The position numbers were made by a program, and so were the translations under genes. From contig CAZKBD010000005.1 of the NCBI GenBank assembly GCA_964550945.1, positions 1-47,961 of the forward strand: DNA of 47,961 nt. The letters run 5' to 3'. Below are positions 1 through 47,961 of this stretch, piece after piece. The DNA comes from an uncultured Methanosarcinales archaeon (GTDB lineage Archaea; Nanobdellota; Nanobdellia; Woesearchaeales; CAZKBD01). Below the pieces are notes generated by a model that saw nothing but the letters and a program-made list of their open reading frames with translations, ran no database searches and was not told the DNA's origin. Numbering within the stretch: the first letter of the stretch is position 1; each line of letters starts with the position of its first letter.

Positions 1-94
1 ATGTATTCACGCCATAACCGCCGATAAGTACAAAACTGCAGTCCTTCAATTTTTCTAGCATTGATAATATCTCCTTTTCCCTAAATTCTAACAT
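1..94 (-). CDS. N-terminal part of AbiEii-like nucleotidyltransferase (type IV TA toxin), runs off the window
   Basis: Own translation MLEFREKEILSMLEKLKDCSFVLIGGYGVNT; LIGG motif; ATG abuts the stop of the upstream gene. Confidence 0.6.
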   Translation of the reverse strand, partial: MLEFREKEILSMLEKLKDCSFVLIGGYGVNT

Positions 95-760
95 CTATAC
101 TGCCTCCTTAATTTTTTCCATTAATTCCTTATTTATTTTGATTTTTAGATTAAATTTTTTCTTTAAATAAGCTAAAGGATATTCAAATAATGAGTTGTTT
201 TGACAAAACTTGATTGTATCAACTAACCGTTCAACAGGAAAACCGTTATGTACGGAACATTTTAAACTTCTTTGAGGATATAAGATTATAAATTCTCCAA
301 TAAAAGTGCCTTCTTTCATGAAAAAAGGGATTCCATTCTTTGATAAGAACTGTTTCCAATAATCCAAATCAGAGTCTTTGATTTTAATAAAATACGGGCT
401 GTGTTCCCAGCTTCTTTGGATATACGAAAAGTCAGTCCATATCTCTGCAGCACTCATCTTGCTATAACAAAACTCTTTCTTTGACTTCTTTAATATATCC
501 TGCACTTTAAAGGAGAATAACGAGCTGAAAATGGTGTTAGGATCTACACAGCTATACGTCATCCTTGACTTTTTAGTTATCCATCCTGAGTTCAATAAAA
601 CTGAAAAAATCTTTTTTCTCATGGAAGAACTGACTATCCAATTAAAGCTTTCCTGGCTGAATTCTTCTTCAGTTCTGTATTTAGTGTACAATAATCCATA
701 TGCCCTTAAAGCATATCTTGGTATTTCAGATGCCATAGAGATACCTATAAGGTAACTCAT
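95..760 (-). CDS. putative AbiEi-like antitoxin / wHTH protein
   Basis: 221 aa with wHTH-like N-terminus (L..SGWI.K..R..Y); directly upstream of the LIGG nucleotidyltransferase. Confidence 0.5.
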   Translation of the reverse strand: MSYLIGISMASEIPRYALRAYGLLYTKYRTEEEFSQESFNWIVSSSMRKKIFSVLLNSGWITKKSRMTYSCVDPNTIFSSLFSFKVQDILKKSKKEFCYSKMSAAEIWTDFSYIQRSWEHSPYFIKIKDSDLDYWKQFLSKNGIPFFMKEGTFIGEFIILYPQRSLKCSVHNGFPVERLVDTIKFCQNNSLFEYPLAYLKKKFNLKIKINKELMEKIKEAV

Positions 761-798
761 ATTTAAATCTTGTGGTTTTGGTTACCTATATGGTAACT
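741..798. promoter_or_regulatory. paired palindromic operator sites
   Basis: TACCTATA(A/T)GGTAACT at 742-757 and 783-798, flanking the start region of 95..760. Confidence 0.55.
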
Positions 799-875
799 AT
801 AATATGCTTGCTTGGTTTTTAATCTGAGCTCAAATAATTATCTTTATAAACTTCTTTTTCTTTATTAGTTGAATA

Positions 876-1250
876 ATGAAAAAAATACTGTTAGACACTA
901 ACTTTTTGCTGATACCAGCAAAATTCAAAGTAGATATATTCTCGGAAATTGACAGGCTGTGCAATTTTGGCTACAAACTGTTTATTGTGGATAAAACAAT
1001 AGGCGAATTAAACAATATTGTCGATAAACAAAAAGGCAAAGAGAAAGCTGCTGCAAAATTAGCATTGTTATTGATAAAAAATAAAAAAGTGGATATTATA
1101 GAAACAAAAGAAGGAAAAGTTGATGACATAATCCTTGGGTTAAATGGCTATACTGTAGCTACACAGGACAAGGAGTTAAAGAGAAGATTAAAGAAGAAAA
1201 ATGTTGAGACAATCACTTTAAGGCAAAAAAGGTATTTGGTACTAACTTAA
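876..1250 (+). CDS. PIN-domain protein, Fcf1/Utp24-like
   Basis: LLDTNFL, T..EL, VDD.I and VATQD.EL motifs; TATA TTTATAAA near 844. Confidence 0.85.
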   Translation: MKKILLDTNFLLIPAKFKVDIFSEIDRLCNFGYKLFIVDKTIGELNNIVDKQKGKEKAAAKLALLLIKNKKVDIIETKEGKVDDIILGLNGYTVATQDKELKRRLKKKNVETITLRQKRYLVLT

Positions 1251-1282
1251 TAATTTCTTGCTTTCTTCCTTTTCTAAGCATA

Positions 1283-1822
1283 TTACCCTACTATTTCACT
1301 TATTTTGTTTACAAATTCTTTAGCGTCTTTTAAAATACTCCTTGCTTCATTATCTCCATATCTACGAGAAACAGTATACTGAACAGCGACTCTTCCCTGC
1401 ATAGCGTTATCTATCTTTTGGATGTCTTCTCTTCCAAAATGCGCATTTTCAATCATTTCAATATACTTTCTTTCCAAAAGATTCTTTTTAAAGCAGTACC
1501 AATATTCTAAAGCAGTTATAGTTGCTCCATGAGTTGTGGATTTTAGCCCAATTTTAGCCAATGCAGAAGTTGCGGCAAGATACATTGCGTAATATGAAGC
1601 AATGATTATCCAGTCAAAATATTCTCTATTCAATGGAATTTCGAGAACCTTCTTTTTATCTTCATTTCTAGAGATGATCTCTAAAACCCCTGCTAATTCC
1701 AGATTATGCAGTGATTTGTCCATATAACCTTCTGCAAATTTCTTTTCGTTATTATCCTTCCGAATAATATACTCTTTTAGAAAGGATTCATATTTCTCTT
1801 TTAGGTCATTCTTGCTCAGCAT
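1283..1822 (-). CDS. HEPN-domain protein
   Basis: W.IIASYYAMY.A, TTH and R...QY motifs; start placed right after the MNT stop. Confidence 0.8.
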   Translation of the reverse strand: MLSKNDLKEKYESFLKEYIIRKDNNEKKFAEGYMDKSLHNLELAGVLEIISRNEDKKKVLEIPLNREYFDWIIIASYYAMYLAATSALAKIGLKSTTHGATITALEYWYCFKKNLLERKYIEMIENAHFGREDIQKIDNAMQGRVAVQYTVSRRYGDNEARSILKDAKEFVNKISEIVG

Positions 1823-1823
1823 A

Positions 1824-2513
1824 TCAAATACACCCCGATATTTCCCTCCAATACGCACTATAACCTTTCAGGATAAGATGATTTATTAATGTTTCTTTAG
1901 CAACATTTATTTCTTTATTAGCTATCATCTCCTTATGTTCTTCACTACTAACAATAATAGGATTAATTTTAGCCACCCCTCTTGATTCATTGACCTTAAT
2001 AATTCCTGTCATCGAACTCTTGATTTCTTTAATATATTGTTCATATCCTTCTTTGTGGATAAACCTTGATGGCTCGTATATGATCAACATGTCTATATCA
2101 CTTTCTCTAGTTGGAGTTCCTTTGGCATAACTCCCAAATATTAAAACGCATTTAAATTCATGTATATTTCTTGTATCCTTAGTTATTTCACGTATGCTAG
2201 CAGCTAATGTTCCTTTTAATTTACTAAAAAATAATTCAAATTTTTTTGTTTCGATTAGAGAAAGCAAAGAGATAGTTTTTTCATTTTTCAGATTGATTTT
2301 TATCTGGCTTGCCATCCCGTACATGGACTTAGAAAGGATACCTTCCTTAATCAGGGAATCCACCTTCCTATAGATTGTAGGGTAATTGGTTTTTTCATCT
2401 ATACTCTCTTTTATTTTTTCTATTGTAAAATCTTCAAAAGGGGTCTTAGATATTGTTTCAACTATCTTTAATCTCATTTCATCAATTTTTATTTTTTGGA
2501 TAGTATTATTCAT
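1824..2513 (-). CDS. wHTH-fused minimal nucleotidyltransferase (MNT)
   Basis: FGSYAKG...SDIDML motif; N-terminal HTH; second ATG chosen by TATA spacing. Confidence 0.85.
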   Translation of the reverse strand: MNNTIQKIKIDEMRLKIVETISKTPFEDFTIEKIKESIDEKTNYPTIYRKVDSLIKEGILSKSMYGMASQIKINLKNEKTISLLSLIETKKFELFFSKLKGTLAASIREITKDTRNIHEFKCVLIFGSYAKGTPTRESDIDMLIIYEPSRFIHKEGYEQYIKEIKSSMTGIIKVNESRGVAKINPIIVSSEEHKEMIANKEINVAKETLINHLILKGYSAYWREISGCI

Positions 2514-2592
2514 ATTCTGAATAGTATTATTCATAAATAGTATATAAGCTTTTTGGTTATTACACTAACCCCCATCAAGTTTATTTTAAATC

Positions 2593-2741
2593 TGTCAAAA
2601 ACCACCCATCAGAGATGCATGGTTTAGCTACTCTACAACATGAAGTGGTTTTTGACACTCAATATTCCACTCATAAAATGTGGTTTTTGAGCACAACAAA
2701 TTCCACTTTATCACTCATCTGAGATGAGTGGAATATTGTTG
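2593..2741 (-). repeat. dispersed ~150-bp palindromic element, copy A
   Basis: Aligns with 27329-27482 and 47711-47867; overlaps the 3' end of the MazF ORF. Confidence 0.85.
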
Positions 2742-3041
2742 TTTTAATAAGCCTACTAACTCATCGAAAACTTTCTTCTTTTTATCTACAGATAAAGAAA
2801 ACAGCACTTTTTCAATCATAGCTCTTGAAACCGTAAAGATATAATTTAGTTTTATAACGCTGTCTTTTACAGCCCCTTCTTTTTTTGCCAGAGGTATTCC
2901 TTTCATCTCTAAATTGCTTGTTATTCCAGCTACAACAACATTATCAAGCTCTTCAAACAAGACTAAAGCAGGCCTTTTTTTGATTTCAAAAGTATCTGTA
3001 AATTGGACTTTGGTTAAAACAACATCTCCGGATTTAGGCAT
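2715..3041 (-). CDS. PemK/MazF-family toxin
   Basis: GDVVL...F.D....KKRPALV...ITS motifs. Confidence 0.85.
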   Translation of the reverse strand: MPKSGDVVLTKVQFTDTFEIKKRPALVLFEELDNVVVAGITSNLEMKGIPLAKKEGAVKDSVIKLNYIFTVSRAMIEKVLFSLSVDKKKKVFDELVGLLKQQYSTHLR

Positions 3042-3089
3042 GCTTAAAAACCTCAGGTTTTTGGCACGCCAAAAATGATTTCATCATTT

Positions 3090-3314
3090 TTAAGCGTTCT
3101 CCCATGCCTCATCTTCTTTGTTGCCCCATAATTCTTTCATCTTGGCCTGTTGAATTTTATGGAGAAACTCATCATATTGATTCCTTTTCTTTATGCTTTT
3201 GAATACATCAACCATTTGCTTAATAAGATCGTTATAGGTCTGCCTGGGATATTCTCTTGCTTCTTTCAAGGAATTAACAAGGGTTTTTTCAATTTGTATT
3301 GTTGTCATGCTCAT
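3090..3314 (-). CDS. antitoxin of the MazF-like toxin
   Basis: 74 aa; TTIQI RHH-like start; C-terminal W.N.EDEAW; directly upstream of the toxin. Confidence 0.7.
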   Translation of the reverse strand: MSMTTIQIEKTLVNSLKEAREYPRQTYNDLIKQMVDVFKSIKKRNQYDEFLHKIQQAKMKELWGNKEDEAWENA

Positions 3315-3481
3315 TATATATCACCTATAGACAGCATATAATAGGTTATATATAAGGTTTTTGGTTATTATTGTAAAAAAAAGGATGATGACTAAAAACA
3401 TATCTTGTAAAAACAATGGCTTAATTGCAAGTTAGTTAATTCTTAGAAAGATTTATATTCGGAAAAATATTCCTTATCAAC

Positions 3482-3859
3482 ATGGATGGGATAAGGATAG
3501 ACGACTCCAAAGTAAATCCAGGTTACCCTGCTGTTGACAGCATAGAAGAAACAATTCGCGTAAGAAGGAAGATTACTTTGGAACAAGCGGAATTTGAAAG
3601 GAAGTTAGCGGAATTAAGAAGTGGATTAGTAAGTGTAAAAGAAATACAACTAAAACAGACTATCCTTTGGAGCGCTGCAGGTATCGTTTTTATTGTATTA
3701 TCATGTCTAGTTTACTATTTATTCAAAATAAATCAGTATATGTTTGGGACTATTGTCACTTTCTTCCTAATAATCTATGTTTTAGCATTTTTTGCACTAC
3801 ATGATGCTAATATTAGAAAGATAATTCTATCGACAAAAGACATTAAAATGGAGAAGTAA
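3482..3859 (+). CDS. hypothetical membrane protein (coiled coil plus 2 TM)
   Basis: ORF with TATA near 3452 and two hydrophobic segments. Confidence 0.6.
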   Translation: MDGIRIDDSKVNPGYPAVDSIEETIRVRRKITLEQAEFERKLAELRSGLVSVKEIQLKQTILWSAAGIVFIVLSCLVYYLFKINQYMFGTIVTFFLIIYVLAFFALHDANIRKIILSTKDIKMEK

Positions 3860-3952
3860 TAAAACAGAGGATAAGGTTGCAGAAAAATTGAACACAACCG
3901 GTTATAAACGTCAAATATGCCATTTTGAGTAAATTATATAGGGTTTTCTAAA

Positions 3953-4057
3953 ATGCAACACGCAAAACTAATCTTACTACTTTTAATCCTCCTAGTTGTA
4001 CCTATAGCCTATGCAGAAGAAGAGGAAGATCAAAAGAATTATTTAATAATAACCTAA
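3953..4057 (+). pseudogene. orphan signal-peptide fragment (34 aa)
   Basis: MQHAKLILLLLILLVVPIAYAEEEEDQKNYLIIT*: Sec signal with AYA cleavage site, then an early stop. Confidence 0.45.
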
Positions 4058-4100
4058 AACAGAAAACAATTTAAACCCAGCTTTGGTTCTTAATGTTGAA

Positions 4101-4709
4101 ATGGAGCTAATCAAAGAAGATATAACAACCAATTTAGCGACAAAATACGGCAATTTTAGGGTTGTTTTGTATAAAGGAGAGGAAGAAGATCATCACATTG
4201 CTTTGATTAATGGTGATGTGAAGGGAAAAAAGAATATCCTTGTTAGAGTTCATTCTGAATGCATAACTGGAGATCTGTTTCATTCAAAAAGGTGTGATTG
4301 CGGTGAGCAGTTAGAGAAAGCAATGGAAAAAATTGGGAAAGAAGGAGGCGTATTAGTCTATCTCAGGCAGGAAGGAAGGGGCATTGGCTTGGTTAAGAAG
4401 CTGGAAGCATATAACCTGCAGGATAAAGGGATGGATACTGTTGAGGCTAATATTAAGCTTGGATTTAAAGCAGATGAAAGGGATTATACAATTGGAGCTC
4501 GGATTCTTGCAGATTTAGGATTAAGCACAATAAGGCTTTTAACTAATAATCCCAAGAAGATAGAAGGCTTGGAAAAGTTTGGTTTGAAAATAGTTGAAAG
4601 GATACCTCTTTTGACAGAAGCTAATGAATTGAATAAAAATTACTTAAAAACAAAGAAAGAAAAATTAGGGCATTTGATGGAAGACAGGGCTTTTGTGAGG
4701 AAATCTTAA
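4101..4709 (+). CDS. ribA: GTP cyclohydrolase II
   Basis: VRVHSECITGD...RCDCGEQL, QEGRGIGL and LTNNP motifs. Confidence 0.95.
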   Translation: MELIKEDITTNLATKYGNFRVVLYKGEEEDHHIALINGDVKGKKNILVRVHSECITGDLFHSKRCDCGEQLEKAMEKIGKEGGVLVYLRQEGRGIGLVKKLEAYNLQDKGMDTVEANIKLGFKADERDYTIGARILADLGLSTIRLLTNNPKKIEGLEKFGLKIVERIPLLTEANELNKNYLKTKKEKLGHLMEDRAFVRKS

Positions 4710-4712
4710 CAA

Positions 4713-5246
4713 TTAATGGCTCAGAATGAAGCTCAATAGCCGATGGCTCAATGTCTCTTTTGGATCTATCCGTTTCATATCAAAATATTTTTCATCCCTA
4801 AGGCGAGAATCTAAATATGCTAGGTTAGGGTTGTTGATGCTTTTTGCAAGAACCGCTAGTATAACCTGATCAAAATCAGTCGCTAGGCTGTGGCCTCTTC
4901 TGGCAAGCTCTTCAAGCATAGGAGCAGCAACAGATTTAGGATCTCTTGCTGATCCATTATCAGATTTACCGGCAGAAGCATTTTCTATACCTAATAGGGT
5001 ATAGCCTAGATTTATGGTTCCCTTGTATCCATGGCAGTGCTGAGCGAGAAATTCTTGCTTCTGGAAATCCCTAATAGCTAGGCAAAAGCCAGCTAATCCA
5101 GGCCTGAAATCCTCTTGTGTTTTGAAATCTTCACTTAGTAAGGTATGCGCCCCATTACCTATCTCGTAAGGATGTTGTTGCACATAAATAAATGCTCTTG
5201 CGCAGATTCCTGCTTGAGATCTTGAATAATATGGGATAATTTTCAT
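4713..5246 (-). CDS. hypothetical protein
   Basis: Start reassigned to MKIIPYY at 5246, with TATA at 5271-5278. Confidence 0.55.
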   Translation of the reverse strand: MKIIPYYSRSQAGICARAFIYVQQHPYEIGNGAHTLLSEDFKTQEDFRPGLAGFCLAIRDFQKQEFLAQHCHGYKGTINLGYTLLGIENASAGKSDNGSARDPKSVAAPMLEELARRGHSLATDFDQVILAVLAKSINNPNLAYLDSRLRDEKYFDMKRIDPKETLSHRLLSFILSH

Positions 5247-5363
5247 TAGGACTGGAAGAATTAAATCCGGTTTATAAATATTTCTTGAGTATCCACTATG
5301 AAGTGATATACGTATACTCAATTTACATAAAATTAATAAACATTTGAGTATTCTTGGTGATTT

Positions 5364-6404
5364 ATGGTATCTGAAATTGCTGTTGTTCCAATTGAAGACA
5401 GGATTCAAGAACTTACAGGCTTGTTGCCTGAGTCAGAAGATGGCCAGCAGCAAGTTAGGCATTCTAATATGTTGGACACGTTTGACTTACTATGTTTTGC
5501 AATTAAGGCAGAAGGAGGATTGCTTATTAAAGATGAACCTCGGTTTAGGTCAGAACTTTTAAGAATATTTTACGGCTACAGTGAGGAGGCTTTTTGTAAC
5601 GTCTTTTTAAGGTATCGCTTACCTTGGGTACAAGAGCCACATTCGTTTAGGAGTGCGACTGTATCATTCTCTCGTGATGATTTTCACAAATCTGGTAAGA
5701 TTATACATGATTTATTGGGGTTTGATGATCAGCACAATTTAATGATTGTCCCTCCGCGTTACAATGGAAGAGCAGCTGAAACATCTTTTTTATACCAGGC
5801 GTCAAACGCCTTCAATATATTTGTTATGACAGCATTTCCTAATATAAGGATGCAAGCTGTAGCTTCTACTCCTGAAACATATGGGTTATATTCTGATGAT
5901 ATCTTAAATGGAAATTTGGTGACATACGGTCCAGCAGACTGCAACATTGCCCGCGCTCATATATTAAACTCCGAGCTCCAAAGAGCCAGTGAAGGACAAC
6001 TTGGAATTGAAGGATTACTTACAGTGGAACAGTCTATGCCTATAGTTGAATGGTTCAAATCTGAGCAGAATAGGGCAAAAGCAGCTGATATTCCACGTTA
6101 TGTGGTTTTGTTAGATGGTCAACGCCAGTCTGTTTTTGACTTATATGGGGGGGCTTTTTTAACGCCTGACAATTTTTCTTCAGAAGCGGCTTCTGAACCT
6201 GTTTTAGGGGTTTTTGCCCGTAATGTTATAGACGGAAAAGTTTATTGCTCTTTTGAAGGTACAAGCCAAAATGGTACTGCAGCTGCTATTTTAGCATATT
6301 GTCAGCCTGACATTATCTATTGTACAAGGCAGGCTCACCAAGGAGACAATCGTTCTGCAGTTGTTGAATACCGCGAAAATAAATTAAGGGTTGCTCAATT
6401 CTAA
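5364..6404 (+). CDS. hypothetical protein
   Basis: 346-aa ORF with GGTGA SD; no family recognised. Confidence 0.65.
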   Translation: MVSEIAVVPIEDRIQELTGLLPESEDGQQQVRHSNMLDTFDLLCFAIKAEGGLLIKDEPRFRSELLRIFYGYSEEAFCNVFLRYRLPWVQEPHSFRSATVSFSRDDFHKSGKIIHDLLGFDDQHNLMIVPPRYNGRAAETSFLYQASNAFNIFVMTAFPNIRMQAVASTPETYGLYSDDILNGNLVTYGPADCNIARAHILNSELQRASEGQLGIEGLLTVEQSMPIVEWFKSEQNRAKAADIPRYVVLLDGQRQSVFDLYGGAFLTPDNFSSEAASEPVLGVFARNVIDGKVYCSFEGTSQNGTAAAILAYCQPDIIYCTRQAHQGDNRSAVVEYRENKLRVAQF

Positions 6405-6406
6405 TT

Positions 6407-6703
6407 TTACATATATCCCAATTTTTTCAGATATTTTTTAAGGTCATTATATTCCTTGTCTCTATCTAGGATACAAATGACTTTTATGAAAGGCTTATCA
6501 ACAAGGTATATAACTCTTTTTTCTTTGTGTTCATCTTCAAATCTTATCCTGAATAAGAATAGCTTATAACCATGAATCCTTTTATAGCGATAAGGGTTTA
6601 TTTTAGCTAATCTTAATTTTTCTTCAATCAGTTTTGCAGCCTCATCGCTGATTTCATCTATTTGCTGCAGAAAGAAATGAGATGGCTTTATTACATATTC
6701 CAT
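6407..6703 (-). CDS. RelE/ParE-like toxin
   Basis: 98 aa, basic; NPYRYK, FRIRF, RVIY motifs; follows an RHH gene. Confidence 0.7.
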   Translation of the reverse strand: MEYVIKPSHFFLQQIDEISDEAAKLIEEKLRLAKINPYRYKRIHGYKLFLFRIRFEDEHKEKRVIYLVDKPFIKVICILDRDKEYNDLKKYLKKLGYM

Positions 6704-6705
6704 CT

Positions 6706-6951
6706 TTATCTTCTTCTAAGCTTCTTGAACAATTCTTCCTCTGTTCCGTAGAGGTTTTTCTTTTCACTTACTTCAACTAATTTTTTAACCAATACGAGCT
6801 CTTCTTTGGATATTTCTGGTTCATCAAATAATCGTTCTCGAATAGTCTCTTTAATAAACTCCTGTATATTGCCATAACCGTGCTCTTCAGAGTAAGCTTT
6901 AGCTGAAGCAACTATATTTTCAGGCAACCTTATGTTAATTTGCATGTTCAT
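6706..6951 (-). CDS. ribbon-helix-helix antitoxin
   Basis: QINIRLPE...GYGNIQEFIKETIRE; tandem GATACCAAT repeats over the start region. Confidence 0.75.
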   Translation of the reverse strand: MNMQINIRLPENIVASAKAYSEEHGYGNIQEFIKETIRERLFDEPEISKEELVLVKKLVEVSEKKNLYGTEEELFKKLRRR

Positions 6952-6990
6952 GATACCAATAGATACCAATTGGTATATAAATCTTTTGTT

Positions 6991-7626
6991 TTAAAACCTC
7001 AAGATCTCCATTGCATTAGCAATGTCTTTCTCGTCTATTACAAACAATGTGTCAGTCCAGCAGCTCATTGTCTCTACAATATTAATGCCGTGCTCTCCAA
7101 ACAATGAATAGGCATAAGGAACCACTCCGGCTGTTGTTTCAATCTCTTTTGGAGATTTTAAAGTGATCTCTACCAGATTAGTGTTTTCTTTTATTATCTT
7201 GGTTTTGAAAAGCCTTCTTATCTCTGCGAGAAAGTCTTCGCTTGTGACAATTGTTATTGCATTAGCCCCTTCAATGATGTGGAATACATCATCTTTTTTC
7301 TTAATCTCTTTTTCCAAAGCAAGAAGATTATCTAAAAATATGTTTTTTTCAACAACAACCGCAATTATTTTATTCTTAATCTCAACCTTGCTTTGTTTTA
7401 ATATCTCCAATATCTTCTTCTCATTAGTCTCTTCTGATCTTACCTTCCTGTAATATCTCCTGCAAGCGATTAAGATAGCATCAAAATTCTTCTTTAAGTC
7501 GATATTAAGGTCTTTTGTTATCTGCCTTGTAAGGGAAGAATAATTTATAAGGCCTTTTTTCAGGCAATCCTTTATGCTTGGATGCTCTGACACATATTTT
7601 TCAGTAATTTTTGTGATGTTTGCCAT
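6991..7626 (-). CDS. ACT-domain protein with N-terminal helical/HTH-like domain
   Basis: GLINYSSL...A..R N-terminus; C-terminal ACT (GV......L...GINIVE..S). Confidence 0.8.
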   Translation of the reverse strand: MANITKITEKYVSEHPSIKDCLKKGLINYSSLTRQITKDLNIDLKKNFDAILIACRRYYRKVRSEETNEKKILEILKQSKVEIKNKIIAVVVEKNIFLDNLLALEKEIKKKDDVFHIIEGANAITIVTSEDFLAEIRRLFKTKIIKENTNLVEITLKSPKEIETTAGVVPYAYSLFGEHGINIVETMSCWTDTLFVIDEKDIANAMEILRF

Positions 7627-7627
7627 T

Positions 7628-8551
7628 TTAGCACCTGCTTAGTATTTTTTTCATTTTTTTCATATTATAATCCAGCCAGTTTTTATGCTTCATCTCATAA
7701 GAAAACACAATAGAGCTTATGAGCAGGATTATCTCGTAAAGCTTTTTTCTTTGTTCGTATTCTTTTGAAATGTTTCCAAACTTTTTATATCCTTTGAAAA
7801 AATAATGTTTTAGCTCTGGAAGCTTGTCGAACATCCATTGCTCAGATTTGAATAAGTCCAGCTCATTGTGGCCTGCAATAGCCCATTCAAAATCTATTAT
7901 CCCTCCTATTTTGTTATTGTCGGCTATTATATGCGAGAAATGGTAATCCTTGTGCAGCAGGCATGGCTTATCCTTGATCTCAACCAAACTTTCAAGAATG
8001 TCAATCCTTCTTTTGCATTCATAAACATCACTTTTAGCGATTATATTGGCCTTCCTTATCTTTTTTAATTTTTCATTGACATCATAATCCAAAAACTCAG
8101 GCCATGTTTTGAATGCTGGGCTGATTTTATCACCCAATATCCAGCCAAATCTTTTGAATTTAATGGAATGGATCTTGGCGAGGATTTCGCCTGCTTTTAT
8201 GAAAAGTTTTTTGTCTTTGCTTTTTTCATACTCTTTGTCAACTGAATCCCCTTCAATCTTTGAAAGGACTAGATAACTGTAGGGCATTATCTTTTTTGAC
8301 TTATCAATCAAATATATTTTTGGGACAGGAACATCTGTTTTTTTTGCGATTAAATTGTATAGGAATTCTTCCTTGTCAGCTTTCCACGGATCCTTTGGGA
8401 ATATCCTCAACACCAAATTCTTGTCAGGATTCCTTATCTTGATATCAAATGTCCTGTTAACCAGGCCTTTTTCAAACTTCTTTATGCTTTCAATTTTAGA
8501 ATTAGGGAAAGCTCTAAATATAGCTTTTTCTACTCCTCTTTTAGATATCAT
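7628..8551 (-). CDS. aminoglycoside phosphotransferase/choline kinase family protein
   Basis: GLVN, VLRI, VPVP, LLHKDYH..HI and GIIDFE motifs. Confidence 0.85.
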   Translation of the reverse strand: MISKRGVEKAIFRAFPNSKIESIKKFEKGLVNRTFDIKIRNPDKNLVLRIFPKDPWKADKEEFLYNLIAKKTDVPVPKIYLIDKSKKIMPYSYLVLSKIEGDSVDKEYEKSKDKKLFIKAGEILAKIHSIKFKRFGWILGDKISPAFKTWPEFLDYDVNEKLKKIRKANIIAKSDVYECKRRIDILESLVEIKDKPCLLHKDYHFSHIIADNNKIGGIIDFEWAIAGHNELDLFKSEQWMFDKLPELKHYFFKGYKKFGNISKEYEQRKKLYEIILLISSIVFSYEMKHKNWLDYNMKKMKKILSRC

Positions 8552-8572
8552 CTATTCTCCCCAACGATATTA

Positions 8573-8671
8573 TTATTCTAATTCAAAACCCGATCTTCTA
8601 ATCAGTTCTGAGGTCTTGTGATCAATAATCACTAGGTTAATATCAATGAACTCTGCTAATGTTTTTTGCAT
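8573..8671 (-). CDS. putative small protein (32 aa)
   Basis: MQKTLAEFIDINLVIIDHKTSELIRRSGFELE*; lies just upstream of the APH gene; below ORF-track cutoff. Confidence 0.35.
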   Translation of the reverse strand: MQKTLAEFIDINLVIIDHKTSELIRRSGFELE

Positions 8672-8904
8672 CTTAATTAAAAAATGAGGTCATAGTGTTA
8701 TGACCCCCCTAAAATTTATTAAGCATATACATCCGCTTTTCTGTTTGGTACTCCTTGCTTGGCGTATTGCTCAAAACTAACCTTGTCCTAACTTATATTT
8801 AAATGTTTCGTTTTGGACATTTTTGACGCATATCGGAAACTAAAGTTTAAATGAAACATATTGATCTGATCGTAGACAAAATCAATCAGAATAGGACTTG
8901 ACGC

Positions 8905-9630
8905 CTATTCCTTCTGATATTCTTTAATCGCTTCGTTCAGATCAGATTTGTCGAATAAAGGCCATAATTTATTTGAGAAATAAACTTTAGAATTAACAGA
9001 ATCCCACAGCAACAATCCAGATGGGGATGTGTTTTTGCCGTTTATTATAACCAAGTCAGGCGGCAAAAAAGAGGAAGAATATATACTGTCTTTGATAAGC
9101 TCTTTATTTATTGATTCAGGGTCTATTTTTCCTACCCTAATCTGCATTGAGATTAGTTTGCATGCATCTACAATCTCCTCCTGGCCGTCATAATTTATGC
9201 AGAGATTCATGAAAAATTCATCATAATCTTTTGTTGCATCAATCGCCTTTTTTATCACTTCAACCACTCTCCCAGGCATCCCATACCATTTGCCTAAGAC
9301 AGATATCTTGACTTTATTTTTATTTATGGCCTCATTATCTACCAGGCCATTGAAGAATTCCTCTATCGGATCAATTATCTGGGAGAAAGCCTCAACATCA
9401 GCCTTTATCTCTTCTGGCAAAACAAAAAATGTGGTTATAGGGATCCTAAGGTCAATCTGGTAATCCAATGTTTCAAGCAGGACATCAAAAGATTTTTTAT
9501 AGCTCTCTGATAATGGAATCTTCTCCTTTTTTGCATAGCTGGCAATGCCGTCCATTGTCAGGGCAATATGCGAAGTAAGCTTTAATTCCTTCTTTTCCTT
9601 CTTCAGAAGTTCTTTGAATTTCTCGAGCAT
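8905..9630 (-). CDS. cis-prenyltransferase (UppS-like), catalytically degenerate
   Basis: HIAL.MDG, NLCINYDGQEEIVDA and PDL.I...SG.LLW present; N/R residues of DGNxR and RTSGExR absent. Confidence 0.8.
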   Translation of the reverse strand: MLEKFKELLKKEKKELKLTSHIALTMDGIASYAKKEKIPLSESYKKSFDVLLETLDYQIDLRIPITTFFVLPEEIKADVEAFSQIIDPIEEFFNGLVDNEAINKNKVKISVLGKWYGMPGRVVEVIKKAIDATKDYDEFFMNLCINYDGQEEIVDACKLISMQIRVGKIDPESINKELIKDSIYSSSFLPPDLVIINGKNTSPSGLLLWDSVNSKVYFSNKLWPLFDKSDLNEAIKEYQKE

Positions 9631-9675
9631 TTCTTTGAATAGTAGCCTAAATTTGTTTATAAACTTATCTTAGAA

Positions 9676-10038
9676 CTACTTCTCAGAAGCTACGTTCAGA
9701 AGCACTTTTATTGCTATAACTGCAGCAGCTGGCCCTACAAAGCTGATGAAATTCTGGTACATGTTCAACAGAACAAACCCTAAAGCAGGAATGTCCTTGA
9801 AAACATCAGAGATAACATAAGCAAGGACTATCAAAGCAACGGCCGCAAGCAGGAAACGGTCTATCTCCACATCAGTAATGTTCAAAAGGCCAACCAGAGT
9901 TCCGAGAACAGCTAAGATAACCTTAACTGCCGCGTATTCTGATACTGGGCTTCCAGAAATTAAGATAGCTATAATGGTGCCTACTATGAATGCCCAAACA
10001 CCCAGCTGCTCTGTAAATAACCTCTTTTTTTTCAGCAT
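9676..10038 (-). CDS. hypothetical 4-TM membrane protein
   Basis: Hydrophobic; G.WAF..G and GL.VGLLNIT..E motifs. Confidence 0.7.
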   Translation of the reverse strand: MLKKKRLFTEQLGVWAFIVGTIIAILISGSPVSEYAAVKVILAVLGTLVGLLNITDVEIDRFLLAAVALIVLAYVISDVFKDIPALGFVLLNMYQNFISFVGPAAAVIAIKVLLNVASEK

Positions 10039-10132
10039 CTAGCAATTTCTAGTTTAGCTGGTATTTATATCTTTCTAAAACAGCAAATAAAACCAATATT
10101 TTTATAAACCACCTTCTTACTGATGTATAACC

Positions 10133-11017
10133 ATGGAGCTTGTCTTGATTATAACTAATCTAATAATATTTTCTGCTTTATTGATAGGGACTTATACTGA
10201 TATCAAAACAAGGGAAGTGCCTGACTGGGTTAATTACGGGCTTATTGGAACCGGCTTTACAGTATGGCTTTTGTATGCGCTAATCTTTTCAGAATGGCCT
10301 TTTTTTGTGAATAGCCTAATTGGGTTTGGCGCTTTTTTCATCTTTGCATTGATAATGTTCTATTCAGGGCAATGGGGCGGCGGAGATTCAAAGATGATAA
10401 TGGGCTTGGGAGCATTAATCGGCTTAGATATCAGCTTTAAACAGTTTCCATTCATACTTAGCTTCTTTATTAATACATTATTGGTTGGAGCTGCTTATGG
10501 CTTTATCTGGAGTTTTGTTCTTGCAATCAAGAACTGGAGAGCGTTTTTTAAAAAGACGAAGGAAATTTTTGCAAATAGGAATATAGTCAGAGCAAAATGG
10601 TTTATTCTTGGCTTGATTATTGCTTATATGATTCTATTTTTCATAATGGATGATTATTTATTAAAACTGGCTGTCTCTGGGTTCATCTTAGTAGCGATTT
10701 TAACATTCTACCTCTGGATTTTTGTCAAAGCAATAGAACAAACATGCATGTACAAGTATGTGGCGCCAGAAAAGCTGACAGAAGGAGACTGGATTGCAAA
10801 ACCAGTGAAATATAAAGGAAAGGTGATATGCAGCCCCAAGGATTTGGGAATACTGAAAAAGCAGATAACTTTACTGAAAAGATACAAAATTGAAAAAGTG
10901 CTGATAAAAGAAGGGATACCTTTTGTGCCATCTTTCTTGATGGCGTTCCTGGTCAGCATTTATCTGTTATATTTCATTCCAAGAACATTAGGGAATTTGA
11001 TTTTTTTATTTCTTTAA
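10133..11017 (+). CDS. prepilin/preflagellin peptidase (A24, FlaK/EppA-like)
   Basis: YTDIKTREVPD, GGGDSK, LTEGD and GIPFVP motifs. Confidence 0.9.
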   Translation: MELVLIITNLIIFSALLIGTYTDIKTREVPDWVNYGLIGTGFTVWLLYALIFSEWPFFVNSLIGFGAFFIFALIMFYSGQWGGGDSKMIMGLGALIGLDISFKQFPFILSFFINTLLVGAAYGFIWSFVLAIKNWRAFFKKTKEIFANRNIVRAKWFILGLIIAYMILFFIMDDYLLKLAVSGFILVAILTFYLWIFVKAIEQTCMYKYVAPEKLTEGDWIAKPVKYKGKVICSPKDLGILKKQITLLKRYKIEKVLIKEGIPFVPSFLMAFLVSIYLLYFIPRTLGNLIFLFL

Positions 11018-11163
11018 TCAAATTGCCCCTTAATCTTGCACTCGTCAGAATTTATGATCTTGTCCATCTCTTTCTCAAATTCCTTGTTTGGCCTTGTAAG
11101 TATCTTATACACGTAGTACAAAGCTGCAATGAAGATCAGGCTATAGATGAATTTTGTATCCAT
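11014..11163 (-). CDS. small single-TM protein (49 aa)
   Basis: MDTKFIYSLIFIAALYYVYKILTRPNKEFEKEMDKIINSDECKIKGQFD*; TTTATATA about 25 nt upstream; missed by the ORF track. Confidence 0.6.
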   Translation of the reverse strand: MDTKFIYSLIFIAALYYVYKILTRPNKEFEKEMDKIINSDECKIKGQFD

Positions 11164-11196
11164 GACAGAACAAGATACAGAGGTTATATAAAAATC

Positions 11197-11724
11197 TTAT
11201 GGAATTCTTGTCAGAGACTTTAGCAAATAATCATCTTCATCATCAAGCACTTCCTCAGGCTTAGGCTTTGCTGATTTTTTTGATTCGGTTTTTTCAAAAT
11301 AACCGATATTAGCGGTTTCTTCTTTCAGTTTCAGCTCAACAGTTGACATTTCCTCTTCGCTTAGCTGCTTTGGCTGCAATTGCAGATTAATGCCATCATT
11401 CTCGTTTCTTGGGATGACCTGTATCATAAAATGAGCAATGTTCTGGCCCGCAGCAACTCCATTCTCAACAAAAACATTAGTGCCTTGGATATTTAATGAC
11501 TCAAACACAGCGCTGCCGATCTTATTTGCGACATTAAATAACCCTCCCATCAAAGAATCAGGAACTTGCTCCATTATAGTATGATGCTCTTTTGGCATCA
11601 CAAAACAATGGCCTGGGCCAGAGCCGTTCATATCAAGCACCGCAAGTATATTATCATCTTCATAAATCTTTTTTGAAGGAACCTTTCCTTCAATTATCTG
11701 GCATAAAATACAGTCTTGAGGCAT
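11197..11724 (-). CDS. HIT-family protein, degenerate triad (HFMIQ)
   Basis: CILCQI, GH..VMPKEH and AGQ motifs. Confidence 0.85.
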   Translation of the reverse strand: MPQDCILCQIIEGKVPSKKIYEDDNILAVLDMNGSGPGHCFVMPKEHHTIMEQVPDSLMGGLFNVANKIGSAVFESLNIQGTNVFVENGVAAGQNIAHFMIQVIPRNENDGINLQLQPKQLSEEEMSTVELKLKEETANIGYFEKTESKKSAKPKPEEVLDDEDDYLLKSLTRIP

Positions 11725-12431
11725 TATCGAACACCTAAAACATTTGCAATATCATCGAGGTTTACTTCTTCCCTTTTTGTATCCTGTTTTTGTCTGGCTT
11801 CTTTTTTCTCTTTAGCTTTTTCTTTTTTGATGGGCTTTTCCTTTGTTTTAGTTTCTTTTTCTTCTTCAAATTCAGCCTCTACAACCTTCTTTTTAGGAGC
11901 AGCAATTTTTGGCTCTTCTTTGATTTCAGCGCCTAATTTTTTAGTGATAGTGGCTTGTATCTGGCTCAGGCTTTTTTCTTCCATCTTTCTCTGCGGCACA
12001 TTAAAAGATATTCCATCATCTTCTTTCCTTGGGATTATATGCATCATGAAATGCTGTGCCTTTTGGCCAGCAGCAGGGCCATTTGCAATCAGGATGTTTG
12101 TTCCATTCGCTTCCAAAGCTTTAAGCTGGGCGCTTGATATCGCTTTAGCCACCATTGACATATGATTTAGGATATCTTCCGGCAACTGGGGCATTATCGA
12201 GTAATGCTCTTTTGGCAGCAGAAGAACATGGCCGGGATTTACAGGATTGATATCAAGGAGCCCAAGGCATTTGTCATCTTCATAGATCTTTCTTGACTGG
12301 ACTTTTCCTGCAACAATATGGCAGAATATGCACTGTTTTTTCTGAAACTCCCTCAATTCTTCAGGGCTCATGTGCTTAATCTTTTCCTTTAGCTCTTCAA
12401 TCTGCTCAGGAGTCATTTGTTCTTCAGGCAT
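11724..12431 (-). CDS. HIT-family protein, degenerate triad (HFMMH), with charged extensions
   Basis: CIFCHI, DINP..PGH.L..PK.H and AAGQ motifs. Confidence 0.85.
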   Translation of the reverse strand: MPEEQMTPEQIEELKEKIKHMSPEELREFQKKQCIFCHIVAGKVQSRKIYEDDKCLGLLDINPVNPGHVLLLPKEHYSIMPQLPEDILNHMSMVAKAISSAQLKALEANGTNILIANGPAAGQKAQHFMMHIIPRKEDDGISFNVPQRKMEEKSLSQIQATITKKLGAEIKEEPKIAAPKKKVVEAEFEEEKETKTKEKPIKKEKAKEKKEARQKQDTKREEVNLDDIANVLGVR

Positions 12432-12518
12432 ATTCTTAATTAGAAAGATTAGCTTTTATAAATATTGCTATTAGGAATCAATAAAATTTATAAAGCTGCA
12501 AAAAATCCTTGATATCAA

Positions 12519-12619
12519 GCCGCGGTCGCTTAGCCTGGCTATAGCGGAGGATTGCTAAATTTTAATCACAAACATCCTCTGTCCGAAAGGGCACGAGAGT
12601 TCAAATCTCTCCCGCGGCG
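12519..12619 (+). tRNA. tRNA-Ser(GCT) with 16-nt intron at 37/38 (12558-12573)
   Basis: Acceptor GCCGCGG/CCGCGGC+G; stem GAGGA/TCCTC; long variable arm; upstream TATA; T-tract downstream. Confidence 0.92.
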
Positions 12620-12687
12620 TTTTTTTCTCTGCTATAAAAAATTACGGATAGGCTAAGCGATATATCTTTTTTATCTTTTTGCATAGC

Positions 12688-13443
12688 TTAAGGTGGGCTT
12701 TCGCAGGCTAGCCCGTCTCCATCTCTGTCCAGCCTATGAATATCGTTGCCTAATCCGCCACATAAATCATAAACATACTGAGCTTCTGCATGGTTGCTGA
12801 AATCATTGCAATCATACACATTAGAACTGCAAATATATCCAGATCCTTCACACAAATCGTGCCAAATCCCTACACAGTTCTCTTTTGCTTCCTGCTCTAA
12901 TAGAAAAAATAGGTCTTTGTACTCTAAATTCTGGTCGTAAGGATAATTTCTCGCATAACCTTCTTCTAGGAGTACCTGATTGACAAAATTATCTCCGTAA
13001 TATACATACCTCAATAGTCTACCATAAGCGTCTCTATCTGGTGCAGCATCATCCATTATCAGATTAACTGCCTTTCCATATACCAGCTCCTTAAGCCTAT
13101 CAGTCGCTTCGCTGTAATAATATTCATTTCTTTCTGGAGTATTTATGCCCAATAATCTTACTATTCCACCATTATTCAAAATTAATGTATCCCCATCTGT
13201 CACATTAGTTACAATCAATTTCCCTGAGCAGGGTATCTCGCCAGTTTTATATCTTAACATTAAATTTACCATTTCAGTTAGGCTCAAGTCAGTTTGGCCC
13301 TGCTTATATTTTAGCATCATATTCACTATCTCAACCAAACTAACGCAATAGTCACAATCTGTGTCTGCAATGGTATTACATAAAGAGTATACAGGAAATG
13401 GAGAAATCAGCGTTACTAAAACAATTATAACAAATTTGTTCAT
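12688..13443 (-). CDS. secreted thermonuclease (SNase) with C-terminal Excalibur Ca-binding domain
   Basis: Signal peptide; DGDT, VRLLGINTPE, DAYGRLLRY motifs; YDC.DF...LDRDGDGLACE. Confidence 0.9.
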   Translation of the reverse strand: MNKFVIIVLVTLISPFPVYSLCNTIADTDCDYCVSLVEIVNMMLKYKQGQTDLSLTEMVNLMLRYKTGEIPCSGKLIVTNVTDGDTLILNNGGIVRLLGINTPERNEYYYSEATDRLKELVYGKAVNLIMDDAAPDRDAYGRLLRYVYYGDNFVNQVLLEEGYARNYPYDQNLEYKDLFFLLEQEAKENCVGIWHDLCEGSGYICSSNVYDCNDFSNHAEAQYVYDLCGGLGNDIHRLDRDGDGLACESPP

Positions 13444-13707
13444 GAACCCACCTCAATATGTAATGGATAATGAACCGAATATTTAAGTCTTTTCCAAAGT
13501 GTTAACCTTTTAATCTAATAGTTACATATCAATCTTTATGCGTGCTGTTGATGACAAGAACTTTTCTTATTGGCAGAAAATAAGTTTATCACTCCATTGT
13601 ATGACTTTATGCCTAAGTTATAACAAAATTTAGTGACAAAACTATGATTATGTCTCCTATAAAGGACAGGAAAGTTATTTATAGTTTTGCGCATTAAAAC
13701 TGAAAAT

Positions 13708-13971
13708 ATGAACGGTTTAGGTTATGCTGGATTTGGATTTGCAATGTCAAGCTTGGCTTCTTTTATAATACTGTTAGTTCTTATGGCTCTTGGATTATTG
13801 CCTTCAAGAATTTTTTATGCTGTATTGATCCTTATGGTATTCTTCTTTGGGCTTATTGGATTTGTATTTTGCGCAGCCCAAATGACTCAGAAAGATTACC
13901 CTTTTGTAGTTCCGACATTAATCCTCAATCTAATACTTTTGGTTATCTCAATATTATTTATGCTTTTATGA
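13708..13971 (+). CDS. hypothetical 3-TM membrane protein
   Basis: Hydrophobic ORF; TATA near 13678. Confidence 0.6.
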   Translation: MNGLGYAGFGFAMSSLASFIILLVLMALGLLPSRIFYAVLILMVFFFGLIGFVFCAAQMTQKDYPFVVPTLILNLILLVISILFMLL

Positions 13972-13972
13972 T

Positions 13973-14836
13973 CTAGGAAACAACAAAATTCGTTTTTTCT
14001 TCATTATATATTTTTACTTCGTCAATTACTGAATTAGCTGGATAACTAAGGTAATCTGCTTTGTTCGTATTGCCTAGGATTATCTTTGCAGGAGCTATGT
14101 TAATGTTTACATCATCCCATATAGGGCCAGCACCAATTCTATAGAAGCCTTTCTCAACACCATTGATATACACTCTAACACCATATTTTGGGCCCCAGCT
14201 AGCGGCTATATGGTTCCATTGGCCTACATTCAGGGGATTAGCATTTCCTGAAAGCAGTGCTTTGTATTCTTTTCCGTCTGTTATAGCTCTCATTATAAAA
14301 GCTGAGTATGATGGATCATAATACAATTCGAGCTTTCTTTTATTTGGAAAGCTTTTATCATAAGCGCTGAAAAATTCATGCCTGTCAAAATTAGAGCCAG
14401 GATCCCAGCTTGGCTTGATCCACATTTCTATTGCGCCTCTATCATTATTCCAGCCTTCTGGGGTGCTATAACTTAAGGAACTATCTTCTTTGTAATCCAC
14501 TGCTTTATCAGCATCTTTTACTCTAGAGTACATCAATTTGTCTCCTGAAGCAAAATAAGTTGTTTTAGTAAGGTGGCCAGGAACAAACTTAAGCCCTGAC
14601 ATCTCTCCATTATTTTCTATTATTGTTGCTTCACTTTCTAATGGATCATGCATTATCAAAGAAGGATCGGATATTACGGCTCCTGTTGCGCCTGGCGCTA
14701 CTAATATAGCCCTTCCAATAACCACTACAAATATAGCTACCAACCAAAAATCAGCGTGAAGCTTATGCCTTTTATGCTCAACTTTCTTAACAGAACTTCT
14801 TTTATGTGCCCTTCTTTTTTTGATCATTAACATCAC
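13973..14836 (-). CDS. membrane-anchored LamG/ConA-like lectin domain protein
   Basis: GAIEMWIKP, WNHIAASW, VYING and IDEVKIYN motifs; N-terminal TM with TGAV. Confidence 0.8.
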   Translation of the reverse strand: MMLMIKKRRAHKRSSVKKVEHKRHKLHADFWLVAIFVVVIGRAILVAPGATGAVISDPSLIMHDPLESEATIIENNGEMSGLKFVPGHLTKTTYFASGDKLMYSRVKDADKAVDYKEDSSLSYSTPEGWNNDRGAIEMWIKPSWDPGSNFDRHEFFSAYDKSFPNKRKLELYYDPSYSAFIMRAITDGKEYKALLSGNANPLNVGQWNHIAASWGPKYGVRVYINGVEKGFYRIGAGPIWDDVNINIAPAKIILGNTNKADYLSYPANSVIDEVKIYNEEKTNFVVS

Positions 14837-14949
14837 CTTTTGTAATAACAGCCCTTTGTTAAAGATTTATATAAACATTTCGGTTTTACCCAGCGCGCTA
14901 TTGCCGCCAATACAAAATTTTATAAACAATAACTAAAAGTGATATAGTG

Positions 14950-16941
14950 ATGAGAAAATTATCATTAACAGTTTTAGCCCTGTTATTAATGCCTTTTGTG
15001 TATGCAGGGCCATGGTATTATAATAGTGAATATCTCATTTTAAATTCAGAAATATCTTCAAAATCGACTATTGTGCCTTTGGATATGGATTATTCTGTTG
15101 AGTATGTTCTTGTGAATATGTCTTTTTTTCCAAGAGAATCATGGAATCAGGCGATTAACAGCATGGACATAACTCCTGAGCCCAGAAGCATTAATGAGTC
15201 AATGGAGTTTATATGGAAAAATCCGGCTGAGAAGGACCTTGAGTTTGAAATCAAGTCTGTTATCAAGAACAGCAATCAAGCTAAGGCTGTAAAAACCAAG
15301 GTGGATTTTCCTTTGAAAGATATTTCAGAAGAATTAGCAGTATATACAGAGCCTTCTGAAACAATAGACTCTGATAATGAAGAAATAATTGATTTGGCAA
15401 ATGAGCTGGCAAAAGGAGAGGATGATGAGTATGTTGTTGTCTTCAAACTGGCTGAATGGGTAAAAAACCATGTAAATTATGATCTAACAACTTCAACAGA
15501 GAAAGTATCACAGAAAGCATCCTGGGTATTGCAGACAAGAGAGGGAGTTTGTGACGAGATTACAACGCTTTTTATAGCGATGAACAGGGTTTTAGGAATC
15601 CCTGCCAGATTTGTTTCAGGAATTTCATATACAAATGCTCTGGATATCTCCAGCCAGTGGGGTCCCCATGGATGGGCTGAAGTTTATTTTCCAGGCTATG
15701 GCTGGGTTCCTTTTGATGTCACTTATGGGGAATTTGGCTTTGTTGATCCAACCCATATCAAGATGAGGGAATCCATTGATGGAAATACAACTTCTACAAA
15801 GTACCAGTGGTATGGCAAGGATGTTGACCTGGAAACAAGGCCTTTAGACATTAAAACAAAGTTAGTTGAATCAGTTGGAGAGATAGAGCCATCAATTAGT
15901 TTGGGGATAAATGCTGTAAAAGAGAATATAGGATTCAATTCCTATAATCTAATGGAAGTTTCTGCAGAGAACCTAAAAGATTATTATGTTTCTACAGAGC
16001 TTTATCTTTCAAAATCAAAAGAGATTGAAGTTGTTGGCCAGGAAAGAAGGCAGATATCGCTTAAACCCAATGAAAAAAAGAATTTTTATTGGGTAATCAA
16101 GTTTGCTGGACAATTAAGCGAAAATTACCTATACACTTTTCCTATTGCAGTTTATTCTTTAGGAAATCTCTCAGCTGCAACTTACTTTAAATCAAAATCC
16201 AATGATCCTGTTTTTTCTGAGGAGGATATAAAAGAGACATTAAATCAGCTGCAGGAGGAAGAAACTAAAACTTATTCAAGATCAGTTGATTTAAGATGTG
16301 ATGCAAACCCAGAGTACTATCTATATGAGAAGGACTTAAAATTTAGCTGCGCCATTAAAAACAGCGGGAATATATTTTTAACAGGCTTAAAAGTCTGTTT
16401 ATTGGAAGAATGCGAGATATTTAACTTAGGGATAAGCCAGGAAAGAAATGTGGAGTTTCCTGTTGAGTTTTCAAAGCCAGGCAAGACAGAGCTAACAGTT
16501 ACAGCGGAAAATAAAGACGTCTCTAAAGCAGCTTACCTTACTGTTGAAGTTTTGGATGAGCCAAAAATAGAGATTAACGACATTGAATATCCTAAGAGCA
16601 TAGAGTTCGGGCAGGCTTATTCAGTGGGCTTTAAATTAAATAAGATTTCGTATTCTGTCCCTAAAAATCTGGTTATATCCCTCGACCAGAATGGAATCAT
16701 GAAAGGCTGGGAGATGAATGAATTGAATTCAGACAAGCCTTTTTTAGTGAATTTGCCTGGAAAGGAGTTTAGCTCCAAGAAAAATAAGTTTGGGATCTTG
16801 GTTAGCTATGAAGACACTAATGGAAAAAAATATGAGCAAAAAGAGGAGTTTTACATCACTTTAAGCAAGATATCTTTTACTCAGAGGTTTGTCATGCTTA
16901 TGAATAAGGTTGAAGCATGGCTGGAGGGGTTGTTTAGGTAA
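14950..16941 (+). CDS. secreted transglutaminase-like protein with Ig-like/CARDB-type domains
   Basis: GVCDE, GIPARFVSG and HGWAEV..P..GWVPFDVT (Cys-His-Asp triad). Confidence 0.88.
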   Translation: MRKLSLTVLALLLMPFVYAGPWYYNSEYLILNSEISSKSTIVPLDMDYSVEYVLVNMSFFPRESWNQAINSMDITPEPRSINESMEFIWKNPAEKDLEFEIKSVIKNSNQAKAVKTKVDFPLKDISEELAVYTEPSETIDSDNEEIIDLANELAKGEDDEYVVVFKLAEWVKNHVNYDLTTSTEKVSQKASWVLQTREGVCDEITTLFIAMNRVLGIPARFVSGISYTNALDISSQWGPHGWAEVYFPGYGWVPFDVTYGEFGFVDPTHIKMRESIDGNTTSTKYQWYGKDVDLETRPLDIKTKLVESVGEIEPSISLGINAVKENIGFNSYNLMEVSAENLKDYYVSTELYLSKSKEIEVVGQERRQISLKPNEKKNFYWVIKFAGQLSENYLYTFPIAVYSLGNLSAATYFKSKSNDPVFSEEDIKETLNQLQEEETKTYSRSVDLRCDANPEYYLYEKDLKFSCAIKNSGNIFLTGLKVCLLEECEIFNLGISQERNVEFPVEFSKPGKTELTVTAENKDVSKAAYLTVEVLDEPKIEINDIEYPKSIEFGQAYSVGFKLNKISYSVPKNLVISLDQNGIMKGWEMNELNSDKPFLVNLPGKEFSSKKNKFGILVSYEDTNGKKYEQKEEFYITLSKISFTQRFVMLMNKVEAWLEGLFR

Positions 16942-16986
16942 TAACCATAACACTTTTAAATTTCAAGCGTTTCTTGCTATATTCAA

Positions 16987-17122
16987 GGGCTGGTAGTTCA
17001 ATCTGGACAGCTAAACTGCTGGGATAATAGAATAGCCCCTTGGCTATGGCCCTTATGGGTTACTGAATAGGGGCAGATTCCGGGTTCAAACAAGCTTTGC
17101 TTTGAAAGTCCCGGCCAGTCCA
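16987..17122 (+). tRNA. tRNA-Ala(GGC) with three introns (D-loop ~17007-17028, 37/38 17046-17068, 59/60 17091-17108)
   Basis: Acceptor GGGCTGG/CCAGTCC with G3:U70; stems GCCCC/GGGGC and CCGGG/CCCGG; BHB folds; D-loop intron borders approximate. Confidence 0.88.
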
Positions 17123-17126
17123 TAAC

Positions 17127-17909
17127 ATGACAAAAATACTATATTGCGCGGATCTGCACGGAAGCAAAAGGCTTTATGAAAAATTAGTCAGCTATGCGAA
17201 TAGCCATAAAGACATTAATTCAGTTATCATTGGCGGGGATTTATGCCCTCATGGCACTGGAACTGTGGACGATGCTATAACCCAGCAGAAGGAGTTTATT
17301 GAAACATTTATGATACCTAAATTAAAGGAATGCAAGAAAGAAACATTCTTAATGATGGGAAATGATGATTATAAGGTTAATCTTAAACTTCTGGAGCAAG
17401 AAGAGAAAAAAGGGACTTTCAAATTATTAAATAATGCTCCTAAGAAGATTGATGGCAAGAAGATTGTAGGATATAGCTTTGTCAGCGAGACACCTTTTTT
17501 ATTGAAAGACTGGGAGAAACTAGATAATTCCAGCTCAAAGCCAATAACTGACCCAAAGATGGATTTAAGGACAGCAGCGCAGGAAAAAGGCACTATTGAG
17601 CAGGATATGAAAAAACTGGCTAAAGCAGATATCTATGTTTTCCATTGCCCTCCTTTTCAAACAAATTTAGATATGCTGCCAAACAAGCAGCATGTTGGCT
17701 CTAAATCAATAAAAGAATTTATTGAAAAAGAAAAACCCCTTATGACTTTACATGGGCATATCCACGAAACTGTTACAGCTTCTGGAGAATTTATGGAAAA
17801 GATTGGAGACACTATCTGCATAAATCCAGGGTCTGATTATATTGAAGGCATATTGGATGCTGTTATTATTGACCTTGATAGCCTGGATGTGGAGCATGAG
17901 ATGATATGA
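17127..17909 (+). CDS. metallophosphoesterase (Icc-like)
   Basis: DLHG, GGD, GNDD, HCPP, HGHIHE and NPG motifs. Confidence 0.9.
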   Translation: MTKILYCADLHGSKRLYEKLVSYANSHKDINSVIIGGDLCPHGTGTVDDAITQQKEFIETFMIPKLKECKKETFLMMGNDDYKVNLKLLEQEEKKGTFKLLNNAPKKIDGKKIVGYSFVSETPFLLKDWEKLDNSSSKPITDPKMDLRTAAQEKGTIEQDMKKLAKADIYVFHCPPFQTNLDMLPNKQHVGSKSIKEFIEKEKPLMTLHGHIHETVTASGEFMEKIGDTICINPGSDYIEGILDAVIIDLDSLDVEHEMI

Positions 17910-18388
17910 TCGGAATAATTTCAGATACTCATGATAATGTAGCTAATATCAAGAAGGCTGTAAAACTCTTTAAAGGAAAAAAGTGCGATCTAGTGGTTCA
18001 TTGCGGTGATATTGTAGCTCCGATAACGATTGAATTTTTTAAAGGGCTTAATGTAAAGTTTGTGCAAGGCAATTGTGACGGCGACATTGAATTTTTGAAG
18101 AAAAAATCTGAAGAGATAAACGCAGAATTTTGCGGCGAGATATGCAAGTTTGAAAGGAATAATAAGAAGTTTTTAGCCTACCATGGAAAAGACCAGGCAA
18201 AATTGCAGAAGTTTATTGAAAAACAGGATTATGATTACATCTTGACAGGCCATACACATAAGAGTTTGGATAAAAAGATCGGGAAAACAAGGGTTATCAA
18301 TCCAGGCGCCCATTACTATGGCTGCGAGAATAAGATTGCTGTTTTGGATGAAGTAAATGACATATTGGAATTTATTGAGGTGAATTAG
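17906..18388 (+). CDS. YfcE/MJ0936-family phosphodiesterase
   Basis: SDTHDN, HCGD, GNCD, HG, GHTH and INPG motifs. Confidence 0.92.
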   Translation: MIGIISDTHDNVANIKKAVKLFKGKKCDLVVHCGDIVAPITIEFFKGLNVKFVQGNCDGDIEFLKKKSEEINAEFCGEICKFERNNKKFLAYHGKDQAKLQKFIEKQDYDYILTGHTHKSLDKKIGKTRVINPGAHYYGCENKIAVLDEVNDILEFIEVN

Positions 18389-18389
18389 A

Positions 18390-18830
18390 ATGCAATTGCA
18401 GATGCAGGATGCAAAGCTTGGCAAAAATTGTATTTTTTGCAGAATCATCAAGGGAGAGATTCCATGCACCAAGGTTTATGAAGATGATAATCTGATTTCT
18501 TTTCTTGACATTGCTCCTGCAAATAAAGGCCATTGCCTTGTTATGCCCAAGAATCATTACGAAACTTTATTGGACGCACCTAACCTTGATTTGGCTTTAA
18601 TAATAAAAAAATCAAAGGAGATTGCAAGGGCAATGAGCTCTGCATTAGGAAACCAGGGCTTTAATCTTTTGGTCAATAATAAAAAAGAGGCTGGCCAGGT
18701 TGTGTCTCATGTTCATGTTCACCTTGTTCCTAGATTTGCTGGTGATGGGATATCATTCAATTGGAAGCCTAAGAAATATATGAATGATGAGATAGATGAA
18801 TTTGCAGATAAAATAAAAAGTTTTTTATAG
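18390..18830 (+). CDS. HIT-family hydrolase (intact HVHVH triad)
   Basis: CIFC and AGQVVSHVHVHLVPR. Confidence 0.93.
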   Translation: MQLQMQDAKLGKNCIFCRIIKGEIPCTKVYEDDNLISFLDIAPANKGHCLVMPKNHYETLLDAPNLDLALIIKKSKEIARAMSSALGNQGFNLLVNNKKEAGQVVSHVHVHLVPRFAGDGISFNWKPKKYMNDEIDEFADKIKSFL

Positions 18831-18855
18831 CGTTTCCTGATTCTATATGTTAGGC

Positions 18856-18978
18856 GCCGCTGTAGCTCAGCCTGGTTAGAGCGCTACGCTCATATATTTG
18901 AGCGCTGAGGCTTAGGCCGATGATTGACTCGCTAACTGGGTTACGTAGAGGTCGGGAGTTCAAATCACCCCAGCGGCA
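18856..18978 (+). tRNA. elongator tRNA-Met(CAT) with 48-nt intron at 37/38 (18895-18942)
   Basis: Acceptor GCCGCTG/CAGCGGC+A; stem CTACG/CGTAG; BHB helix CTCA/TGGG. Confidence 0.9.
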
Positions 18979-19014
18979 TCTTCTTATTTTTTGGGTGTTA
19001 AAATTGGCGTTAAA

Positions 19015-19278
19015 ATGAAATTAAAAATAACAAAACCAACAAAAGAAGAGAAAAAGGAAGCCGAAAACTGGCCTATATGGGAGAAGGAAGTTAGCGAATT
19101 TCCATGGGAATATGACGAGAAAGAGACTTGTTTGATATTAGATGGGGATGTTGAAGTAACTAATGAGAATGGGGAGAAATTTCATTTCAAAAAAGGAGAC
19201 TTGGTTGAGTTTCCTCAGGGAATGAAGTGCAAGTGGAAAATAAAAAAAGCTGTGAGAAAATATTATAAGTTTGGCTGA
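19015..19278 (+). CDS. small cupin (DUF861/EutQ-like)
   Basis: WPIWEKE...FPWEY..KETCLIL.G and GDLVEFP.G. Confidence 0.88.
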   Translation: MKLKITKPTKEEKKEAENWPIWEKEVSEFPWEYDEKETCLILDGDVEVTNENGEKFHFKKGDLVEFPQGMKCKWKIKKAVRKYYKFG

Positions 19279-19533
19279 TCATCTGTATCTTATCTTGAAT
19301 ATCAATATGACCAGTGCTAAAGTAAAGGTTATGCTATTTGCAATAAGTATGGATATTGAGTTTATTAGATACCCATAAACCCACCATAAAATAAGGCCTA
19401 TACAGGTTAATATGAACATTCCCAAAGAAATGTCTTTTGTTGATTTTGTTTTTACTACCTTGATCAGCTGTGGAAAATAAGCTATTGTTGTCAAACTGCC
19501 TGCAATTATTCCTACTATCTCAACTGGATCCAT
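19279..19533 (-). CDS. SemiSWEET / PQ-loop transporter
   Basis: LTTIAYFPQ..K...TKSTKDIS, W..YG and ANS motifs; 84 aa. Confidence 0.92.
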   Translation of the reverse strand: MDPVEIVGIIAGSLTTIAYFPQLIKVVKTKSTKDISLGMFILTCIGLILWWVYGYLINSISILIANSITFTLALVILIFKIRYR

Positions 19534-19559
19534 CTTATCATACCTCTATCGTGAATAAA

Positions 19560-19680
19560 CGCCAAGGCCAGGACTTTCAATGAATTGGAATCTTGAAGCC
19601 AATTCCTGTTTGAACCTGGATTCCCTTGCAGGAACTTGCTTTCGAGGCAAGCGCGTTAAGCCGGATTCCGCCACCTTGGC
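19560..19680 (-). tRNA. tRNA-Ser(CGA) with 35-nt T-loop intron at 59/60 (19574-19608)
   Basis: Acceptor GCCAAGG/CCTTGGC+G; CTTGC-CT-CGA-AA-GCAAG; long variable arm. Confidence 0.92.
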
Positions 19681-19775
19681 ATAGATGAGAGATATTTAGA
19701 TTACTATATCAATTTTTCTTTAGAACTTCATAGTTGTCAGAAAGATTTATAAATATAATCTCCTTAATTTTGTTT

Positions 19776-20339
19776 ATGGGACTCAAAGAACAGGCAGTAA
19801 TATTCAAAGTGAACGAATACCTGAAAAAGCCCGAAATCAGGAAGCTGCTAGTTGGAAAAATAGTTGAGGCAAGCAAAGACCCTGAGTTCAAAGAATTCCT
19901 GAAAGAGGATGTGGAGGAAGTCTTAAGAGAAAATCATGGGGCAGTGGAAAAAATCCCTGAACCGCACAGGTCAATTTTTATTAAGAAGAATGTGCCCCAG
20001 GATTCTATTAAGAAGGCAGCTAAAGATGTTCTAAAGGAACTTGAAAAAGAGGTTGACCTAAAGCAAAAGCATATATCTTTGGGAAGCAAATTTATTGAGA
20101 CCATATTACAAACTAAGCTGCTCAATTTTAGATTCAGTGACCTTTATTTGAGGCAGCGCAGCTTTGCCTGGATATCTAGCGTAACTGCTGTATGTTTTCT
20201 TCTGGCAGTATTGACCAAGATGAACGACCAAATAGGCATGTCAAAGATATTCCTAGGAGTAGGCACAGGGCTTATTGCTGGCGGTTTCTTAACCTATTAT
20301 TTCTTGTTAAGAACTTATAAGGATATTTTTGCAAAATGA
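19776..20339 (+). CDS. hypothetical protein with 2 C-terminal TM
   Basis: Start after TATA at 19746; overlaps the ZIP start. Confidence 0.65.
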   Translation: MGLKEQAVIFKVNEYLKKPEIRKLLVGKIVEASKDPEFKEFLKEDVEEVLRENHGAVEKIPEPHRSIFIKKNVPQDSIKKAAKDVLKELEKEVDLKQKHISLGSKFIETILQTKLLNFRFSDLYLRQRSFAWISSVTAVCFLLAVLTKMNDQIGMSKIFLGVGTGLIAGGFLTYYFLLRTYKDIFAK

Positions 20340-21082
20340 ATGCTTTAATCTGGTCTGTTGGGGCAGCAATAATTGTTAGCTTAATCTCCCTATTTGGAGC
20401 AATGACATTATTTTTTAAAGAAAGCTCTATTAAAAAGATACTCTTAATATTAGTCGGTTTTTCAGCAGGAGCTTTGATGGGAGCTGCTTTTCTTCACCTT
20501 ATCCCTGAAGCTGCTGAAAAATTGCCAATAACCCTGGTAAGCCTTTATTTGTTGGTAGGGTTTTCATGCTTTTTTTTAATAGAAAGGATACTTCATTGGC
20601 ACCACTGCCATAAGAGAGGCCATTGTGAGGTGCATACATTCAGATATATGAACCTGATAGGAGATGGCGCGCATAATTTTATTGATGGCTGCATAATATC
20701 AGCAGGGTTTTTAATAAATGTGCCTACTGGAATTGCAACAAGCATTGCTATAATTGCCCACGAAATCCCTCAAGAGATCAGCGATTTTGGTGTTTTGATC
20801 TATGGGGGATTTAGCAAAGCTAAAGCGCTTTTTTGTAATTTTTTATCTGCTGTTACAGCCATTATCGGAGCTTTTATCGGTTATTTTCTATCGCAGTCAA
20901 TAAATGGCTTCCTAAATTTTTTAATACCTTTTGCTGCAGGCGGCTTTATCTATATTGCTGCTGCTGATCTTGTTCCAGAGCTTCATAAGGAGACTGATCT
21001 TAAGAAATCGATGCTGTACTTTTTATTTTTCTTGTTGGGGATAGTATTTATATCTCTGGCAAGATTGATTTTTGAGAATTAA
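20336..21082 (+). CDS. ZIP-family metal transporter
   Basis: HLIPEA, His-rich loop, GDGAHNFIDG and HEIPQEISDFG. Confidence 0.95.
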   Translation: MNALIWSVGAAIIVSLISLFGAMTLFFKESSIKKILLILVGFSAGALMGAAFLHLIPEAAEKLPITLVSLYLLVGFSCFFLIERILHWHHCHKRGHCEVHTFRYMNLIGDGAHNFIDGCIISAGFLINVPTGIATSIAIIAHEIPQEISDFGVLIYGGFSKAKALFCNFLSAVTAIIGAFIGYFLSQSINGFLNFLIPFAAGGFIYIAAADLVPELHKETDLKKSMLYFLFFLLGIVFISLARLIFEN

Positions 21083-21672
21083 GCTGCTTCTCTTCTTTCG
21101 GATTGTGATTGAGGTATGTCAGCCACCCCTCTTACAATTCCATAACTATGCTTATACTTATCAAGCTGTATTACTAATTCCAATCCTTTTGGAATTGCCG
21201 GAGCACTAAAGCTGAACTTTAGCCTTTCTACCTCTGTCAGTGGAATTCTAGCTTCATAAAGAAGGGTTTTACCATCTCTTACTTCTAATGTGACTTGGCT
21301 TTTCTCTTTTAACCCCAACATATAACATGCTCTAACAACGCCTGCAATATCAAGTTCAGTGATGAAATCTGGCGCAATCTTTCCAGAGATTTCCCTATAA
21401 CCTTCTTTAGAACGGACATCTTCAATAAGAGGCACAAAAGGCGGCCTTTTATCCATTAGCGCTTGTAGAACAAAATCAGTATACGGCTTTTGTTCTGAGG
21501 TTATATCAGCATCATCTAATTGAGGATATGGCAATTTATATCCGGTTGGAAGATGGCTTCTAATAGAATTTATTGCTATTGAACCCATAAATCCTAAGAG
21601 ATCATAAATAGCAGCAGTTGCTCCATACAATCTTGTATAAGCTTTAGTTATCCTGTCTTTGATATGACTCAT
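21079..21672 (-). CDS. hypothetical protein
   Basis: 197-aa ORF with upstream TATA. Confidence 0.6.
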   Translation of the reverse strand: MSHIKDRITKAYTRLYGATAAIYDLLGFMGSIAINSIRSHLPTGYKLPYPQLDDADITSEQKPYTDFVLQALMDKRPPFVPLIEDVRSKEGYREISGKIAPDFITELDIAGVVRACYMLGLKEKSQVTLEVRDGKTLLYEARIPLTEVERLKFSFSAPAIPKGLELVIQLDKYKHSYGIVRGVADIPQSQSERREAA

Positions 21673-21744
21673 TTCTGACTCAAATACGCCCTTATTTTTA
21701 AATTTATCCAGAATTAGGGTTTAGCTCTGCAAAAAGAGGCAATT

Positions 21745-21852
21745 ATTTAAACAGATAATACAACTAACTTAAATTTATATGATAAACGAAAAGCTAAAAT
21801 TTAAACAGATAATACAACTAACTTAAATTTATATGATAAACGAAAAGCTAAA
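21745..21852 (+). repeat. exact 54-bp tandem duplication spanning the CDF promoter and start
   Basis: ATTTAAACAG...GAAAAGCTAAA at 21745-21798 and 21799-21852. Confidence 0.9.
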
Positions 21853-22738
21853 TGCGGCAATAAAGTCAGTCTATGTAAATTCTGTACTGATCACAGTTAA
21901 ATTATTCACAGGCATATTAACCGGCTCTCTTGGAATAATTGCAGAGTTTATCCATTCATTTTTTGACCTTTTGGCATCTGTCTTTGCATACGTTGGGATA
22001 AAAAAAGCATCAGAACCAGCAGATAAACACCACCGATATGGCCATGAGAGAGTTGAAAATATCTCGAGCCTTTTTCAATCTGTATTGATAACATTGACAA
22101 GCATATTCATTCTCTATGAAGCTTACAGAAGGATCACAAAAGGAGGCCATGCAGTAAAAGAGAGCATTATAGGCATTATAGTGATGGTCTTGGCGCTTGT
22201 TGTTGATATTATATTCTCAAGATATCTCCATAAAAAGAGCGCAAAAACAGGGTCACCTGCGCTTGAAGCAGATGCTTACCATTTCTCAACAGATGTATGG
22301 AGCACTATAGCTGTAATAATAGGCCTAGGAGCAACCTCTTTAGGCTATCCTTTGTTCGATATTTTAGGGGCTGTTTTTGTCGCTTTGCTGATGTTATACC
22401 TTTCTGTCAGGCTTGGAATAAAAGCATTTGAAGTCATGCTTGACCATGTTCCTGATGATAGGCATCTTGAGGAGATCACTTCAACTATTGCAAAATATCC
22501 TGGAGTAAAAGGATTCCATTCGTTGAGGGCTAGAGAAGCCGGAAGCAGGATATTTGTTGATGTGAGCATACACCTTGATAAATCATTGGAACTTGAAAAA
22601 GCCCATAGTATAGCTGAGAAATTAGAATTAGCAATAATGAAAAGCTGCCCAAAGGTAAAGGAAGTAGTTGTGCATGTTGAGCCGGAATGCCTGCATGATT
22701 TAGAAAAGTTGTCAAAGAGTGAGAAACAGGTTAAATAA
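21833..22738 (+). CDS. cation diffusion facilitator (FieF-like)
   Basis: HSFFD, PAD..H.YGH.R.E, ADAYH..TD and VVVHVEP motifs. Confidence 0.95.
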   Translation: MINEKLNAAIKSVYVNSVLITVKLFTGILTGSLGIIAEFIHSFFDLLASVFAYVGIKKASEPADKHHRYGHERVENISSLFQSVLITLTSIFILYEAYRRITKGGHAVKESIIGIIVMVLALVVDIIFSRYLHKKSAKTGSPALEADAYHFSTDVWSTIAVIIGLGATSLGYPLFDILGAVFVALLMLYLSVRLGIKAFEVMLDHVPDDRHLEEITSTIAKYPGVKGFHSLRAREAGSRIFVDVSIHLDKSLELEKAHSIAEKLELAIMKSCPKVKEVVVHVEPECLHDLEKLSKSEKQVK

Positions 22739-22795
22739 AATATTATTTCTTAAAGAAAAGCTTTTAAATGAACAACAAAATCTATAAGTTAATTT

Positions 22796-22817
22796 GGGCT
22801 CATAGCTCAGCCTGGTT
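22796..22817 (+). pseudogene. truncated 5' copy of tRNA-Lys (22 bp)
   Basis: GGGCTCATAGCTCAGCCTGGTT identical to 23680-23701; preceded by BRE-TATA at 22755-22769. Confidence 0.9.
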
Positions 22818-22984
22818 TAATAAATTTCTCAAATTTTTGTTTCATTCAGTAAGTTACATTACTTATAAAACATCTCAACCATCAAATTATGATTTCTGTC
22901 CATTAGCACTGGACATGGACGCGTAGCGCTTATAAATAGAAATCAATTATCTAGTTTCAACCGGGGAAGAGTTTGTGATGTAAC

Positions 22985-23656
22985 ATGAATTCAACAAAAA
23001 TTAATTCAGGAAATATCAAAATAAGTGAAGGCTTAGCAGAATTCTATGGGGCTATGATTGGAGATGGTTGTTTATCGATATGTAATTCACGAAGTAGAAA
23101 AAAACCAATACATATTGTGCTATTAACCGGCCATACTCATGATGAACCTTATTATCGAAATGTTATTCGTCCAATATTCTACAAGGAGTTTGGTATTAAT
23201 GGCTACTTATGCTTTAGGAAACCGTATAACATGACTTATTTTAGAACTGATAGCAGGAGAATATTGTATTTTATGAATCAGCTAGGTTTTCCTATAGGGC
23301 TTAAGGGTAATATAAAGATTCCTGACTTGATAATGTCTGATGATCGATTGTCTCTAGCCTGTATTAGGGGAGTATTTGATACAGATGGGAGTATATATAA
23401 TCGTTATTCTAAGAAATATAAAAACCATGTAAAAAAGTATAACTATAAAAATATTGAATTTAAAATGAATAGCCAGAATATTATTGAGCAAACAAAAATA
23501 ATACTGGAAAGAAACGGGATTAGGACCTCTAACATCCGCAAAAATCGAAAAGCTTATGTTTTAAACATACATCGTCAAAAATCTGTTAGACAATTCTTTG
23601 ACTTGGTTAAGCCGAGTAATCCTTACCATAAAGAAAGATTTTTAAATCAAGGCTAA
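22985..23656 (+). CDS. free-standing two-motif LAGLIDADG homing endonuclease
   Basis: LAEFYGAMIGDG and CIRGVFDTDGSI motifs; no intein splicing motifs. Confidence 0.9.
   Translation: MNSTKINSGNIKISEGLAEFYGAMIGDGCLSICNSRSRKKPIHIVLLTGHTHDEPYYRNVIRPIFYKEFGINGYLCFRKPYNMTYFRTDSRRILYFMNQLGFPIGLKGNIKIPDLIMSDDRLSLACIRGVFDTDGSIYNRYSKKYKNHVKKYNYKNIEFKMNSQNIIEQTKIILERNGIRTSNIRKNRKAYVLNIHRQKSVRQFFDLVKPSNPYHKERFLNQG
23633..23647 (+). promoter_or_regulatory. BRE-TATA inside the endonuclease 3' end, putative tRNA-Lys promoter
   Basis: GAAAGATTTTTAAAT (codons ERFLN) about 33 nt upstream of the tRNA. Confidence 0.65.
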
Positions 23657-23679
23657 TCAACACAGAATGAGGCAAAAAT

Positions 23680-23900
23680 GGGCTCATAGCTCAGCCTGGT
23701 TAGACTTATGTAAAATAAGGACTTTAGCGATTGCCTCTTAATCATTCAGGGGTGAGCAATAGGTCGAGGGTTCAAACCCGAACCTTTCCCCTCACTTCGT
23801 TCGGGCAAATGTTCGATCGAAAACAGGAATGCTTCGCATTCGTTACTTTTAATAAAAGTAACCAAAATGGAAAGGTTTGGTGAAAGTCCCTTTGAGCCCG
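23680..23900 (+). tRNA. tRNA-Lys(CTT) with three introns (22/23 23704-23725, 37/38 23741-23754, 59/60 23777-23886)
   Basis: Acceptor GGGCTCA/TGAGCCC+G; stem ATTGC/GCAAT; BHB folds; T-tract downstream. Confidence 0.9.
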
Positions 23901-24037
23901 TTTTTTTCTTTTTCTTATATCAATATTTAAGAAGAGGCGTTCATACTATTGAGCGTAGCGAGATAATATAAAACTCATCGCAGTTTCCAAAGGTGCAGTC
24001 CTTTGGGTGGGAATCAATTTGAGACTGTTTTTATTTT

Positions 24038-24697
24038 TTATTTCTTCTCAACAAGCTCATGCAGGCTATCATAAGCTTTTATAGAATCCTTCTTTGATAA
24101 GATCAAGGTAAGCTCTGTCTTTGTGGATACAACATCATAGATGTTTATGTTCTCCCAGGCCAGCTTCCTGATGACTGTGAATATGACTCCTGGCGTATGG
24201 ACAAAATCGCCTGATGTAAAGCTGAATGTTAAGGTAACCAAATTGAACTCTTTGTTGATTATCTTCTCTCCTTTTAGGAATGCTATTAACTTATCTTTGT
24301 ATTTATCAGACATTATTATCGAAATTTCATAATTGCCCAGCACTATGTTCAATATATCGCCCCTGCTGAAATCAACCATAGAGTAAAGCTGCTTCAATTT
24401 TGCAAGCAGAGTCTGGCTTTTTACAACTGTAAAATCGCATATGTTGGTCTTTATGACAATCTCAGAGCTGTAGTCAAATTTTGCTATCTTTGTCTCAGTG
24501 CCTTTTATCTCGTCTGCGTATCTTCTCAAAGCCATCACAACTGCAGAATGCTTTACTGTCTTTTCGAGCTCTTCTTCTATCTTTGTTTTTATCTGCTCTG
24601 CCAGGTTACCATAACTGACCAGCTTTTGGCTCAGCGCTTCTTCCAGGAAAGGCTTGTCTTTTATTATCTTTTTAACGATATGACTTATTGTTACCAT
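24038..24697 (-). CDS. ACT-domain protein, paralog of 6991..7626
   Basis: LVSYGNLA...AVVMALRR and TPGV...LAWENINI..VVST. Confidence 0.8.
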   Translation of the reverse strand: MVTISHIVKKIIKDKPFLEEALSQKLVSYGNLAEQIKTKIEEELEKTVKHSAVVMALRRYADEIKGTETKIAKFDYSSEIVIKTNICDFTVVKSQTLLAKLKQLYSMVDFSRGDILNIVLGNYEISIIMSDKYKDKLIAFLKGEKIINKEFNLVTLTFSFTSGDFVHTPGVIFTVIRKLAWENINIYDVVSTKTELTLILSKKDSIKAYDSLHELVEKK

Positions 24698-25114
24698 TTA
24701 CACCACCATACAAAATGTTATAATAATAACACAAATTTTATAAGCATATATAAATGTTTCTATTTTAAATAAATCACATCAAGGTTTCCAGTTAATAATA
24801 ATTAAAAAATAATAATATCACCAATAAAAAGTTAATCAAAAACATAAACAAATAACTTAAAATATAAACAATCATCAGTAATCATAAACTCAATGGTGAT
24901 TATTAACCACTATGGTGAAAATCCAAGGTTAAAAACCGATATTGAATATAAGAGATTAAAAAATATCTTAAAATATTAATGATTAAAAATAATAAATTAT
25001 TACCCACCGCTGTCTTAGGTGGCACATACATAGTAACTGTTATAGTTAAAATAACAGATAGATAACAACAAATAATATATAATAGTGATATCTTAATCAA
25101 TTTTGGTGGTTAAA

Positions 25115-25861
25115 TTGAACATTGCAATAATTGGATACGGAAAAATGGGAAAGGAGATCGAGAGGATTGCTCAAATTAGGGGTATCAGTATAGCTTCGAT
25201 TATAGACCCTAACACTAAAGATGCTCCTTTTGACGAAATAAACAAGGAATCTATGAAAGATGTTGACGTTTGTATAGATTTTACAATGCCTGAGGCTGCT
25301 GTTGAGAATATAAGAAAAGCGGCTAAATTCAAGAAAAATATTGTGATGGCAACAACTGGATGGTATACCAGGATGGATGAGGTAAAAAAAATCGTTAAAG
25401 AAGCTGGAATAGGATTCATATGGTCTGGCAATTTTTCATTAGGCGTGAATATATTCTTCAGGATAGTGGAGAATGCTGCTAAAATTGTAAATAATGTTGA
25501 TGATTATGATGTATTTGCTTATGAGATCCATCATAGCCAAAAAAAAGACAGCCCAAGCGGCACAGCGAAGATGTTAGGGGATATACTTATCAATAACATC
25601 CAAAGAAAAAAATCAATAGTTACAGAAAAGCTGGACAGAAAAATAGAGCCTGATGAAATACACTTAGCAAGCATTAGAGGAGGGAATGTTCCAGGAACCC
25701 ATGCTATCTGCTTTGACAGCGCTGCAGACACAATTGAGTTAAAGCATACTGCACGCAATAGGGAAGGATTTGCATTAGGCGCAGTTATGGCAGCAGAATG
25801 GATTAATAAGAAAAAAGGCTTTTACAATATTGATGATTTTATGAAGGAGATAATAAGGTGA
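25115..25861 (+). CDS. dapB: 4-hydroxy-tetrahydrodipicolinate reductase
   Basis: GYGKMG, IDFT, ATTG, NFSLGVN and EIHH..KKDSPSGTA; exact start uncertain (25103-25115). Confidence 0.95.
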   Translation: MNIAIIGYGKMGKEIERIAQIRGISIASIIDPNTKDAPFDEINKESMKDVDVCIDFTMPEAAVENIRKAAKFKKNIVMATTGWYTRMDEVKKIVKEAGIGFIWSGNFSLGVNIFFRIVENAAKIVNNVDDYDVFAYEIHHSQKKDSPSGTAKMLGDILINNIQRKKSIVTEKLDRKIEPDEIHLASIRGGNVPGTHAICFDSAADTIELKHTARNREGFALGAVMAAEWINKKKGFYNIDDFMKEIIR

Positions 25862-25867
25862 TACCAT

Positions 25868-26746
25868 ATGTTTAAAGGCGTATATACTGCAATCATAACC
25901 CCGTTTAAAAAAGATGAATCAGTTGATTGGGATTCTTTGAAAAAGTTAGTCGAGTTTCAGATAGATAATAATGTAAACGGCATTGTTCCATGCGGCACAA
26001 CAGGAGAATCGCCTACTTTAAGCCACAGCGAGCATGATGAAGTGATTGAGAAAGTTGTTGAATGGGTTGATGGAAGAGCCATTGTAATAGCTGGCACAGG
26101 CTCAAATTCAACTGCAGAAGCGATAAGGCTTACAAAACACGCTGAAGATGCAGGAGCAGACGCTTGCCTGCTTGTAAACCCTTACTATAACAAACCTACT
26201 CAGGAAGGCCTTTACAGGCATTTCAAGAAGATAGCAGATTCTGTTAAGTTTCCTTGCATTGTCTATAACATCAAGGGAAGGACAGCTGTCAATGTAGAAA
26301 CAGCTACTTTGATGAGGCTGATAAAGGACTGCAAAAATATTAATGGAGTAAAGGAAGCTTCTGGAGATCTAAATCAGATTAAAGAGGTAATCAATCAAAG
26401 GCCTGATGGTTTTTCTGTGCTTTCAGGTGATGATAATATGACTTTGCCGCTTATAAAATCTGGAGGCAATGGCGTGATTTCAGTAGCCAGCAATGTGATT
26501 CCTGACAGGATGGCAGCAATGGTAGATGCAGCGCTTTCAGGGGATTTTGATGAAGCTGAAAAATTAAATAATGAGATGGCTGATTTCTTTAGAGGGGAAT
26601 TTATCGAGACAAATCCAATTCCAATAAAAGCAGCTTTGGCGATGAAAGGCATGTGCGAAGAAGTCTATAGGCTGCCATTGTGCGAGATGAGCACATCTAA
26701 TAGGGAGAAGTGGAAGAAGATACTTGAAGAGTTGGATGTGATATAA
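25868..26746 (+). CDS. dapA: 4-hydroxy-tetrahydrodipicolinate synthase
   Basis: GTTGES, PYYNKP, YN, GVKEASG and NPIPIK motifs. Confidence 0.97.
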   Translation: MFKGVYTAIITPFKKDESVDWDSLKKLVEFQIDNNVNGIVPCGTTGESPTLSHSEHDEVIEKVVEWVDGRAIVIAGTGSNSTAEAIRLTKHAEDAGADACLLVNPYYNKPTQEGLYRHFKKIADSVKFPCIVYNIKGRTAVNVETATLMRLIKDCKNINGVKEASGDLNQIKEVINQRPDGFSVLSGDDNMTLPLIKSGGNGVISVASNVIPDRMAAMVDAALSGDFDEAEKLNNEMADFFRGEFIETNPIPIKAALAMKGMCEEVYRLPLCEMSTSNREKWKKILEELDVI

Positions 26747-26755
26747 TATTAGTTA

Positions 26756-27199
26756 CTAAGAGAATTCCTGCATAACTTGTCTAGCCCATTGCTGCTGTTC
26801 TTTGTCATACTCGTTAATATAATTTGGATTAGCTGCTCTTGCCTCCACACCTTCTAATGGCCTATTTGCCCCTCTATCGGTAGGCAACCTTGCAGATGAA
26901 GATACCATTGTAGCTTGATAATGGACTTTACCCCCCCTATTGGCCATGCCTGTGACAAGCACATCTACTTCTTGTCCTTCAGAAAGATTATGATCATGCC
27001 AATAATCAGAATACCTGTTGCCAGGAGGTTGTATAAAAACCATACCGTTTTCTCCTAATAATGCCACTGGATCTTGATAGCTGAACTTACCCCCTGGAGC
27101 AGGTCTAGCACTCCTCGATACATTAATTGAATATACTCCTCCTGTCTCCAACAGGCCAGATATTTCCGCAGCTACCTGATTTTCTCTAGCAGGAACCAT
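26756..27199 (-). CDS. hypothetical protein
   Basis: 147-aa ORF with TATA near 27222. Confidence 0.55.
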   Translation of the reverse strand: MVPARENQVAAEISGLLETGGVYSINVSRSARPAPGGKFSYQDPVALLGENGMVFIQPPGNRYSDYWHDHNLSEGQEVDVLVTGMANRGGKVHYQATMVSSSARLPTDRGANRPLEGVEARAANPNYINEYDKEQQQWARQVMQEFS

Positions 27200-27270
27200 A
27201 AATTAAGGTATAATCCATTTGTATATAAATCTTTTGTTTTTCGTTACCAATAAGTGATTACTAGATTAAT

Positions 27271-27308
27271 GGAAAGGTTTATATATCAGTTATACTTTCT
27301 GTATAACT
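27271..27308 (+). promoter_or_regulatory. TA promoter (BRE-TATA) with palindromic operator
   Basis: GGAAAGGTTTATATA followed by AGTTATAC-tttct-GTATAACT. Confidence 0.6.
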
Positions 27309-27328
27309 AATTATACTTAATGTTTAAA

Positions 27329-27482
27329 CAACAGAATTCCGCCGGTCTGTGATTGATGGTTAAGTGGAATTCTGTGTGCTCAAAAACCGCCGTGATGTGG
27401 CGGAATTCTGAGCATCAAAAACCACTTCATGTTGAATAGTAAATAAAACATGCCGCCCATCTCTGTTGGGTGGTTTTTGACA
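27329..27482 (+). repeat. dispersed ~155-bp palindromic element, copy B
   Basis: Reverse-complement homolog of copies A and C. Confidence 0.9.
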
Positions 27483-27491
27483 CGTGATATC

Positions 27492-27716
27492 ATGATAGCA
27501 GCTAAAATAAAAAAATGGGGCAATTCATATGGTATATTGATACCTAAAAATGAATTGCAAAAGATGAATCTAGGAGAGAATCAAGAGGTAATAGTAGATA
27601 TAAGCAAAAAAGAAAATCCTTTGAAAGAGATGTTTGGGTTTGCTAAGAATGTTAGACCAAAAAAGTCAGCGGAACAGATAATCAAGGGAGCCAGAAAGGA
27701 TCTTGGAGTAGATTAA
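27492..27716 (+). CDS. AbrB/MazE-type antitoxin (VapB)
   Basis: KIKKWGNSYGILIPK. Confidence 0.9.
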   Translation: MIAAKIKKWGNSYGILIPKNELQKMNLGENQEVIVDISKKENPLKEMFGFAKNVRPKKSAEQIIKGARKDLGVD

Positions 27717-27717
27717 A

Positions 27718-28077
27718 TTGTACTGCCTTGATAGCTATGCCTTGTGGGAAATTCAATTTGGAAACGAAAAATTTTTAAAATTCCTTACTGAAAAATTTGT
27801 TATAACCGATTGGACCTTGGCTGAGTTTTATAAAACAATGCTAAAGGAATACGACAAAAAAACCGCTGATTATTGGTTAAGCAGATTTAAATCATATTGC
27901 GAAAAAGTGGAAGTTGATGCTTTAATAAGGGCAGTTGTATTCCAACATACAAATAAAAAAGGAATTTCACTATTTGATGCAGTAGGGTATATCTTTTCAT
28001 TGGAAAATGATCTCAAGTTTGTAACCGGGGACAAGGAGTTCCAACATAGAGAAGGAGTTGAATTTATCAAAAAATAA
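27718..28077 (+). CDS. PIN-domain toxin (VapC-like)
   Basis: LDSYA, LAE, SLFDA and VTGD.EF motifs. Confidence 0.88.
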   Translation: MYCLDSYALWEIQFGNEKFLKFLTEKFVITDWTLAEFYKTMLKEYDKKTADYWLSRFKSYCEKVEVDALIRAVVFQHTNKKGISLFDAVGYIFSLENDLKFVTGDKEFQHREGVEFIKK

Positions 28078-28078
28078 A

Positions 28079-29344
28079 ATGACAACTAAATTCCCATTAT
28101 CAAAAAAACAAGTAATGGAGATGATTAGAATTTATCCAACGCCTTTTCATCTTTATGATGAGGCTTTAATTAGAGAGAATGCTAGGAGATTGAAAAAGGC
28201 TTTCAAAGATGTTTATGGGTTTAAAGAGTATTTTGCAGTAAAAGCGCTGCCTAATCCATTTATTCTGAAAATTTTAAAAGAAGAAAGGTTTGGAGCAGAT
28301 TGCAGCTCACTTCCTGAGTTGATATTGGCGCAGAAAGCAGGGATTAGTGGCGAGAGCATTATGTTCACCTCTAATGACACGCCAGGTGAGGAATATAAAC
28401 AAGCTTATAGATTAGGAGCTATAATCAATTTAGATGACATTAGCCATATCCCTTTTCTTGAAGAAAATGCTGGAATACCAGATTTAGTTTGCTTTAGATA
28501 TAACCCCGGCAAGTTAAGGCAGAGCAAGGGCTTTTTTATCGGAAAACCAGAAGAGAGCAAATATGGATTTACAAAAGAGCAGCTGTTTGAAGGCTATAAA
28601 ATCATGAAAGAGAAAGGAGTAAAAAGATTTGGAATACATACAATGATAGCCTCTAATGAATTAGACTATAGGTATTTCATTGAAACAGCTGAGATGCTAT
28701 TTGACCTAGTTGTTGAGATAAGCTCTAAAGTTGGAATTAGATTTGAGTTTATCAACATTGGCGGAGGAATAGGAATTCCGTATAAGCCTGACCAGAAACA
28801 AGTTCCTTATGAGAAGATTGCTGAAGGTGTAAAAAAGGCGTATCAAGCGAAGATTGTGAAAAATGGGCTGGCTCCTTTGAAGCTTTTTATGGAATGCGGA
28901 AGAGCGATTACTGGGCCTTATGGTTGGCTTGTTACTCAAGTCAGGCATTTGAAACACATCCATAAGGACTATGTTGGTTTAGATGCTTCAATGGCTAATT
29001 TAATGCGGCCAGGGATTTATGGAGCATACCATCATATAACTGTTTTAGGTAAAGAGAACTCTAAATCAACACATAAATATGATGTTACAGGCTCTTTATG
29101 CGAGAATAATGACAAGTTTGCAATAGACAGGATGCTGCCTGATATCTCGGTTGGGGATATACTTGTAATTCACGACACTGGAGCGCATGGCCATGCAATG
29201 GGATTCAATTATAATGGCAAATTGAGGTCAGCTGAATTATTATTAAGAGAAAATGGAAAAATTGTTGAGATAAGGAGAGCTGAAACAGCTGATGATTATT
29301 TTGCTACTCTGGATTTTGATAGGCTGAAGAAGTTCGAGGCGTAG
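28079..29344 (+). CDS. lysA: diaminopimelate decarboxylase
   Basis: FAVKA, ESKYG, NIGGG, ECGR, GSLCENND and GAHG motifs. Confidence 0.95.
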   Translation: MTTKFPLSKKQVMEMIRIYPTPFHLYDEALIRENARRLKKAFKDVYGFKEYFAVKALPNPFILKILKEERFGADCSSLPELILAQKAGISGESIMFTSNDTPGEEYKQAYRLGAIINLDDISHIPFLEENAGIPDLVCFRYNPGKLRQSKGFFIGKPEESKYGFTKEQLFEGYKIMKEKGVKRFGIHTMIASNELDYRYFIETAEMLFDLVVEISSKVGIRFEFINIGGGIGIPYKPDQKQVPYEKIAEGVKKAYQAKIVKNGLAPLKLFMECGRAITGPYGWLVTQVRHLKHIHKDYVGLDASMANLMRPGIYGAYHHITVLGKENSKSTHKYDVTGSLCENNDKFAIDRMLPDISVGDILVIHDTGAHGHAMGFNYNGKLRSAELLLRENGKIVEIRRAETADDYFATLDFDRLKKFEA

Positions 29345-29349
29345 TCTGT

Positions 29350-29610
29350 CTAACTCTCTAGAAAGTGTTCTATCTCGGCTTTTTTTTCGATATTTAGTGA
29401 AACATGTACTTCATGGGTTTTCATATGTTTATTAATGAATCCTGACCTGTATAGTTCATGCAAAGCTGTCCTTGTTTCTTTCCTGCCTATCAGGTGTTTT
29501 GGCAAACCCTTAAACATGTTTCTTTCTTCTGTGTGAGAAGCGCCCCACTTTGGTGGAGAAAAATCTCTTAATTTTCGGATGAAGAATTTCTGTATTGCCT
29601 GTTTTTCCAT
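29350..29610 (-). CDS. small basic hypothetical protein (possible wHTH/toxin)
   Basis: 86 aa; WG.SHT...KGLPKH; divergent from a wHTH gene. Confidence 0.55.
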   Translation of the reverse strand: MEKQAIQKFFIRKLRDFSPPKWGASHTEERNMFKGLPKHLIGRKETRTALHELYRSGFINKHMKTHEVHVSLNIEKKAEIEHFLES

Positions 29611-29717
29611 TCATTTGGCCCTAACTTTTAGGTTTATTAATGTTATGTACAATTATGATACATCACTGTTTCAAAACGAAACATTTAAATAGTAGCTCTT
29701 TCTTTCTAATTAACACA

Positions 29718-30053
29718 ATGGAAAAAACATTATTTGTCAGGTTTTTAGGAGATTCACCAAAGATAAGGGTTTTAGATATGCTTATAACAGGGCGCGAGTT
29801 AGATTATAGCATATCGGATATAGCAGAGCAAGCTGGGATAGGAAGGGCTACATTCTACAGGATGATGGACGAGTTACTACAAAATAAGATTATAATGCAA
29901 ACAAGGAAGTTTGGCAACATCCAACTCTACAAAATCAATGTTAATAATGAATTTGTAAAAGGGCTTGTTGATTTATACGACCATGTCATTAAGATTGCTT
30001 CTGAAAAGGAAATCAAAAGGCAGCATGAGAAAATCATTTTGGCTTCACGGTAA
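29718..30053 (+). CDS. winged-helix transcriptional regulator
   Basis: GDSP..RVLD.L, YSISDIA..AGIGRATFY and R..G...LY. Confidence 0.85.
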   Translation: MEKTLFVRFLGDSPKIRVLDMLITGRELDYSISDIAEQAGIGRATFYRMMDELLQNKIIMQTRKFGNIQLYKINVNNEFVKGLVDLYDHVIKIASEKEIKRQHEKIILASR

Positions 30054-30062
30054 ATCCATTAA

Positions 30063-30989
30063 ATGAAAATCAAAAAGAGGACATTAAAGATTGTCTGCAT
30101 TTTCTTTGTACTAATCATAGCCTTTTTAATTATTTATCTTACAAACAAAAACAAAGAGATATACAAGTTCGAGGACAACAGTTTTTCCTATTCAAAAAAT
30201 AGGGGAGAGCTGGAATATAGCCTTTACCTTAAATCAAAGAATTCAACCTTTGACATATATTACCTAAACTTCAAAAGCAGGAATTTTCTGGATTATGAAG
30301 CCAAAATTTATGGCCTGGTTTTAATACCTAATGGCAAGAGCAATTTTCCAGGGCTGATCTTATTGCCTGGCGGCGCAGTAAAAAAGGAATCAGAATTAAA
30401 TTTAGCTGTAAAGATCGCAGAGATGGGCATTTGTGTTTTTACGTTTGATCAGAGAGGGATTGGAGAGACAGGAGGAATTTATCTAGGCTTAGAGCAGGAT
30501 TATGCTATTTTTTCTAAAGGCAATGAGCCTATACAGCATTTATCCGTCTTTGATGCTTTGAGGGCCTATGATGCCATCAAAAAGGTAGATGGGATAGATA
30601 AAAACAATATTGCGATTGCAGGTGAATCAATGGGTGGAAGGTATGCAATAATTGCAGCAGCAATCGAAAAAAGGCTTAAAGGAGTAATAGTCATCAGCTC
30701 ATCTGGATTTGATTTTAAAAATGATCCTTCGCTTCCTTATAACTCTTATCTGCTATCTGTTGATCCTGACAGCTATATCGGCAGGATTTCTCCAAATTAT
30801 GTTTTCATGCTGCAGGGAACAAATGATTCTGTGGTTACATTAGCTAACGCAGAAAATACATTTGGAAAAGCAGCAGAGCCAAAGAAATTTTTTACTGCAG
30901 ATGGCTGCGGGCATGGATATTGCGACAAGATGTATGATGGATTGAAAGAAGCATTTGATATAATTTACGGGCAATCAAAATTGACATAA
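30063..30989 (+). CDS. membrane-anchored alpha/beta hydrolase
   Basis: GESMGG nucleophile elbow; G.ND..V and GH; N-terminal TM. Confidence 0.88.
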   Translation: MKIKKRTLKIVCIFFVLIIAFLIIYLTNKNKEIYKFEDNSFSYSKNRGELEYSLYLKSKNSTFDIYYLNFKSRNFLDYEAKIYGLVLIPNGKSNFPGLILLPGGAVKKESELNLAVKIAEMGICVFTFDQRGIGETGGIYLGLEQDYAIFSKGNEPIQHLSVFDALRAYDAIKKVDGIDKNNIAIAGESMGGRYAIIAAAIEKRLKGVIVISSSGFDFKNDPSLPYNSYLLSVDPDSYIGRISPNYVFMLQGTNDSVVTLANAENTFGKAAEPKKFFTADGCGHGYCDKMYDGLKEAFDIIYGQSKLT

Positions 30990-31025
30990 GCTTTTTATAT
31001 AACCTTATCCTTTTGTTTTACCACA

Positions 31026-32195
31026 ATGAAAATTGAGCCTTCAAAAAGAATAAAGTCAATAGGAAGCTATGCTTTTGCTGATGTAGACAATGAGGTTGCT
31101 AAGTTAAGAAAGCAAGGGATCACGCCTATAGATTTTGGAGTTGGCGATCCAAAAGACCCAACACCTGGTTTTATCAGGAATGACTGCAAAAGGGCAATCG
31201 ACAAAAGAAAGGATTCTGGATATCCAAGCTATATAGGCAGCTTGGAGTATAGAGAAGCAATTGCAAAATGGACTCAGAAAAGGTTTAAGATTACTTTAGA
31301 TGTTGAGAAGGAGATATGCTCTAATATTGGAGCAAAGGAAGCTGTTTTTAATTTTCATGAGGGATTTATCAATCCAGGGGATTGTGTATTAATCCCAAAT
31401 CCAGGCTATCCTCCTTATGAAAGAGGCACATTATTTGCAGAGGGCAAGCCTTATTTTTTAAATTTGGTTGCAGAGAATAAATTCTTGCCTGATCTGTCTT
31501 CTGTTCCAAAAGACATTGTTAAGAAATCAAAGCTGCTTTGGATCAACTATCCAAACAATCCGACAGGAGCAATGGCTACAAAGGAGTTTTTGAAAGAAGC
31601 GATTGATTTTGGCAGGGATAATGGCATAATAATCGGCAGTGATGAATGCTATAGTGAGATCTATTTTGAGGAAAAACCCTTGTCTATACTTGAATTAACC
31701 AGAGAGGGTGTTTTTGCAGTCCAGAGTTTGAGCAAAAGAAGCGCTATGACCTCTTACAGGGTTGGATGGCTTGCTGGCGATGAAAGCATAATATCTGTTT
31801 TTAAAAAGGTCAAGACAAATATTGACAGCGGAACTCCCCAATTCATTCAGGATGCTGCCATTGCAGCGCTTTCTGATGAAAAACATGTAGAAGAGTTTAG
31901 GTTTTCCTATAAGAAAAAGAGGAATGTAATATGCGATGCATTTAAATCAATTGGATTGAAGGATTGCAGGCCAGATGCGACTTTGTATATCTGGCAGAAG
32001 ATAAAATGCAGCTCAGTTGAATTTGCAAAAAAACTATTGCAAAAGCATGTTGCAATAGTAACTACTCCGGGCAATTGGATATCTACTGAATCTGATGGTG
32101 TAAACCCTGGAGAAGGATATGTCAGGCTGGCTTTAGTGCCTAGCATGGAAGAGTGCAAAAAGGCTGCTGAAAGGATAAGGAAGCTTAATCTGTAG
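31026..32195 (+). CDS. class I/II aminotransferase, probably LL-diaminopimelate aminotransferase (DapL/DapC-like)
   Basis: NYPNNPTG, DECY, SLSK...M..YRVG and KTNIDSG; dap gene context. Confidence 0.8.
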   Translation: MKIEPSKRIKSIGSYAFADVDNEVAKLRKQGITPIDFGVGDPKDPTPGFIRNDCKRAIDKRKDSGYPSYIGSLEYREAIAKWTQKRFKITLDVEKEICSNIGAKEAVFNFHEGFINPGDCVLIPNPGYPPYERGTLFAEGKPYFLNLVAENKFLPDLSSVPKDIVKKSKLLWINYPNNPTGAMATKEFLKEAIDFGRDNGIIIGSDECYSEIYFEEKPLSILELTREGVFAVQSLSKRSAMTSYRVGWLAGDESIISVFKKVKTNIDSGTPQFIQDAAIAALSDEKHVEEFRFSYKKKRNVICDAFKSIGLKDCRPDATLYIWQKIKCSSVEFAKKLLQKHVAIVTTPGNWISTESDGVNPGEGYVRLALVPSMEECKKAAERIRKLNL

Positions 32196-32452
32196 ATTTT
32201 GCCTTTTTTTCGTCACCACCTTGTTACATTTTCTCGTCGAAAAAATAACGAAAGCTATATAAATTAGCTATTTAATCTAAAATAAAACTTGGTTAGAGTG
32301 GTTAAAACGATAAACAAGAGTTTAGGGGGTTTGAAAGTCTTCTTTGATTATTTTGCGGAATGTAGTTTAAATAGTTCTATTGTGAAAAAAGAGAGATACA
32401 GTAATTTTAGATTTACAGGAAAATAAAAATAAAACGAATGGAGGGATTGAAG

Positions 32453-33589
32453 ATGGGAGAACAAAAATCTTTACACAGCATTTGTAGATGGACATTTAAT
32501 CCAGGCAAGGGGGGGTTTGTTCCTGCAGACCAAAGGCCAGAGTGGGGCAGCGGTTTTAGCACAGTGGATATGATCAGCCTAGTCAAAGAAAAAATCGCTC
32601 CAAGACTTCCTGATAATGTTGAACTTGGAGTAGAGATGCATTATGATACTGAGGTTAATGAGACGACAGCCCCAGCTGTTGCTAATGCTTTAGTTGATTC
32701 AGGGATACACTTAGCGATGATAACCCCTGGAGCTCATTCACACTGGGCATATGGGGGGATTACCTCATTAGATCCTGAAGAAAGGGCAGCCGCAGAAGAT
32801 TTTGGAAAAAGAACAGTGGATCTGGCGTATGGGCCTTTGAGAGCTGCTTGGCATCCTGATGCAGATAAAGCTCCTGCTCTTATTTTATGGAATGGCTCTT
32901 TTGGTTATGACCTGGCTACAATAGGGATTAGGCAAATGTACCAGAACCTAAAAGAAAGTGTTGCAGGATTGTGCAGGTATGAAGAGGGTTATGGCGGGGA
33001 GTTATATTTTGGATTTGAACCCAAGCCAAATGAAGGCCATCCTGCTATGTTGATACCGACAGTTGCGAGCGCATTGATTTTCTGGAGAAAACTTGAAGAC
33101 GAGTTTGGTGTTAGCAGGTCTCAGAAGGGTGTAAACAAAGAGTTTGGCCATTCAGAAATGATTGGGCTTGATCATGTATATGACACAGTGGAAGAATTAG
33201 ACAACAAAGCAATGGTCCATATGCACCTAAACAGCCAAGGTTATAATGACGGGATTGTATTAGGTGGCCCTTGCAAGTATGACATAGATCATGGCGCAAG
33301 AGTGAATGGCATGAATGTCGCAATTGCAGGCCTTATACAGGAAGCAGGCTTTAATCGCTGGAAAGGCCATGATATGCAGACAAGAGCATACGATAATGTA
33401 GATCAGGGTATTGATAGGGTAGTAAGAAGCGTAATAAGCTGGGAAGCTTGTGCAAAATCAGCTGGAGAGTTAGATACCCGCCAATTAATGGCTTATTTAG
33501 CTGGAAGGGAAACTGCAAAAGCAGAAGATATGATGAGGCACGCTGTTGTGAAAGCTCATCAGTATTTTGATCAGATGTATCAAGGTTAA
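32453..33589 (+). CDS. xylose-isomerase-family sugar isomerase
   Basis: FEPKPNEG, NKEFGH, HMHLN and D.D metal-ligand motifs. Confidence 0.8.
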   Translation: MGEQKSLHSICRWTFNPGKGGFVPADQRPEWGSGFSTVDMISLVKEKIAPRLPDNVELGVEMHYDTEVNETTAPAVANALVDSGIHLAMITPGAHSHWAYGGITSLDPEERAAAEDFGKRTVDLAYGPLRAAWHPDADKAPALILWNGSFGYDLATIGIRQMYQNLKESVAGLCRYEEGYGGELYFGFEPKPNEGHPAMLIPTVASALIFWRKLEDEFGVSRSQKGVNKEFGHSEMIGLDHVYDTVEELDNKAMVHMHLNSQGYNDGIVLGGPCKYDIDHGARVNGMNVAIAGLIQEAGFNRWKGHDMQTRAYDNVDQGIDRVVRSVISWEACAKSAGELDTRQLMAYLAGRETAKAEDMMRHAVVKAHQYFDQMYQG

Positions 33590-33670
33590 TTTTTTCCTTT
33601 TTTATTTTTTTAATTTAAAAAAGAGTGATACTATGAAGTATGCACTATAGGCAATTGAGGGTGATTGAAG

Positions 33671-34843
33671 ATGGAAATCAACATTAGACTAACTACAGAT
33701 CAAAATATGTTTACTACAGGCAGCCCTGTTGAATTAGGGAACTATGATGGACTTAGAGTTCTTGCAGGCAGCTATGATGGCCATGGGCTTCCATATTTAG
33801 ATGTCCAGAACAGTAGAGGGATGGTAAGGATATTAGCTAATCGGGGCCTTCAGGTATGGGGTGCTGAATTCGATGGCGAGAGATTAGGCATGGATTCATT
33901 GGTAAAGACGCCGCATCCTAAACCATTGGATCAGGAAGTTTCGTCAGATCCTGCAATAAGAACAAGGCAATATTTAGCTGATTATGGAGCGTATTCAGTT
34001 GGCTGTGGAGTAACTGTAATGGGATGCGCTGGCCCAGAAGACAACCACCCATTGCATGGCAATCTGCCATTGATGGGTTTTGAGTGCCCAGTTATATCGT
34101 GGGGAGAGGATAAATCTGGAAAGTTGGTAACTATAGCTGGATTTTCTCAGGAGGGGCTTAACGGATCAATGGACAGGGCATATATTGTTAAGAGGGAAGT
34201 TACCATTAATGACAAAACAGCCCTGATACACCTTGCAACAACTACATATAATAGGGGATTAGGTGATCTGGACTTTATGTTTTTAGAGCATATTAATCAT
34301 AGAAAAGTTGACGGCTCAAGAGTTATCTTCTATCCCGATCTACAAAATCTTAGGGTAAGGGAGCAGGATCCAGGGCATATATCTAGCTTAAGTCCAGCTG
34401 AGCAAATAGCTTACCAAGCATTAAAGAATGCTGCAAGAGAAAATCCGCAACAATTTATGCATGTTAATCTAGGCAGGCCTATTTTCCCTGAGCTAGTTTT
34501 CTATGGAGAGCAGCATGGAGATTACGCAATTGCAGCTCAAGTAAGAGCTGATGGATCTGCAGATATTACTGCATATGACCCAAGAGAGCTTAAACAGCTA
34601 GTAATCTGGATGAGGGATGCAACAGAAGAGCAAGCAGAAAGAGAAGGATTTGCAGTTACCAATTCGCTTGGCTTGCTTCCTGCAACTGGAAAGCCTGAAG
34701 GGTATTCTCAAGCTAAAAAGGATGGAGAGGTTGGAATCGTAAATCCTGATCAATCCAGAACTGCGAATATAGTATTGGGGCGATTAAACAGAGAGGAATT
34801 ACTAGTTACTATCCCTGATTTAGAGAAAAGGTTAAGGGCTTAA
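33671..34843 (+). CDS. aldose-1-epimerase-like protein (DUF4432-like)
   Basis: RGL.VW.A, GCG...G, HPLHG and H.N motifs. Confidence 0.7.
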   Translation: MEINIRLTTDQNMFTTGSPVELGNYDGLRVLAGSYDGHGLPYLDVQNSRGMVRILANRGLQVWGAEFDGERLGMDSLVKTPHPKPLDQEVSSDPAIRTRQYLADYGAYSVGCGVTVMGCAGPEDNHPLHGNLPLMGFECPVISWGEDKSGKLVTIAGFSQEGLNGSMDRAYIVKREVTINDKTALIHLATTTYNRGLGDLDFMFLEHINHRKVDGSRVIFYPDLQNLRVREQDPGHISSLSPAEQIAYQALKNAARENPQQFMHVNLGRPIFPELVFYGEQHGDYAIAAQVRADGSADITAYDPRELKQLVIWMRDATEEQAEREGFAVTNSLGLLPATGKPEGYSQAKKDGEVGIVNPDQSRTANIVLGRLNREELLVTIPDLEKRLRA

Positions 34844-34844
34844 A

Positions 34845-35945
34845 ATGTCATTAGAATTAGACCACCTTGATAGCGCAACAGGAGTAAGAGAATTAGGATT
34901 AGAAGGATTTGAAAAAGCAGGAGGCATTTGGAGATTAAGGAATAATGACGTTGAAATGCTTCTTTCTGCTTATGGCCTTGCTACTATAAGAGTGACTGTT
35001 CCTGACAGAAATGGCAGGCTAAAAAATATCGTATTAGGATATAGGTCTTTGGAAGAATATCAAAGAGACACAAGCTGTCAAGGCAGAATTGTTGTGCCTC
35101 ATGCAAACAGAATAGGTCCTGCTTCTTATAGAGATGATAAAACTGGAGAAACAGTTAATTTATTTGCGAATAATGGTAATTTTAATAATCTTCACAGTGG
35201 AGTATGCCCTGGTAGCATATGGATTCAAGGTATTAATAATGAGTGGCATATTAAACACCAAACAAGAACAGGGCTTGAGTTTGGTCTAGAGTTTGTGGAT
35301 GGCCATGGGGGTTTTCCTGGGCCTATACATTGCAATGCGTTGGTCGGGCTTTCAGATAATGGCACTGCTTCAAAAAGAATTACTCAATGGAGTGAAAGTT
35401 ATGTAGGCGTGCCTTTAGATGCAACTGACCACACTTATTTTAATCCGCATGGAGTGGATTTAGGCAGAACTGTCCATGATCTTTTGTTCAGGACAAATGC
35501 TACTATGTATGTTGAAGTAGATGGACATAAGATTCCATTGCCAGAAAATGCATTAGTATCAGTTGATGGCACAAGGTATGATTTTCGTGAAGAAAGGCAC
35601 ATTGGTAACCAACCCTATTTTGGAAAAGATGGATATGATGTTCGTTTAGTAGCTCCAGACGGACATCCTATTGAAGCGACTCTTGTCTCTAGATTTAGCG
35701 GGATAGGGATTGAATGCACATCAGACAGAAGAACAGCCCAATTTTATACTGCAAGCGCAATGTCTCACAAATCAACAGAGCCTGCAGGAAGATTTAGCGC
35801 TGTGTGCATAGAGCCAGGTAAAATAACCAATGGCCCAAATAATCCTAACCTTTGCGCTTTGCTAGGAGTTAATCCTGTATTGTACAGAAAAGGCGATGCT
35901 CCAGATGTTGTTACAATCAATTATAGGTTTTTTGTTGATAAATGA
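34845..35945 (+). CDS. aldose 1-epimerase (GalM-like mutarotase)
   Basis: VPDRNG...NIVLGY, ANRI, LHSG, GFPG, HTYFN, QFYT and C.E motifs. Confidence 0.85.
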   Translation: MSLELDHLDSATGVRELGLEGFEKAGGIWRLRNNDVEMLLSAYGLATIRVTVPDRNGRLKNIVLGYRSLEEYQRDTSCQGRIVVPHANRIGPASYRDDKTGETVNLFANNGNFNNLHSGVCPGSIWIQGINNEWHIKHQTRTGLEFGLEFVDGHGGFPGPIHCNALVGLSDNGTASKRITQWSESYVGVPLDATDHTYFNPHGVDLGRTVHDLLFRTNATMYVEVDGHKIPLPENALVSVDGTRYDFREERHIGNQPYFGKDGYDVRLVAPDGHPIEATLVSRFSGIGIECTSDRRTAQFYTASAMSHKSTEPAGRFSAVCIEPGKITNGPNNPNLCALLGVNPVLYRKGDAPDVVTINYRFFVDK

Positions 35946-35973
35946 TTAATGGAAAATATTGGAGGCAATAAAA

Positions 35974-36885
35974 ATGACAGAACAAAGATTTATTTCAGCA
36001 GCTAATGATTATCAAGAGATGGTTGTTAAGCCTTGGTTAGAGGCAAATCATGATGCATATGGGCCAGGACAACAGGGGTTTGTCCATGATTTAAGTGATC
36101 CAACTCATGTTAGAGCTCTAACAACTAAAGGATTGGATATTAAAATCGGAGAGGATGGATTAATGTGTACCTATCTTCCATTTGGTTTACAAGGTATGAT
36201 TATGATCAATTCCGGAAGTTTTTATCATAATGTTGCTAAAGCAGCCGAAGGTGGAGAAGCAAGGGTTGAATCTGTTTTAAAAGGCAATGCTCAGGCTTAT
36301 GATTATGTATCATTAGCTGATAAAGTTTTTGCTAAAGATTGTCCGGTTTTAGTAGATATTGTTGGCTCATCTCCAGCACAGGTCGGAGCTACTCTTGTAC
36401 ATGGCAATGCAAAATATTCTTTTCAATTGATTGAGTATCATCCTTCTTCTAATGAAGGCATGATTGCTATGTATGTGCCTGCTTTTGCTTTTGTAACTCC
36501 CAGTTATTATTGGGAGCGCAATACTCCTCATGTTGATGTAAGGGATGGAGCATTAGTTATGATTCCAGAGGGAAAGATGGCTGTACTTGGTTCAGATGCA
36601 GGTCATCTATTCCCAGTAGGATATGGTATAGCTGGAATATTGCTTGCTTCTGGAACAGGCCAAGAGCAATTCCAGACAAGGTATGAACAAGATATGCACC
36701 GTCAAAATGGAGGCCAGCCAGTGCATAACAAATTACTTTTAGCTGTTGATGAGATCAGGGCAGCTGAAAACACCAAAGGAGTTATTGTTGGCGATTCAAA
36801 ATCAGCGCAAGGAACCATGGAAGAACTAGTAAGACAATTCCAACTACAACAATCAAGTTTAGTGGATATCTTAGAAGGAAGATGA
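35974..36885 (+). CDS. hypothetical protein, possibly divergent class II aldolase (RhaD-like)
   Basis: Weak resemblance (SGSFYHNV, IPEG, AE near C-terminus) plus operon context. Confidence 0.4.
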   Translation: MTEQRFISAANDYQEMVVKPWLEANHDAYGPGQQGFVHDLSDPTHVRALTTKGLDIKIGEDGLMCTYLPFGLQGMIMINSGSFYHNVAKAAEGGEARVESVLKGNAQAYDYVSLADKVFAKDCPVLVDIVGSSPAQVGATLVHGNAKYSFQLIEYHPSSNEGMIAMYVPAFAFVTPSYYWERNTPHVDVRDGALVMIPEGKMAVLGSDAGHLFPVGYGIAGILLASGTGQEQFQTRYEQDMHRQNGGQPVHNKLLLAVDEIRAAENTKGVIVGDSKSAQGTMEELVRQFQLQQSSLVDILEGR

Positions 36886-36921
36886 TTATAATATCGCTGT
36901 TTGATGTTAATGGAGGGGAAA

Positions 36922-38529
36922 ATGCGAACAATCATAGTACCAGTAGATGGCGCAACTCATATCAAGCTTGAAGTTTTGAATCTAGAAACATTAGTAACAG
37001 TTGCTTCAGAAATGACTGGAACTCCCACTACACAAGTAGATGGATTTGCATATAACTGCACTGCTGAAGAATTTGCGTGGTTTGATCAACAAATTAAAGC
37101 ATTGCCTGCTGAACTAAGAAGTGCAGCAGTTGTTGCTCCTGTTGCACGAGGCGCTTCAGGTGGACTGGTTGGATGTGATAATAGGCTGATTGAGGGTCCA
37201 GATGGCGGCCTAACATTATCATACGATCATCATTATCCGGAAAGAGTTGAACAACAGTTTAGGCATTTAGCTGGCAGTGAAGCAGAATTCTACGCACAGA
37301 CAGGATCTATGTTAAGCTATCCTGGAAGCTTGACTTTAGCCAAGAGGATGTTATTTGAACAGATGGAAAGGTTGCCTTTGCTCAAACGATCTGGAGGTTT
37401 TGGAGGATATGGAACCTTAATGGCAGGCCATTTCTTAAGCGATGATTTTGTCAGAGCTGTCAAGTTGGCAGGCAACGAGCATAGCTATTGGATGTGCCAT
37501 GCAGGTGCCAGGGATATTACAAAAAAACCAGGAACTCCAAGCAAATTGGTTATTAAGCTTGGACAGATGGGTGGCGAGGAAGGAATGTTTGAACATGGTT
37601 TATTCTGGAATTTTGTTCCAAAAGAAGCGGCTGTTTGTTATAGATCTATTGGAGAAATGCCACGACCTCAAGCTGAGTATCTTACGCTCATAACAATGCC
37701 CCTTATTGTTCCAGGTGCGCATGATACTTGCGTATCCCATATTCCTCTGGTGTCAACATTTTATCAAGCATTTCCTGAAATGAAAGGAAAACCTATAGTG
37801 CATGTTGATGGTGGTACATGGACAATGACTGCTCAGTTAGGTGTTAGGACAGCAGTCCTTCCTGAAAACGGTTATGAACATGGCATTATGTGCCAAGGAA
37901 GTGTTGATGGAGAGCCAGTTGTTACAGGAATGTATAGGGGTGGAACAGATTTTAATTATCTGCAAAGTAGGATCCGAGAAAGATATGGGGGTGCTAGACC
38001 TGAATTCAATGAATCTGCATTAGAACAATCATTAATAGGCCTAAATTGTTTTGTACTTCCAAACTTAACAAAAGAAAGCCAAGGATCAGGACCATTTCCA
38101 AATGTTAATGGAAAAATTCTCAATGAAGAAGAATTCTTTAGTGATCCAGGCAAAGCATTTGTTTATGCAAACTTAATGACTGCTTCAGTTACAGCTTATC
38201 ATGTTGATGAAATAGCTTCAGAAGGAGCACCAATAGTGCTTTCAGCAGGCGCTTCCAAAGATCCATATTTTGGAAGATTGTTAGCGACAATGACTGGAAG
38301 AAAGGTTTATGCAATGTATGATAAAGATGGAAATCCAATAAATGAAACAACAACTTTGGGAATGGGTATTGTCGGCAAAGCAGCTTTGTTAAATTGCCAT
38401 CCTTATGATGTTGATGTTAGCAGTTTAGGAGTTCAATATAAAGAGCTCCAACCATTTACTGGAAGAATCGGTGAGAAGATTAGCCAATATAGGAGCATAT
38501 TAATGGAAAAGATAGTTGAGGCAAACTAA
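36922..38529 (+). CDS. FGGY-family sugar kinase (rhamnulo/fuculokinase-like)
   Basis: VDG...K, GAHDT, DGGTW, G...P and ETTTLG motifs. Confidence 0.7.
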   Translation: MRTIIVPVDGATHIKLEVLNLETLVTVASEMTGTPTTQVDGFAYNCTAEEFAWFDQQIKALPAELRSAAVVAPVARGASGGLVGCDNRLIEGPDGGLTLSYDHHYPERVEQQFRHLAGSEAEFYAQTGSMLSYPGSLTLAKRMLFEQMERLPLLKRSGGFGGYGTLMAGHFLSDDFVRAVKLAGNEHSYWMCHAGARDITKKPGTPSKLVIKLGQMGGEEGMFEHGLFWNFVPKEAAVCYRSIGEMPRPQAEYLTLITMPLIVPGAHDTCVSHIPLVSTFYQAFPEMKGKPIVHVDGGTWTMTAQLGVRTAVLPENGYEHGIMCQGSVDGEPVVTGMYRGGTDFNYLQSRIRERYGGARPEFNESALEQSLIGLNCFVLPNLTKESQGSGPFPNVNGKILNEEEFFSDPGKAFVYANLMTASVTAYHVDEIASEGAPIVLSAGASKDPYFGRLLATMTGRKVYAMYDKDGNPINETTTLGMGIVGKAALLNCHPYDVDVSSLGVQYKELQPFTGRIGEKISQYRSILMEKIVEAN

Positions 38530-38546
38530 ATTAGCAGGAGGTTAAA

Positions 38547-40148
38547 ATGGCAAGATTATCATTTGGCTATGATGCGAGTTCAACTGGCCATAAATTAGTA
38601 GCATTGGATATTGACGCGAGAGAAATAATCGCTACATACCAATTAGATATGAGGGAACTGGCTTCTGAATTCGGTTTTCAAACAACAGAAGAAGGGATGG
38701 TCCAAGGAGCTAATGAAGGAGAGTATTCTTTTCCAGGCCATATCCTTGCTGAGGGATTAGAAAGGGTAATGTTGAAAGCAGCTAGAGACGATTCTTTCAA
38801 AAATGAAGATGTTGTGGCAATGTCATTTTCTGTGCAAGGCCACCTAACAGCTTACCTCATTGGCGATCTTATGCAGACCGCAATTACTGGAGGAGATACC
38901 AGGCCTTTAAGAGAACTGGTTGAGCCATACTTAACATGTGAATGCCCTACTTGGAAAAACTCATCAACAAAGCAACAATCAGCAACCTTAAATGGATTAA
39001 TGAAAGAACGTGGTTTGAATGTAATAACAATGGCAGAGCGCTACCCTGGTTCACAAATTTCTAAAAGAGTAGGCACTGAAGCATATCAAAATGCAACCTC
39101 CATAATGGTAGGCAATGCGTTATTTCCTTTTTTTGTTACAGGAGTTCCAACTTTCTCTGGGCCAGGAGATGCAGCAGCTTCAGGATTTGTGGATTTAAGC
39201 ACTCTTAGATTAGATGAGAGAGCAATGAAAATTATTGCACCAGATTTGCATGAAAAGGTTAAAGAAGTAACTCCTGCAGGCTCTTTAATTGGAAGAGCAA
39301 CAGAGCGTTTTAGGCAGATGGGGTTTACAAATTTGAATGTTTACACCTCTGATCAGGATAATATTAAATCATCAGCATATCTTATCTTTGATCCAGGCCA
39401 TATAATGCCAGTTAGCTTGGCAACCAGTTATACAGCAAGCCCTTATTCTAAGTTCCCTATACCTGGTTTTGAAGGAAATTTTGGGAGCAATCACCCGGAT
39501 TATCCATATATGCCGCTGCTTTGCAAGAATAATGGCTCTACAAGTTTGGTAAGCCTTTTAGACGAGTGGGGATGGAACTCAAAAGATTTTGAAAGGATAT
39601 CCAAGGCTTTACAAGCCACTAAGCCTGGAAATGATGGCGCAATGGCTTTGCCATGGTTCCAGCCAGAGATAGTGCCTTATGCACCAGATGCGCATGGAGT
39701 CATACTTCATGAAACCTATGGTGAAAGATTGTTCGCTAAGGATATGAGGGCGGCTGTTGAAGCCAATGCAGCATCAATGAAAAATTGGAGCGATCATTAC
39801 TTTGGAGACATAATCCCTGGATTGAATGGCATTGCATTTGCAGGAGGCACAACAAACAATTTAGATGTTCTTCAAGTATGGACTAATATGTTTGGTGTGA
39901 AAGGATATTGCTTACAACATGCGCAAAATGCAGCAGCAGTTGGCGCAGCTTTGACAGCAGCAGCAGATTATCTAAGCCATCAGCCAGACAGTCCCCAGAT
40001 TAATTTAAGCCATGTTGTGGCTAGCTTTATTCAGGCTAATCCAGCTGAAAGGGTTATTGAACCAGATAGAGATGCCTCAGCATTTTATAGAGAGGTATTC
40101 AGGCCAGCATATGCACAATTTGAAGCGCAACATTCACAGAAAAGATAA
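38547..40148 (+). CDS. FGGY-family kinase, xylulokinase-like
   Basis: GYDASSTG.K, SVQGH, W..SST..Q, ERYPGSQI, DN, SLATS and GGT..N. Confidence 0.8.
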   Translation: MARLSFGYDASSTGHKLVALDIDAREIIATYQLDMRELASEFGFQTTEEGMVQGANEGEYSFPGHILAEGLERVMLKAARDDSFKNEDVVAMSFSVQGHLTAYLIGDLMQTAITGGDTRPLRELVEPYLTCECPTWKNSSTKQQSATLNGLMKERGLNVITMAERYPGSQISKRVGTEAYQNATSIMVGNALFPFFVTGVPTFSGPGDAAASGFVDLSTLRLDERAMKIIAPDLHEKVKEVTPAGSLIGRATERFRQMGFTNLNVYTSDQDNIKSSAYLIFDPGHIMPVSLATSYTASPYSKFPIPGFEGNFGSNHPDYPYMPLLCKNNGSTSLVSLLDEWGWNSKDFERISKALQATKPGNDGAMALPWFQPEIVPYAPDAHGVILHETYGERLFAKDMRAAVEANAASMKNWSDHYFGDIIPGLNGIAFAGGTTNNLDVLQVWTNMFGVKGYCLQHAQNAAAVGAALTAAADYLSHQPDSPQINLSHVVASFIQANPAERVIEPDRDASAFYREVFRPAYAQFEAQHSQKR

Positions 40149-40163
40149 TTGGAGGCATTGAAA

Positions 40164-41207
40164 ATGCTAAAACTAAACACGTTTTTAAGAAAACAAGATG
40201 AAGCTCATAAGATCTTAGCGAGAGCGTTGCCAGCATTTGCCGAATCGATTGACCCAAGAACAATTGAAGTTGCAGATTTTTCCTTGACAAATCCAGAATA
40301 TCGGGTTGGACGGATTAGAGTTGGACAGATTAGAGAATCAGTTCCATTTGATCAAGGGACAATTAACAGAGTGGGTTTAGAGCTTGTGGTAATCGCAAAT
40401 GTTGCCAGCAGGCAAGTATTACAAGCTCATGATGATGTTCCAGCGCTTAAATCAGGCGGTTATTGCGGAAAATACCTCATATGGACTCCAAACCAATATC
40501 TTCCAATGCATTCTCATGAGCCAACAATTATTCTGCCAAATTCTGAAGATATCCCAAAAGCTATCTTAGAAAAATTGGTTGATTTAAAACAGAGAAATCC
40601 TGATTTTGAAAAAGCAGATGAAAGGCCTGGATTTTCTTTAGACAACTTCAGTTATTATGTTCCGGTAAATAGGCTAAGCAGGGATGATTTAGCAAGGATA
40701 CATGACTATGCAGCAAAACATGGAGGAGAAATTGTTTATGGCAAGGGTGAGACATTTACTGTGCTTCATGGCGGTGGATGGCTTATAGCGCCAAGCATTA
40801 ACCGTGCTGTCTGCGAATCTAGGTATTATGAAAGGCCAATTAGCGATTTTGGCATGGATCAGAGAATACCATCTACAGAATTAGAAATAATGGCTCAACA
40901 AGGTTATGAACTATACAAAGGAGGTCGTCAAATCTCCCGTGAATCCATAATTGCTATTGAGATGAATGTAGGACGTTCTTATGAGATACCTCCTGGGCAT
41001 CCTCATGCTGTTTTGGCTGGGCCTAATGGAAATGTATCAGCAGAAAGCTCTGCGCCTAGTTTTGATCCAGGAGATATATTTTTTGATGGAGCGATACAAA
41101 GAGCAACAAAGATTGCAGTGCCTCTTCTTGATGGCTCTGGAAGCTTTAAGGTAGTTTTAGCAACAGACTACTTTAGAGAGATGGGTTATCGCGTTTCAAG
41201 AGGATAA
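40164..41207 (+). CDS. D-lyxose ketol-isomerase-like cupin with insertions
   Basis: DF.L, GYCGKYL....Q..PMHSH, K.ETF and H...AGP.G..E.S. Confidence 0.7.
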   Translation: MLKLNTFLRKQDEAHKILARALPAFAESIDPRTIEVADFSLTNPEYRVGRIRVGQIRESVPFDQGTINRVGLELVVIANVASRQVLQAHDDVPALKSGGYCGKYLIWTPNQYLPMHSHEPTIILPNSEDIPKAILEKLVDLKQRNPDFEKADERPGFSLDNFSYYVPVNRLSRDDLARIHDYAAKHGGEIVYGKGETFTVLHGGGWLIAPSINRAVCESRYYERPISDFGMDQRIPSTELEIMAQQGYELYKGGRQISRESIIAIEMNVGRSYEIPPGHPHAVLAGPNGNVSAESSAPSFDPGDIFFDGAIQRATKIAVPLLDGSGSFKVVLATDYFREMGYRVSRG

Positions 41208-41228
41208 AATAAATTGGAGGACGGGAAA

Positions 41229-42254
41229 ATGACAAAAGCTTTATTCATTCCATCAGCATTCGCTGATGAAGCTGTTAGAGATAGAAGAATCGCTGATCTT
41301 GAGCAGCAATTGGATGCAGTTGCTGGCCAGGGATTATTATATTATACTGCAAGAGCATTTAATTTTAGCGGAATACCCGGAGAAAACGTAAATGTGACTG
41401 GTTTAAATCCTGATCAATTGGATGGGATTGTAAAACTCAACAAAAAATATGGCATGAGAGTTGCAACTCTAGGAACGCCTATTGGAAAAGCTGGCTTAGT
41501 TGAAGGACGACCAGCAAAAGCAGATTACAAAAGCCCAGAGCAAGTAAGAGTACAGCTTGAAGGTGCATTTAGGGCTGGTGATAAATTAGATTGCAGGCTT
41601 ATAAGGGGATTTTCTTTTTATCCTCCTGATGGGGCTAAAGAGGCTAAAGAGGGAGAATTTTATTCCCTAGCTTTTAAGAGATTATGGGAAGAAATAGTTG
41701 TACCTTGCAAAAATCATGGTTTTCTTTTTGGAATCGAGCCTGAGCCTGGATTAACTGCAGCTGATGGAGCCACTTTGAATAAGCTAGTAAGCGAGTTACC
41801 CAGCAAAAATGTTGTCGGCATTTATGATGGGGCTAATCTCCATGTTGCAGGATTAGATGGAGTGCATGAGTATTTTGCAATGAGGGGTGTTCTTGGCTGG
41901 TTCCATATTAAAGATTATAATCAGCCTTGTCCAGGCGGCAGGACAGTAGATGAGGAAGCGCTTAAGCATTTCTGCCCTGCTGATAGAGGATTAGTGGGCC
42001 ATCAGGCAATAATGGATGATTTTGCTTCAAGGCAAGTTGAAACTTATGAGAAACTGAGGGCTTTTGGTATTCCAGGCATTCCAGCAGATGTTGAAGGCCA
42101 TATTGATGGCGGTGGATTATTTGGAGGATTCTCAAATCCAGTTGGCTTTGGAATGGCAGTAAGGGGTTTGTTAAACGTGCTGGACAGAGCAGGCATCAAA
42201 TACGAGTTAAGAGATCACGACCAGATGGTTTCGTTCCAGCAGTATTGCCAATGA
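41229..42254 (+). CDS. sugar phosphate isomerase/epimerase (xylose-isomerase-like TIM barrel)
   Basis: SAFADE, GTPIGK, IRGFSFY, D.AN, HIKD and E.H...GG.FGGFS. Confidence 0.8.
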   Translation: MTKALFIPSAFADEAVRDRRIADLEQQLDAVAGQGLLYYTARAFNFSGIPGENVNVTGLNPDQLDGIVKLNKKYGMRVATLGTPIGKAGLVEGRPAKADYKSPEQVRVQLEGAFRAGDKLDCRLIRGFSFYPPDGAKEAKEGEFYSLAFKRLWEEIVVPCKNHGFLFGIEPEPGLTAADGATLNKLVSELPSKNVVGIYDGANLHVAGLDGVHEYFAMRGVLGWFHIKDYNQPCPGGRTVDEEALKHFCPADRGLVGHQAIMDDFASRQVETYEKLRAFGIPGIPADVEGHIDGGGLFGGFSNPVGFGMAVRGLLNVLDRAGIKYELRDHDQMVSFQQYCQ

Positions 42255-42390
42255 TTATTTTTTCCATCACCTTTATAAGCTGAACAATATTTTCAACCGA
42301 TGAAAAGAGGTTCTGGTATTTATAATAAATGAGATGATGGAATAGGAAGAGGAATAGTGGTTTCATAATACTGAACAAGGAGGATAAAAA

Positions 42391-43659
42391 ATGTCAGCAT
42401 CTTTATACAGAAGAATAAAAGCGTTAGTTGAATTGAACCATCAAAAGTATACTCCAAAAACGGCAATTCAATATCTAAAGGGAAATACTGGCCAAGAAGT
42501 TGATTTTCTTAGCGCAGGGGTATTGGTTCTTGATGTTGGGCAGTCAGTTCAAGTCCCAGGGGTCGAGATTAAGGAAGGGGAGCTTAGCGTCCCAGCAGAC
42601 GAGATTATTAAAAACAGGCCAACATTAACAGTTGAGCAGCTGGCTTCTTCAGAGTTTGGAGGCTGTGGAAATGTAGTATTGCCAGCAGCAGCTTTAGGCA
42701 TAAGAACAGGAGTTATGGGATTTACTGGTCAGGATGTAGAGGGCAATTATTTTCGTAAGAGTATGGAACAGTATGGAGTCACTACTTCAGGGATGATTGT
42801 AGACGCCATGCACAGAAGCGATGTTTCTATAAAAATTCAGGTTGAAGACCGCACTAAAAGAGAGCCATTGGTATTTTGCGAAGATGCTGGAAAATACTTT
42901 CATTTTGGGAGTGCTCAGGCAAAAGAAAGATTAATCGCACTCAATCCAAAAAGTGTTCAAATAAGCTATTCTGGATTATTTGAGAATGGAGCAGATTGTG
43001 GCGGGGGGGATTTGCTTGCAAATGACATTAGATGGATTAAAAAAACTCTAGATTCATTAGTGATGGTTGATACCCATACATATGCTGGAGATCAAAAAAG
43101 GTATGACTGCTTAAGGCCATCTTTAGAAGTTGCGGATATGTTTGTCTGCTCTGATGATGAAGTGGAGCTGATGATTCCACAATACAAACTCTCATCAGGA
43201 AATACTAGAGCAGAGAAGAGGCAAGCATTTTTTAATTTTTTAAAAGATAACTATTGCAAAGAAAATGAAGCAAGATTTTACGCAGTAACATCTCCAGAAG
43301 AGGCAGTTGTCTTATACTACAAGCCAAATGGAGAATCAGTGCAGGTTACAGTTGAGAATTGGTTCACAACAAATAACGGAGAGATATTTACAACAACAGG
43401 CGCAGGAGACTCATGGAGAGCAGGATTAAACGCTTATATATTAAATCATGAGCAGGAGTTTAAGTCAGGAAGATTAAATGTTGAAGAAGCAGTGCAGTTT
43501 GCAAATCTTACTGCTAGATTATATATTTCTGGCTCAAGGACAACTGCGTTTAAAAGCTATCAATATACTGATCTATTAAGGTTAGCTTCTGGACAAAAAC
43601 CAACAGAAGATTTGAGGCCATTGACAGCTGTGTACAAAGCATTGGACAGAGCGGCTTAG
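42391..43659 (+). CDS. PfkB-family carbohydrate kinase
   Basis: GGCGNV, G.D..G, TTGAGDSWRAG and FAN motifs. Confidence 0.88.
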   Translation: MSASLYRRIKALVELNHQKYTPKTAIQYLKGNTGQEVDFLSAGVLVLDVGQSVQVPGVEIKEGELSVPADEIIKNRPTLTVEQLASSEFGGCGNVVLPAAALGIRTGVMGFTGQDVEGNYFRKSMEQYGVTTSGMIVDAMHRSDVSIKIQVEDRTKREPLVFCEDAGKYFHFGSAQAKERLIALNPKSVQISYSGLFENGADCGGGDLLANDIRWIKKTLDSLVMVDTHTYAGDQKRYDCLRPSLEVADMFVCSDDEVELMIPQYKLSSGNTRAEKRQAFFNFLKDNYCKENEARFYAVTSPEEAVVLYYKPNGESVQVTVENWFTTNNGEIFTTTGAGDSWRAGLNAYILNHEQEFKSGRLNVEEAVQFANLTARLYISGSRTTAFKSYQYTDLLRLASGQKPTEDLRPLTAVYKALDRAA

Positions 43660-43669
43660 CCAATTTAAC

Positions 43670-44599
43670 ATGTATACTCAACCAACTCTTGAGGCAGCAG
43701 TATCTATAGGAATCAGTGAAAGAAAATTAAGGCATCATGGATTTTTGTTTGATGAAGTTAAATGGAGACAACATCTTGATTCTTTAGAGAACAGGTTTCC
43801 TGGCGAGAAATCACTTATAGATGAAGCGAGAGCTGCAGATTATAACCGAGTAGTTCCGCTTTATCTTGACCGCTTAGTTGAAAGGGATTACAGCAAGCTG
43901 AAAAAAGCAGGAATATTGGCAGCAGGCGCAGCAGGCCTGTATGCGCTGTCTGCATTAATGCCAGAAACAACAGAAGCTGCAAAACAATTTTATTCCCATT
44001 ATTTGTCAGAGAATGGGACATTGTCAACCGTTGTTACTAATTCATTGACTATGCTGGCATTCTATGGCGTTGGGGATGGGTTAGCTCAATGGATTGAGGG
44101 AAGGGGATTTGATGCAAGAAGATTTTCAAGAACAGTCAAGCTTGCTGCAGTCTATGGTGCAGAATTTACAGGAGTCTATTCATTAATAGGCAAAGCCACT
44201 TCTGCAATAGGCAAAGTATATGAGCTAGGCAGCCTGGCAACTGCTTTTGTCATGAGCGTAATGGATGTTCCAGGCTATGGGGTGAATATATTCAATCCAA
44301 GGCATGTTTACTTAATGACAAAACAAGGAAAGATTAATCTGTTGGATTATATCAGGATTGATAAGTTTTATGCAAACCTCTTCAAAGATAAATCATTCAG
44401 AAGAAAATGGTGGAATGTTACTAAAGTAGCGCCTGCATGGCTGGCTTACCAAACTTGGAATAGATCTACTAATCCGGAATCAGATTGGGTATTCTGGGTT
44501 GCTTTAGCTGCAGTGCCTTTTGCAGTTTACCTCTCTCTAGTCTCAAATGAAAAAAAAGAATTAAGACAATTGCAGGATGTGATGGCGAAGTTAACCTAA
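43670..44599 (+). CDS. membrane protein, Mpv17/PMP22-like
   Basis: T......GVGD.LAQ..E...FD.RR; several TM segments. Confidence 0.5.
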   Translation: MYTQPTLEAAVSIGISERKLRHHGFLFDEVKWRQHLDSLENRFPGEKSLIDEARAADYNRVVPLYLDRLVERDYSKLKKAGILAAGAAGLYALSALMPETTEAAKQFYSHYLSENGTLSTVVTNSLTMLAFYGVGDGLAQWIEGRGFDARRFSRTVKLAAVYGAEFTGVYSLIGKATSAIGKVYELGSLATAFVMSVMDVPGYGVNIFNPRHVYLMTKQGKINLLDYIRIDKFYANLFKDKSFRRKWWNVTKVAPAWLAYQTWNRSTNPESDWVFWVALAAVPFAVYLSLVSNEKKELRQLQDVMAKLT

Positions 44600-44633
44600 A
44601 CCTTTATAAATAACTGATTATTATTTCTGCTAA

Positions 44634-44978
44634 ATGAGTAAAAAGAAGGAAGAGCAGGCAAGGCAGGAAGAACTTCAAGAGCAGATTTCTAGAATCAAAT
44701 TGCCAAGAGGAAGGCAGACATTTGGGGTTCTTGAGTTGAGAGTCGGGGGCTCAAGGATGAAAGTAAGATGCCTTGATGGGAAAAATAGGATTTGCAGGAT
44801 ACCAGGAAGATTAAAAAGAAAGTTATGGGTTAGGGAAGGAGATATTATTATTGTAGAGCCATGGGAGTACTCAGGAGACGAGAAAGGGGATATATTATAT
44901 AAATATACTAAAACTCAGGTTAATTTCCTAAAAAACAGGGGCCATCTAAAACAGATAGAAGAGTTTGAAGAGTTCTGA
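44634..44978 (+). CDS. eif1a: translation initiation factor aIF-1A
   Basis: C.DGK.R.CRIPGRLKRKLWVREGD.IIV.PW. Confidence 0.96.
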   Translation: MSKKKEEQARQEELQEQISRIKLPRGRQTFGVLELRVGGSRMKVRCLDGKNRICRIPGRLKRKLWVREGDIIIVEPWEYSGDEKGDILYKYTKTQVNFLKNRGHLKQIEEFEEF

Positions 44979-45071
44979 ATATACTAATCTATTTAATAAC
45001 ACCAAGCAATAACCAATATCACTACTCCAGAATAGAAATCCTTAAATATTAGCACTGTTTAACTTTTTAAT

Positions 45072-45596
45072 ATGGGGGGTAGTAGAACAGGTTCACTTAT
45101 TGTAATGGATATAATCCTGCTAATTGCTTTTATTGGCTTGATTATGGTTATTTTTGACCTTAAGAGGTTTTTCTTTATCGGCGAATTGATTTTATTTGGA
45201 GTTATCCTTCTCTTCACATTTATTGCTATGGTTGCTGCTTACCTTGAAGCTAGGTTTGGGTGGGTATTGCTCTCAATTATCTCAGCGGTTATATTGCTGG
45301 ATGTCATCTTTATTTATTTCAAATCTGTGATGTCAAGCAGCATGTTCTTCCTGCTGGTGATATTAGGCGTGGTTGGATTTATAATCTCAGTAGTGAATAT
45401 GGGCAGGGAAGAGGCTGAGCCTGAGATTGAAGAAGTGTTTGAGCCAGGAAAGTTTATTGGCAGCACTACTGGAAGAAGCTATCACGCGCCAAAGTGTGAC
45501 TGGGCAAACAATATCAAGAAGGAAAATCAAGTATGGTTTGATAGCGAAGAAGAAGCAAAGAAAAAAGGGTATAAGGCTCATTCATGCCTTAAATGA
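45072..45596 (+). CDS. 4-TM protein with C-terminal Ada-like metal-binding domain
   Basis: GS...YH...C.W...I...N...F...EEA...GY..H.C. Confidence 0.7.
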   Translation: MGGSRTGSLIVMDIILLIAFIGLIMVIFDLKRFFFIGELILFGVILLFTFIAMVAAYLEARFGWVLLSIISAVILLDVIFIYFKSVMSSSMFFLLVILGVVGFIISVVNMGREEAEPEIEEVFEPGKFIGSTTGRSYHAPKCDWANNIKKENQVWFDSEEEAKKKGYKAHSCLK

Positions 45597-46046
45597 TTCT
45601 GTTCTCCAGAGATAGATTATCATCAATATTGCTCCTATTGAGACAGCGCTGTCTGCTACATTAAAAGCAGGCCATATCCTGAAATCGAGAAAATCAATTA
45701 CATAACCCAGCCTGATCCTATCAATAAGATTCCCAATTGCGCCGCCTAAGATGAGGCCTACTGAATAATGGACTATTGCCTTGTTCTTTAGCTTGTCGTA
45801 ATAAAAAAGCACTGCGCCAATTATCATCAGAGCAACAAATATGAGCAATGTATTTTTTCCTTTTAAAATGCCAAAGCCTGCGCCTGTGTTATGGATGTAA
45901 GTCAGATGGAATATATTGCTGATTATTGGAACGCTTTTGCCAAGATATCTTACCACTAAAAATTTTGAGAACTGGTCAAGAACAATGATCAGGCAAGCAA
46001 GGCCAAATATCCTTAATGCCTTACCAGCTTCTTCTTCTTTCTTCAT
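45582..46046 (-). CDS. lspA: lipoprotein signal peptidase II
   Basis: DQFSK, NTGAGFG, GAIGNLIDR, VIDF and FNVAD motifs. Confidence 0.93.
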   Translation of the reverse strand: MKKEEEAGKALRIFGLACLIIVLDQFSKFLVVRYLGKSVPIISNIFHLTYIHNTGAGFGILKGKNTLLIFVALMIIGAVLFYYDKLKNKAIVHYSVGLILGGAIGNLIDRIRLGYVIDFLDFRIWPAFNVADSAVSIGAILMIIYLWRTESFKA

Positions 46047-46443
46047 GCTCTCCACTGGCTATCCTTTCCAGATGAGCTAATCTCTGGTTTATGCTTTCTA
46101 TTCCGGCTCTTAAAGCATCCAATTTGCTTGACAGAACTTCAATGTTTTTGGATACAATATAATCATTAGTTGACTGCTGCGGCTGTTGTAATGGCTGCAT
46201 TGGCTGATGAAATTGCTGCATCTGCTGCAATGGCTGCTGCTGCATGAAGCTTGGCTGCTCAAAGCTTGGCCTTGAAGGCTCTTCAAAAGAGCCTGGAAAT
46301 CCTGGGCCAATATCAGTAGCTCCAAGTCCTAAATCACGCTCTCTGCCTAAACCAGCATCCATGCCAAAAGGCTTAGGGCCCTCAGGTATCATAAAATCGT
46401 CTTCTTTCTTTTTCCAGAACATCACTTTATCAAAAAAAGCCAC
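46021..46443 (-). CDS. hypothetical protein, Pro/Gln-rich with C-terminal coiled coil
   Basis: GTG start with GGAG; low-complexity middle region. Confidence 0.7.
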   Translation of the reverse strand: MAFFDKVMFWKKKEDDFMIPEGPKPFGMDAGLGRERDLGLGATDIGPGFPGSFEEPSRPSFEQPSFMQQQPLQQMQQFHQPMQPLQQPQQSTNDYIVSKNIEVLSSKLDALRAGIESINQRLAHLERIASGEHEERRRSW

Positions 46444-46560
46444 TCCAGCACCTCTTTTATAATATATTTTAATTAGAAATATATAAAGTTTTGGTTTTGC
46501 AAAGATTTATAAATTCAGGATTAACTAGGGCAAGGGTAAAACCTAATGGAGTGATTACTG

Positions 46561-47502
46561 ATGCCTAGTAAATTTTTAACGATTTTTGGACTATTATTGA
46601 TGATGTGCATAGTTGTAAATGCGCAAGAAAACCCCAGTTTTGATAATGAGATTATTAATGAAACTCCTGGTCTTAACGAAACACAGAATCAGACAGGGGT
46701 AGTTCCATCTGGACTCATTGGTTTTCAGCTAGCAGGCATAGAGCCAAAAGAAGCAAATCCAGGAGATGTTGTAGTTACAATTAATGTTGTTAATACTGGC
46801 ACAGTTGCTTTAAATAATCTTATGCCTGTTGTTGTTGGCAGAGGATTCTCAGCATACAATATTGTTCCAATAGCTTTACTAAACCCTAATCAGACAGCTC
46901 CTGCTTATATAGAAGGCAAATTCCGAGAAAAAGGAGAAATATTGCTTGCAATCAAGATAAGTGACAAGGTTTTCTATGAGAAGGTTTCAATAAAAGCTGA
47001 ACCATATTTTGTAAATGAAACAAAGCTAAAGGAGATGGAAGAAGCAAGACAGGATGAATTGATCGATCTTTCAGCTAAGCTTGATGACTTAAAAGCAAAA
47101 TACATATCTCTAGAAACCGACTTACAGAATAAAGAGGGCGATTATGATGTTTCAAGAGTTAAGCTAGATGAACTAAAGGGTTATTTGAGAACTTCAGAAT
47201 CCAGCTTGCTTAGCGGAGATGCTGAAAAGACCAAGATAAACATTGCCTTGGCGAATAATGAATATGTTGACCAGAAGCGCCTTATTGACGAATCTAAGAA
47301 AAAGCCTTTTATGCAAAAAATAAAAGATAATATCATTGTTATATCGTCAATTGCGGGTGCAATAATCACTTTATTTGCCTTATATGAGCTTCTCAAGAAG
47401 AAGAAAGAAGGGCTTTACCAGAAGATCAAGGAAATAAAGATCAATAAAGATACAACGATTGTTGTCCAGAAGAAAAAGAAAGGCAAGGGAGATAAAAAAT
47501 AG
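46561..47502 (+). CDS. secreted/membrane-anchored protein (Ig-like domain, coiled coil, TM)
   Basis: Signal peptide; V.NTG motif; C-terminal TM and Lys-rich tail. Confidence 0.7.
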   Translation: MPSKFLTIFGLLLMMCIVVNAQENPSFDNEIINETPGLNETQNQTGVVPSGLIGFQLAGIEPKEANPGDVVVTINVVNTGTVALNNLMPVVVGRGFSAYNIVPIALLNPNQTAPAYIEGKFREKGEILLAIKISDKVFYEKVSIKAEPYFVNETKLKEMEEARQDELIDLSAKLDDLKAKYISLETDLQNKEGDYDVSRVKLDELKGYLRTSESSLLSGDAEKTKINIALANNEYVDQKRLIDESKKKPFMQKIKDNIIVISSIAGAIITLFALYELLKKKKEGLYQKIKEIKINKDTTIVVQKKKKGKGDKK

Positions 47503-47524
47503 GATTTCTTGAAAGAAAATTGAA

Positions 47525-47685
47525 TGCGGAGGAGAGGATTCGAACCCCTGTAGGCACTAAGCCAATAGGTGTCTTGCAATCACAGCTGGAATCAGCTCAT
47601 CACACCTGTGAACGACCTAAGCTTGGACTGATTCCACCAAATCATTGGAATCCTCTATCCCGTTTGGCCGCTCCGGCACCTCCGC
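47525..47685 (-). tRNA. tRNA-Leu(TAG) with two introns (30/31 47623-47654, 37/38 47571-47615)
   Basis: Acceptor GCGGAGG/CCTCCGC+A; spliced arm ATAGG-CT-TAG-GA-CCTAT; long variable arm. Confidence 0.85.
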
Positions 47686-47710
47686 ATATAAGCTGCAAAA
47701 TATTGGAATG

Positions 47711-47867
47711 TGTCAAAAACCACCAATCAAAAATGGGTGGCATGATTGTTACGGTCGCAACAACTGTAAGTGGTTTTTGATGCTCAGAATTCCACCAGTA
47801 ATGTGGCGGTTTTTGAGCACACAGAATTCCACTTAACCATCCATCTCAGATTGGTGGAATTCTGTTG
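47711..47867 (-). repeat. dispersed ~157-bp palindromic element, copy C
   Basis: Homolog of copies A and B; lies between a BRE-TATA (47868-47882) and tRNA-Leu. Confidence 0.9.
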
Positions 47868-47961
47868 TTTAAAAAGGTTTTCTTTTTGATTTAGGATATA
47901 AATTGGGTGGATTTTGGGACAGGATTGATTTGTTATAATCTAAGCAAATTGTGCCATATTG

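What the first reader, a model, noticed from the sequence alone, without database searches (positions are those of the whole stretch)
2593..47867. Three copies of a ~150-bp structured non-coding element with compensatory changes, each inserted after TTTAAA/TTAAAA
Seen: copies at 2593-2741, 27329-27482 and 47711-47867 are built from GTGGTTTTTGA and GAATTCCAC modules with variable spacers. Two ~12-nt modules covary across the copies: CAATATTCCACT/AGTGGAATATTG (A), CAGAATTCCGCC/GGCGGAATTCTG (B), CAGAATTCCACC/GGTGGAATTCTG (C). All begin CAACA after TTTAAA or TTAAAA, end TTTTTGACA, lack terminal inverted repeats or a clear target duplication, and share orientation with local transcription. Known: IS200/IS605 (HUH) elements insert 3' of AT-rich motifs without duplication using subterminal hairpins, and have non-autonomous derivatives. 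Inference: an undescribed non-autonomous palindromic element or structured RNA family. No transposase is present in this window.
Basis: partly seen in the sequence, partly recalled or inferred. Interest (0 to 1): 0.82.

Follow-up and report, generated by a model that had tools for sequence, protein, structure and literature searches.

The report
Transposase-less IS200 derivatives with self-pairing centres
The three repeats are small gene-less jumping elements built from the two ends of an archaeal single-strand-DNA transposon (IS200 type); they still pick their insertion site by the known four-base DNA guide rule, and unusually carry in their middle sequences that pair with their own ends.

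Summary
Confirmed. The copies (A 2594-2742 minus, B 27328-27481 plus, C 47712-47868 minus; ends ±1) are 3 of 8 of one subfamily in this genome, inside a family of about 50 loci found in 64 of 401 genomes of the order. They are non-autonomous IS200 derivatives (PATE type). Their left end matches autonomous tnpA elements L279/L280. The upstream tetranucleotide follows the element's own guide by the IS608 pairing rule: AATT/TTAA in B and C, TATT/TAAA in A; 22 of 31 subfamily copies versus 12.2 shuffled. Family members have precise empty sites without duplication; none was found for these three copies. Ends of a probable cognate tnpA element sit at six contig ends here, its middle unassembled. Unusual part: a central inverted copy of the right-end/left-end junction, doubled in these copies, absent from autonomous left ends, and the only part kept in 49-57 bp minis that often nest in other copies. 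Its role is untested. Co-orientation with genes is not general. The scan noted this family before on other DNA.

The parts
27328..27481 (+). Copy B, whole element (154 nt; ends ±1)
27324..27327 (+). Copy B target tetranucleotide TTAA (flanking DNA), predicted by guide AATT
27328..27359 (+). Copy B left end: 7-nt leader, guide AATT (27335-27338), subterminal hairpin (27339-27359); homologous to the left end of autonomous elements L279/L280
27366..27394 (+). Copy B centre 1: anti-left-end plus anti-right-end module (inverted, imperfect copy of the end-to-end junction)
27402..27429 (+).
27449..27481 (+). Copy B right end: guide CATG (27449-27452), hairpin (27453-27473), 4-nt linker, cleavage motif TGAC (27478-27481)
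47712..47868 (-). Copy C, whole element (157 nt); left end 47837-47868 with guide AATT 47858-47861; centres 47802-47830 and 47766-47793; right end 47712-47744 with guide CATG 47741-47744
47869..47872 (-). Copy C target TTAA; with the element removed it lies about 25 nt upstream of the tRNA gene, where a TATA box would be (inference)
2594..2742 (-). Copy A, whole element (149 nt); guide TATT 2732-2735; centres 2676-2704 and 2641-2668; right-end hairpin has lost 5 nt of its 5' arm, so probably not mobile
2743..2746 (-). Copy A target TAAA, predicted by guide TATT; the site is three codons before the inferred original end of a PemK/MazF ORF (2715-3041 minus)

Best explanation
The copies are non-autonomous IS200-type elements (PATEs): a left end and a right end of a Woesearchaeota-type tnpA-only insertion sequence with the gene deleted, moved in trans by a Y1 HUH transposase. 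Inferred cycle, by the established IS608 mechanism: TnpA binds the two subterminal hairpins on single-stranded DNA; the four bases 5' of each hairpin pair with the cleavage motif (left guide with the flanking TTAA or TAAA, right guide CATG with the terminal TGAC); the top strand is excised as a circle and inserted 3' of a new matching tetranucleotide, with no duplication. Shown here: end homology, guide-target covariation, precise empty sites for family members, ends of a probable cognate tnpA element in the genome. Inferred: the enzyme, the circle, the strand. Added feature: the middle holds inverted copies of the right-end/left-end junction (two in these copies, one in most of the family). 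My preferred reading (about 45%) is that this centre is a built-in splint that holds the two ends together and checks the base after the right end; the main alternative is a lock that buries guides and damps transposition.
For: Left ends of B and C match autonomous tnpA elements L279/L280 over target, leader, guide and hairpin; their protein has the HVH and YIQKQ motifs and matches NF033573 below its cut-off, not the RAYT model. Autonomous elements of this clade obey the rule at 40 of 46 left ends (shuffled 14.0, max 23) and 43 of 53 right ends. Subfamily: all three pairs met in 22 of 31 copies, shuffled 12.2, 0 of 10000; third target base A in 30 of 31. Whole family: class S last pair 37 of 38 versus 19.1; class L alignment columns 22 and 25 covary with target positions -4 and -2 (0.84 and 1.16 bits, z 11 and 17). 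Motif only on the 5' side. Empty sites in congeners G161/G073: three exact (two, one). Three left ends (C31, C46, C144) and three right ends with a tnpA-like C-terminal tail (C1, C15, C115) of the same clade at contig ends of G000. For the centre: terminal dinucleotides covary with centre dinucleotides; the base after the right end complements the centre in 169 of 169 but is A 7, T 5, G 2 in autonomous TGAC ends; 39 autonomous left ends have no such complement (3-7 nt).
Against: No empty allele was found for A, B or C (one search tested B only). No full tnpA of the cognate clade is assembled in G000; joining the six contig ends into one element is inference. 13 of 37 element-bearing genomes had no Y1 match, among them G009 and G300 with many copies (no matched control run). 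The first guide pair is loose: 21 of 38 in class S, 23 of 31 in the subfamily. Internal right guides other than CATG/CACG still precede TGAC in 19 of 56 parsed ends. Predicted lowest-energy folds bury the guide and disrupt the left hairpin. No orientation bias relative to genes. The 49-57 bp minis have no guide-plus-hairpin ends, so canonical TnpA action does not explain them. Copies are related, so shuffle counts overstate independence.
Confidence: 0.87

Rival explanations
1. Same origin, but the central modules are by-products of template switching or inverted self-insertion, kept perfect by palindrome correction, and either neutral or acting as a lock that lowers transposition.
For: Lowest-energy folds pair the guide and the end sequences with the centre. 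At least three unrelated centre sequences occur on ends of the same clade (G000 C4/C148; G073 C5), as a recurring mutational process would give. Palindrome correction can produce two-sided changes without selection (established knowledge, recalled).
Against: The two bulged centre bases are kept in 164 and 163 of 169 elements; the centre tracks the flanking base after the right end in 169 of 169; minis made of the centre and its partners alone occur at many unrelated sites.
Confidence: 0.35
2. A REP/REPIN family (CGTC/TGTC-tagged) spread by a domesticated RAYT.
For: Most family members begin TGTC and are two inverted hairpins; Di Nocera 2013 notes CGTC tags changed to TGTC; some copies sit in frame in ORFs.
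Against: These three copies lack the tag at the left end; no RAYT over the cut-off in 5 of 5 genomes searched; no Y1 gene flanked by the repeats; ends match IS200 elements and follow the four-base guide rule.
Confidence: 0.06
3. A structured non-coding RNA or cis-regulatory RNA conserved for function.
For: Strong folding and covariation; B lies before a toxin-antitoxin pair and C before a tRNA.
Against: Unrelated contexts, no orientation bias, patchy presence within genera, empty sites, covariation with flanking DNA outside the element, no Rfam match.
Confidence: 0.04
4. A classical MITE moved by a DDE transposase through terminal inverted repeats.
For: The commonest family form starts TGTCA and ends TGACA; G000 has several other collapsed multi-copy elements at contig ends.
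Against: The window copies have no terminal repeats; no target duplication at exact empty sites or nested insertions; target motif on one side only.
Confidence: 0.02

Closest known systems
PATEs (palindrome-associated transposable elements) of Haloquadratum walsbyi, Dyall-Smith et al. 2011, PMC3119063 (passages read; supplements not readable)
   Same: Transposase-free, no terminal inverted repeats, near-terminal palindromes shared with IS200/IS605 elements, no target duplication, short 5' targeting motif, strain-specific insertions.
   Different: Derived from tnpA-only IS200 elements of DPANN-type archaea; carry central inverted copies of the end-to-end junction, which the passages read do not describe; guide-target pairing is testable here across many natural variants.
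IS608 / ISDra2 single-strand transposition (PMC3201880 passages; PMC5934647 passages and Discussion)
   Same: Guide tetranucleotide 5' of each subterminal hairpin, crossed pairing of the first two guide bases, unpaired A at the third target position, insertion 3' of the motif, a preferred base after the cut.
   Different: No tnpA or tnpB; leader 7 nt and right linker 4 nt; the base after the right end follows an internal centre sequence, not the left guide; the cut seems to shift by one base with right guide CATT.
SMR-A small mobile repeats of H. walsbyi (PMC3119063 passages)
   Same: The 49-57 bp minis of this family have inverted ends, no duplication and often sit inside the hairpins or arms of longer copies and IS200 ends, as SMR-A do in PATEs; mobilisation of SMR-A is called enigmatic.
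   Different: SMR-A are about 110 bp and said to be unrelated to known transposons; here the minis share their frame with the IS200-derived long forms. Sequences could not be compared.
REP/REPIN and CGTC-tagged repeats (PMC3733652 first part and passages; PMC8266576 passages)
   Same: Short intergenic palindromes in inverted pairs, guide-like tetranucleotide, occasional in-frame insertion in genes.
   Different: No RAYT; distinct left and right ends; four-base target rule instead of a CT/CA dinucleotide.

Membership tests
Non-autonomous IS200/IS605 derivative (PATE) | No transposase gene, no terminal inverted repeats | tested here: met
   149-157 nt, ends dissimilar
Non-autonomous IS200/IS605 derivative (PATE) | Subterminal hairpins homologous to those of an autonomous tnpA element | tested here: met
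   Left end matches L279/L280; right end matches L213, L279, L291-L293 type; hairpins 84% and 92% paired with two-sided changes. Copy A right hairpin broken.
Non-autonomous IS200/IS605 derivative (PATE) | Insertion 3' of a tetranucleotide that pairs with the left guide | tested here: met
   22 of 31 versus 12.2 shuffled; family-wide
Non-autonomous IS200/IS605 derivative (PATE) | No target duplication; precise empty sites | tested here: met
   Three exact empty sites for family members in G161/G073; not shown for A, B, C
Non-autonomous IS200/IS605 derivative (PATE) | Cognate TnpA available in trans | tested here: inconclusive
   No assembled gene of the clade in G000; three left and three right ends with a tnpA-like tail at contig ends; two other-clade tnpA genes present
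Non-autonomous IS200/IS605 derivative (PATE) | TnpA-dependent single-stranded circle intermediate | not testable with these tools
   needs biochemistry or junction PCR
Non-autonomous IS200/IS605 derivative (PATE) | Lagging-strand-template orientation bias | tested here: inconclusive
   No bias against gene orientation; replication origin not mapped in these fragmented genomes
REP/REPIN | RAYT gene, flanked by the repeats, in the genome | tested here: not met
REP/REPIN | GTAG or CGTC/TGTC tag at the hairpin foot | tested here: not met
   window copies start ACAAC; other subfamilies start TGTC
MITE (DDE) | Terminal inverted repeats and target duplication | tested here: not met
SMR-A (for the minis only) | Inverted ends, no duplication, insertion inside PATE/IS605 palindromes | tested here: inconclusive
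   17 of 44 minis sit inside family sequences by eye, five of them probably one event; SMR-A sequences not readable
Rfam RNA family | Match at gathering score | tested here: not met
   only two tRNAs in the window

The most novel reading that the evidence does not exclude
The central anti-junction is a functional DNA splint: it folds the element into abutting hairpins (a rod once circular) that line up both cut sites and add a base of target checking, and it is sufficient for mobility. The 49-57 bp minis would then be hyperparasites that lack TnpA-binding ends and use transposase bound at other elements' hairpins, which would give a mechanism for the unexplained SMR-A class and a way to make TnpA move cargo without canonical ends.
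Probability: 0.3. Interest if true: 0.75.

Novelty: new variant of a known kind. Interest (0 to 1): 0.52.

Why it matters
It ties a widespread repeat of DPANN-type archaea to a specific IS200 transposase clade and gives more than a hundred natural insertions in which guide and target change together, a pattern otherwise shown mainly by engineering IS608. The self-pairing centre and its stand-alone minis offer a direct test of how transposase-free repeats that target IS200/IS605 hairpins (SMR-A, called enigmatic in 2011) move. Practically, these elements mimic structured RNAs and add spurious peptide stretches to genes, so annotators should recognise them.

Tried and rejected
GIY-YIG nuclease as partner (idea recalled, not in PMC3733652: 0 hits): 1 of 5 genomes, none in G000. 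TnpB: none in G000, G001, G009, G027; two weak hits in G023. RAYT: none over cut-off. The two assembled tnpA genes of G000 (C153, C146) belong to another clade with other ends. Clustering 793 ORFs near elements gave no recurring mobile gene; a home-made Y1 profile found none near them. Viral contigs: 0 exact matches to the centre motif. Sequencing runs: 5 DNA holders, no RNA holder listed; contigs laid on copy B showed no joint across it, which proves nothing. Automatic hairpin-based guide calling was noisy (15 of 95 at the expected offset) and was replaced by fixed-position and alignment tests. Empty-site search in genus g101 failed for divergence. Of 18 G073 loci tested against about 1.1 of 1.4 Mb of G161, 3 were not parsed, 1 gave an exact empty site, 1 an element-free site with diverged flanks, 2 only distant or edge alignments, the rest no spanning alignment; one G161 element had an element-free G073 site with changed flank bases. 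All exact sites have A on both sides, so the one-base end ambiguity stays. The automatic 'nested' flag for minis (25 of 44) was too loose; I counted 17 by eye. Literature: searches found no description of this family or of internal anti-junction modules; the library lacks most subscription papers, and the Haloquadratum supplements (tables S8, S9) that list PATE and SMR-A ends could not be read.
Full report
Observation. The three copies and their covarying modules are real. Each folds as single-stranded DNA far better than shuffles (z -6.64, -5.49, -7.25) and none matches Rfam. The window is contig C5 of a 1.97-Mb archaeal genome in 177 contigs. BLAST and motif scans show many more copies. Eight copies share the doubled-centre form of the window; a ninth with the same left end has one centre (C40). 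The commoner single-centre motif marks 54 loci, with 5 hits in a base-shuffled genome, so about 50 are real.

Family and spread. The centre motif occurs in 64 of 401 genomes of the same order, patchily within genera, at 1 to 41 exact matches; the doubled-centre form in 19 of 401. Both tallies include a few genomes marked unpublished; no other claim rests on those. No exact match in viral contigs. In 169 parsed elements of 49-255 bp the frame is two abutting hairpins with one bulged base each; the terminal dinucleotides covary with the centre. A motif stands only on the 5' side: A at -3 in 154 and a purine at -1 in 161 of 169, nothing comparable on the 3' side.

Link to IS200. Y1 transposase genes were found in 24 of 37 element-bearing genomes (no matched control). 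Reading their flanks showed that the variable loops of the repeats are the end hairpins of these elements. One clade, queried with L195, has right-end hairpins like those of the window copies; it was found in 41 of 401 genomes at E 1e-8, about half of them close, and at 74 metagenome loci. Elements L279, L280 and L281 are about 680 bp, encode only a 154-aa TnpA with HVH and YIQKQ motifs, and have the left end TTAA, 7-nt leader, guide AATT, hairpin, as in copies B and C; the protein matches the IS200/IS605 model below its cut-off and not the RAYT model. Their right end is guide CATG, hairpin, four bases, TGAC, the layout of B and C.

Guide rule. In IS608 the four bases 5' of each hairpin select the cleavage motif: the first guide base pairs with the second motif base, the second with the first, the third motif base is an unpaired A (PMC3201880 passages; PMC5934647 passages). 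The fourth-with-fourth pair follows from the listed guides and motifs and from my recall; I did not see it stated. Autonomous elements of the clade obey the rule at 40 of 46 left ends (shuffled mean 14.0, maximum 23) and 43 of 53 right ends. In the window subfamily all three pairs hold in 22 of 31 copies, shuffled 12.2, 0 of 10000: AATT/TTAA 14, TATT/TAAA 5, CATT/TGAA 2, AATA/TTAT 1; nine copies miss at least one pair, mostly the first (unpublished loci left out). Family-wide, 38 short-leader elements meet the last pair 37 times (shuffled 19.1), the second 28 (17.7), the first 21 (15.7); in 37 long-leader elements, whose hairpins come from another tnpA clade, two alignment columns covary with target positions -4 and -2 at z 11 and 17. 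Left and right end classes mostly match (31 and 24 matched, 10 mixed among those classed). Related copies share guides, so the shuffles overstate independence, but each target is a separate site.

Mobility. Congeners G161 and G073 give three exact empty sites with neither duplication nor loss (two, one) and two element-free sites with changed flanks; most tested loci had no alignable counterpart. No empty allele was seen for copy B in four runs; A and C were not tested. With the elements removed in silico, A leaves a PemK/MazF ORF ending three codons later, and C leaves an AT-rich box about 25 nt before a tRNA gene. Orientation relative to genes is not biased.

Enzyme in this genome. The two assembled tnpA genes are of another clade, and the cognate clade gave no hit. 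But three contigs end in an identical left end of that clade with target AGAA and guide CTTT, and three begin with an identical right end with guide CATA and motif TGAT behind the codons for Phe-Cys-Asp-stop or its last part, the C-terminus of tnpA in L213. I infer a three-copy autonomous element whose middle collapsed in assembly.

The centre. Each centre is an anti-left-end followed by an anti-right-end, that is an imperfect inverted copy of the junction that excision would form. The left arm pairs with the second centre in 277 of 279 positions over 31 copies, with changes on both sides at several positions. Autonomous left ends have no such complement (3-7 nt in 39), though some right ends have an outer stem. 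The base after the right end complements the third base of the centre tetranucleotide in 169 of 169 elements and is A in 29 of 29 subfamily copies, whereas it varies after autonomous TGAC ends; ISDra2 checks this base by pairing (PMC5934647 Discussion). Among elements with left guide TTTT, those with right guide CATG have five A's upstream in 7 of 9 and those with CATT four in 9 of 11, which suggests the right guide shifts the cut by a base while the junction stays the same; this is inference. Unrelated centre sequences occur on ends of the same clade, so the design arose more than once. Forty-four minis of 49-57 bp keep only the frame; 17 lie inside longer copies by eye, five of these probably one event. 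Against a helping role: predicted lowest-energy folds bury the guide and break the left hairpin.

Comparison. The long forms meet the tested features of PATEs (PMC3119063 passages). The minis behave like SMR-A, which that paper describes as targeting near-terminal palindromes with unknown mobilisation; its supplements, which list the sequences, could not be read. REP/RAYT, MITE and RNA readings fail their tests. Searches found no description of this family or of such centres; of the papers listed there I saw only the listing except PMC3733652 (first eighth and passages), PMC3201880, PMC8266576, PMC3119063, PMC6006769 (passages) and PMC5934647 (passages and Discussion). Earlier scan notes record the family on other DNA as REP-like or PATE-like; the lines shown do not name a transposase clade or the guide test.

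Verdict. A new variant of a known kind: IS200-derived PATEs with a self-pairing centre. Confidence in the class 0.87; the function of the centre is open. Interest 0.52.

Noticed in passing
window 47524-47686 (minus): tRNA gene with a long (about 75-nt) intron, missed by Rfam and by default ARAGORN; found with the intron option, anticodon call uncertain. Copy C sits 25 nt upstream of it.
   Followed up: partly
window 47908-47961: The window ends in a sequence shared with four other contig ends (C32, C93, C141, C142): the end of another multi-copy element collapsed in assembly; several more such clusters exist.
   Followed up: no
L001 (G000:C153) and L002 (G000:C146): Both assembled tnpA genes lie directly upstream of what look like diversity-generating retroelement loci (target gene, template repeat, start of a reverse transcriptase; read by eye). 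Their reading frames run to or past the element's right end.
   Followed up: no
window 27295-27327 and 27498-28077: Copy B lies between a palindromic operator-like stretch and the start of a MazE-like/PIN toxin-antitoxin pair.
   Followed up: no
G000:C48 near 5133-5243; G000:C20 near 18645-18735; L088; L171: Family members inserted in frame in protein-coding genes without stops (111 bp in a 1808-aa ORF; 54-bp minis); 54 bp is the commonest mini length, 19 of 44.
   Followed up: partly
G000:C4 about 53070-53200, C148, C58, C96; G073:C5 (L354 about 1130-1300): Other IS200-derived short elements with their own unrelated central anti-end sequences.
   Followed up: partly
G000:C56, C80, C122: Subfamily with right guide AATC and end TTAG, with a matching change in the centre.
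   Followed up: partly
L277, L278: A family member inserted directly after the right end of an autonomous tnpA element.
   Followed up: no
L187 (G249:C66), L030, L184, L192: tnpA genes or IS200 ends interrupted by small double-hairpin inserts.
   Followed up: no
L279 and L280: Both share four bases after the right-end TGAC although the sites differ; chance or a longer end, unresolved.
   Followed up: no

Follow-up and report, generated by a model that had tools for sequence, protein, structure and literature searches.

Can the intron of an archaeal tRNA gene direct 2′-O-methylation of the anticodon in its own transcript? The question is raised by a tRNA-Met gene within a 47,961-nucleotide stretch of DNA (here called the window); a preliminary description had read the intron of that gene as a minimal guide with a single K-turn, directed at C34 of the same tRNA. 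We find that the element is real, conserved, and selected, and that it works like a box C/D guide, yet is a non-canonical member of that group, with a short guide and no second box pair. Judged from sequence comparisons, the intron very probably guides Cm34 in some mode, and probably does so in cis within the precursor as a half box C/D guide; the methylation itself we infer.

The gene (18856-18978, plus strand) encodes an elongator-type tRNA-Met(CAU) that scored 50.7 bits against the Rfam tRNA family, the sole family to reach its gathering score in a scan of the locus, and ARAGORN with introns enabled called it as Met CAT with a 48-nt intron. The second CAU tRNA of this genome (G000), on contig C98, has features that we take to mark an initiator type. 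The window's tRNA matches the intron-bearing tRNA termed elongator in Nanoarchaeum equitans (Randau 2012; PMC3491384). Numbering guide bases upstream from box D′, with D-1 adjacent to it, we assigned the following parts.

18856..18894, plus strand: 5′ exon, tRNA positions 1 to 37 (Rfam, ARAGORN)
18884-18894, plus strand: exon positions 27 to 37
18888..18892, plus strand: target strand, tRNA positions 31 to 35; C34 (18891) is the 2′-O-methylation site predicted by the D+5 rule (PMC2584109)
18895..18942, plus strand: 48-nt intron at the canonical 37/38 position
18899..18904, plus strand: guide; D-6 to D-2 (18899-18903) pair with exon 35 to 31, and D-1 (18904) can pair with C30, a pair that is not conserved
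18905..18908, plus strand: box D′, CTGA (ATGA is commoner among relatives)
18909..18918, plus strand: hairpin closing the K-turn, GGC-TTAG-GCC; its stem letters vary among relatives and the pairing is kept
18919..18926, plus strand: three-base bulge G-A-U (18919-21) and box C′ ATGATTG (18920-26)
18928..18936, plus strand: 3′ intron strand, pairing with the 5′ part of the intron and the guide (h′ helix) in the splicing fold
18937..18943, plus strand: bulge-helix-bulge central-helix strand TGGG, pairing with exon 32 to 35 in competition with the guide, and 3′ bulge
18943..18978, plus strand: 3′ exon, positions 38 to 73

The neighbors of the gene are a HIT-domain gene and a cupin gene, neither of which shows a link to this tRNA. 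A TATA-like run (18822-18829) overlaps the end of the HIT gene, its last base lying about 26 bases upstream of the mature 5′ end, the leader may be very short or absent, and a T-rich run follows the gene at 18980-18993. In the whole genome only 12 to 14 tRNA genes were detected, many having non-canonical introns or being unassembled, and no tRNA-Trp was seen among those detected.

The motifs lie where the preliminary description had placed them: TGAGCG at 18899-18904, CTGA at 18905-18908, CGATGA at 18918-18923, and the exon complement CGCTCA at 18887-18892. As it had also noted, the fifth base upstream of CTGA (G18900) stands opposite C34 (18891). Its choice of CGATGA as the box C′-like element had to be replaced. 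A usual K-turn has a three-base bulge ending in a purine and U, two sheared G·A pairs, and then a U·U pair. Because the GGC/GCC stem closes at 18909-18918, box C′ is ATGATTG (18920-26), three bases further 3′; this register gives the bulge G-A-U (18919-21), tandem G·A pairs 18922/18908 and 18923/18907, and then U·U. The CGATGA register leaves no bulge, and the first G of that word varies among the 168 relatives described below (G in 111, A in 31, T in 25, and C in 1). Box C′ agrees with the consensus RUGAUGA (PMC2584109, PMC9670817) at 5 of 7 positions, and the window copy has C·U where the box C/D consensus has C-G. The pattern gave 0 matches in 100 shuffles of the window, a weak test, since the pattern was built from the site itself.

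Relatives of the gene were collected with patterns based on exons alone, the intron motif being unused. In the window's own order, the pattern matched 116 of 221 genomes (120 rows); 116 rows were examined (not counting one truncated contig and the rows of three unpublished genomes), and 6 non-tRNA rows were dropped. This order sample comprises 110 tRNAs, 95 with an intron and 15 intronless. Another pattern, likewise confined to exons and allowing a gap of 36 to 66 bases, was applied GTDB-wide and gave at least 120 loci, 119 of which could be analyzed. The motif, defined as TGAG, two bases, NNGA, a spacer, and NRTGA, was present in 92/95 introns of the order and, among the matches listed, in 98/119 GTDB-wide; after removal of duplicates it was found in 168 of 191 distinct intron-bearing CAU tRNAs among the matches listed. 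Absence of the motif from relatives would have spoken against a guide; the motif is conserved there. Sorted by record title, again among the matches listed, the motif occurred in Micrarchaeota (42/47), Woesearchaeota (19/21), Aenigmarchaeota (2/2), and Hadarchaea (2/2) and was not found in Altiarchaeota (0/3) or Thermoplasmatota (0/3). Several records titled "uncultured Methanosarcinales archaeon" (L114, L090, L049, L102, and others) share tRNA genes with the window's order, and these titles look wrong.

The distance from the first TGAG to the GA of box D′ was a fixed four bases in all 92 motif introns of the order sample. We also searched the introns for a K-turn blind to the guide, which found one in 91/95 introns of the order and in 99/119 of the GTDB-wide matches listed. 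With an innermost-stem rule, a full five-pair helix at D-5 accompanied it in 81/91 and 88/99 (the latter among the matches listed), compared to 0.01 to 0.02 occurrences of K-turn plus guide per set of shuffled introns. A cruder rule that took the longest stem gave the full helix in 76/90 and 59/100, and both guide-blind rules mis-picked some sites. For covariation a guide-anchored rule was used, which by eye mis-anchors one row (L115). A phylum-wide motif pattern (a tally of 127/201) was discarded for its many chance matches.

The search pattern fixes the GA and TGA columns, and the informative quantities are therefore the matching fraction, the stem, and the U·U pair. Among the matches listed, two pairs of the stem form immediately after box D′ and abut the bulge in 160/168 relatives, the U·U pair is present in 85/168, and a G-C pair after it is rare (14/168), box D′ being usually ATGA. 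In the loop-type relatives (G104, G166, L136, L142, and L154) a short loop replaces the stem, and CTGA is followed by a near-perfect RTGATG(A) in the same register. No second, terminal box C/box D pair is present in the window's intron. Among the matches listed, a box-C-like word at or upstream of the guide occurred in 2/168, and a CTGA 8 to 14 bases past box C′ in 17/168, so the remark that a second C/D pair is not evident holds for the window and for nearly all relatives. One further candidate element was rejected, a 5′ GTGATGA of A31-type introns as box C, whose letters vary with exon 31 and at D-1. Another, a small conserved hairpin spanning the 3′ splice site, is not supported; of its pairs one is fixed by construction, one occurs at chance level, and one lies above it.

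Exon base 31 was left out of motif anchoring. Among the matches listed, D-2 pairs with it in 164/168 relatives (G-C 64, A-U 100), compared to at most 102/168 for other nearby intron columns. The four exceptions are G·A twice, A·A once, and A·C once, the last in a mis-anchored row. Two genomes of another order (G289 and G293) show a third pairing, U31 with A at D-2. Two rows from one family (L169 and L170, in G136 and G188) have A at D-2 facing G31, which leaves a four-pair guide. An EF-2 tree was built with FastTree from 70 of the 80 genomes searched, 62 of them with the motif, and across these 62 it shows 18 changes at position 31. Thirteen independent pairs could be compared across well-supported branches; the guide changes along with base 31 in 12.7 of them on average and in none against it (sign test, P ~2e-4). 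D-1 behaves differently, pairing with exon 30 in only 43/168 and forming G·G in 88 among the matches listed. In solved RNPs, crystal structures among them, the first spacer position stays free of substrate (PMC9670817, PMC7229835), and the unpaired D-1 of the introns matches that arrangement. Of the six guide pairs first proposed, the five from D-6 to D-2 with exon 35 to 31 therefore count, and the sixth, at the base next to box D′, does not, as it is not conserved as a pair. The conserved complementarity sets C34 opposite D-5, the fifth base upstream of box D′.

Relatives fall into two classes by the length of the 5′ linker. The long-linker class comprises 60 copies among the matches listed, mostly from Micrarchaeota, plus Hadarchaea, Aenigmarchaeota, G304, and G320. 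Counting G·U and allowing one bulge, at least nine pairs form in 52/60 of these listed copies and ten in 40 (mode 10, range 9 to 11 bp), while shuffled linkers brought 13.8 copies to nine on average and 23 at most. This fold-back runs past base 37 into intron bases 1 to 3, and intron base 1 covaries with base 9 (U-A 27 and A-U 9 of 42), so that the target is the unspliced precursor. In the short-linker class, to which the window belongs, 5 to 8 pairs form in 111/113 and exactly 5 in 65/113 of the matches listed. The window copy engages 5 bp, below the 8- to 12-nt antisense element of a canonical box C/D sRNA (PMC2584109). With archaeal RNPs in vitro, a 9- to 10-bp duplex is modified efficiently and an 8-bp duplex supplied in trans is not (PMC7229835). 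A short-linker duplex of 5 to 8 bp is credible only as an intramolecular hairpin.

That hairpin is present in the unconstrained lowest-energy fold of the window precursor. Under constraint the guide fold reached -42.2 kcal/mol and the splicing fold -35.3 kcal/mol; the folding model takes no account of K-turns, proteins, or modifications. Exon 32 to 35 is needed by both the guide and the central helix at the splice sites, and the two folds are thus mutually exclusive. The splicing fold of the window has the archaeal bulge-helix-bulge layout of a four-pair central helix, two three-base bulges, and flanking helices; the central helix joins CTCA with TGGG, two of its four pairs being G·U or C-G variants. 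Among the matches listed, the central helix has 3 to 4 pairs in 141/168, and h′ pairs exceed those of shuffles. The form that acts is probably not a stable circle of the excised intron.

The genome encodes Nop5 and fibrillarin (adjacent, on C66), L7Ae (C77), and the splicing endonuclease (C4); a genome lacking fibrillarin or Nop5 would have spoken against a guide, and both are encoded. Nop5 (L001:356-1291 on C66) has 311 amino acids and keeps the coiled coil and C-terminal domain, residues 53 to 311 aligning with Pyrococcus Nop5. Its N-terminal, fibrillarin-binding part is about 35 to 50 residues shorter than in Pyrococcus and Sulfolobus Nop5. We considered a Nop5 without coiled coil as the cause of half guides and dropped the idea, since only the N-terminal part is shorter. 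A strict four-box sRNA scan of the genome gave 0 matches, and a scan for a separate guide to the same site gave 4 short ones.

Fibrillarin was found in 206 of the 221 genomes of the order. Among the 105 fibrillarin-positive genomes of the order sample there are 92 motif introns, 3 introns without the motif, and 10 intronless genes. The fibrillarin-negative genomes of the sample that have an elongator tRNA-Met are all intronless (5/5), as are G098 and G348; Nop5 was not found in these seven either. They span four families, with four of the seven from one family, and the link rests on about four lineages. Fibrillarin and Nop5 were also not found in two motif-bearing genomes, G115 and the genome of L125. 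For G115 (130 contigs) the absence of fibrillarin may be an assembly gap, as two genomes of its genus have it. Among 50 of the at least 120 GTDB-wide loci, 49 genomes had fibrillarin, including all 18 picked by eye as motif-less, and having the enzyme thus does not require the motif. No elongator tRNA-Met was found in most of 42 fibrillarin-negative genomes (of 63) or in 9 of 10 further genomes. Within the class, fibrillarin was not found in whole families (for instance f40, 0/4; f125, 0/5; f127, 0/4; f128, 0/4), which suggests repeated loss of C/D methylation.

The window holds a second case. A tRNA-Leu(UAG) gene, which ARAGORN called as Gly, has introns at 30/31 and 37/38; its exon reading is confirmed by relatives without the first intron.

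47525..47685, minus strand: two-intron tRNA-Leu(UAG)
47615-47571, minus strand: 37/38 intron with the same K-turn; box D′ 47600-47597, guide 47607-47602

The Leu guide pairs across the 3′ splice junction and places C39 (47569) at D-5. A Leu(UAG) pattern search matched 57 of 301 genomes, and 51 rows were examined after removal of rows from unpublished genomes and of two that are evidently not tRNAs; two doubtful rows were kept. The K-turn is present in 32/51 of these introns, and among the 32 the best D-5 site is C39 in 26, position 38 in 3, and position 37 in 3. The same cassette is aimed at a different base, still at D-5, which lends independent support to the methylation reading and to action within the precursor. 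In 6 of the 32 part of the guide lies in the exon and would be lost from an excised intron, so that these guides cannot work in that form. In two of the Leu introns (L435 and L439, in G406 and G011) the guide begins in the exon and the best register sets A38, not C39, at D-5. Three genomes have G at D-7 of the Leu(UAG) intron where exon 41 is C.

The observations suggest the following course of events. The nascent precursor would fold the guide back onto its own anticodon as a hairpin; L7Ae would bind the K-turn and recruit Nop5-fibrillarin, and fibrillarin would 2′-O-methylate C34. The RNA would then refold to the bulge-helix-bulge, with the guide parked against the 3′ strand of the intron, and be spliced. 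In this scheme the covalent tether would compensate both for the lack of a second C/D motif and for the shortness of a duplex that could not hold in trans. The enzyme would have to act on a hairpin whose loop spans 4 to 6 bases. Support for the proposed minimal guide to its own C34 comes from conservation, fixed spacing, covariation with base 31, the encoded machinery, and the Leu sibling.

Four other accounts of the intron were weighed. The precursor or the excised intron could direct the same guide to the same site of another molecule. Such action in trans is favored in vitro for the tRNA-Trp intron (PMC2584109), the intron of N. equitans persists as an abundant, stable RNA (PMC3491384), and whatever pairs as a hairpin can also pair between two precursors as a dimer. 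We nevertheless consider it unlikely: among the matches listed, 111/113 short-linker copies have 5 to 8 pairs, no more than the duplex that was not modified in trans, the Leu guides with exon bases cannot work as excised introns, and the fold-back hairpin appears in the unconstrained lowest-energy fold. A role in splicing alone, in which the K-turn binds L7Ae and the fold-back merely regulates or chaperones splicing with no methylation guided, would suit the mutual exclusion of the two folds and the two motif-bearing genomes without detected fibrillarin or Nop5. It leaves unexplained the invariant spacing that sets C34 at D-5, the free D-1, the centering of long-linker copies on about 10 bp, the D-5 placement of another base in Leu, and the missing intron in seven fibrillarin-negative genomes, and we hold it to be distinctly unlikely.

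The family could also be a real guide of which the window's 5-bp copy is a weakened or idle remnant. The short duplex and the C·U in place of C-G would fit such a copy, as would the absence of the intron in 10 of the 105 fibrillarin-positive genomes of the order and the loss of the motif in 3. The covariation, though, was measured within this short-linker order, so the pairing is under active selection there, and the window copy has the consensus CTGA, the U·U pair, and an intact stem, making decay of this copy quite improbable. Least probable, to the point of being hardly tenable, is that TGAG is one strand of the intron's own h′ helix, with the exon complementarity a by-product. A complementary CTYR word does lie downstream of box C′ in 42/113 short-linker introns among the matches listed, and in the splicing fold of the window copy the guide pairs with the 3′ intron strand. 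However, the word is missing in 55/55 long-linker introns, and D-2 is Watson-Crick paired with that strand in 16/42, versus 164/168 for exon 31, all among the matches listed; covariation with exon 31 largely refutes the by-product reading. Guidance of Cm34 in cis by the precursor's own intron remains the preferred reading.

The nearest known case is the elongator tRNA-Met of N. equitans, whose 66-nt intron yields a stable, abundant RNA that was proposed in 2012 to be a C/D sRNA with "no prediction" for its target (Randau 2012; PMC3491384); the suspicion that a related case had already been described in Nanoarchaeota was correct. It shares with the window the host tRNA, the intron position, and the order of elements (guide, CTGA, hairpin, bulge, GA). 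One genome of our set (G304) carries the letters of the N. equitans intron; there C at D-2 faces G31 of the exon, and the fold-back has 9 bp. Compared to the available portion of that paper, the C34 self-target, the covariation, the spread over several archaeal groups, and the 5-bp form are additional here.

The pre-tRNA-Trp intron guide of Haloferax volcanii and Pyrococcus (sR50) is likewise a 37/38 intron acting on its own tRNA by the D+5 rule; it guides methylation of positions 34 and 39 before splicing (PMC2584109, PMC7994747). In H. volcanii it has 103 nt, with C/D and C′/D′ motifs and two guides for two sites, whereas the tRNA-Met intron has one K-turn, two boxes, and one guide of 5 to 10 bp for one site, and here sites 34 and 39 are served by separate introns of different tRNAs. 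For pre-tRNA-Trp, in vitro work favors action in trans, and cis or trans has been called open (PMC2584109). The same target, Cm34 of elongator tRNA-Met, is served in Haloferax, in Pyrococcus (sR49), and in humans (SNORD97/SCARNA97) by independent RNAs (PMC2584109, PMC6601510); the pairing of the Haloferax Met guide also takes in intron bases of the precursor, as in long-linker copies. In the genomes examined by Grosjean 2008, the guide for tRNA-Trp invariably lies in the intron, and the one for tRNA-Met is invariably encoded separately (PMC2584109). Cm34 has been linked to keeping C34 from pairing with A (Wolff 2020).

Single-motif RNPs were reported as active and not site specific (Hardin and Batey 2006; PMC1635284). 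Later work found half guides, including C′/D′-only ones (PMC7229835), to methylate site-specifically in vitro and asked whether they work in cells (Yang 2020, PMC7229835; Wang 2022, PMC9670817), and Yang et al. thought C′/D′-only RNAs unlikely to assemble there (PMC7229835). Such halfmer C/D RNAs have in common with the Met intron one K-turn and one guide. They are engineered, or are weakly conserved human C/D-like RNAs, and have separate substrates, whereas the Met intron is natural, conserved, of C′/D′ type, and joined to its target. The available portions of PMC7994747, PMC6601510, PMC3218864, PMC3608112, and PMC6239191 hold nothing contrary. In the literature covered, which takes in the smaller part of the subscription papers, we found no report of C34 as the target of a tRNA-Met intron or of the element across DPANN, and an earlier report may exist.

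If the reading holds, these introns would give the orphan N. equitans intron RNA a target and would overturn the statement, in the part of PMC2584109 available, that the guide for tRNA-Met Cm34 is never intronic. The precursors, at about 120 nt, would be natural substrates for two questions, namely, half C/D RNAs in cells and cis versus trans action of intronic guides. Guidance would also offer a reason for keeping some tRNA introns in reduced genomes, and C/D scans that demand four boxes and 10-base guides would miss the whole group. More tentatively, and with somewhat less than even confidence, small archaea may have a general class of self-guiding precursor tRNAs in which a single-K-turn cassette is re-aimed (C34 in Met, C39 in Leu(UAG)), acts strictly in cis with as few as 5 bp, and makes splicing await the methylation fold as a checkpoint. 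Members of such a class would be the first natural, conserved C′/D′-only guides demonstrated to function in cells.

Some tRNA-Met genes depart from the common layout. In one family, long AT-rich, motif-less introns (L238 and L237, in G171 and G216) replace the guide intron present in L239 (G112), and fibrillarin is present. Other elongator tRNA-Met genes, such as L015 (G058), L031 (G049), and L319 (G032), have extra introns besides the guide intron; these sit in the anticodon stem, D arm, variable region, or T arm, and standard finders mis-call such genes.

Follow-up and report, generated by a model that had tools for sequence, protein, structure and literature searches.

The first 22 nucleotides of a tRNA-Lys(CTT) gene occur twice at the locus described here, once as an isolated fragment and once at the start of a complete gene, and a gene for a LAGLIDADG protein lies between the two copies, which raises the question of how a single tRNA gene came to be arranged in this manner. 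The locus lies in a window of 47,961 nucleotides, by which the whole stretch of DNA analysed is meant, and its features are collected in Table 1. The reading preferred here, to which a probability of about 0.65 is given, is that the chromosomal tRNA-Lys(CTT) gene was invaded in its D-loop by a free-standing LAGLIDADG homing-endonuclease cassette of 884 bp.

Table 1. Features of the tRNA-Lys(CTT) locus, with positions counted from the first nucleotide of the window.
Feature	Position	Strand	Remarks
Original tRNA-Lys promoter (putative), BRE/TATA-like	22751..22772	+	TATA 22761-22769; now heads the stump only
Displaced 5' stump of tRNA-Lys(CTT), positions 1 to ~20a	22796..22817	+	exact copy of 23680-23701
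Left end of cassette, TAATAAA filler and T-run (ATTTTTG)	22818..22840	+	TTAATAAA also found 3' of the stump in L014
Upstream region of the endonuclease gene	22841..22984	+	conserved at the DNA level with L006, L017 and G000:C53
Conserved motif CACTGGACATGGACGCGTAGCGC	22907-22929	+	part of the upstream region of the endonuclease gene
TATA TTATAAAT	22930-22937	+	part of the upstream region of the endonuclease gene
Free-standing monomeric two-domain LAGLIDADG endonuclease gene, 223 aa	22985..23656	+	Pfam LAGLIDADG_3
Second tRNA promoter (putative), BRE/TATA-like	23629..23650	+	TATA 23639-23647; inside the codons HKERFLN
Complete tRNA-Lys(CTT) gene	23680..23900	+	exons 23680-23703, 23726-23740, 23755-23776, 23887-23900
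Non-canonical bulge-helix-bulge (BHB) intron, tRNA position 22/23, 22 nt	23704..23725	+	starts 2 nt past the repeat boundary
Canonical 37/38 BHB intron, 14 nt	23741..23754	+	C4, h1=5
T-loop BHB intron, 110 nt	23777..23886	+	C4, h1=5, h2=12
T-run after the tRNA, likely terminator	23901..23914	+	similar T-runs after tRNAs in relatives

The direct repeat TGGGCTCATAGCTCAGCCTGGTT is exact over 23 nt, and its copies (22795-22817 and 23679-23701) are spaced 884 nt apart. In the whole 1.97-Mb genome the 22-mer is present in two exact copies only, besides one copy with a single mismatch in another tRNA gene. The upstream copy, or stump, consists of the acceptor 5' strand, the D-stem 5' strand and most of the D-loop, and the second copy is the start of a complete tRNA-Lys(CTT) gene with three BHB introns. 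This gene was missed by plain ARAGORN and by Rfam at E up to 10; its model comes from a custom BHB finder combined with ARAGORN on 23680-23900, in which the top-ranked splice solution was taken, and ARAGORN recognizes the spliced product of that solution as a 75-nt tRNA-Lys(ctt). All three introns fit the BHB rule, that is, two 3-nt bulges, a 4-bp helix between them and a cloverleaf after removal, and their splicing is predicted. The 22/23 intron has the central helix GGTT/GACT, 3-nt bulges and the inner helix CTTAT/ATAAG (C4, h2=5). The last nucleotide of the repeat is 23701 and the first of the D-arm intron is 23704, so only 2 nt lie between them.

The two promoter-like blocks are 82% identical, their TATA-like boxes end 27 and 33 nt 5' of the two tRNA 5' ends, within the range of other tRNA genes here (for example, 27 and 29 nt), and the blocks fit the pattern AAAA..TTT(T)ATAAAT found 5' of other tRNA genes in the genome. 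Likeness of the promoters was considered as proof of a longer repeat and rejected, since the consensus is common to other tRNA promoters of the genome. From the end of the stop codon (23656) to the start of the tRNA (23680) there are only 23 nt, so the tRNA promoter must fall in the last codons of the ORF, and the second promoter would be active on the tRNA. In addition, the T-run behind the stump could terminate stump transcripts; a homologous T-rich stretch is located in L006 directly 3' of an intact tRNA-Gln(CTG). Several claims of the sequence-only reading were recovered as proposed, namely the exact 22-nt duplication of the tRNA 5' end, its stop 2 nt short of the 22/23 intron, the complete tRNA-Lys(CTT) starting with it and the second BRE-TATA within the last codons of the ORF.

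The genome, a metagenome bin, is broken into 177 contigs, and several copies of the conserved spacer exist in these samples, so a chimera induced by repeats has to be considered. However, the locus is matched with 0 differences by Logan contigs of three runs from two studies: X1 covers 22211-23637, X3 covers 22501-23027 and 23549-23785, and X5, from the other study, covers 23548-23930. The stump junction is crossed by the contigs X1 rec3 and X3 rec11, and the complete tRNA-Lys gene lies within X5 rec23 (23548-23930). Moreover, a like architecture is present in unrelated assemblies. Neither junction is a misassembly, a possibility which had been raised for the reads, and an assembly artefact is improbable in the extreme.

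The stump might also be taken as the true 5' exon of a giant intron or of a split tRNA, in which case all the sequence as far as about 23725 would be spliced out of a long precursor, or the gene would be trans-spliced. The duplicated GGTT can pair with the GACT of the small intron, and a bare bulge-4 bp-bulge core, which would join the exons correctly, is obtained by hand at 22819/23725, but the flanking helices of this core are only 1 bp each. Among 79 long-range BHB candidates, none of the 10 best-scoring ones has the correct exon junction; the best candidate (h1+h2 = 9) makes a nonsense join, and 2 of 57 slid controls reach at least 9. The splice motifs thus gave no usable BHB, among the 10 best of the 79 candidates, for removal of 22818-23725 as one large intron, which the sequence-only reading had named as fatal to its proposal. 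Furthermore, a T-run follows the stump, and the downstream tRNA copy is complete and has its own promoter-like box, so a giant intron or split tRNA is very improbable.

The ORF between the repeats matches LAGLIDADG_3 (PF14528) with 35.4 bits (cut-off 22.5, E 1.3e-8), the match covering the second domain only. Both motifs are kept, GDG with D27 and DTDG with D134, and are invariant in all 12 aligned homologues; the ORF with two LAGLIDADG motifs proposed from the sequence alone is thereby confirmed. A phmmer search of the protein against the PDB gave 0 matches. The AF2 model (pLDDT 88.3, pTM 0.87) has a pseudo-symmetric two-domain alpha-beta fold; a Foldseek search of the PDB with this model gave I-Tsp061I as the best match (E 5.4e-10), with PI-PfuI also among the top matches and I-DmoI at 1e-7, and the TM values of the model to 2dch are 0.66/0.72. 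By motifs, profile and predicted fold, the protein is a member of the LAGLIDADG endonuclease family, and cleavage of DNA is predicted. Like I-Tsp061I and I-DmoI, which are archaeal intron-encoded monomeric enzymes, it would have the same fold with two motifs in one chain. In contrast, those enzymes are encoded inside BHB introns of rRNA genes and the gene here is free-standing with its own putative promoter beside a tRNA gene, and identity to them is only 16-19%. With no homologue closer than about 33% identity, recent movement is untraceable.

The spacer 5' of the endonuclease gene had been described as about 170 nt rich in hairpins, a description that did not hold. Folding of the 167-nt spacer gives z = -1.40, 20 of 200 shuffled sequences fold as well, and alifold, applied to 4 sequences only, gave no structure for the candidate hairpin TGATTTCT/AGAAATCA (GGTTTTC/GAAAACC in L006). 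The region instead contains the conserved motif and TATA of Table 1, and the leader carries TAGTTTCAAC and an SD-like TGTGAT. The spacer is therefore best read, from its conserved elements, as part of the endonuclease gene, with its promoter, leader and ribosome-binding site, and not as an array of hairpins.

Homologues of the endonuclease gene were surveyed for neighbouring tRNA genes, adjacency being defined as the start of a tRNA-like gene within -60 to +150 nt of the ORF end. Adjacency was found at 46 of 60 archaeal-labelled and 16 of 20 bacterial-labelled loci, and at none of 64 viral-contig relatives (Fisher p 7e-22 vs the archaeal-labelled loci, kin being not independent); in a first sample the figure was 10 of 16 loci. 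At archaeal-labelled loci the ORF often ends inside the tRNA, with offsets of -9 or -14.

The survey for LAGLIDADG ORFs accompanied by duplications of a tRNA 5' end, which had been suggested as a check, also yielded three more stump loci. L014 has a 20-nt repeat at tRNA-Gly(TCC), 18 nt of it tRNA, L017 a 23-nt repeat at tRNA-Thr(GGT), 21 nt of it tRNA, and L148 a stump of 19 nt with 1 mismatch. All four stumps, including the 22-nt stump of tRNA-Lys, stop within the D-loop, and three do so at G18G19 or no more than 2 nt after it. At all four loci the first intron of the rebuilt copy is non-canonical and starts shortly past the stump boundary (2, 2, 1-2 and 7 nt). In the larger sample few loci have an exact stump: a prefix of at least 10 nt was seen in 2 of 56, in addition to L148. 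Four further candidates were discarded: the L006 repeat, an 18-nt T-arm, belongs to two ordinary tRNA-Gln isoacceptors, L156 and L189 are paired tRNAs, and L225 has two tRNA-Gln genes 1.4 kb apart and the endonuclease gene is absent.

Introns are likewise associated with the endonuclease gene. Of 22 tRNA-Gln genes beside it, 10 are interrupted at 9/10 or 20/21, vs 1 of 30 without it (p 3e-4), although related loci are not independent in this comparison and the two sets were sampled in different ways. On the other hand, 15 of 56 tRNAs adjacent to the endonuclease gene are at most 78 nt long and therefore intron-free, so an intron is dispensable for coexistence with the gene. D-loop introns also occur without the gene as a neighbour (L316, L319 and L331). 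The enzyme family is thus tied to tRNA genes and, by a statistical link, to 5'-proximal introns.

This architecture has a published precedent in Caldiarchaeum subterraneum, and it is therefore less new than the sequence-only reading assumed. In the portion of that paper drawn on here, tRNA-Thr(GGU) is described with a 5' fragment of positions 1-27, an insertion of 1,868 bp and a rebuilt tRNA with an intron at 24/25 (PMC3293823). Within the insertion are a non-coding part, multicopy and conserved in nucleotide sequence, an 813-bp ORF on the same strand as the tRNA, and the new intron (PMC3293823). Both filled and empty alleles are reported, the empty allele having neither insertion nor intron, and another copy stands directly after an intron-less tRNA (PMC3293823), as does L006 here. 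The repeat ends 3 nt after the intron in Caldiarchaeum vs 2 nt before it here. Sugahara et al. (2012) interpreted the ORF, by SVMProt, as a putative recombinase and proposed an att integration of the pNOB8 type, with no mention of a homing endonuclease in the same portion of the text (PMC3293823). No literature linking such tRNA architecture to LAGLIDADG enzymes was found.

Applied to the present locus, an integration model of the kind put forward by these authors (PMC3293823) would make it the leftover of a plasmid or virus that recombined with the tRNA gene by means of a tyrosine integrase and was reduced by later deletions to a passenger endonuclease gene. Foreign DNA bordered by direct tRNA repeats is the classic signature of att integration (PMC3293823), and the tRNA-Lys repeat is exact. 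However, the LAGLIDADG gene is the only ORF of at least 60 aa wholly inside the 884-bp unit, and no integrase or integrase remnant was found there by ORFs of at least 60 aa and Pfam, in agreement with the integrase-free element first proposed. Moreover, it is the LAGLIDADG gene itself that tracks tRNA genes, often ending inside them, and the stumps, which belong to four different tRNAs, are all 5' pieces that stop within the D-loop. An att leftover is accordingly quite unlikely.

Genes without the cassette were also compared. The tRNA-Lys(CTT) genes found in relatives belonging to other families (L314 and L315) have neither cassette nor D-arm intron, 2 of 2. No syntenic empty allele of the locus was found in the sequencing runs examined or in a metagenome scan, in which the neighbouring CDF transporter gave only matches of at most 40% identity. 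A joint 22816>23752 seen in three runs was rejected as an empty site, being another organism's tRNA with different flanks. Two other tRNA genes of this genome, one for tRNA-Met (C5:18856) and one with the anticodon UAU (C42:14040), are identical in DNA to positions 8-26 of the intron-less tRNA-Lys, and both are uninterrupted and free of an adjoining endonuclease gene. Therefore the enzyme reads sequence outside the D-arm, or is inactive or silent, or cuts elsewhere.

These intact genes with the same D-arm fit a long-resident or domesticated tRNA neighbour, for example a DNA-binding regulator, the stump then being a scar of local duplication unrelated to cleavage or intron. WhiA-type regulators share the fold (rank 26 in the structure search; Pfam LAGLIDADG_WhiA E 2.7e-4), and the gene has its own conserved promoter motif, which together with the TATA is also found 5' of sequences unlike the endonuclease leader in other genomes. 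Against domestication, both acidic catalytic residues are invariant in the 12 homologues, the distribution is patchy (12 of the 41 genomes in the sample of relatives, G000 included, with several copies in some), the partnered tRNAs are of different isotypes, and degenerate copies occur as expected for selfish genes (L017, truncated to 163 aa, and the likewise truncated G000:C53). A domesticated neighbour is unlikely.

In the preferred reading of a homing cassette, the old promoter and the first 22 nt would have been pushed upstream to become a dead stump with a T-run behind it. The cassette would run from its own promoter, leader and ribosome-binding site through the endonuclease gene to the tRNA promoter in the last codons and the replacement 5' exon. 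Such a cassette would supply promoter and 5' exon, and a working tRNA gene would therefore be rebuilt downstream. The 22-nt BHB intron of the rebuilt copy would be removed by the host splicing endonuclease, and its DNA would break the sequence most likely recognized by the enzyme, so that the occupied allele would not be cut again. For the insertion, gene conversion with an occupied allele as donor is favoured, or else a one-ended invasion that begins on the 3' side and is completed by end joining; by either route the stump would end exactly at the cut. Cleavage in the D-loop, immunity by the intron, mobility of the cassette and the insertion route are proposed steps of this reading, and both promoters and the terminator are presumably active. 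The homing proposal of the sequence-only reading is supported by the integrase-free insert, the tRNA-tied family, the recurring stumps and the link to introns, and is weakened by the intron-free adjacent tRNAs and the intact genes with the same D-arm.

Such a cassette would resemble several known systems in part. In collaborative homing, free-standing endonucleases act with ORF-less introns, as in cyanophage psbA and Aeromonas phage nrdB; there the introns are of group I and interrupt protein genes of phages, and the enzymes are of the GIY-YIG or HNH type. In the present locus too the endonuclease gene is beside, not inside, the intron-containing gene, the intron sits where the target is presumed to be and would shield the filled allele, and enzyme and intron would travel together. 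The differences are a protein-spliced BHB intron, a cellular tRNA gene and a LAGLIDADG enzyme whose cleavage is predicted, and the cassette here would also replace promoter and 5' exon. Mobile ORFs of fungal mitochondria (Allomyces atp6 type) carry, in frame, a replacement 3' end of protein genes. As in those elements, a copy of the displaced part of the host gene would be brought in and the original left as a remnant, but here it is the 5' end of an RNA gene that is replaced, together with the promoter. Phage T4 SegB is a free-standing GIY-YIG homing endonuclease with its target in tRNA genes, in a phage tRNA cluster; unlike the cassette here, it has no stump, rebuilt gene or intron.

The element would be an unusually compact selfish one, with a putative terminator, its own putative promoter, the enzyme and a predicted host-gene promoter inside the last codons. 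It is a tentative idea, with the odds leaning against it, that free-standing LAGLIDADG cassettes docking on tRNA genes generally drive the disruption of such genes in archaea. In the part of a 2026 census of Asgard tRNA introns drawn on here, several arrival routes were tested and none was general (bioRxiv 10.64898/2026.10.13.758758). If the idea is true, each invasion would install a self-protecting BHB intron at the cut site and an orphan 5' fragment with a live promoter; decay of the endonuclease gene would leave a non-canonical intron, and rearrangement would provide the pieces from which split tRNA genes could form. The arrival mechanism so far missing for the non-canonical tRNA introns of DPANN and other archaea would then be at hand, and the 2012 Caldiarchaeum case would be re-read as homing and not integration. 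For the origin of non-canonical introns, orphan fragments and split genes in archaeal tRNAs, this locus and its relatives offer a testable agent: a nuclease gene tied physically to tRNA genes, with D-loop stumps and a statistical link to the introns there.

Between the two copies of an exact 23-nt direct repeat (TGGGCTCATAGCTCAGCCTGGTT, 22795-22817 and 23679-23701 in the window) there are 167 nt of non-coding DNA and a single ORF. In the whole host genome (1.97 Mb, 177 contigs) the 22-mer occurs exactly only at the two repeat sites, and a third occurrence, with one mismatch, lies inside another tRNA gene. Since neither ARAGORN nor Rfam called a tRNA at the locus, a separate search was written for the bulge-helix-bulge (BHB) intron motif, which had to show a 4-bp central helix separating two 3-nt bulges and was cut after the second bulge base; every spliced candidate was passed to ARAGORN. 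The best splice solution for 23680-23900 is a 75-nt tRNA-Lys(CTT) with three introns, and from the position of the first intron the repeat ends 2 nt before it, as the sequence-only reading had it. The direct repeat, the LAGLIDADG ORF and the complete tRNA-Lys(CTT), that is, the rebuilt copy downstream of a displaced 5' fragment (the stump), were likewise confirmed. Misassembly, also considered in that reading, is unlikely, because Logan contigs from three runs of two studies cross both repeat junctions with 0 differences. Coordinates are collected in the table.

Features of the tRNA-Lys(CTT) locus, of related loci and of other sites in the host genome (G000)
Feature	Position	Description
54-nt tandem duplication	21745-21852	perfect; second copy holds start codon (ATG at 21833) and first codons of CDF transporter
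CDF cation-efflux transporter gene	end at 22738	flanking gene, one side
LAGLIDADG ORF	22985-23656	223 aa; Pfam LAGLIDADG_3 above cut-off
tRNA-Lys(CTT) intron 1	23704-23725	BHB search
tRNA-Lys(CTT) intron 2	23741-23754	BHB search
tRNA-Lys(CTT) intron 3	23777-23886	BHB search
DUF7523/ACT protein gene		flanking gene, other side; opposite strand
Second cassette upstream region	G000:C53:12400-13123	outside window; contig end
Third LAGLIDADG homologue	G000:C104:13-615	30% identity; contig edge, where its context is cut off; outside window
Same-D-arm gene		tRNA-Met
Same-D-arm gene, UAU anticodon	G000:C42:14040-14236	canonical intron and long T-loop intron; hand-read as tRNA-Ile; first 26 nt one base different from tRNA-Lys(CTT)
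L014 stump		20-nt repeat, 18 nt tRNA; tRNA-Gly(TCC)
L017 stump		23-nt repeat, 21 nt tRNA; tRNA-Thr(GGT); endonuclease gene truncated to 163 aa
L148 stump		19 nt, one mismatch; tRNA with 5' end resembling tRNA-Gln

The LAGLIDADG character of the ORF is upheld by the Pfam match, and its two motifs, GDG and DTDG, are invariant in an alignment of twelve homologues. The AlphaFold model (pLDDT 88.3) comes closest to the archaeal intron-encoded I-Tsp061I and I-DmoI; the product is a LAGLIDADG protein of the monomeric two-domain type that retains both acidic residues. That the locus is instead one giant intron or a split gene is unlikely: of 79 long-range BHB candidates, none of the 10 with the best scores gave the correct junction, the top-scoring pairing lay within the range of slid controls, and the one core that would yield this junction, derived by hand, is flanked by helices no longer than 1 bp.

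The spacer had been described as hairpin-rich, but it folds no better than shuffled sequences (z -1.40). Part of it is repeated in contig C53 of the host genome (82% identity) ahead of a decayed endonuclease-like ORF, with no tRNA stump seen upstream of that copy, and part also precedes homologous genes of other genomes; matches turned up in 69 of 401 genomes from the order (four of these unpublished). The core runs CACTGGACA, about 8 nt, CGTAGCGC and then TTATAAA; downstream lie a conserved leader (TAGTTTCAAC), a ribosome-binding site resembling GGTGAT and, last, the ATG. We read the spacer as promoter and leader of the endonuclease gene itself. The core also precedes sequences unlike this leader, and CACTGGACA-N8-CGTAGCGC with a TATA box directly 3', at 22907-22937 in the window, is found at L028, L034, L035, L036, L041, L042, L046, L050, L051 and L052 of other genomes; it has the appearance of an operator-plus-promoter common to some regulon. 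The T-run directly 3' of the stump has its homologue in locus L006, in the stretch right after an intact tRNA-Gln, and, since archaeal RNA polymerase uses oligo-T terminators, probably stops transcription from the stranded promoter. In addition, 22895-22962 has matches of about 88%, with unrelated flanks, on several other contigs of the groundwater and soil runs, so related cassettes are common in those communities.

Among 41 genomes of the order (the host and others each from a different family), 12 contain a homologue at about 30% identity, and in 10 of 16 loci examined the endonuclease gene abuts a tRNA gene, which it either precedes on the same strand or meets in antisense orientation at the 3' end. 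In an antisense example (L019, G005:C4) the ORF enters the 3' end of the opposite-strand tRNA, and about 130 nt of the tRNA 3' part, an extra T-loop insertion included, are duplicated beyond the ORF. A profile scan of species-representative genomes gave 465 relatives, of which the best 80 were kept: 60 from archaea-titled records (mostly Woesearchaeota, Pacearchaeota, Nanoarchaeia, Iainarchaeum and Micrarchaeota) and 20 from CPR bacteria. Within these 80, a tRNA-like gene starts within -60 to +150 nt of the ORF end in 46/60 and 16/20, respectively, as against 0/64 relatives on viral contigs, which also serve as a control for the tRNA detector. The usual offset is -9 or -14, because the ORF continues to a TAG inside the tRNA. 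In the 16 CPR-bacterial loci (among L136-L208) the homologue ends at or inside a tRNA-like gene of 83-89 nt beginning GGAG or GGAA; a docking habit that crosses domains, or else mislabelled bins, may account for this.

Duplicated tRNA fragments, sought in homologues, are retained as stumps at three further loci (L014, L017 and L148). Each of the four stumps ends in the D-loop. Those of the window, L014 and L148 end at or just past G18G19 and are followed by T(T/C)AAT..AAA; in these three the repeat stops exactly on the final base of the central BHB helix's 5' strand, and the rebuilt copy begins its first intron 1-2 nt further on (7 nt in L017). In a larger sample exact stumps are rare, an upstream prefix of at least 10 nt being present at 2 of 56 loci as against 1 and 0 for two controls, a rarity that fits decay of a useless remnant, and the perfect stump suggests that the window insertion is young.

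Sugahara et al. (2012, PMC3293823) reported the same architecture for the Caldiarchaeum tRNA-Thr(GGU) gene. A 5' piece of the tRNA precedes an insertion of 1,868 bp, which comprises non-coding DNA of a multicopy kind and an ORF of 813 bp, and behind it the tRNA is rebuilt with a new intron at 24/25; the same population also has an empty allele. There, integrase-type att recombination was proposed. An integrase relic is unlikely in the window, because the insert contains the endonuclease gene alone and this gene tracks tRNA genes, in line with the integrase-free element of the sequence-only reading. A full-text literature search found no paper tying LAGLIDADG genes to archaeal tRNA stumps or tRNA introns.

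The commonest partner of the endonuclease gene is tRNA-Gln. After removal by eye of nine pattern hits that were not tRNA 5' ends, 22 adjacent tRNA-Gln genes were scorable: the D-arm is intact in 11, unclear in 1, and interrupted right after the D-loop GGYCA in 6 and at 9/10 in 4. The control comprised 30 genes from 29 loci of the order, chosen by 5'-end pattern with one locus of an unpublished genome excluded; none has the endonuclease gene upstream, and one, at a contig start, is interrupted (10/22 vs 1/30, p 3e-4, for non-independent relatives and differently drawn samples). None of 29 loci from other genomes with tRNA-Lys-like 3' halves carries the endonuclease gene; the two tRNA-Lys(CTT) among them (L314, L315) have an uninterrupted D-arm, and three (L316, L319, L331) have D-loop introns, so such introns persist on their own. 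ARAGORN, with introns allowed, found only 12 tRNA genes in the 92%-complete host genome; non-canonical or multiple introns probably hide most of its tRNA genes.

Self-immunity conferred simply by the intron is opposed by two observations: 15 of 56 partnered tRNAs are at most 78 nt long and therefore intron-free, and two other host tRNA genes, identical to intron-less tRNA-Lys at positions 8-26, are both intact. An enzyme active on the D-arm would have to recognise the anticodon stem or acceptor stem as well. The sequence-only interpretation is supported in part: the enzyme, the anatomy and the design shared across the family are solid, whereas cleavage site, immunity and mobility of the cassette are what we infer.

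Follow-up and report, generated by a model that had tools for sequence, protein, structure and literature searches.

Organization of the locus

The window, the whole stretch of 47,961 nucleotides that was analysed, contains ten open reading frames on the + strand between positions 32453 and 44599, separated by intergenic gaps of 81, 1, 28, 36, 17, 15, 21, 136 and 10 bases. From gene 1 to gene 10 the family matches were AP_endonuc_2/xylA_Arthro, DUF4432, Aldose_epim, none, FGGY_C_2, FGGY_C/XylB, Lyx_isomer, AP_endonuc_2, PfkB and none, in agreement with a first-pass annotation that had listed ten co-oriented genes and, correctly, no ABC or MFS transporter or regulator inside the block. That annotation had also termed the cassette divergent, which holds for its sequence but not for its orientation, as the flanking genes, encoding a dapL-like aminotransferase and aIF-1A, are on the same strand as the ten genes. 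The aIF-1A gene scored above its cut-off in a profile search, indicating an archaeal context. The order is probably Woesearchaeales, judging from the many small-genome families within it and from the atlas neighbour cluster. A strong GGAGG-type ribosome-binding site preceded eight of the ten cassette genes, compared with 84 of 1143 open reading frames of at least 200 amino acids genome-wide. The G+A+R+P content of eight of the ten exceeded the genome's 94th percentile, and GC3 was host-like or lower. Pattern matching identified a candidate archaeal promoter (a purine-rich stretch with a TATA-like box) upstream of gene 1 at 32247..32262 on the + strand, and a T7 run at 32204, 3' of the upstream aminotransferase gene. 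Scans of the locus for sigma-70 promoters and hairpin terminators gave chance-level results.

The ten genes are real and part of this archaeal genome. In two runs of one study, which may be the assembly's own source, read depth was even across the cassette and its flanks, and independent contigs (32060-33145 and 43793-44686) spanned both borders with zero differing letters. At fourfold sites, mean identity of gene 1 to 78 orthologous loci was 0.26, indicating that the DNA is not that of a planctomycete. These three results largely refute a chimera with bacterial DNA, a concern raised in the first-pass annotation. Related cassettes, referred to below as G074, G118, G139, G064 and L096, were present in four other genomes of the same order and on one metagenome contig; L095 and L097 match G074 at about 100% identity and were left out of the independent count.

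Gene 1 encodes a non-canonical xylose-isomerase-family enzyme

Gene 1 (32453..33589, + strand) encodes a 378-amino-acid protein that is probably a D-xylose isomerase. It scored 70 bits on TIGR02631 against a cut-off of 447, and did not match TIGR02630 at E<=0.1. About 450 matches to the family were found in species genomes, and gene 1 was 73-82% identical to proteins of 80 loci, mostly from Planctomycetota but also from Atribacterota. A XylB-like kinase gene lay within 1 kb of the ortholog in 57 of these loci, its product scoring 317 bits on TIGR01312, below the cut-off of 380, and some loci also contained xylose-ABC-like and ROK regulator genes. None of 25 bacterial genomes with gene 1 orthologs contained a XylA above the TIGR02630 or TIGR02631 cut-off. 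Seven of them carried a second xylose-isomerase-like gene scoring about 200 bits, which could be their real xylose isomerase. Apart from a generic GalM at 11 loci, none of the other nine cassette genes was found near the bacterial orthologs.

When aligned with Thermus XylA, gene 1 had kept W15, H53, W136, E180, K182, E216, H219, D254, D256 and D286. D244, a metal-ligand Asp, was replaced by H and E140 by F, and D56 was not kept in register; the comparison covered the putative catalytic His, Trp and Lys and the ligand set for two metals. The His at the metal-ligand position and the scores far below the XylA cut-offs speak against a xylose-isomerase assignment. Quick trees grouped gene 1 with L020 and L063 (SH-aLRT 88-91; the second tree was unrooted and contained 25 of 79 rows), and a one-clade test of gene 1 with L020 gave a p-AU of 0.55. 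The L020 gene is solitary, and its genome matched FGGY_C nowhere and transketolase only weakly.

Two mutarotases and an orphan protein

Gene 2 (33671..34843, + strand) encodes a DUF4432 mutarotase, above the Pfam cut-off, that resembles DeoM (deoxyribose mutarotase). Relatives occurred in 65 plasmid records, with 25-29% identity among the 25 matches listed. Both relatives that were inspected belonged to kinase-permease-mutarotase operons with DeoR, one of them with deoC, and comparison with a gene of an E. coli deoKPM-type operon gave a full-length alignment (E 2e-24) with motifs aligned. From these alignments we place gene 2 in the DUF4432 clade common to deoKPM operons; the name DeoM for the mutarotase of the deo operon follows PMC3899980. 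Gene 3 (34845..35945, + strand) encodes a GalM-type aldose 1-epimerase (PF01263, E 2.6e-28) with both His and the Glu motifs, and relatives were present in the G074 and G118 cassettes.

Gene 4 (35974..36885, + strand) encodes an orphan 303-amino-acid soluble protein that matched no family and found itself alone among 1298 candidates. The best atlas lead (0.79) was a cupin PGI, and we treat a cupin fold as only a lead; a PDB search returned chance matches only and a single-sequence fold had a pLDDT of 32. A likeness to DUF4867, first seen by eye, was rejected: its hhalign E value was 0.045, and equally high scores came from unrelated proteins (6 of 206) and from shuffled sequences (8 of 153). 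Ureidoglycolate-lyase references matched in none of five genomes.

Three sugar kinases

Gene 5 (36922..38529, + strand) encodes an FGGY kinase of a 3H6E/fuculokinase-like clade (PF21546 above cut-off). Its profile matched 3H6E best in the PDB (E 2.5e-37), followed by FucK 4C23 (E 1.4e-10). Its relatives comprised 67 representatives, the closest at 58%, and one named relative was from Lentisphaerae; plasmid records contained no match. The second FGGY kinase, gene 6 (38547..40148, + strand), is predicted to be a eukaryote-type D-xylulokinase. Its profile matched the human xylulose kinase XYLB (4BC2) over residues 3-522 with an E value of 7e-44, compared with 4.5e-8 for the next PDB match, and it scored 55.9 bits on the bacterial XylB model TIGR01312 (cut-off 380). 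Although this match is full-length, gene 6 is a distant relative of the human enzyme. Orthologs at 47-50% occurred in G074, G118 and L096, and the kinase was found in 3 of 300 sampled relatives. Gene 9 (42391..43659, + strand) encodes a PfkB-family sugar kinase (PF00294, E 1.9e-19) with an intact GAGD motif and 58% to the G074-type copy; a PDB search gave no specific match. The archaeal clade of eukaryote-type xylulokinase and the xylose-isomerase family outside both classes, which might find use in xylose fermentation, are testable enzymes.

A lyxose-isomerase-like cupin and a TIM-barrel protein

Gene 7 (40164..41207, + strand) encodes a D-lyxose-isomerase-like cupin with long insertions. It scored 19.2 bits on PF07385 (Lyx_isomer), below the cut-off of 20.8, but its PDB matches, 7NZO (E 3e-5) and 2Y0O (E 7e-5), were both lyxose isomerases, and the His-x-His, Glu and His cupin metal motifs were present. 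The lyxose isomerases of G074 and G064 are not its orthologs. Gene 8 (41229..42254, + strand) encodes a sugar isomerase/epimerase with an AP_endonuc_2 (PF01261) TIM barrel. Its family is uncharacterised and rich in members from Planctomycetota; of 8000 candidates that were scored, 1280 were relatives at E<=1e-30. The family was represented in the G074, G118 and G139 cassettes, and at two Planctomycetota loci whose open reading frames were read by eye it had no sugar-gene neighbours.

The last gene resembles Mpv17

Gene 10 (43670..44599, + strand) probably encodes a membrane protein of the Mpv17/PMP22 superfamily, as suggested by profile links, and is a candidate uptake pore. It had no Pfam match of its own at E<=0.1 and three matches among 4997 candidates, itself counted. 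A gene of this type also closes the G074 and G118 cassettes, so that the Mpv17-like gene is terminal in three of six cassettes; gene 10 is without the approximately 115-amino-acid N-terminal region of its three relatives. Atlas leads of 0.78-0.85 pointed to Mpv17, and one of four family members matched PF04117 (E 0.06). A profile built from four PF04117-matching proteins ranked gene 10 first in the proteome (E 0.009; E 0.29 with six rows), and hhalign gave 84% against a seven-row set in which one row had itself been found via gene 10. The low-confidence structural model (pLDDT 42) gave a best Z of 5.6 in a fold search, an uninformative result.

Gene 10 shares a motif and profile likeness with Mpv17/PMP22 and the Pxmp2 channel (PMC2662417), through small archaeal PF04117-matching proteins. 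It differs in that its family is prokaryotic, has an extra N-terminal region and is linked to sugar genes. Free sugars might enter through a prokaryotic Mpv17/PXMP2-type pore formed by gene 10 and be trapped by instant phosphorylation, in an order-specific modular funnel. The first enzyme of this funnel would represent a new, third type of xylose isomerase, which would also stand in for XylA in many Planctomycetota and Atribacterota; we regard this combined proposal as speculative and rather unlikely. If true, it would give the Mpv17 family its first prokaryotic function and a tractable model. The family is known from organelles and human disease, and its sugar-gene-linked member would allow a role in prokaryotes to be tested directly.

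The cassette is a mosaic

The slots of the sister cassettes held non-orthologous genes, including xylose-isomerase-like genes of three clades, two types of lyxose isomerase and a fucose/arabinose isomerase, and the second mutarotases and kinases also differed. The occupation of the same slots by unrelated genes points to selection for function. We conclude that the block is a mosaic and not a single transferred operon. Strong transketolase matches were found in all four other cassette genomes tested, although this does not single out cassette genomes, since transketolase is common in DPANN (PMC8407392). By combining genes of several donors, a small number of archaea with small genomes in this order would have gained a broad pentose-salvage capacity, which is relevant to how independent of hosts such cells are. 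Both the mosaic nature of the block and its variable relatives within the order had been missed in the earlier reading.

Host metabolism and the proposed pathway

The cassette host is a groundwater archaeon with a 1.97-Mb, 92% complete genome. It is less reduced than the first-pass annotation had supposed for DPANN, with two genes each for PFK and class II aldolase in addition to genes for the biosynthesis of Lys, Trp and Leu/Ile/Val. Of the two pentose phosphate enzymes sought elsewhere in the genome, transketolase was found, split into N and C genes and accompanied by RPE and RpiB, whereas transaldolase gave no match at this completeness. Both PFKs contain an Asp/Lys pair, which we take to be the PPi signature, and a pyruvate-ferredoxin-oxidoreductase-like gene was also present. 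Class II aldolase PF00596 gave no match in the 92% complete genome, while the same search was positive in 11 of 14 controls, and DeoC and the DeoP permease gave none with the queries used. Deoxyribose-5-phosphate or methylpentulose-1-phosphate would therefore be without a known outlet in this genome. Neither a sugar transporter nor a match to three glycosidase queries was found in the host genome, which leaves the sugar supply unexplained.

The most likely explanation for these results is that the block was acquired and then restocked repeatedly as a salvage cassette for free monosaccharides, mainly pentoses, and probably acts as a broad pentose and rare-sugar isomerase-kinase funnel to xylulose-5-phosphate. 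The two mutarotases would equilibrate anomers, and the xylose-isomerase-like and lyxose-isomerase-like enzymes, perhaps with the TIM-barrel protein as an epimerase, would convert several aldoses to ketoses. The eukaryote-type xylulokinase would trap D-xylulose by phosphorylating it to xylulose-5-phosphate, and the kinases of genes 5 and 9 may do the same with different pentoses or pentuloses. These sugar phosphates would then enter the non-oxidative branch of the host's pentose phosphate pathway, with its split transketolase, RPE and RpiB. This branch could be closed in place of transaldolase by the pyrophosphate-type PFK and class II aldolase. The flux would yield fermentable triose phosphate and precursors for host biosynthesis. 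The multi-substrate isomerase-kinase pathway first proposed for this DPANN-type archaeon is thus supported as a prediction. Among its candidate substrates, xylose/xylulose and lyxose fared best, and cleavage of the rhamnose/fucose type was weakened by the PF00596 result. Apiose retained a weak PDB match, 3KTC (E 3.6e-4), which we take to be an apiose isomerase.

Alternative explanations

The cassette may instead serve biosynthesis more than energy, supplying ribose-5-phosphate, ribulose-5-phosphate and erythrose-4-phosphate for the synthesis of amino acids, riboflavin and nucleotides. We consider this possible but somewhat unlikely as the main role, and it is compatible with a salvage funnel. 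A biosynthetic role would place sugar genes beside amino-acid genes, and the cassette here comes after dapB-dapA-lysA-dapL, while in G074, G118 and L096 it lies directly upstream of asd with a homoserine-dehydrogenase-like gene (motif reading) on the other side. Two more small sugar units in the host genome adjoin leu/ilv genes, and rpe is inside a trp-like run. However, the cassettes of G139 and G064 are flanked by different genes, the common position may reflect one old insertion, and the host also has PFK, aldolase and the pyruvate-ferredoxin-oxidoreductase-like gene.

Glycosides or inositols can be degraded by oxidation-elimination with Gfo/Idh/MocA oxidoreductases, and part of the cassette might liberate sugars in this way through gene 8 instead of isomerising them. 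Gfo/Idh/MocA genes adjoin the TIM-barrel gene in G118, G139 and a Haladaptatus relative, a separate Gfo and TIM pair lies on contig C74 of this genome, and the best PDB match of gene 8 was the dehydratase-like AsbF. Nevertheless, its PDB matches were weak and included D-tagatose 3-epimerase, a ketose 3-epimerase, and the Gfo gene is absent from this cassette and that of G074, making this role unlikely.

A single dedicated pathway for one rare, deoxy or branched sugar (rhamnose/fucose, apiose or deoxyribose) would account for the nearness of gene 5 to 3H6E and FucK and for the DeoM-like gene 2, and orphan gene 4 might encode an aldolase or isomerase that escaped recognition. Such a pathway is quite unlikely given that the genes differ in closest relatives and ages, that the other nine, the generic GalM excepted, do not accompany the bacterial gene 1 orthologs, that most members were swapped between sister cassettes, and that neither PF00596 nor DeoC was matched. 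A chimeric assembly or decaying foreign island, suggested by the atypical amino-acid composition, the orphan gene, the lyxose-isomerase insertions and the shortened last gene, is highly improbable in view of the depth, border and fourfold-site results, the open frames and intact catalytic motifs throughout, and the cassette orthologs in other families of the order.

Comparison with known systems

Isomerase-kinase routes had been considered typically bacterial in the first-pass annotation, but have already been reported or predicted in other archaea. A xylose isomerase/xylulokinase route operates in Halorhabdus (Sutter et al. 2020, PMC8551123), which shares with the cassette a bacterial-type route from pentoses to xylulose-5-phosphate by isomerase and kinase, clustered genes and a lateral origin. 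Halorhabdus uses a class II XylA, one cluster per sugar and transaldolase. In the present archaeon the isomerase scores under the cut-offs of both classes, the kinase is of eukaryote type, a single mosaic cassette would serve many sugars, and the transaldolase search gave no match. XylA/XylB predictions also exist for Brockarchaeota and Caldarchaeales (PMC8065059, PMC10547907), likewise uncultured or enriched archaea with a xylose isomerase pathway. These are TACK archaea, the Brockarchaeota rich in glycosidases, and the portions of those papers available to us describe neither a mosaic cassette nor a membrane partner. Literature searches on Woesearchaeota with xylose isomerase, xylulokinase and pentose, or transketolase and xylose found nothing, and the partial texts on DPANN and xylose isomerase contained no description of such a cassette, although supplementary annotations may exist.

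A sedoheptulose-1,7-bisphosphate bypass was demonstrated in cellulolytic clostridia (PMC7029132) and has in common with this host a PPi-type PFK and aldolase and no transaldolase; here the bypass is predicted from gene content. Gene 1 orthologs occur in pairs like those of bacterial xylAB(FGH)R operons, and gene 2 relatives in operons like deoK-deoP-deoM. The cassette took up only single genes of these kinds and has none of the bacterial kinase, transporters or regulators.

Layout and authenticity of the cassette

Window positions 32453–44599 are occupied by ten ORFs on the + strand, separated by short gaps, and the families that the first-pass annotation had assigned to them were borne out. 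The window corresponds to contig C5 of host genome G000 (1.97 Mb, 92% complete), which indirect signs place in the order Woesearchaeales. The cassette is flanked on one side by dapB-dapA-lysA-dapL-like lysine genes and on the other by archaeal aIF-1A. Read depth was even over the cassette and its flanks in two groundwater runs from one study, which may be the source sample, and contigs spanned both borders without differing letters. These two observations speak against a chimeric assembly with bacterial DNA, an explanation that the annotation had raised. Identity of gene 1 to 78 orthologous loci was 0.26 at fourfold sites and at most 0.74 overall. We conclude that the cassette is real and not an assembly artefact.

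G+A+R+P content was above the 94th percentile of 1143 genome ORFs for eight of the ten cassette genes; protein composition looks foreign and codon third positions look adapted. Strong ribosome-binding sites were found for 8/10 cassette genes versus 84/1143 genome ORFs. Pattern matching identified three TATA-like boxes (32255, 42271 and 44602), and T-runs follow genes 1 and 8, suggesting that the cassette may be transcribed as more than one transcript.

Other features were seen in the window. Two genes upstream of the cassette, 30063–30989 encodes an alpha/beta hydrolase whose N-terminus carries a hydrophobic anchor; its best match in Pfam is acetyl xylan esterase AXE1 (E 3.8e-10). Close to the end of the contig, a short repeat-like element (47520–47870) had high depth and many joints in 4/4 runs. 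This archaeal contig also contains three HIT-family genes and lspA (11197–12431, 18390–18830; 45582–46055), the latter a bacterial-type lipoprotein signal peptidase gene scoring over the TIGR00077 cut-off.

The cassette genes

Gene 1, which is xylose-isomerase-like (XI-like), had 450 confirmed matches among species genomes. The best 80 of these were 73–82% identical and mostly from Planctomycetota, with some from Atribacterota and Bacillota. A XylB-like kinase lay within 1 kb of the ortholog in 57 of these 80 loci; 7 of the other 23 have <500 bases upstream. Canonical XylA over either cut-off was found in 0/25 bacterial genomes carrying orthologs, and 7 of the 25 contained a second XI-like gene (~200 bits). 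Alignment indicates an active site like that of class I XylA, with D244→H and E140→F as departures. Gene 1 was not found in 60 relatives. A stand-alone copy, 78% identical, lies at 2128–3255 of a contig labelled Methanosarcinales (L020), 7 of whose 14 ORFs, besides this copy, match G000 proteins; the label may be wrong. A second XI-like family of 344 aa occurs in Phycisphaerae (L110:214–2496, L113:1486–2520), adjoining in L110 a PfkB kinase 32% identical to gene 9.

Gene 2 encodes a DUF4432 mutarotase nearest those of deoK-deoP-deoM-like operons, and gene 3 encodes GalM. Gene 4 is an orphan with a non-significant cupin lead. Gene 5 encodes an FGGY kinase of a rare type whose nearest matches are 3H6E and FucK. 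Gene 6 matched human xylulose kinase end to end and is distinct from the bacterial partner kinase of gene 1. The gene 7 product is similar to D-lyxose isomerases of the short type, and that of gene 8 falls within a large, uncharacterised family of TIM-barrel proteins. Gene 9 encodes a PfkB kinase that is intact and to which sequence assigned no substrate.

Gene 10, the sole membrane gene of the cassette, encodes a rare protein tied by profiles to small archaeal proteins matching Mpv17/PMP22; the tie is of moderate strength and makes it a putative member of that family. Its shorter relatives lie outside sugar loci, as judged by eye from their neighbours. Pxmp2 is described as a 1.4-nm diffusion pore (PMC2662417), and gene 10 is a candidate for sugar uptake. 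Three points count against its being an open pore: G000 contains A/V-type ATPase genes (motif and reading by eye), so that a pore would need gating; half of the six related cassettes do not carry the gene; and its shorter relatives lie apart from sugar genes. CUT2 ABC permeases were found in none of six genomes, sodium-solute symporters in none of the five cassette genomes, and XylF, XylH, GalP and FucP had no match in G000, which encodes one MFS protein with no substrate assigned. Several genomes of the order contain an Mpv17/PMP22-like family of 204–253 aa (L133, L135, L137, L139, L094), one member of which scores above the cut-off of Pfam; these genes do not appear to lie in sugar-catabolic loci.

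Related cassettes

Gene 6 matches were found in 3/300 other genomes of the order, in 1/400 of a phylum sample and on one independent metagenome contig (L096). The G074 cassette consists of an unknown gene, fucose/arabinose isomerase, GalM, DUF4432, kinase, TIM, lyxose isomerase, PfkB and Mpv17-like genes. Its first gene (L086:7212–8705, 497 aa) is without a Pfam family, and the product may have a peptidase M24-type fold. The G118 cassette begins with an XI-like gene other than gene 1, followed by GalM, DUF6786, GalK-like, FucK-like kinase and enolase-family genes, and continues with unknown, kinase, TIM, Gfo, PfkB and Mpv17-like genes. G064 has XI-like, kinase and lyxose isomerase genes; G139 has Gfo, TIM, FGGY, TIM, Gfo and PfkB; L096 has an isomerase fragment, a kinase and an oxidoreductase. 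The core GalM-kinase-TIM-PfkB-membrane is present in 3/6 loci; loci from related genomes do not count as independent. The Mpv17-like gene is last in three of the six and absent from the other three, and three cassettes stop just before asd. Unrelated genes occupy the isomerase, second-mutarotase and second-kinase slots; the six loci share a common theme with modular content.

Proposed pathway and comparison with known systems

The cassette is probably a broad sugar funnel into the pentose phosphate pathway. Sugars would be mutarotated, xylose, lyxose and further aldoses (all predicted substrates) would be isomerised, and the kinases would trap the products as xylulose-5-phosphate and other phosphates for entry into that pathway. 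G000 carries a split transketolase, RPE, RpiB, two class II aldolases and two PFKs; transaldolase, class II aldolase/epimerase PF00596 and DeoC had no match in this 92% complete genome. Both PFKs contain an Asp/Lys pair, which we take to be a PPi-specific signature. A transaldolase bypass via PPi-type PFK is reported as demonstrated in clostridia (PMC7029132), and given the Asp/Lys pair such a bypass would be possible in G000.

The cassette would work like a bacterial pentose operon. However, its isomerase is non-canonical, its kinase is eukaryote-type, its content is modular and it is without a regulator or known transporter. The cassette is not a member of any known bacterial pentose operon type. 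The isomerase-kinase route is described as characterised in Halorhabdus (PMC8551123). A 2023 article stated that other archaea lack it (PMC10443357), but it is predicted in Brockarchaeota and Caldarchaeales (PMC8065059, PMC10547907). Transketolase of bacterial origin is reported in DPANN (PMC8407392), and pentose use via the non-oxidative pathway has been proposed for Woesearchaeota (PMC11606122). Literature searches linking Woesearchaeota to xylose-related terms returned no match.

G000 contains two pairs of adjoining PFK and class II aldolase genes (C4:43093–45753 and C15:14106–16318); PFK is reported to be rare in DPANN (PMC8407392). A second sugar unit at C34:13928–17588 (L162:5929–9589, − strand), adjoining leuA/ilv genes, encodes a ribulokinase over the NCBIfam cut-off and a protein of 628 aa whose match to a fucose-isomerase C domain is weak. 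At C74:3618–6162 (L163), a Gfo/Idh/MocA oxidoreductase and an AP_endonuc_2 TIM barrel lie directly 3' of ilvD, again sugar genes neighbouring amino-acid genes.
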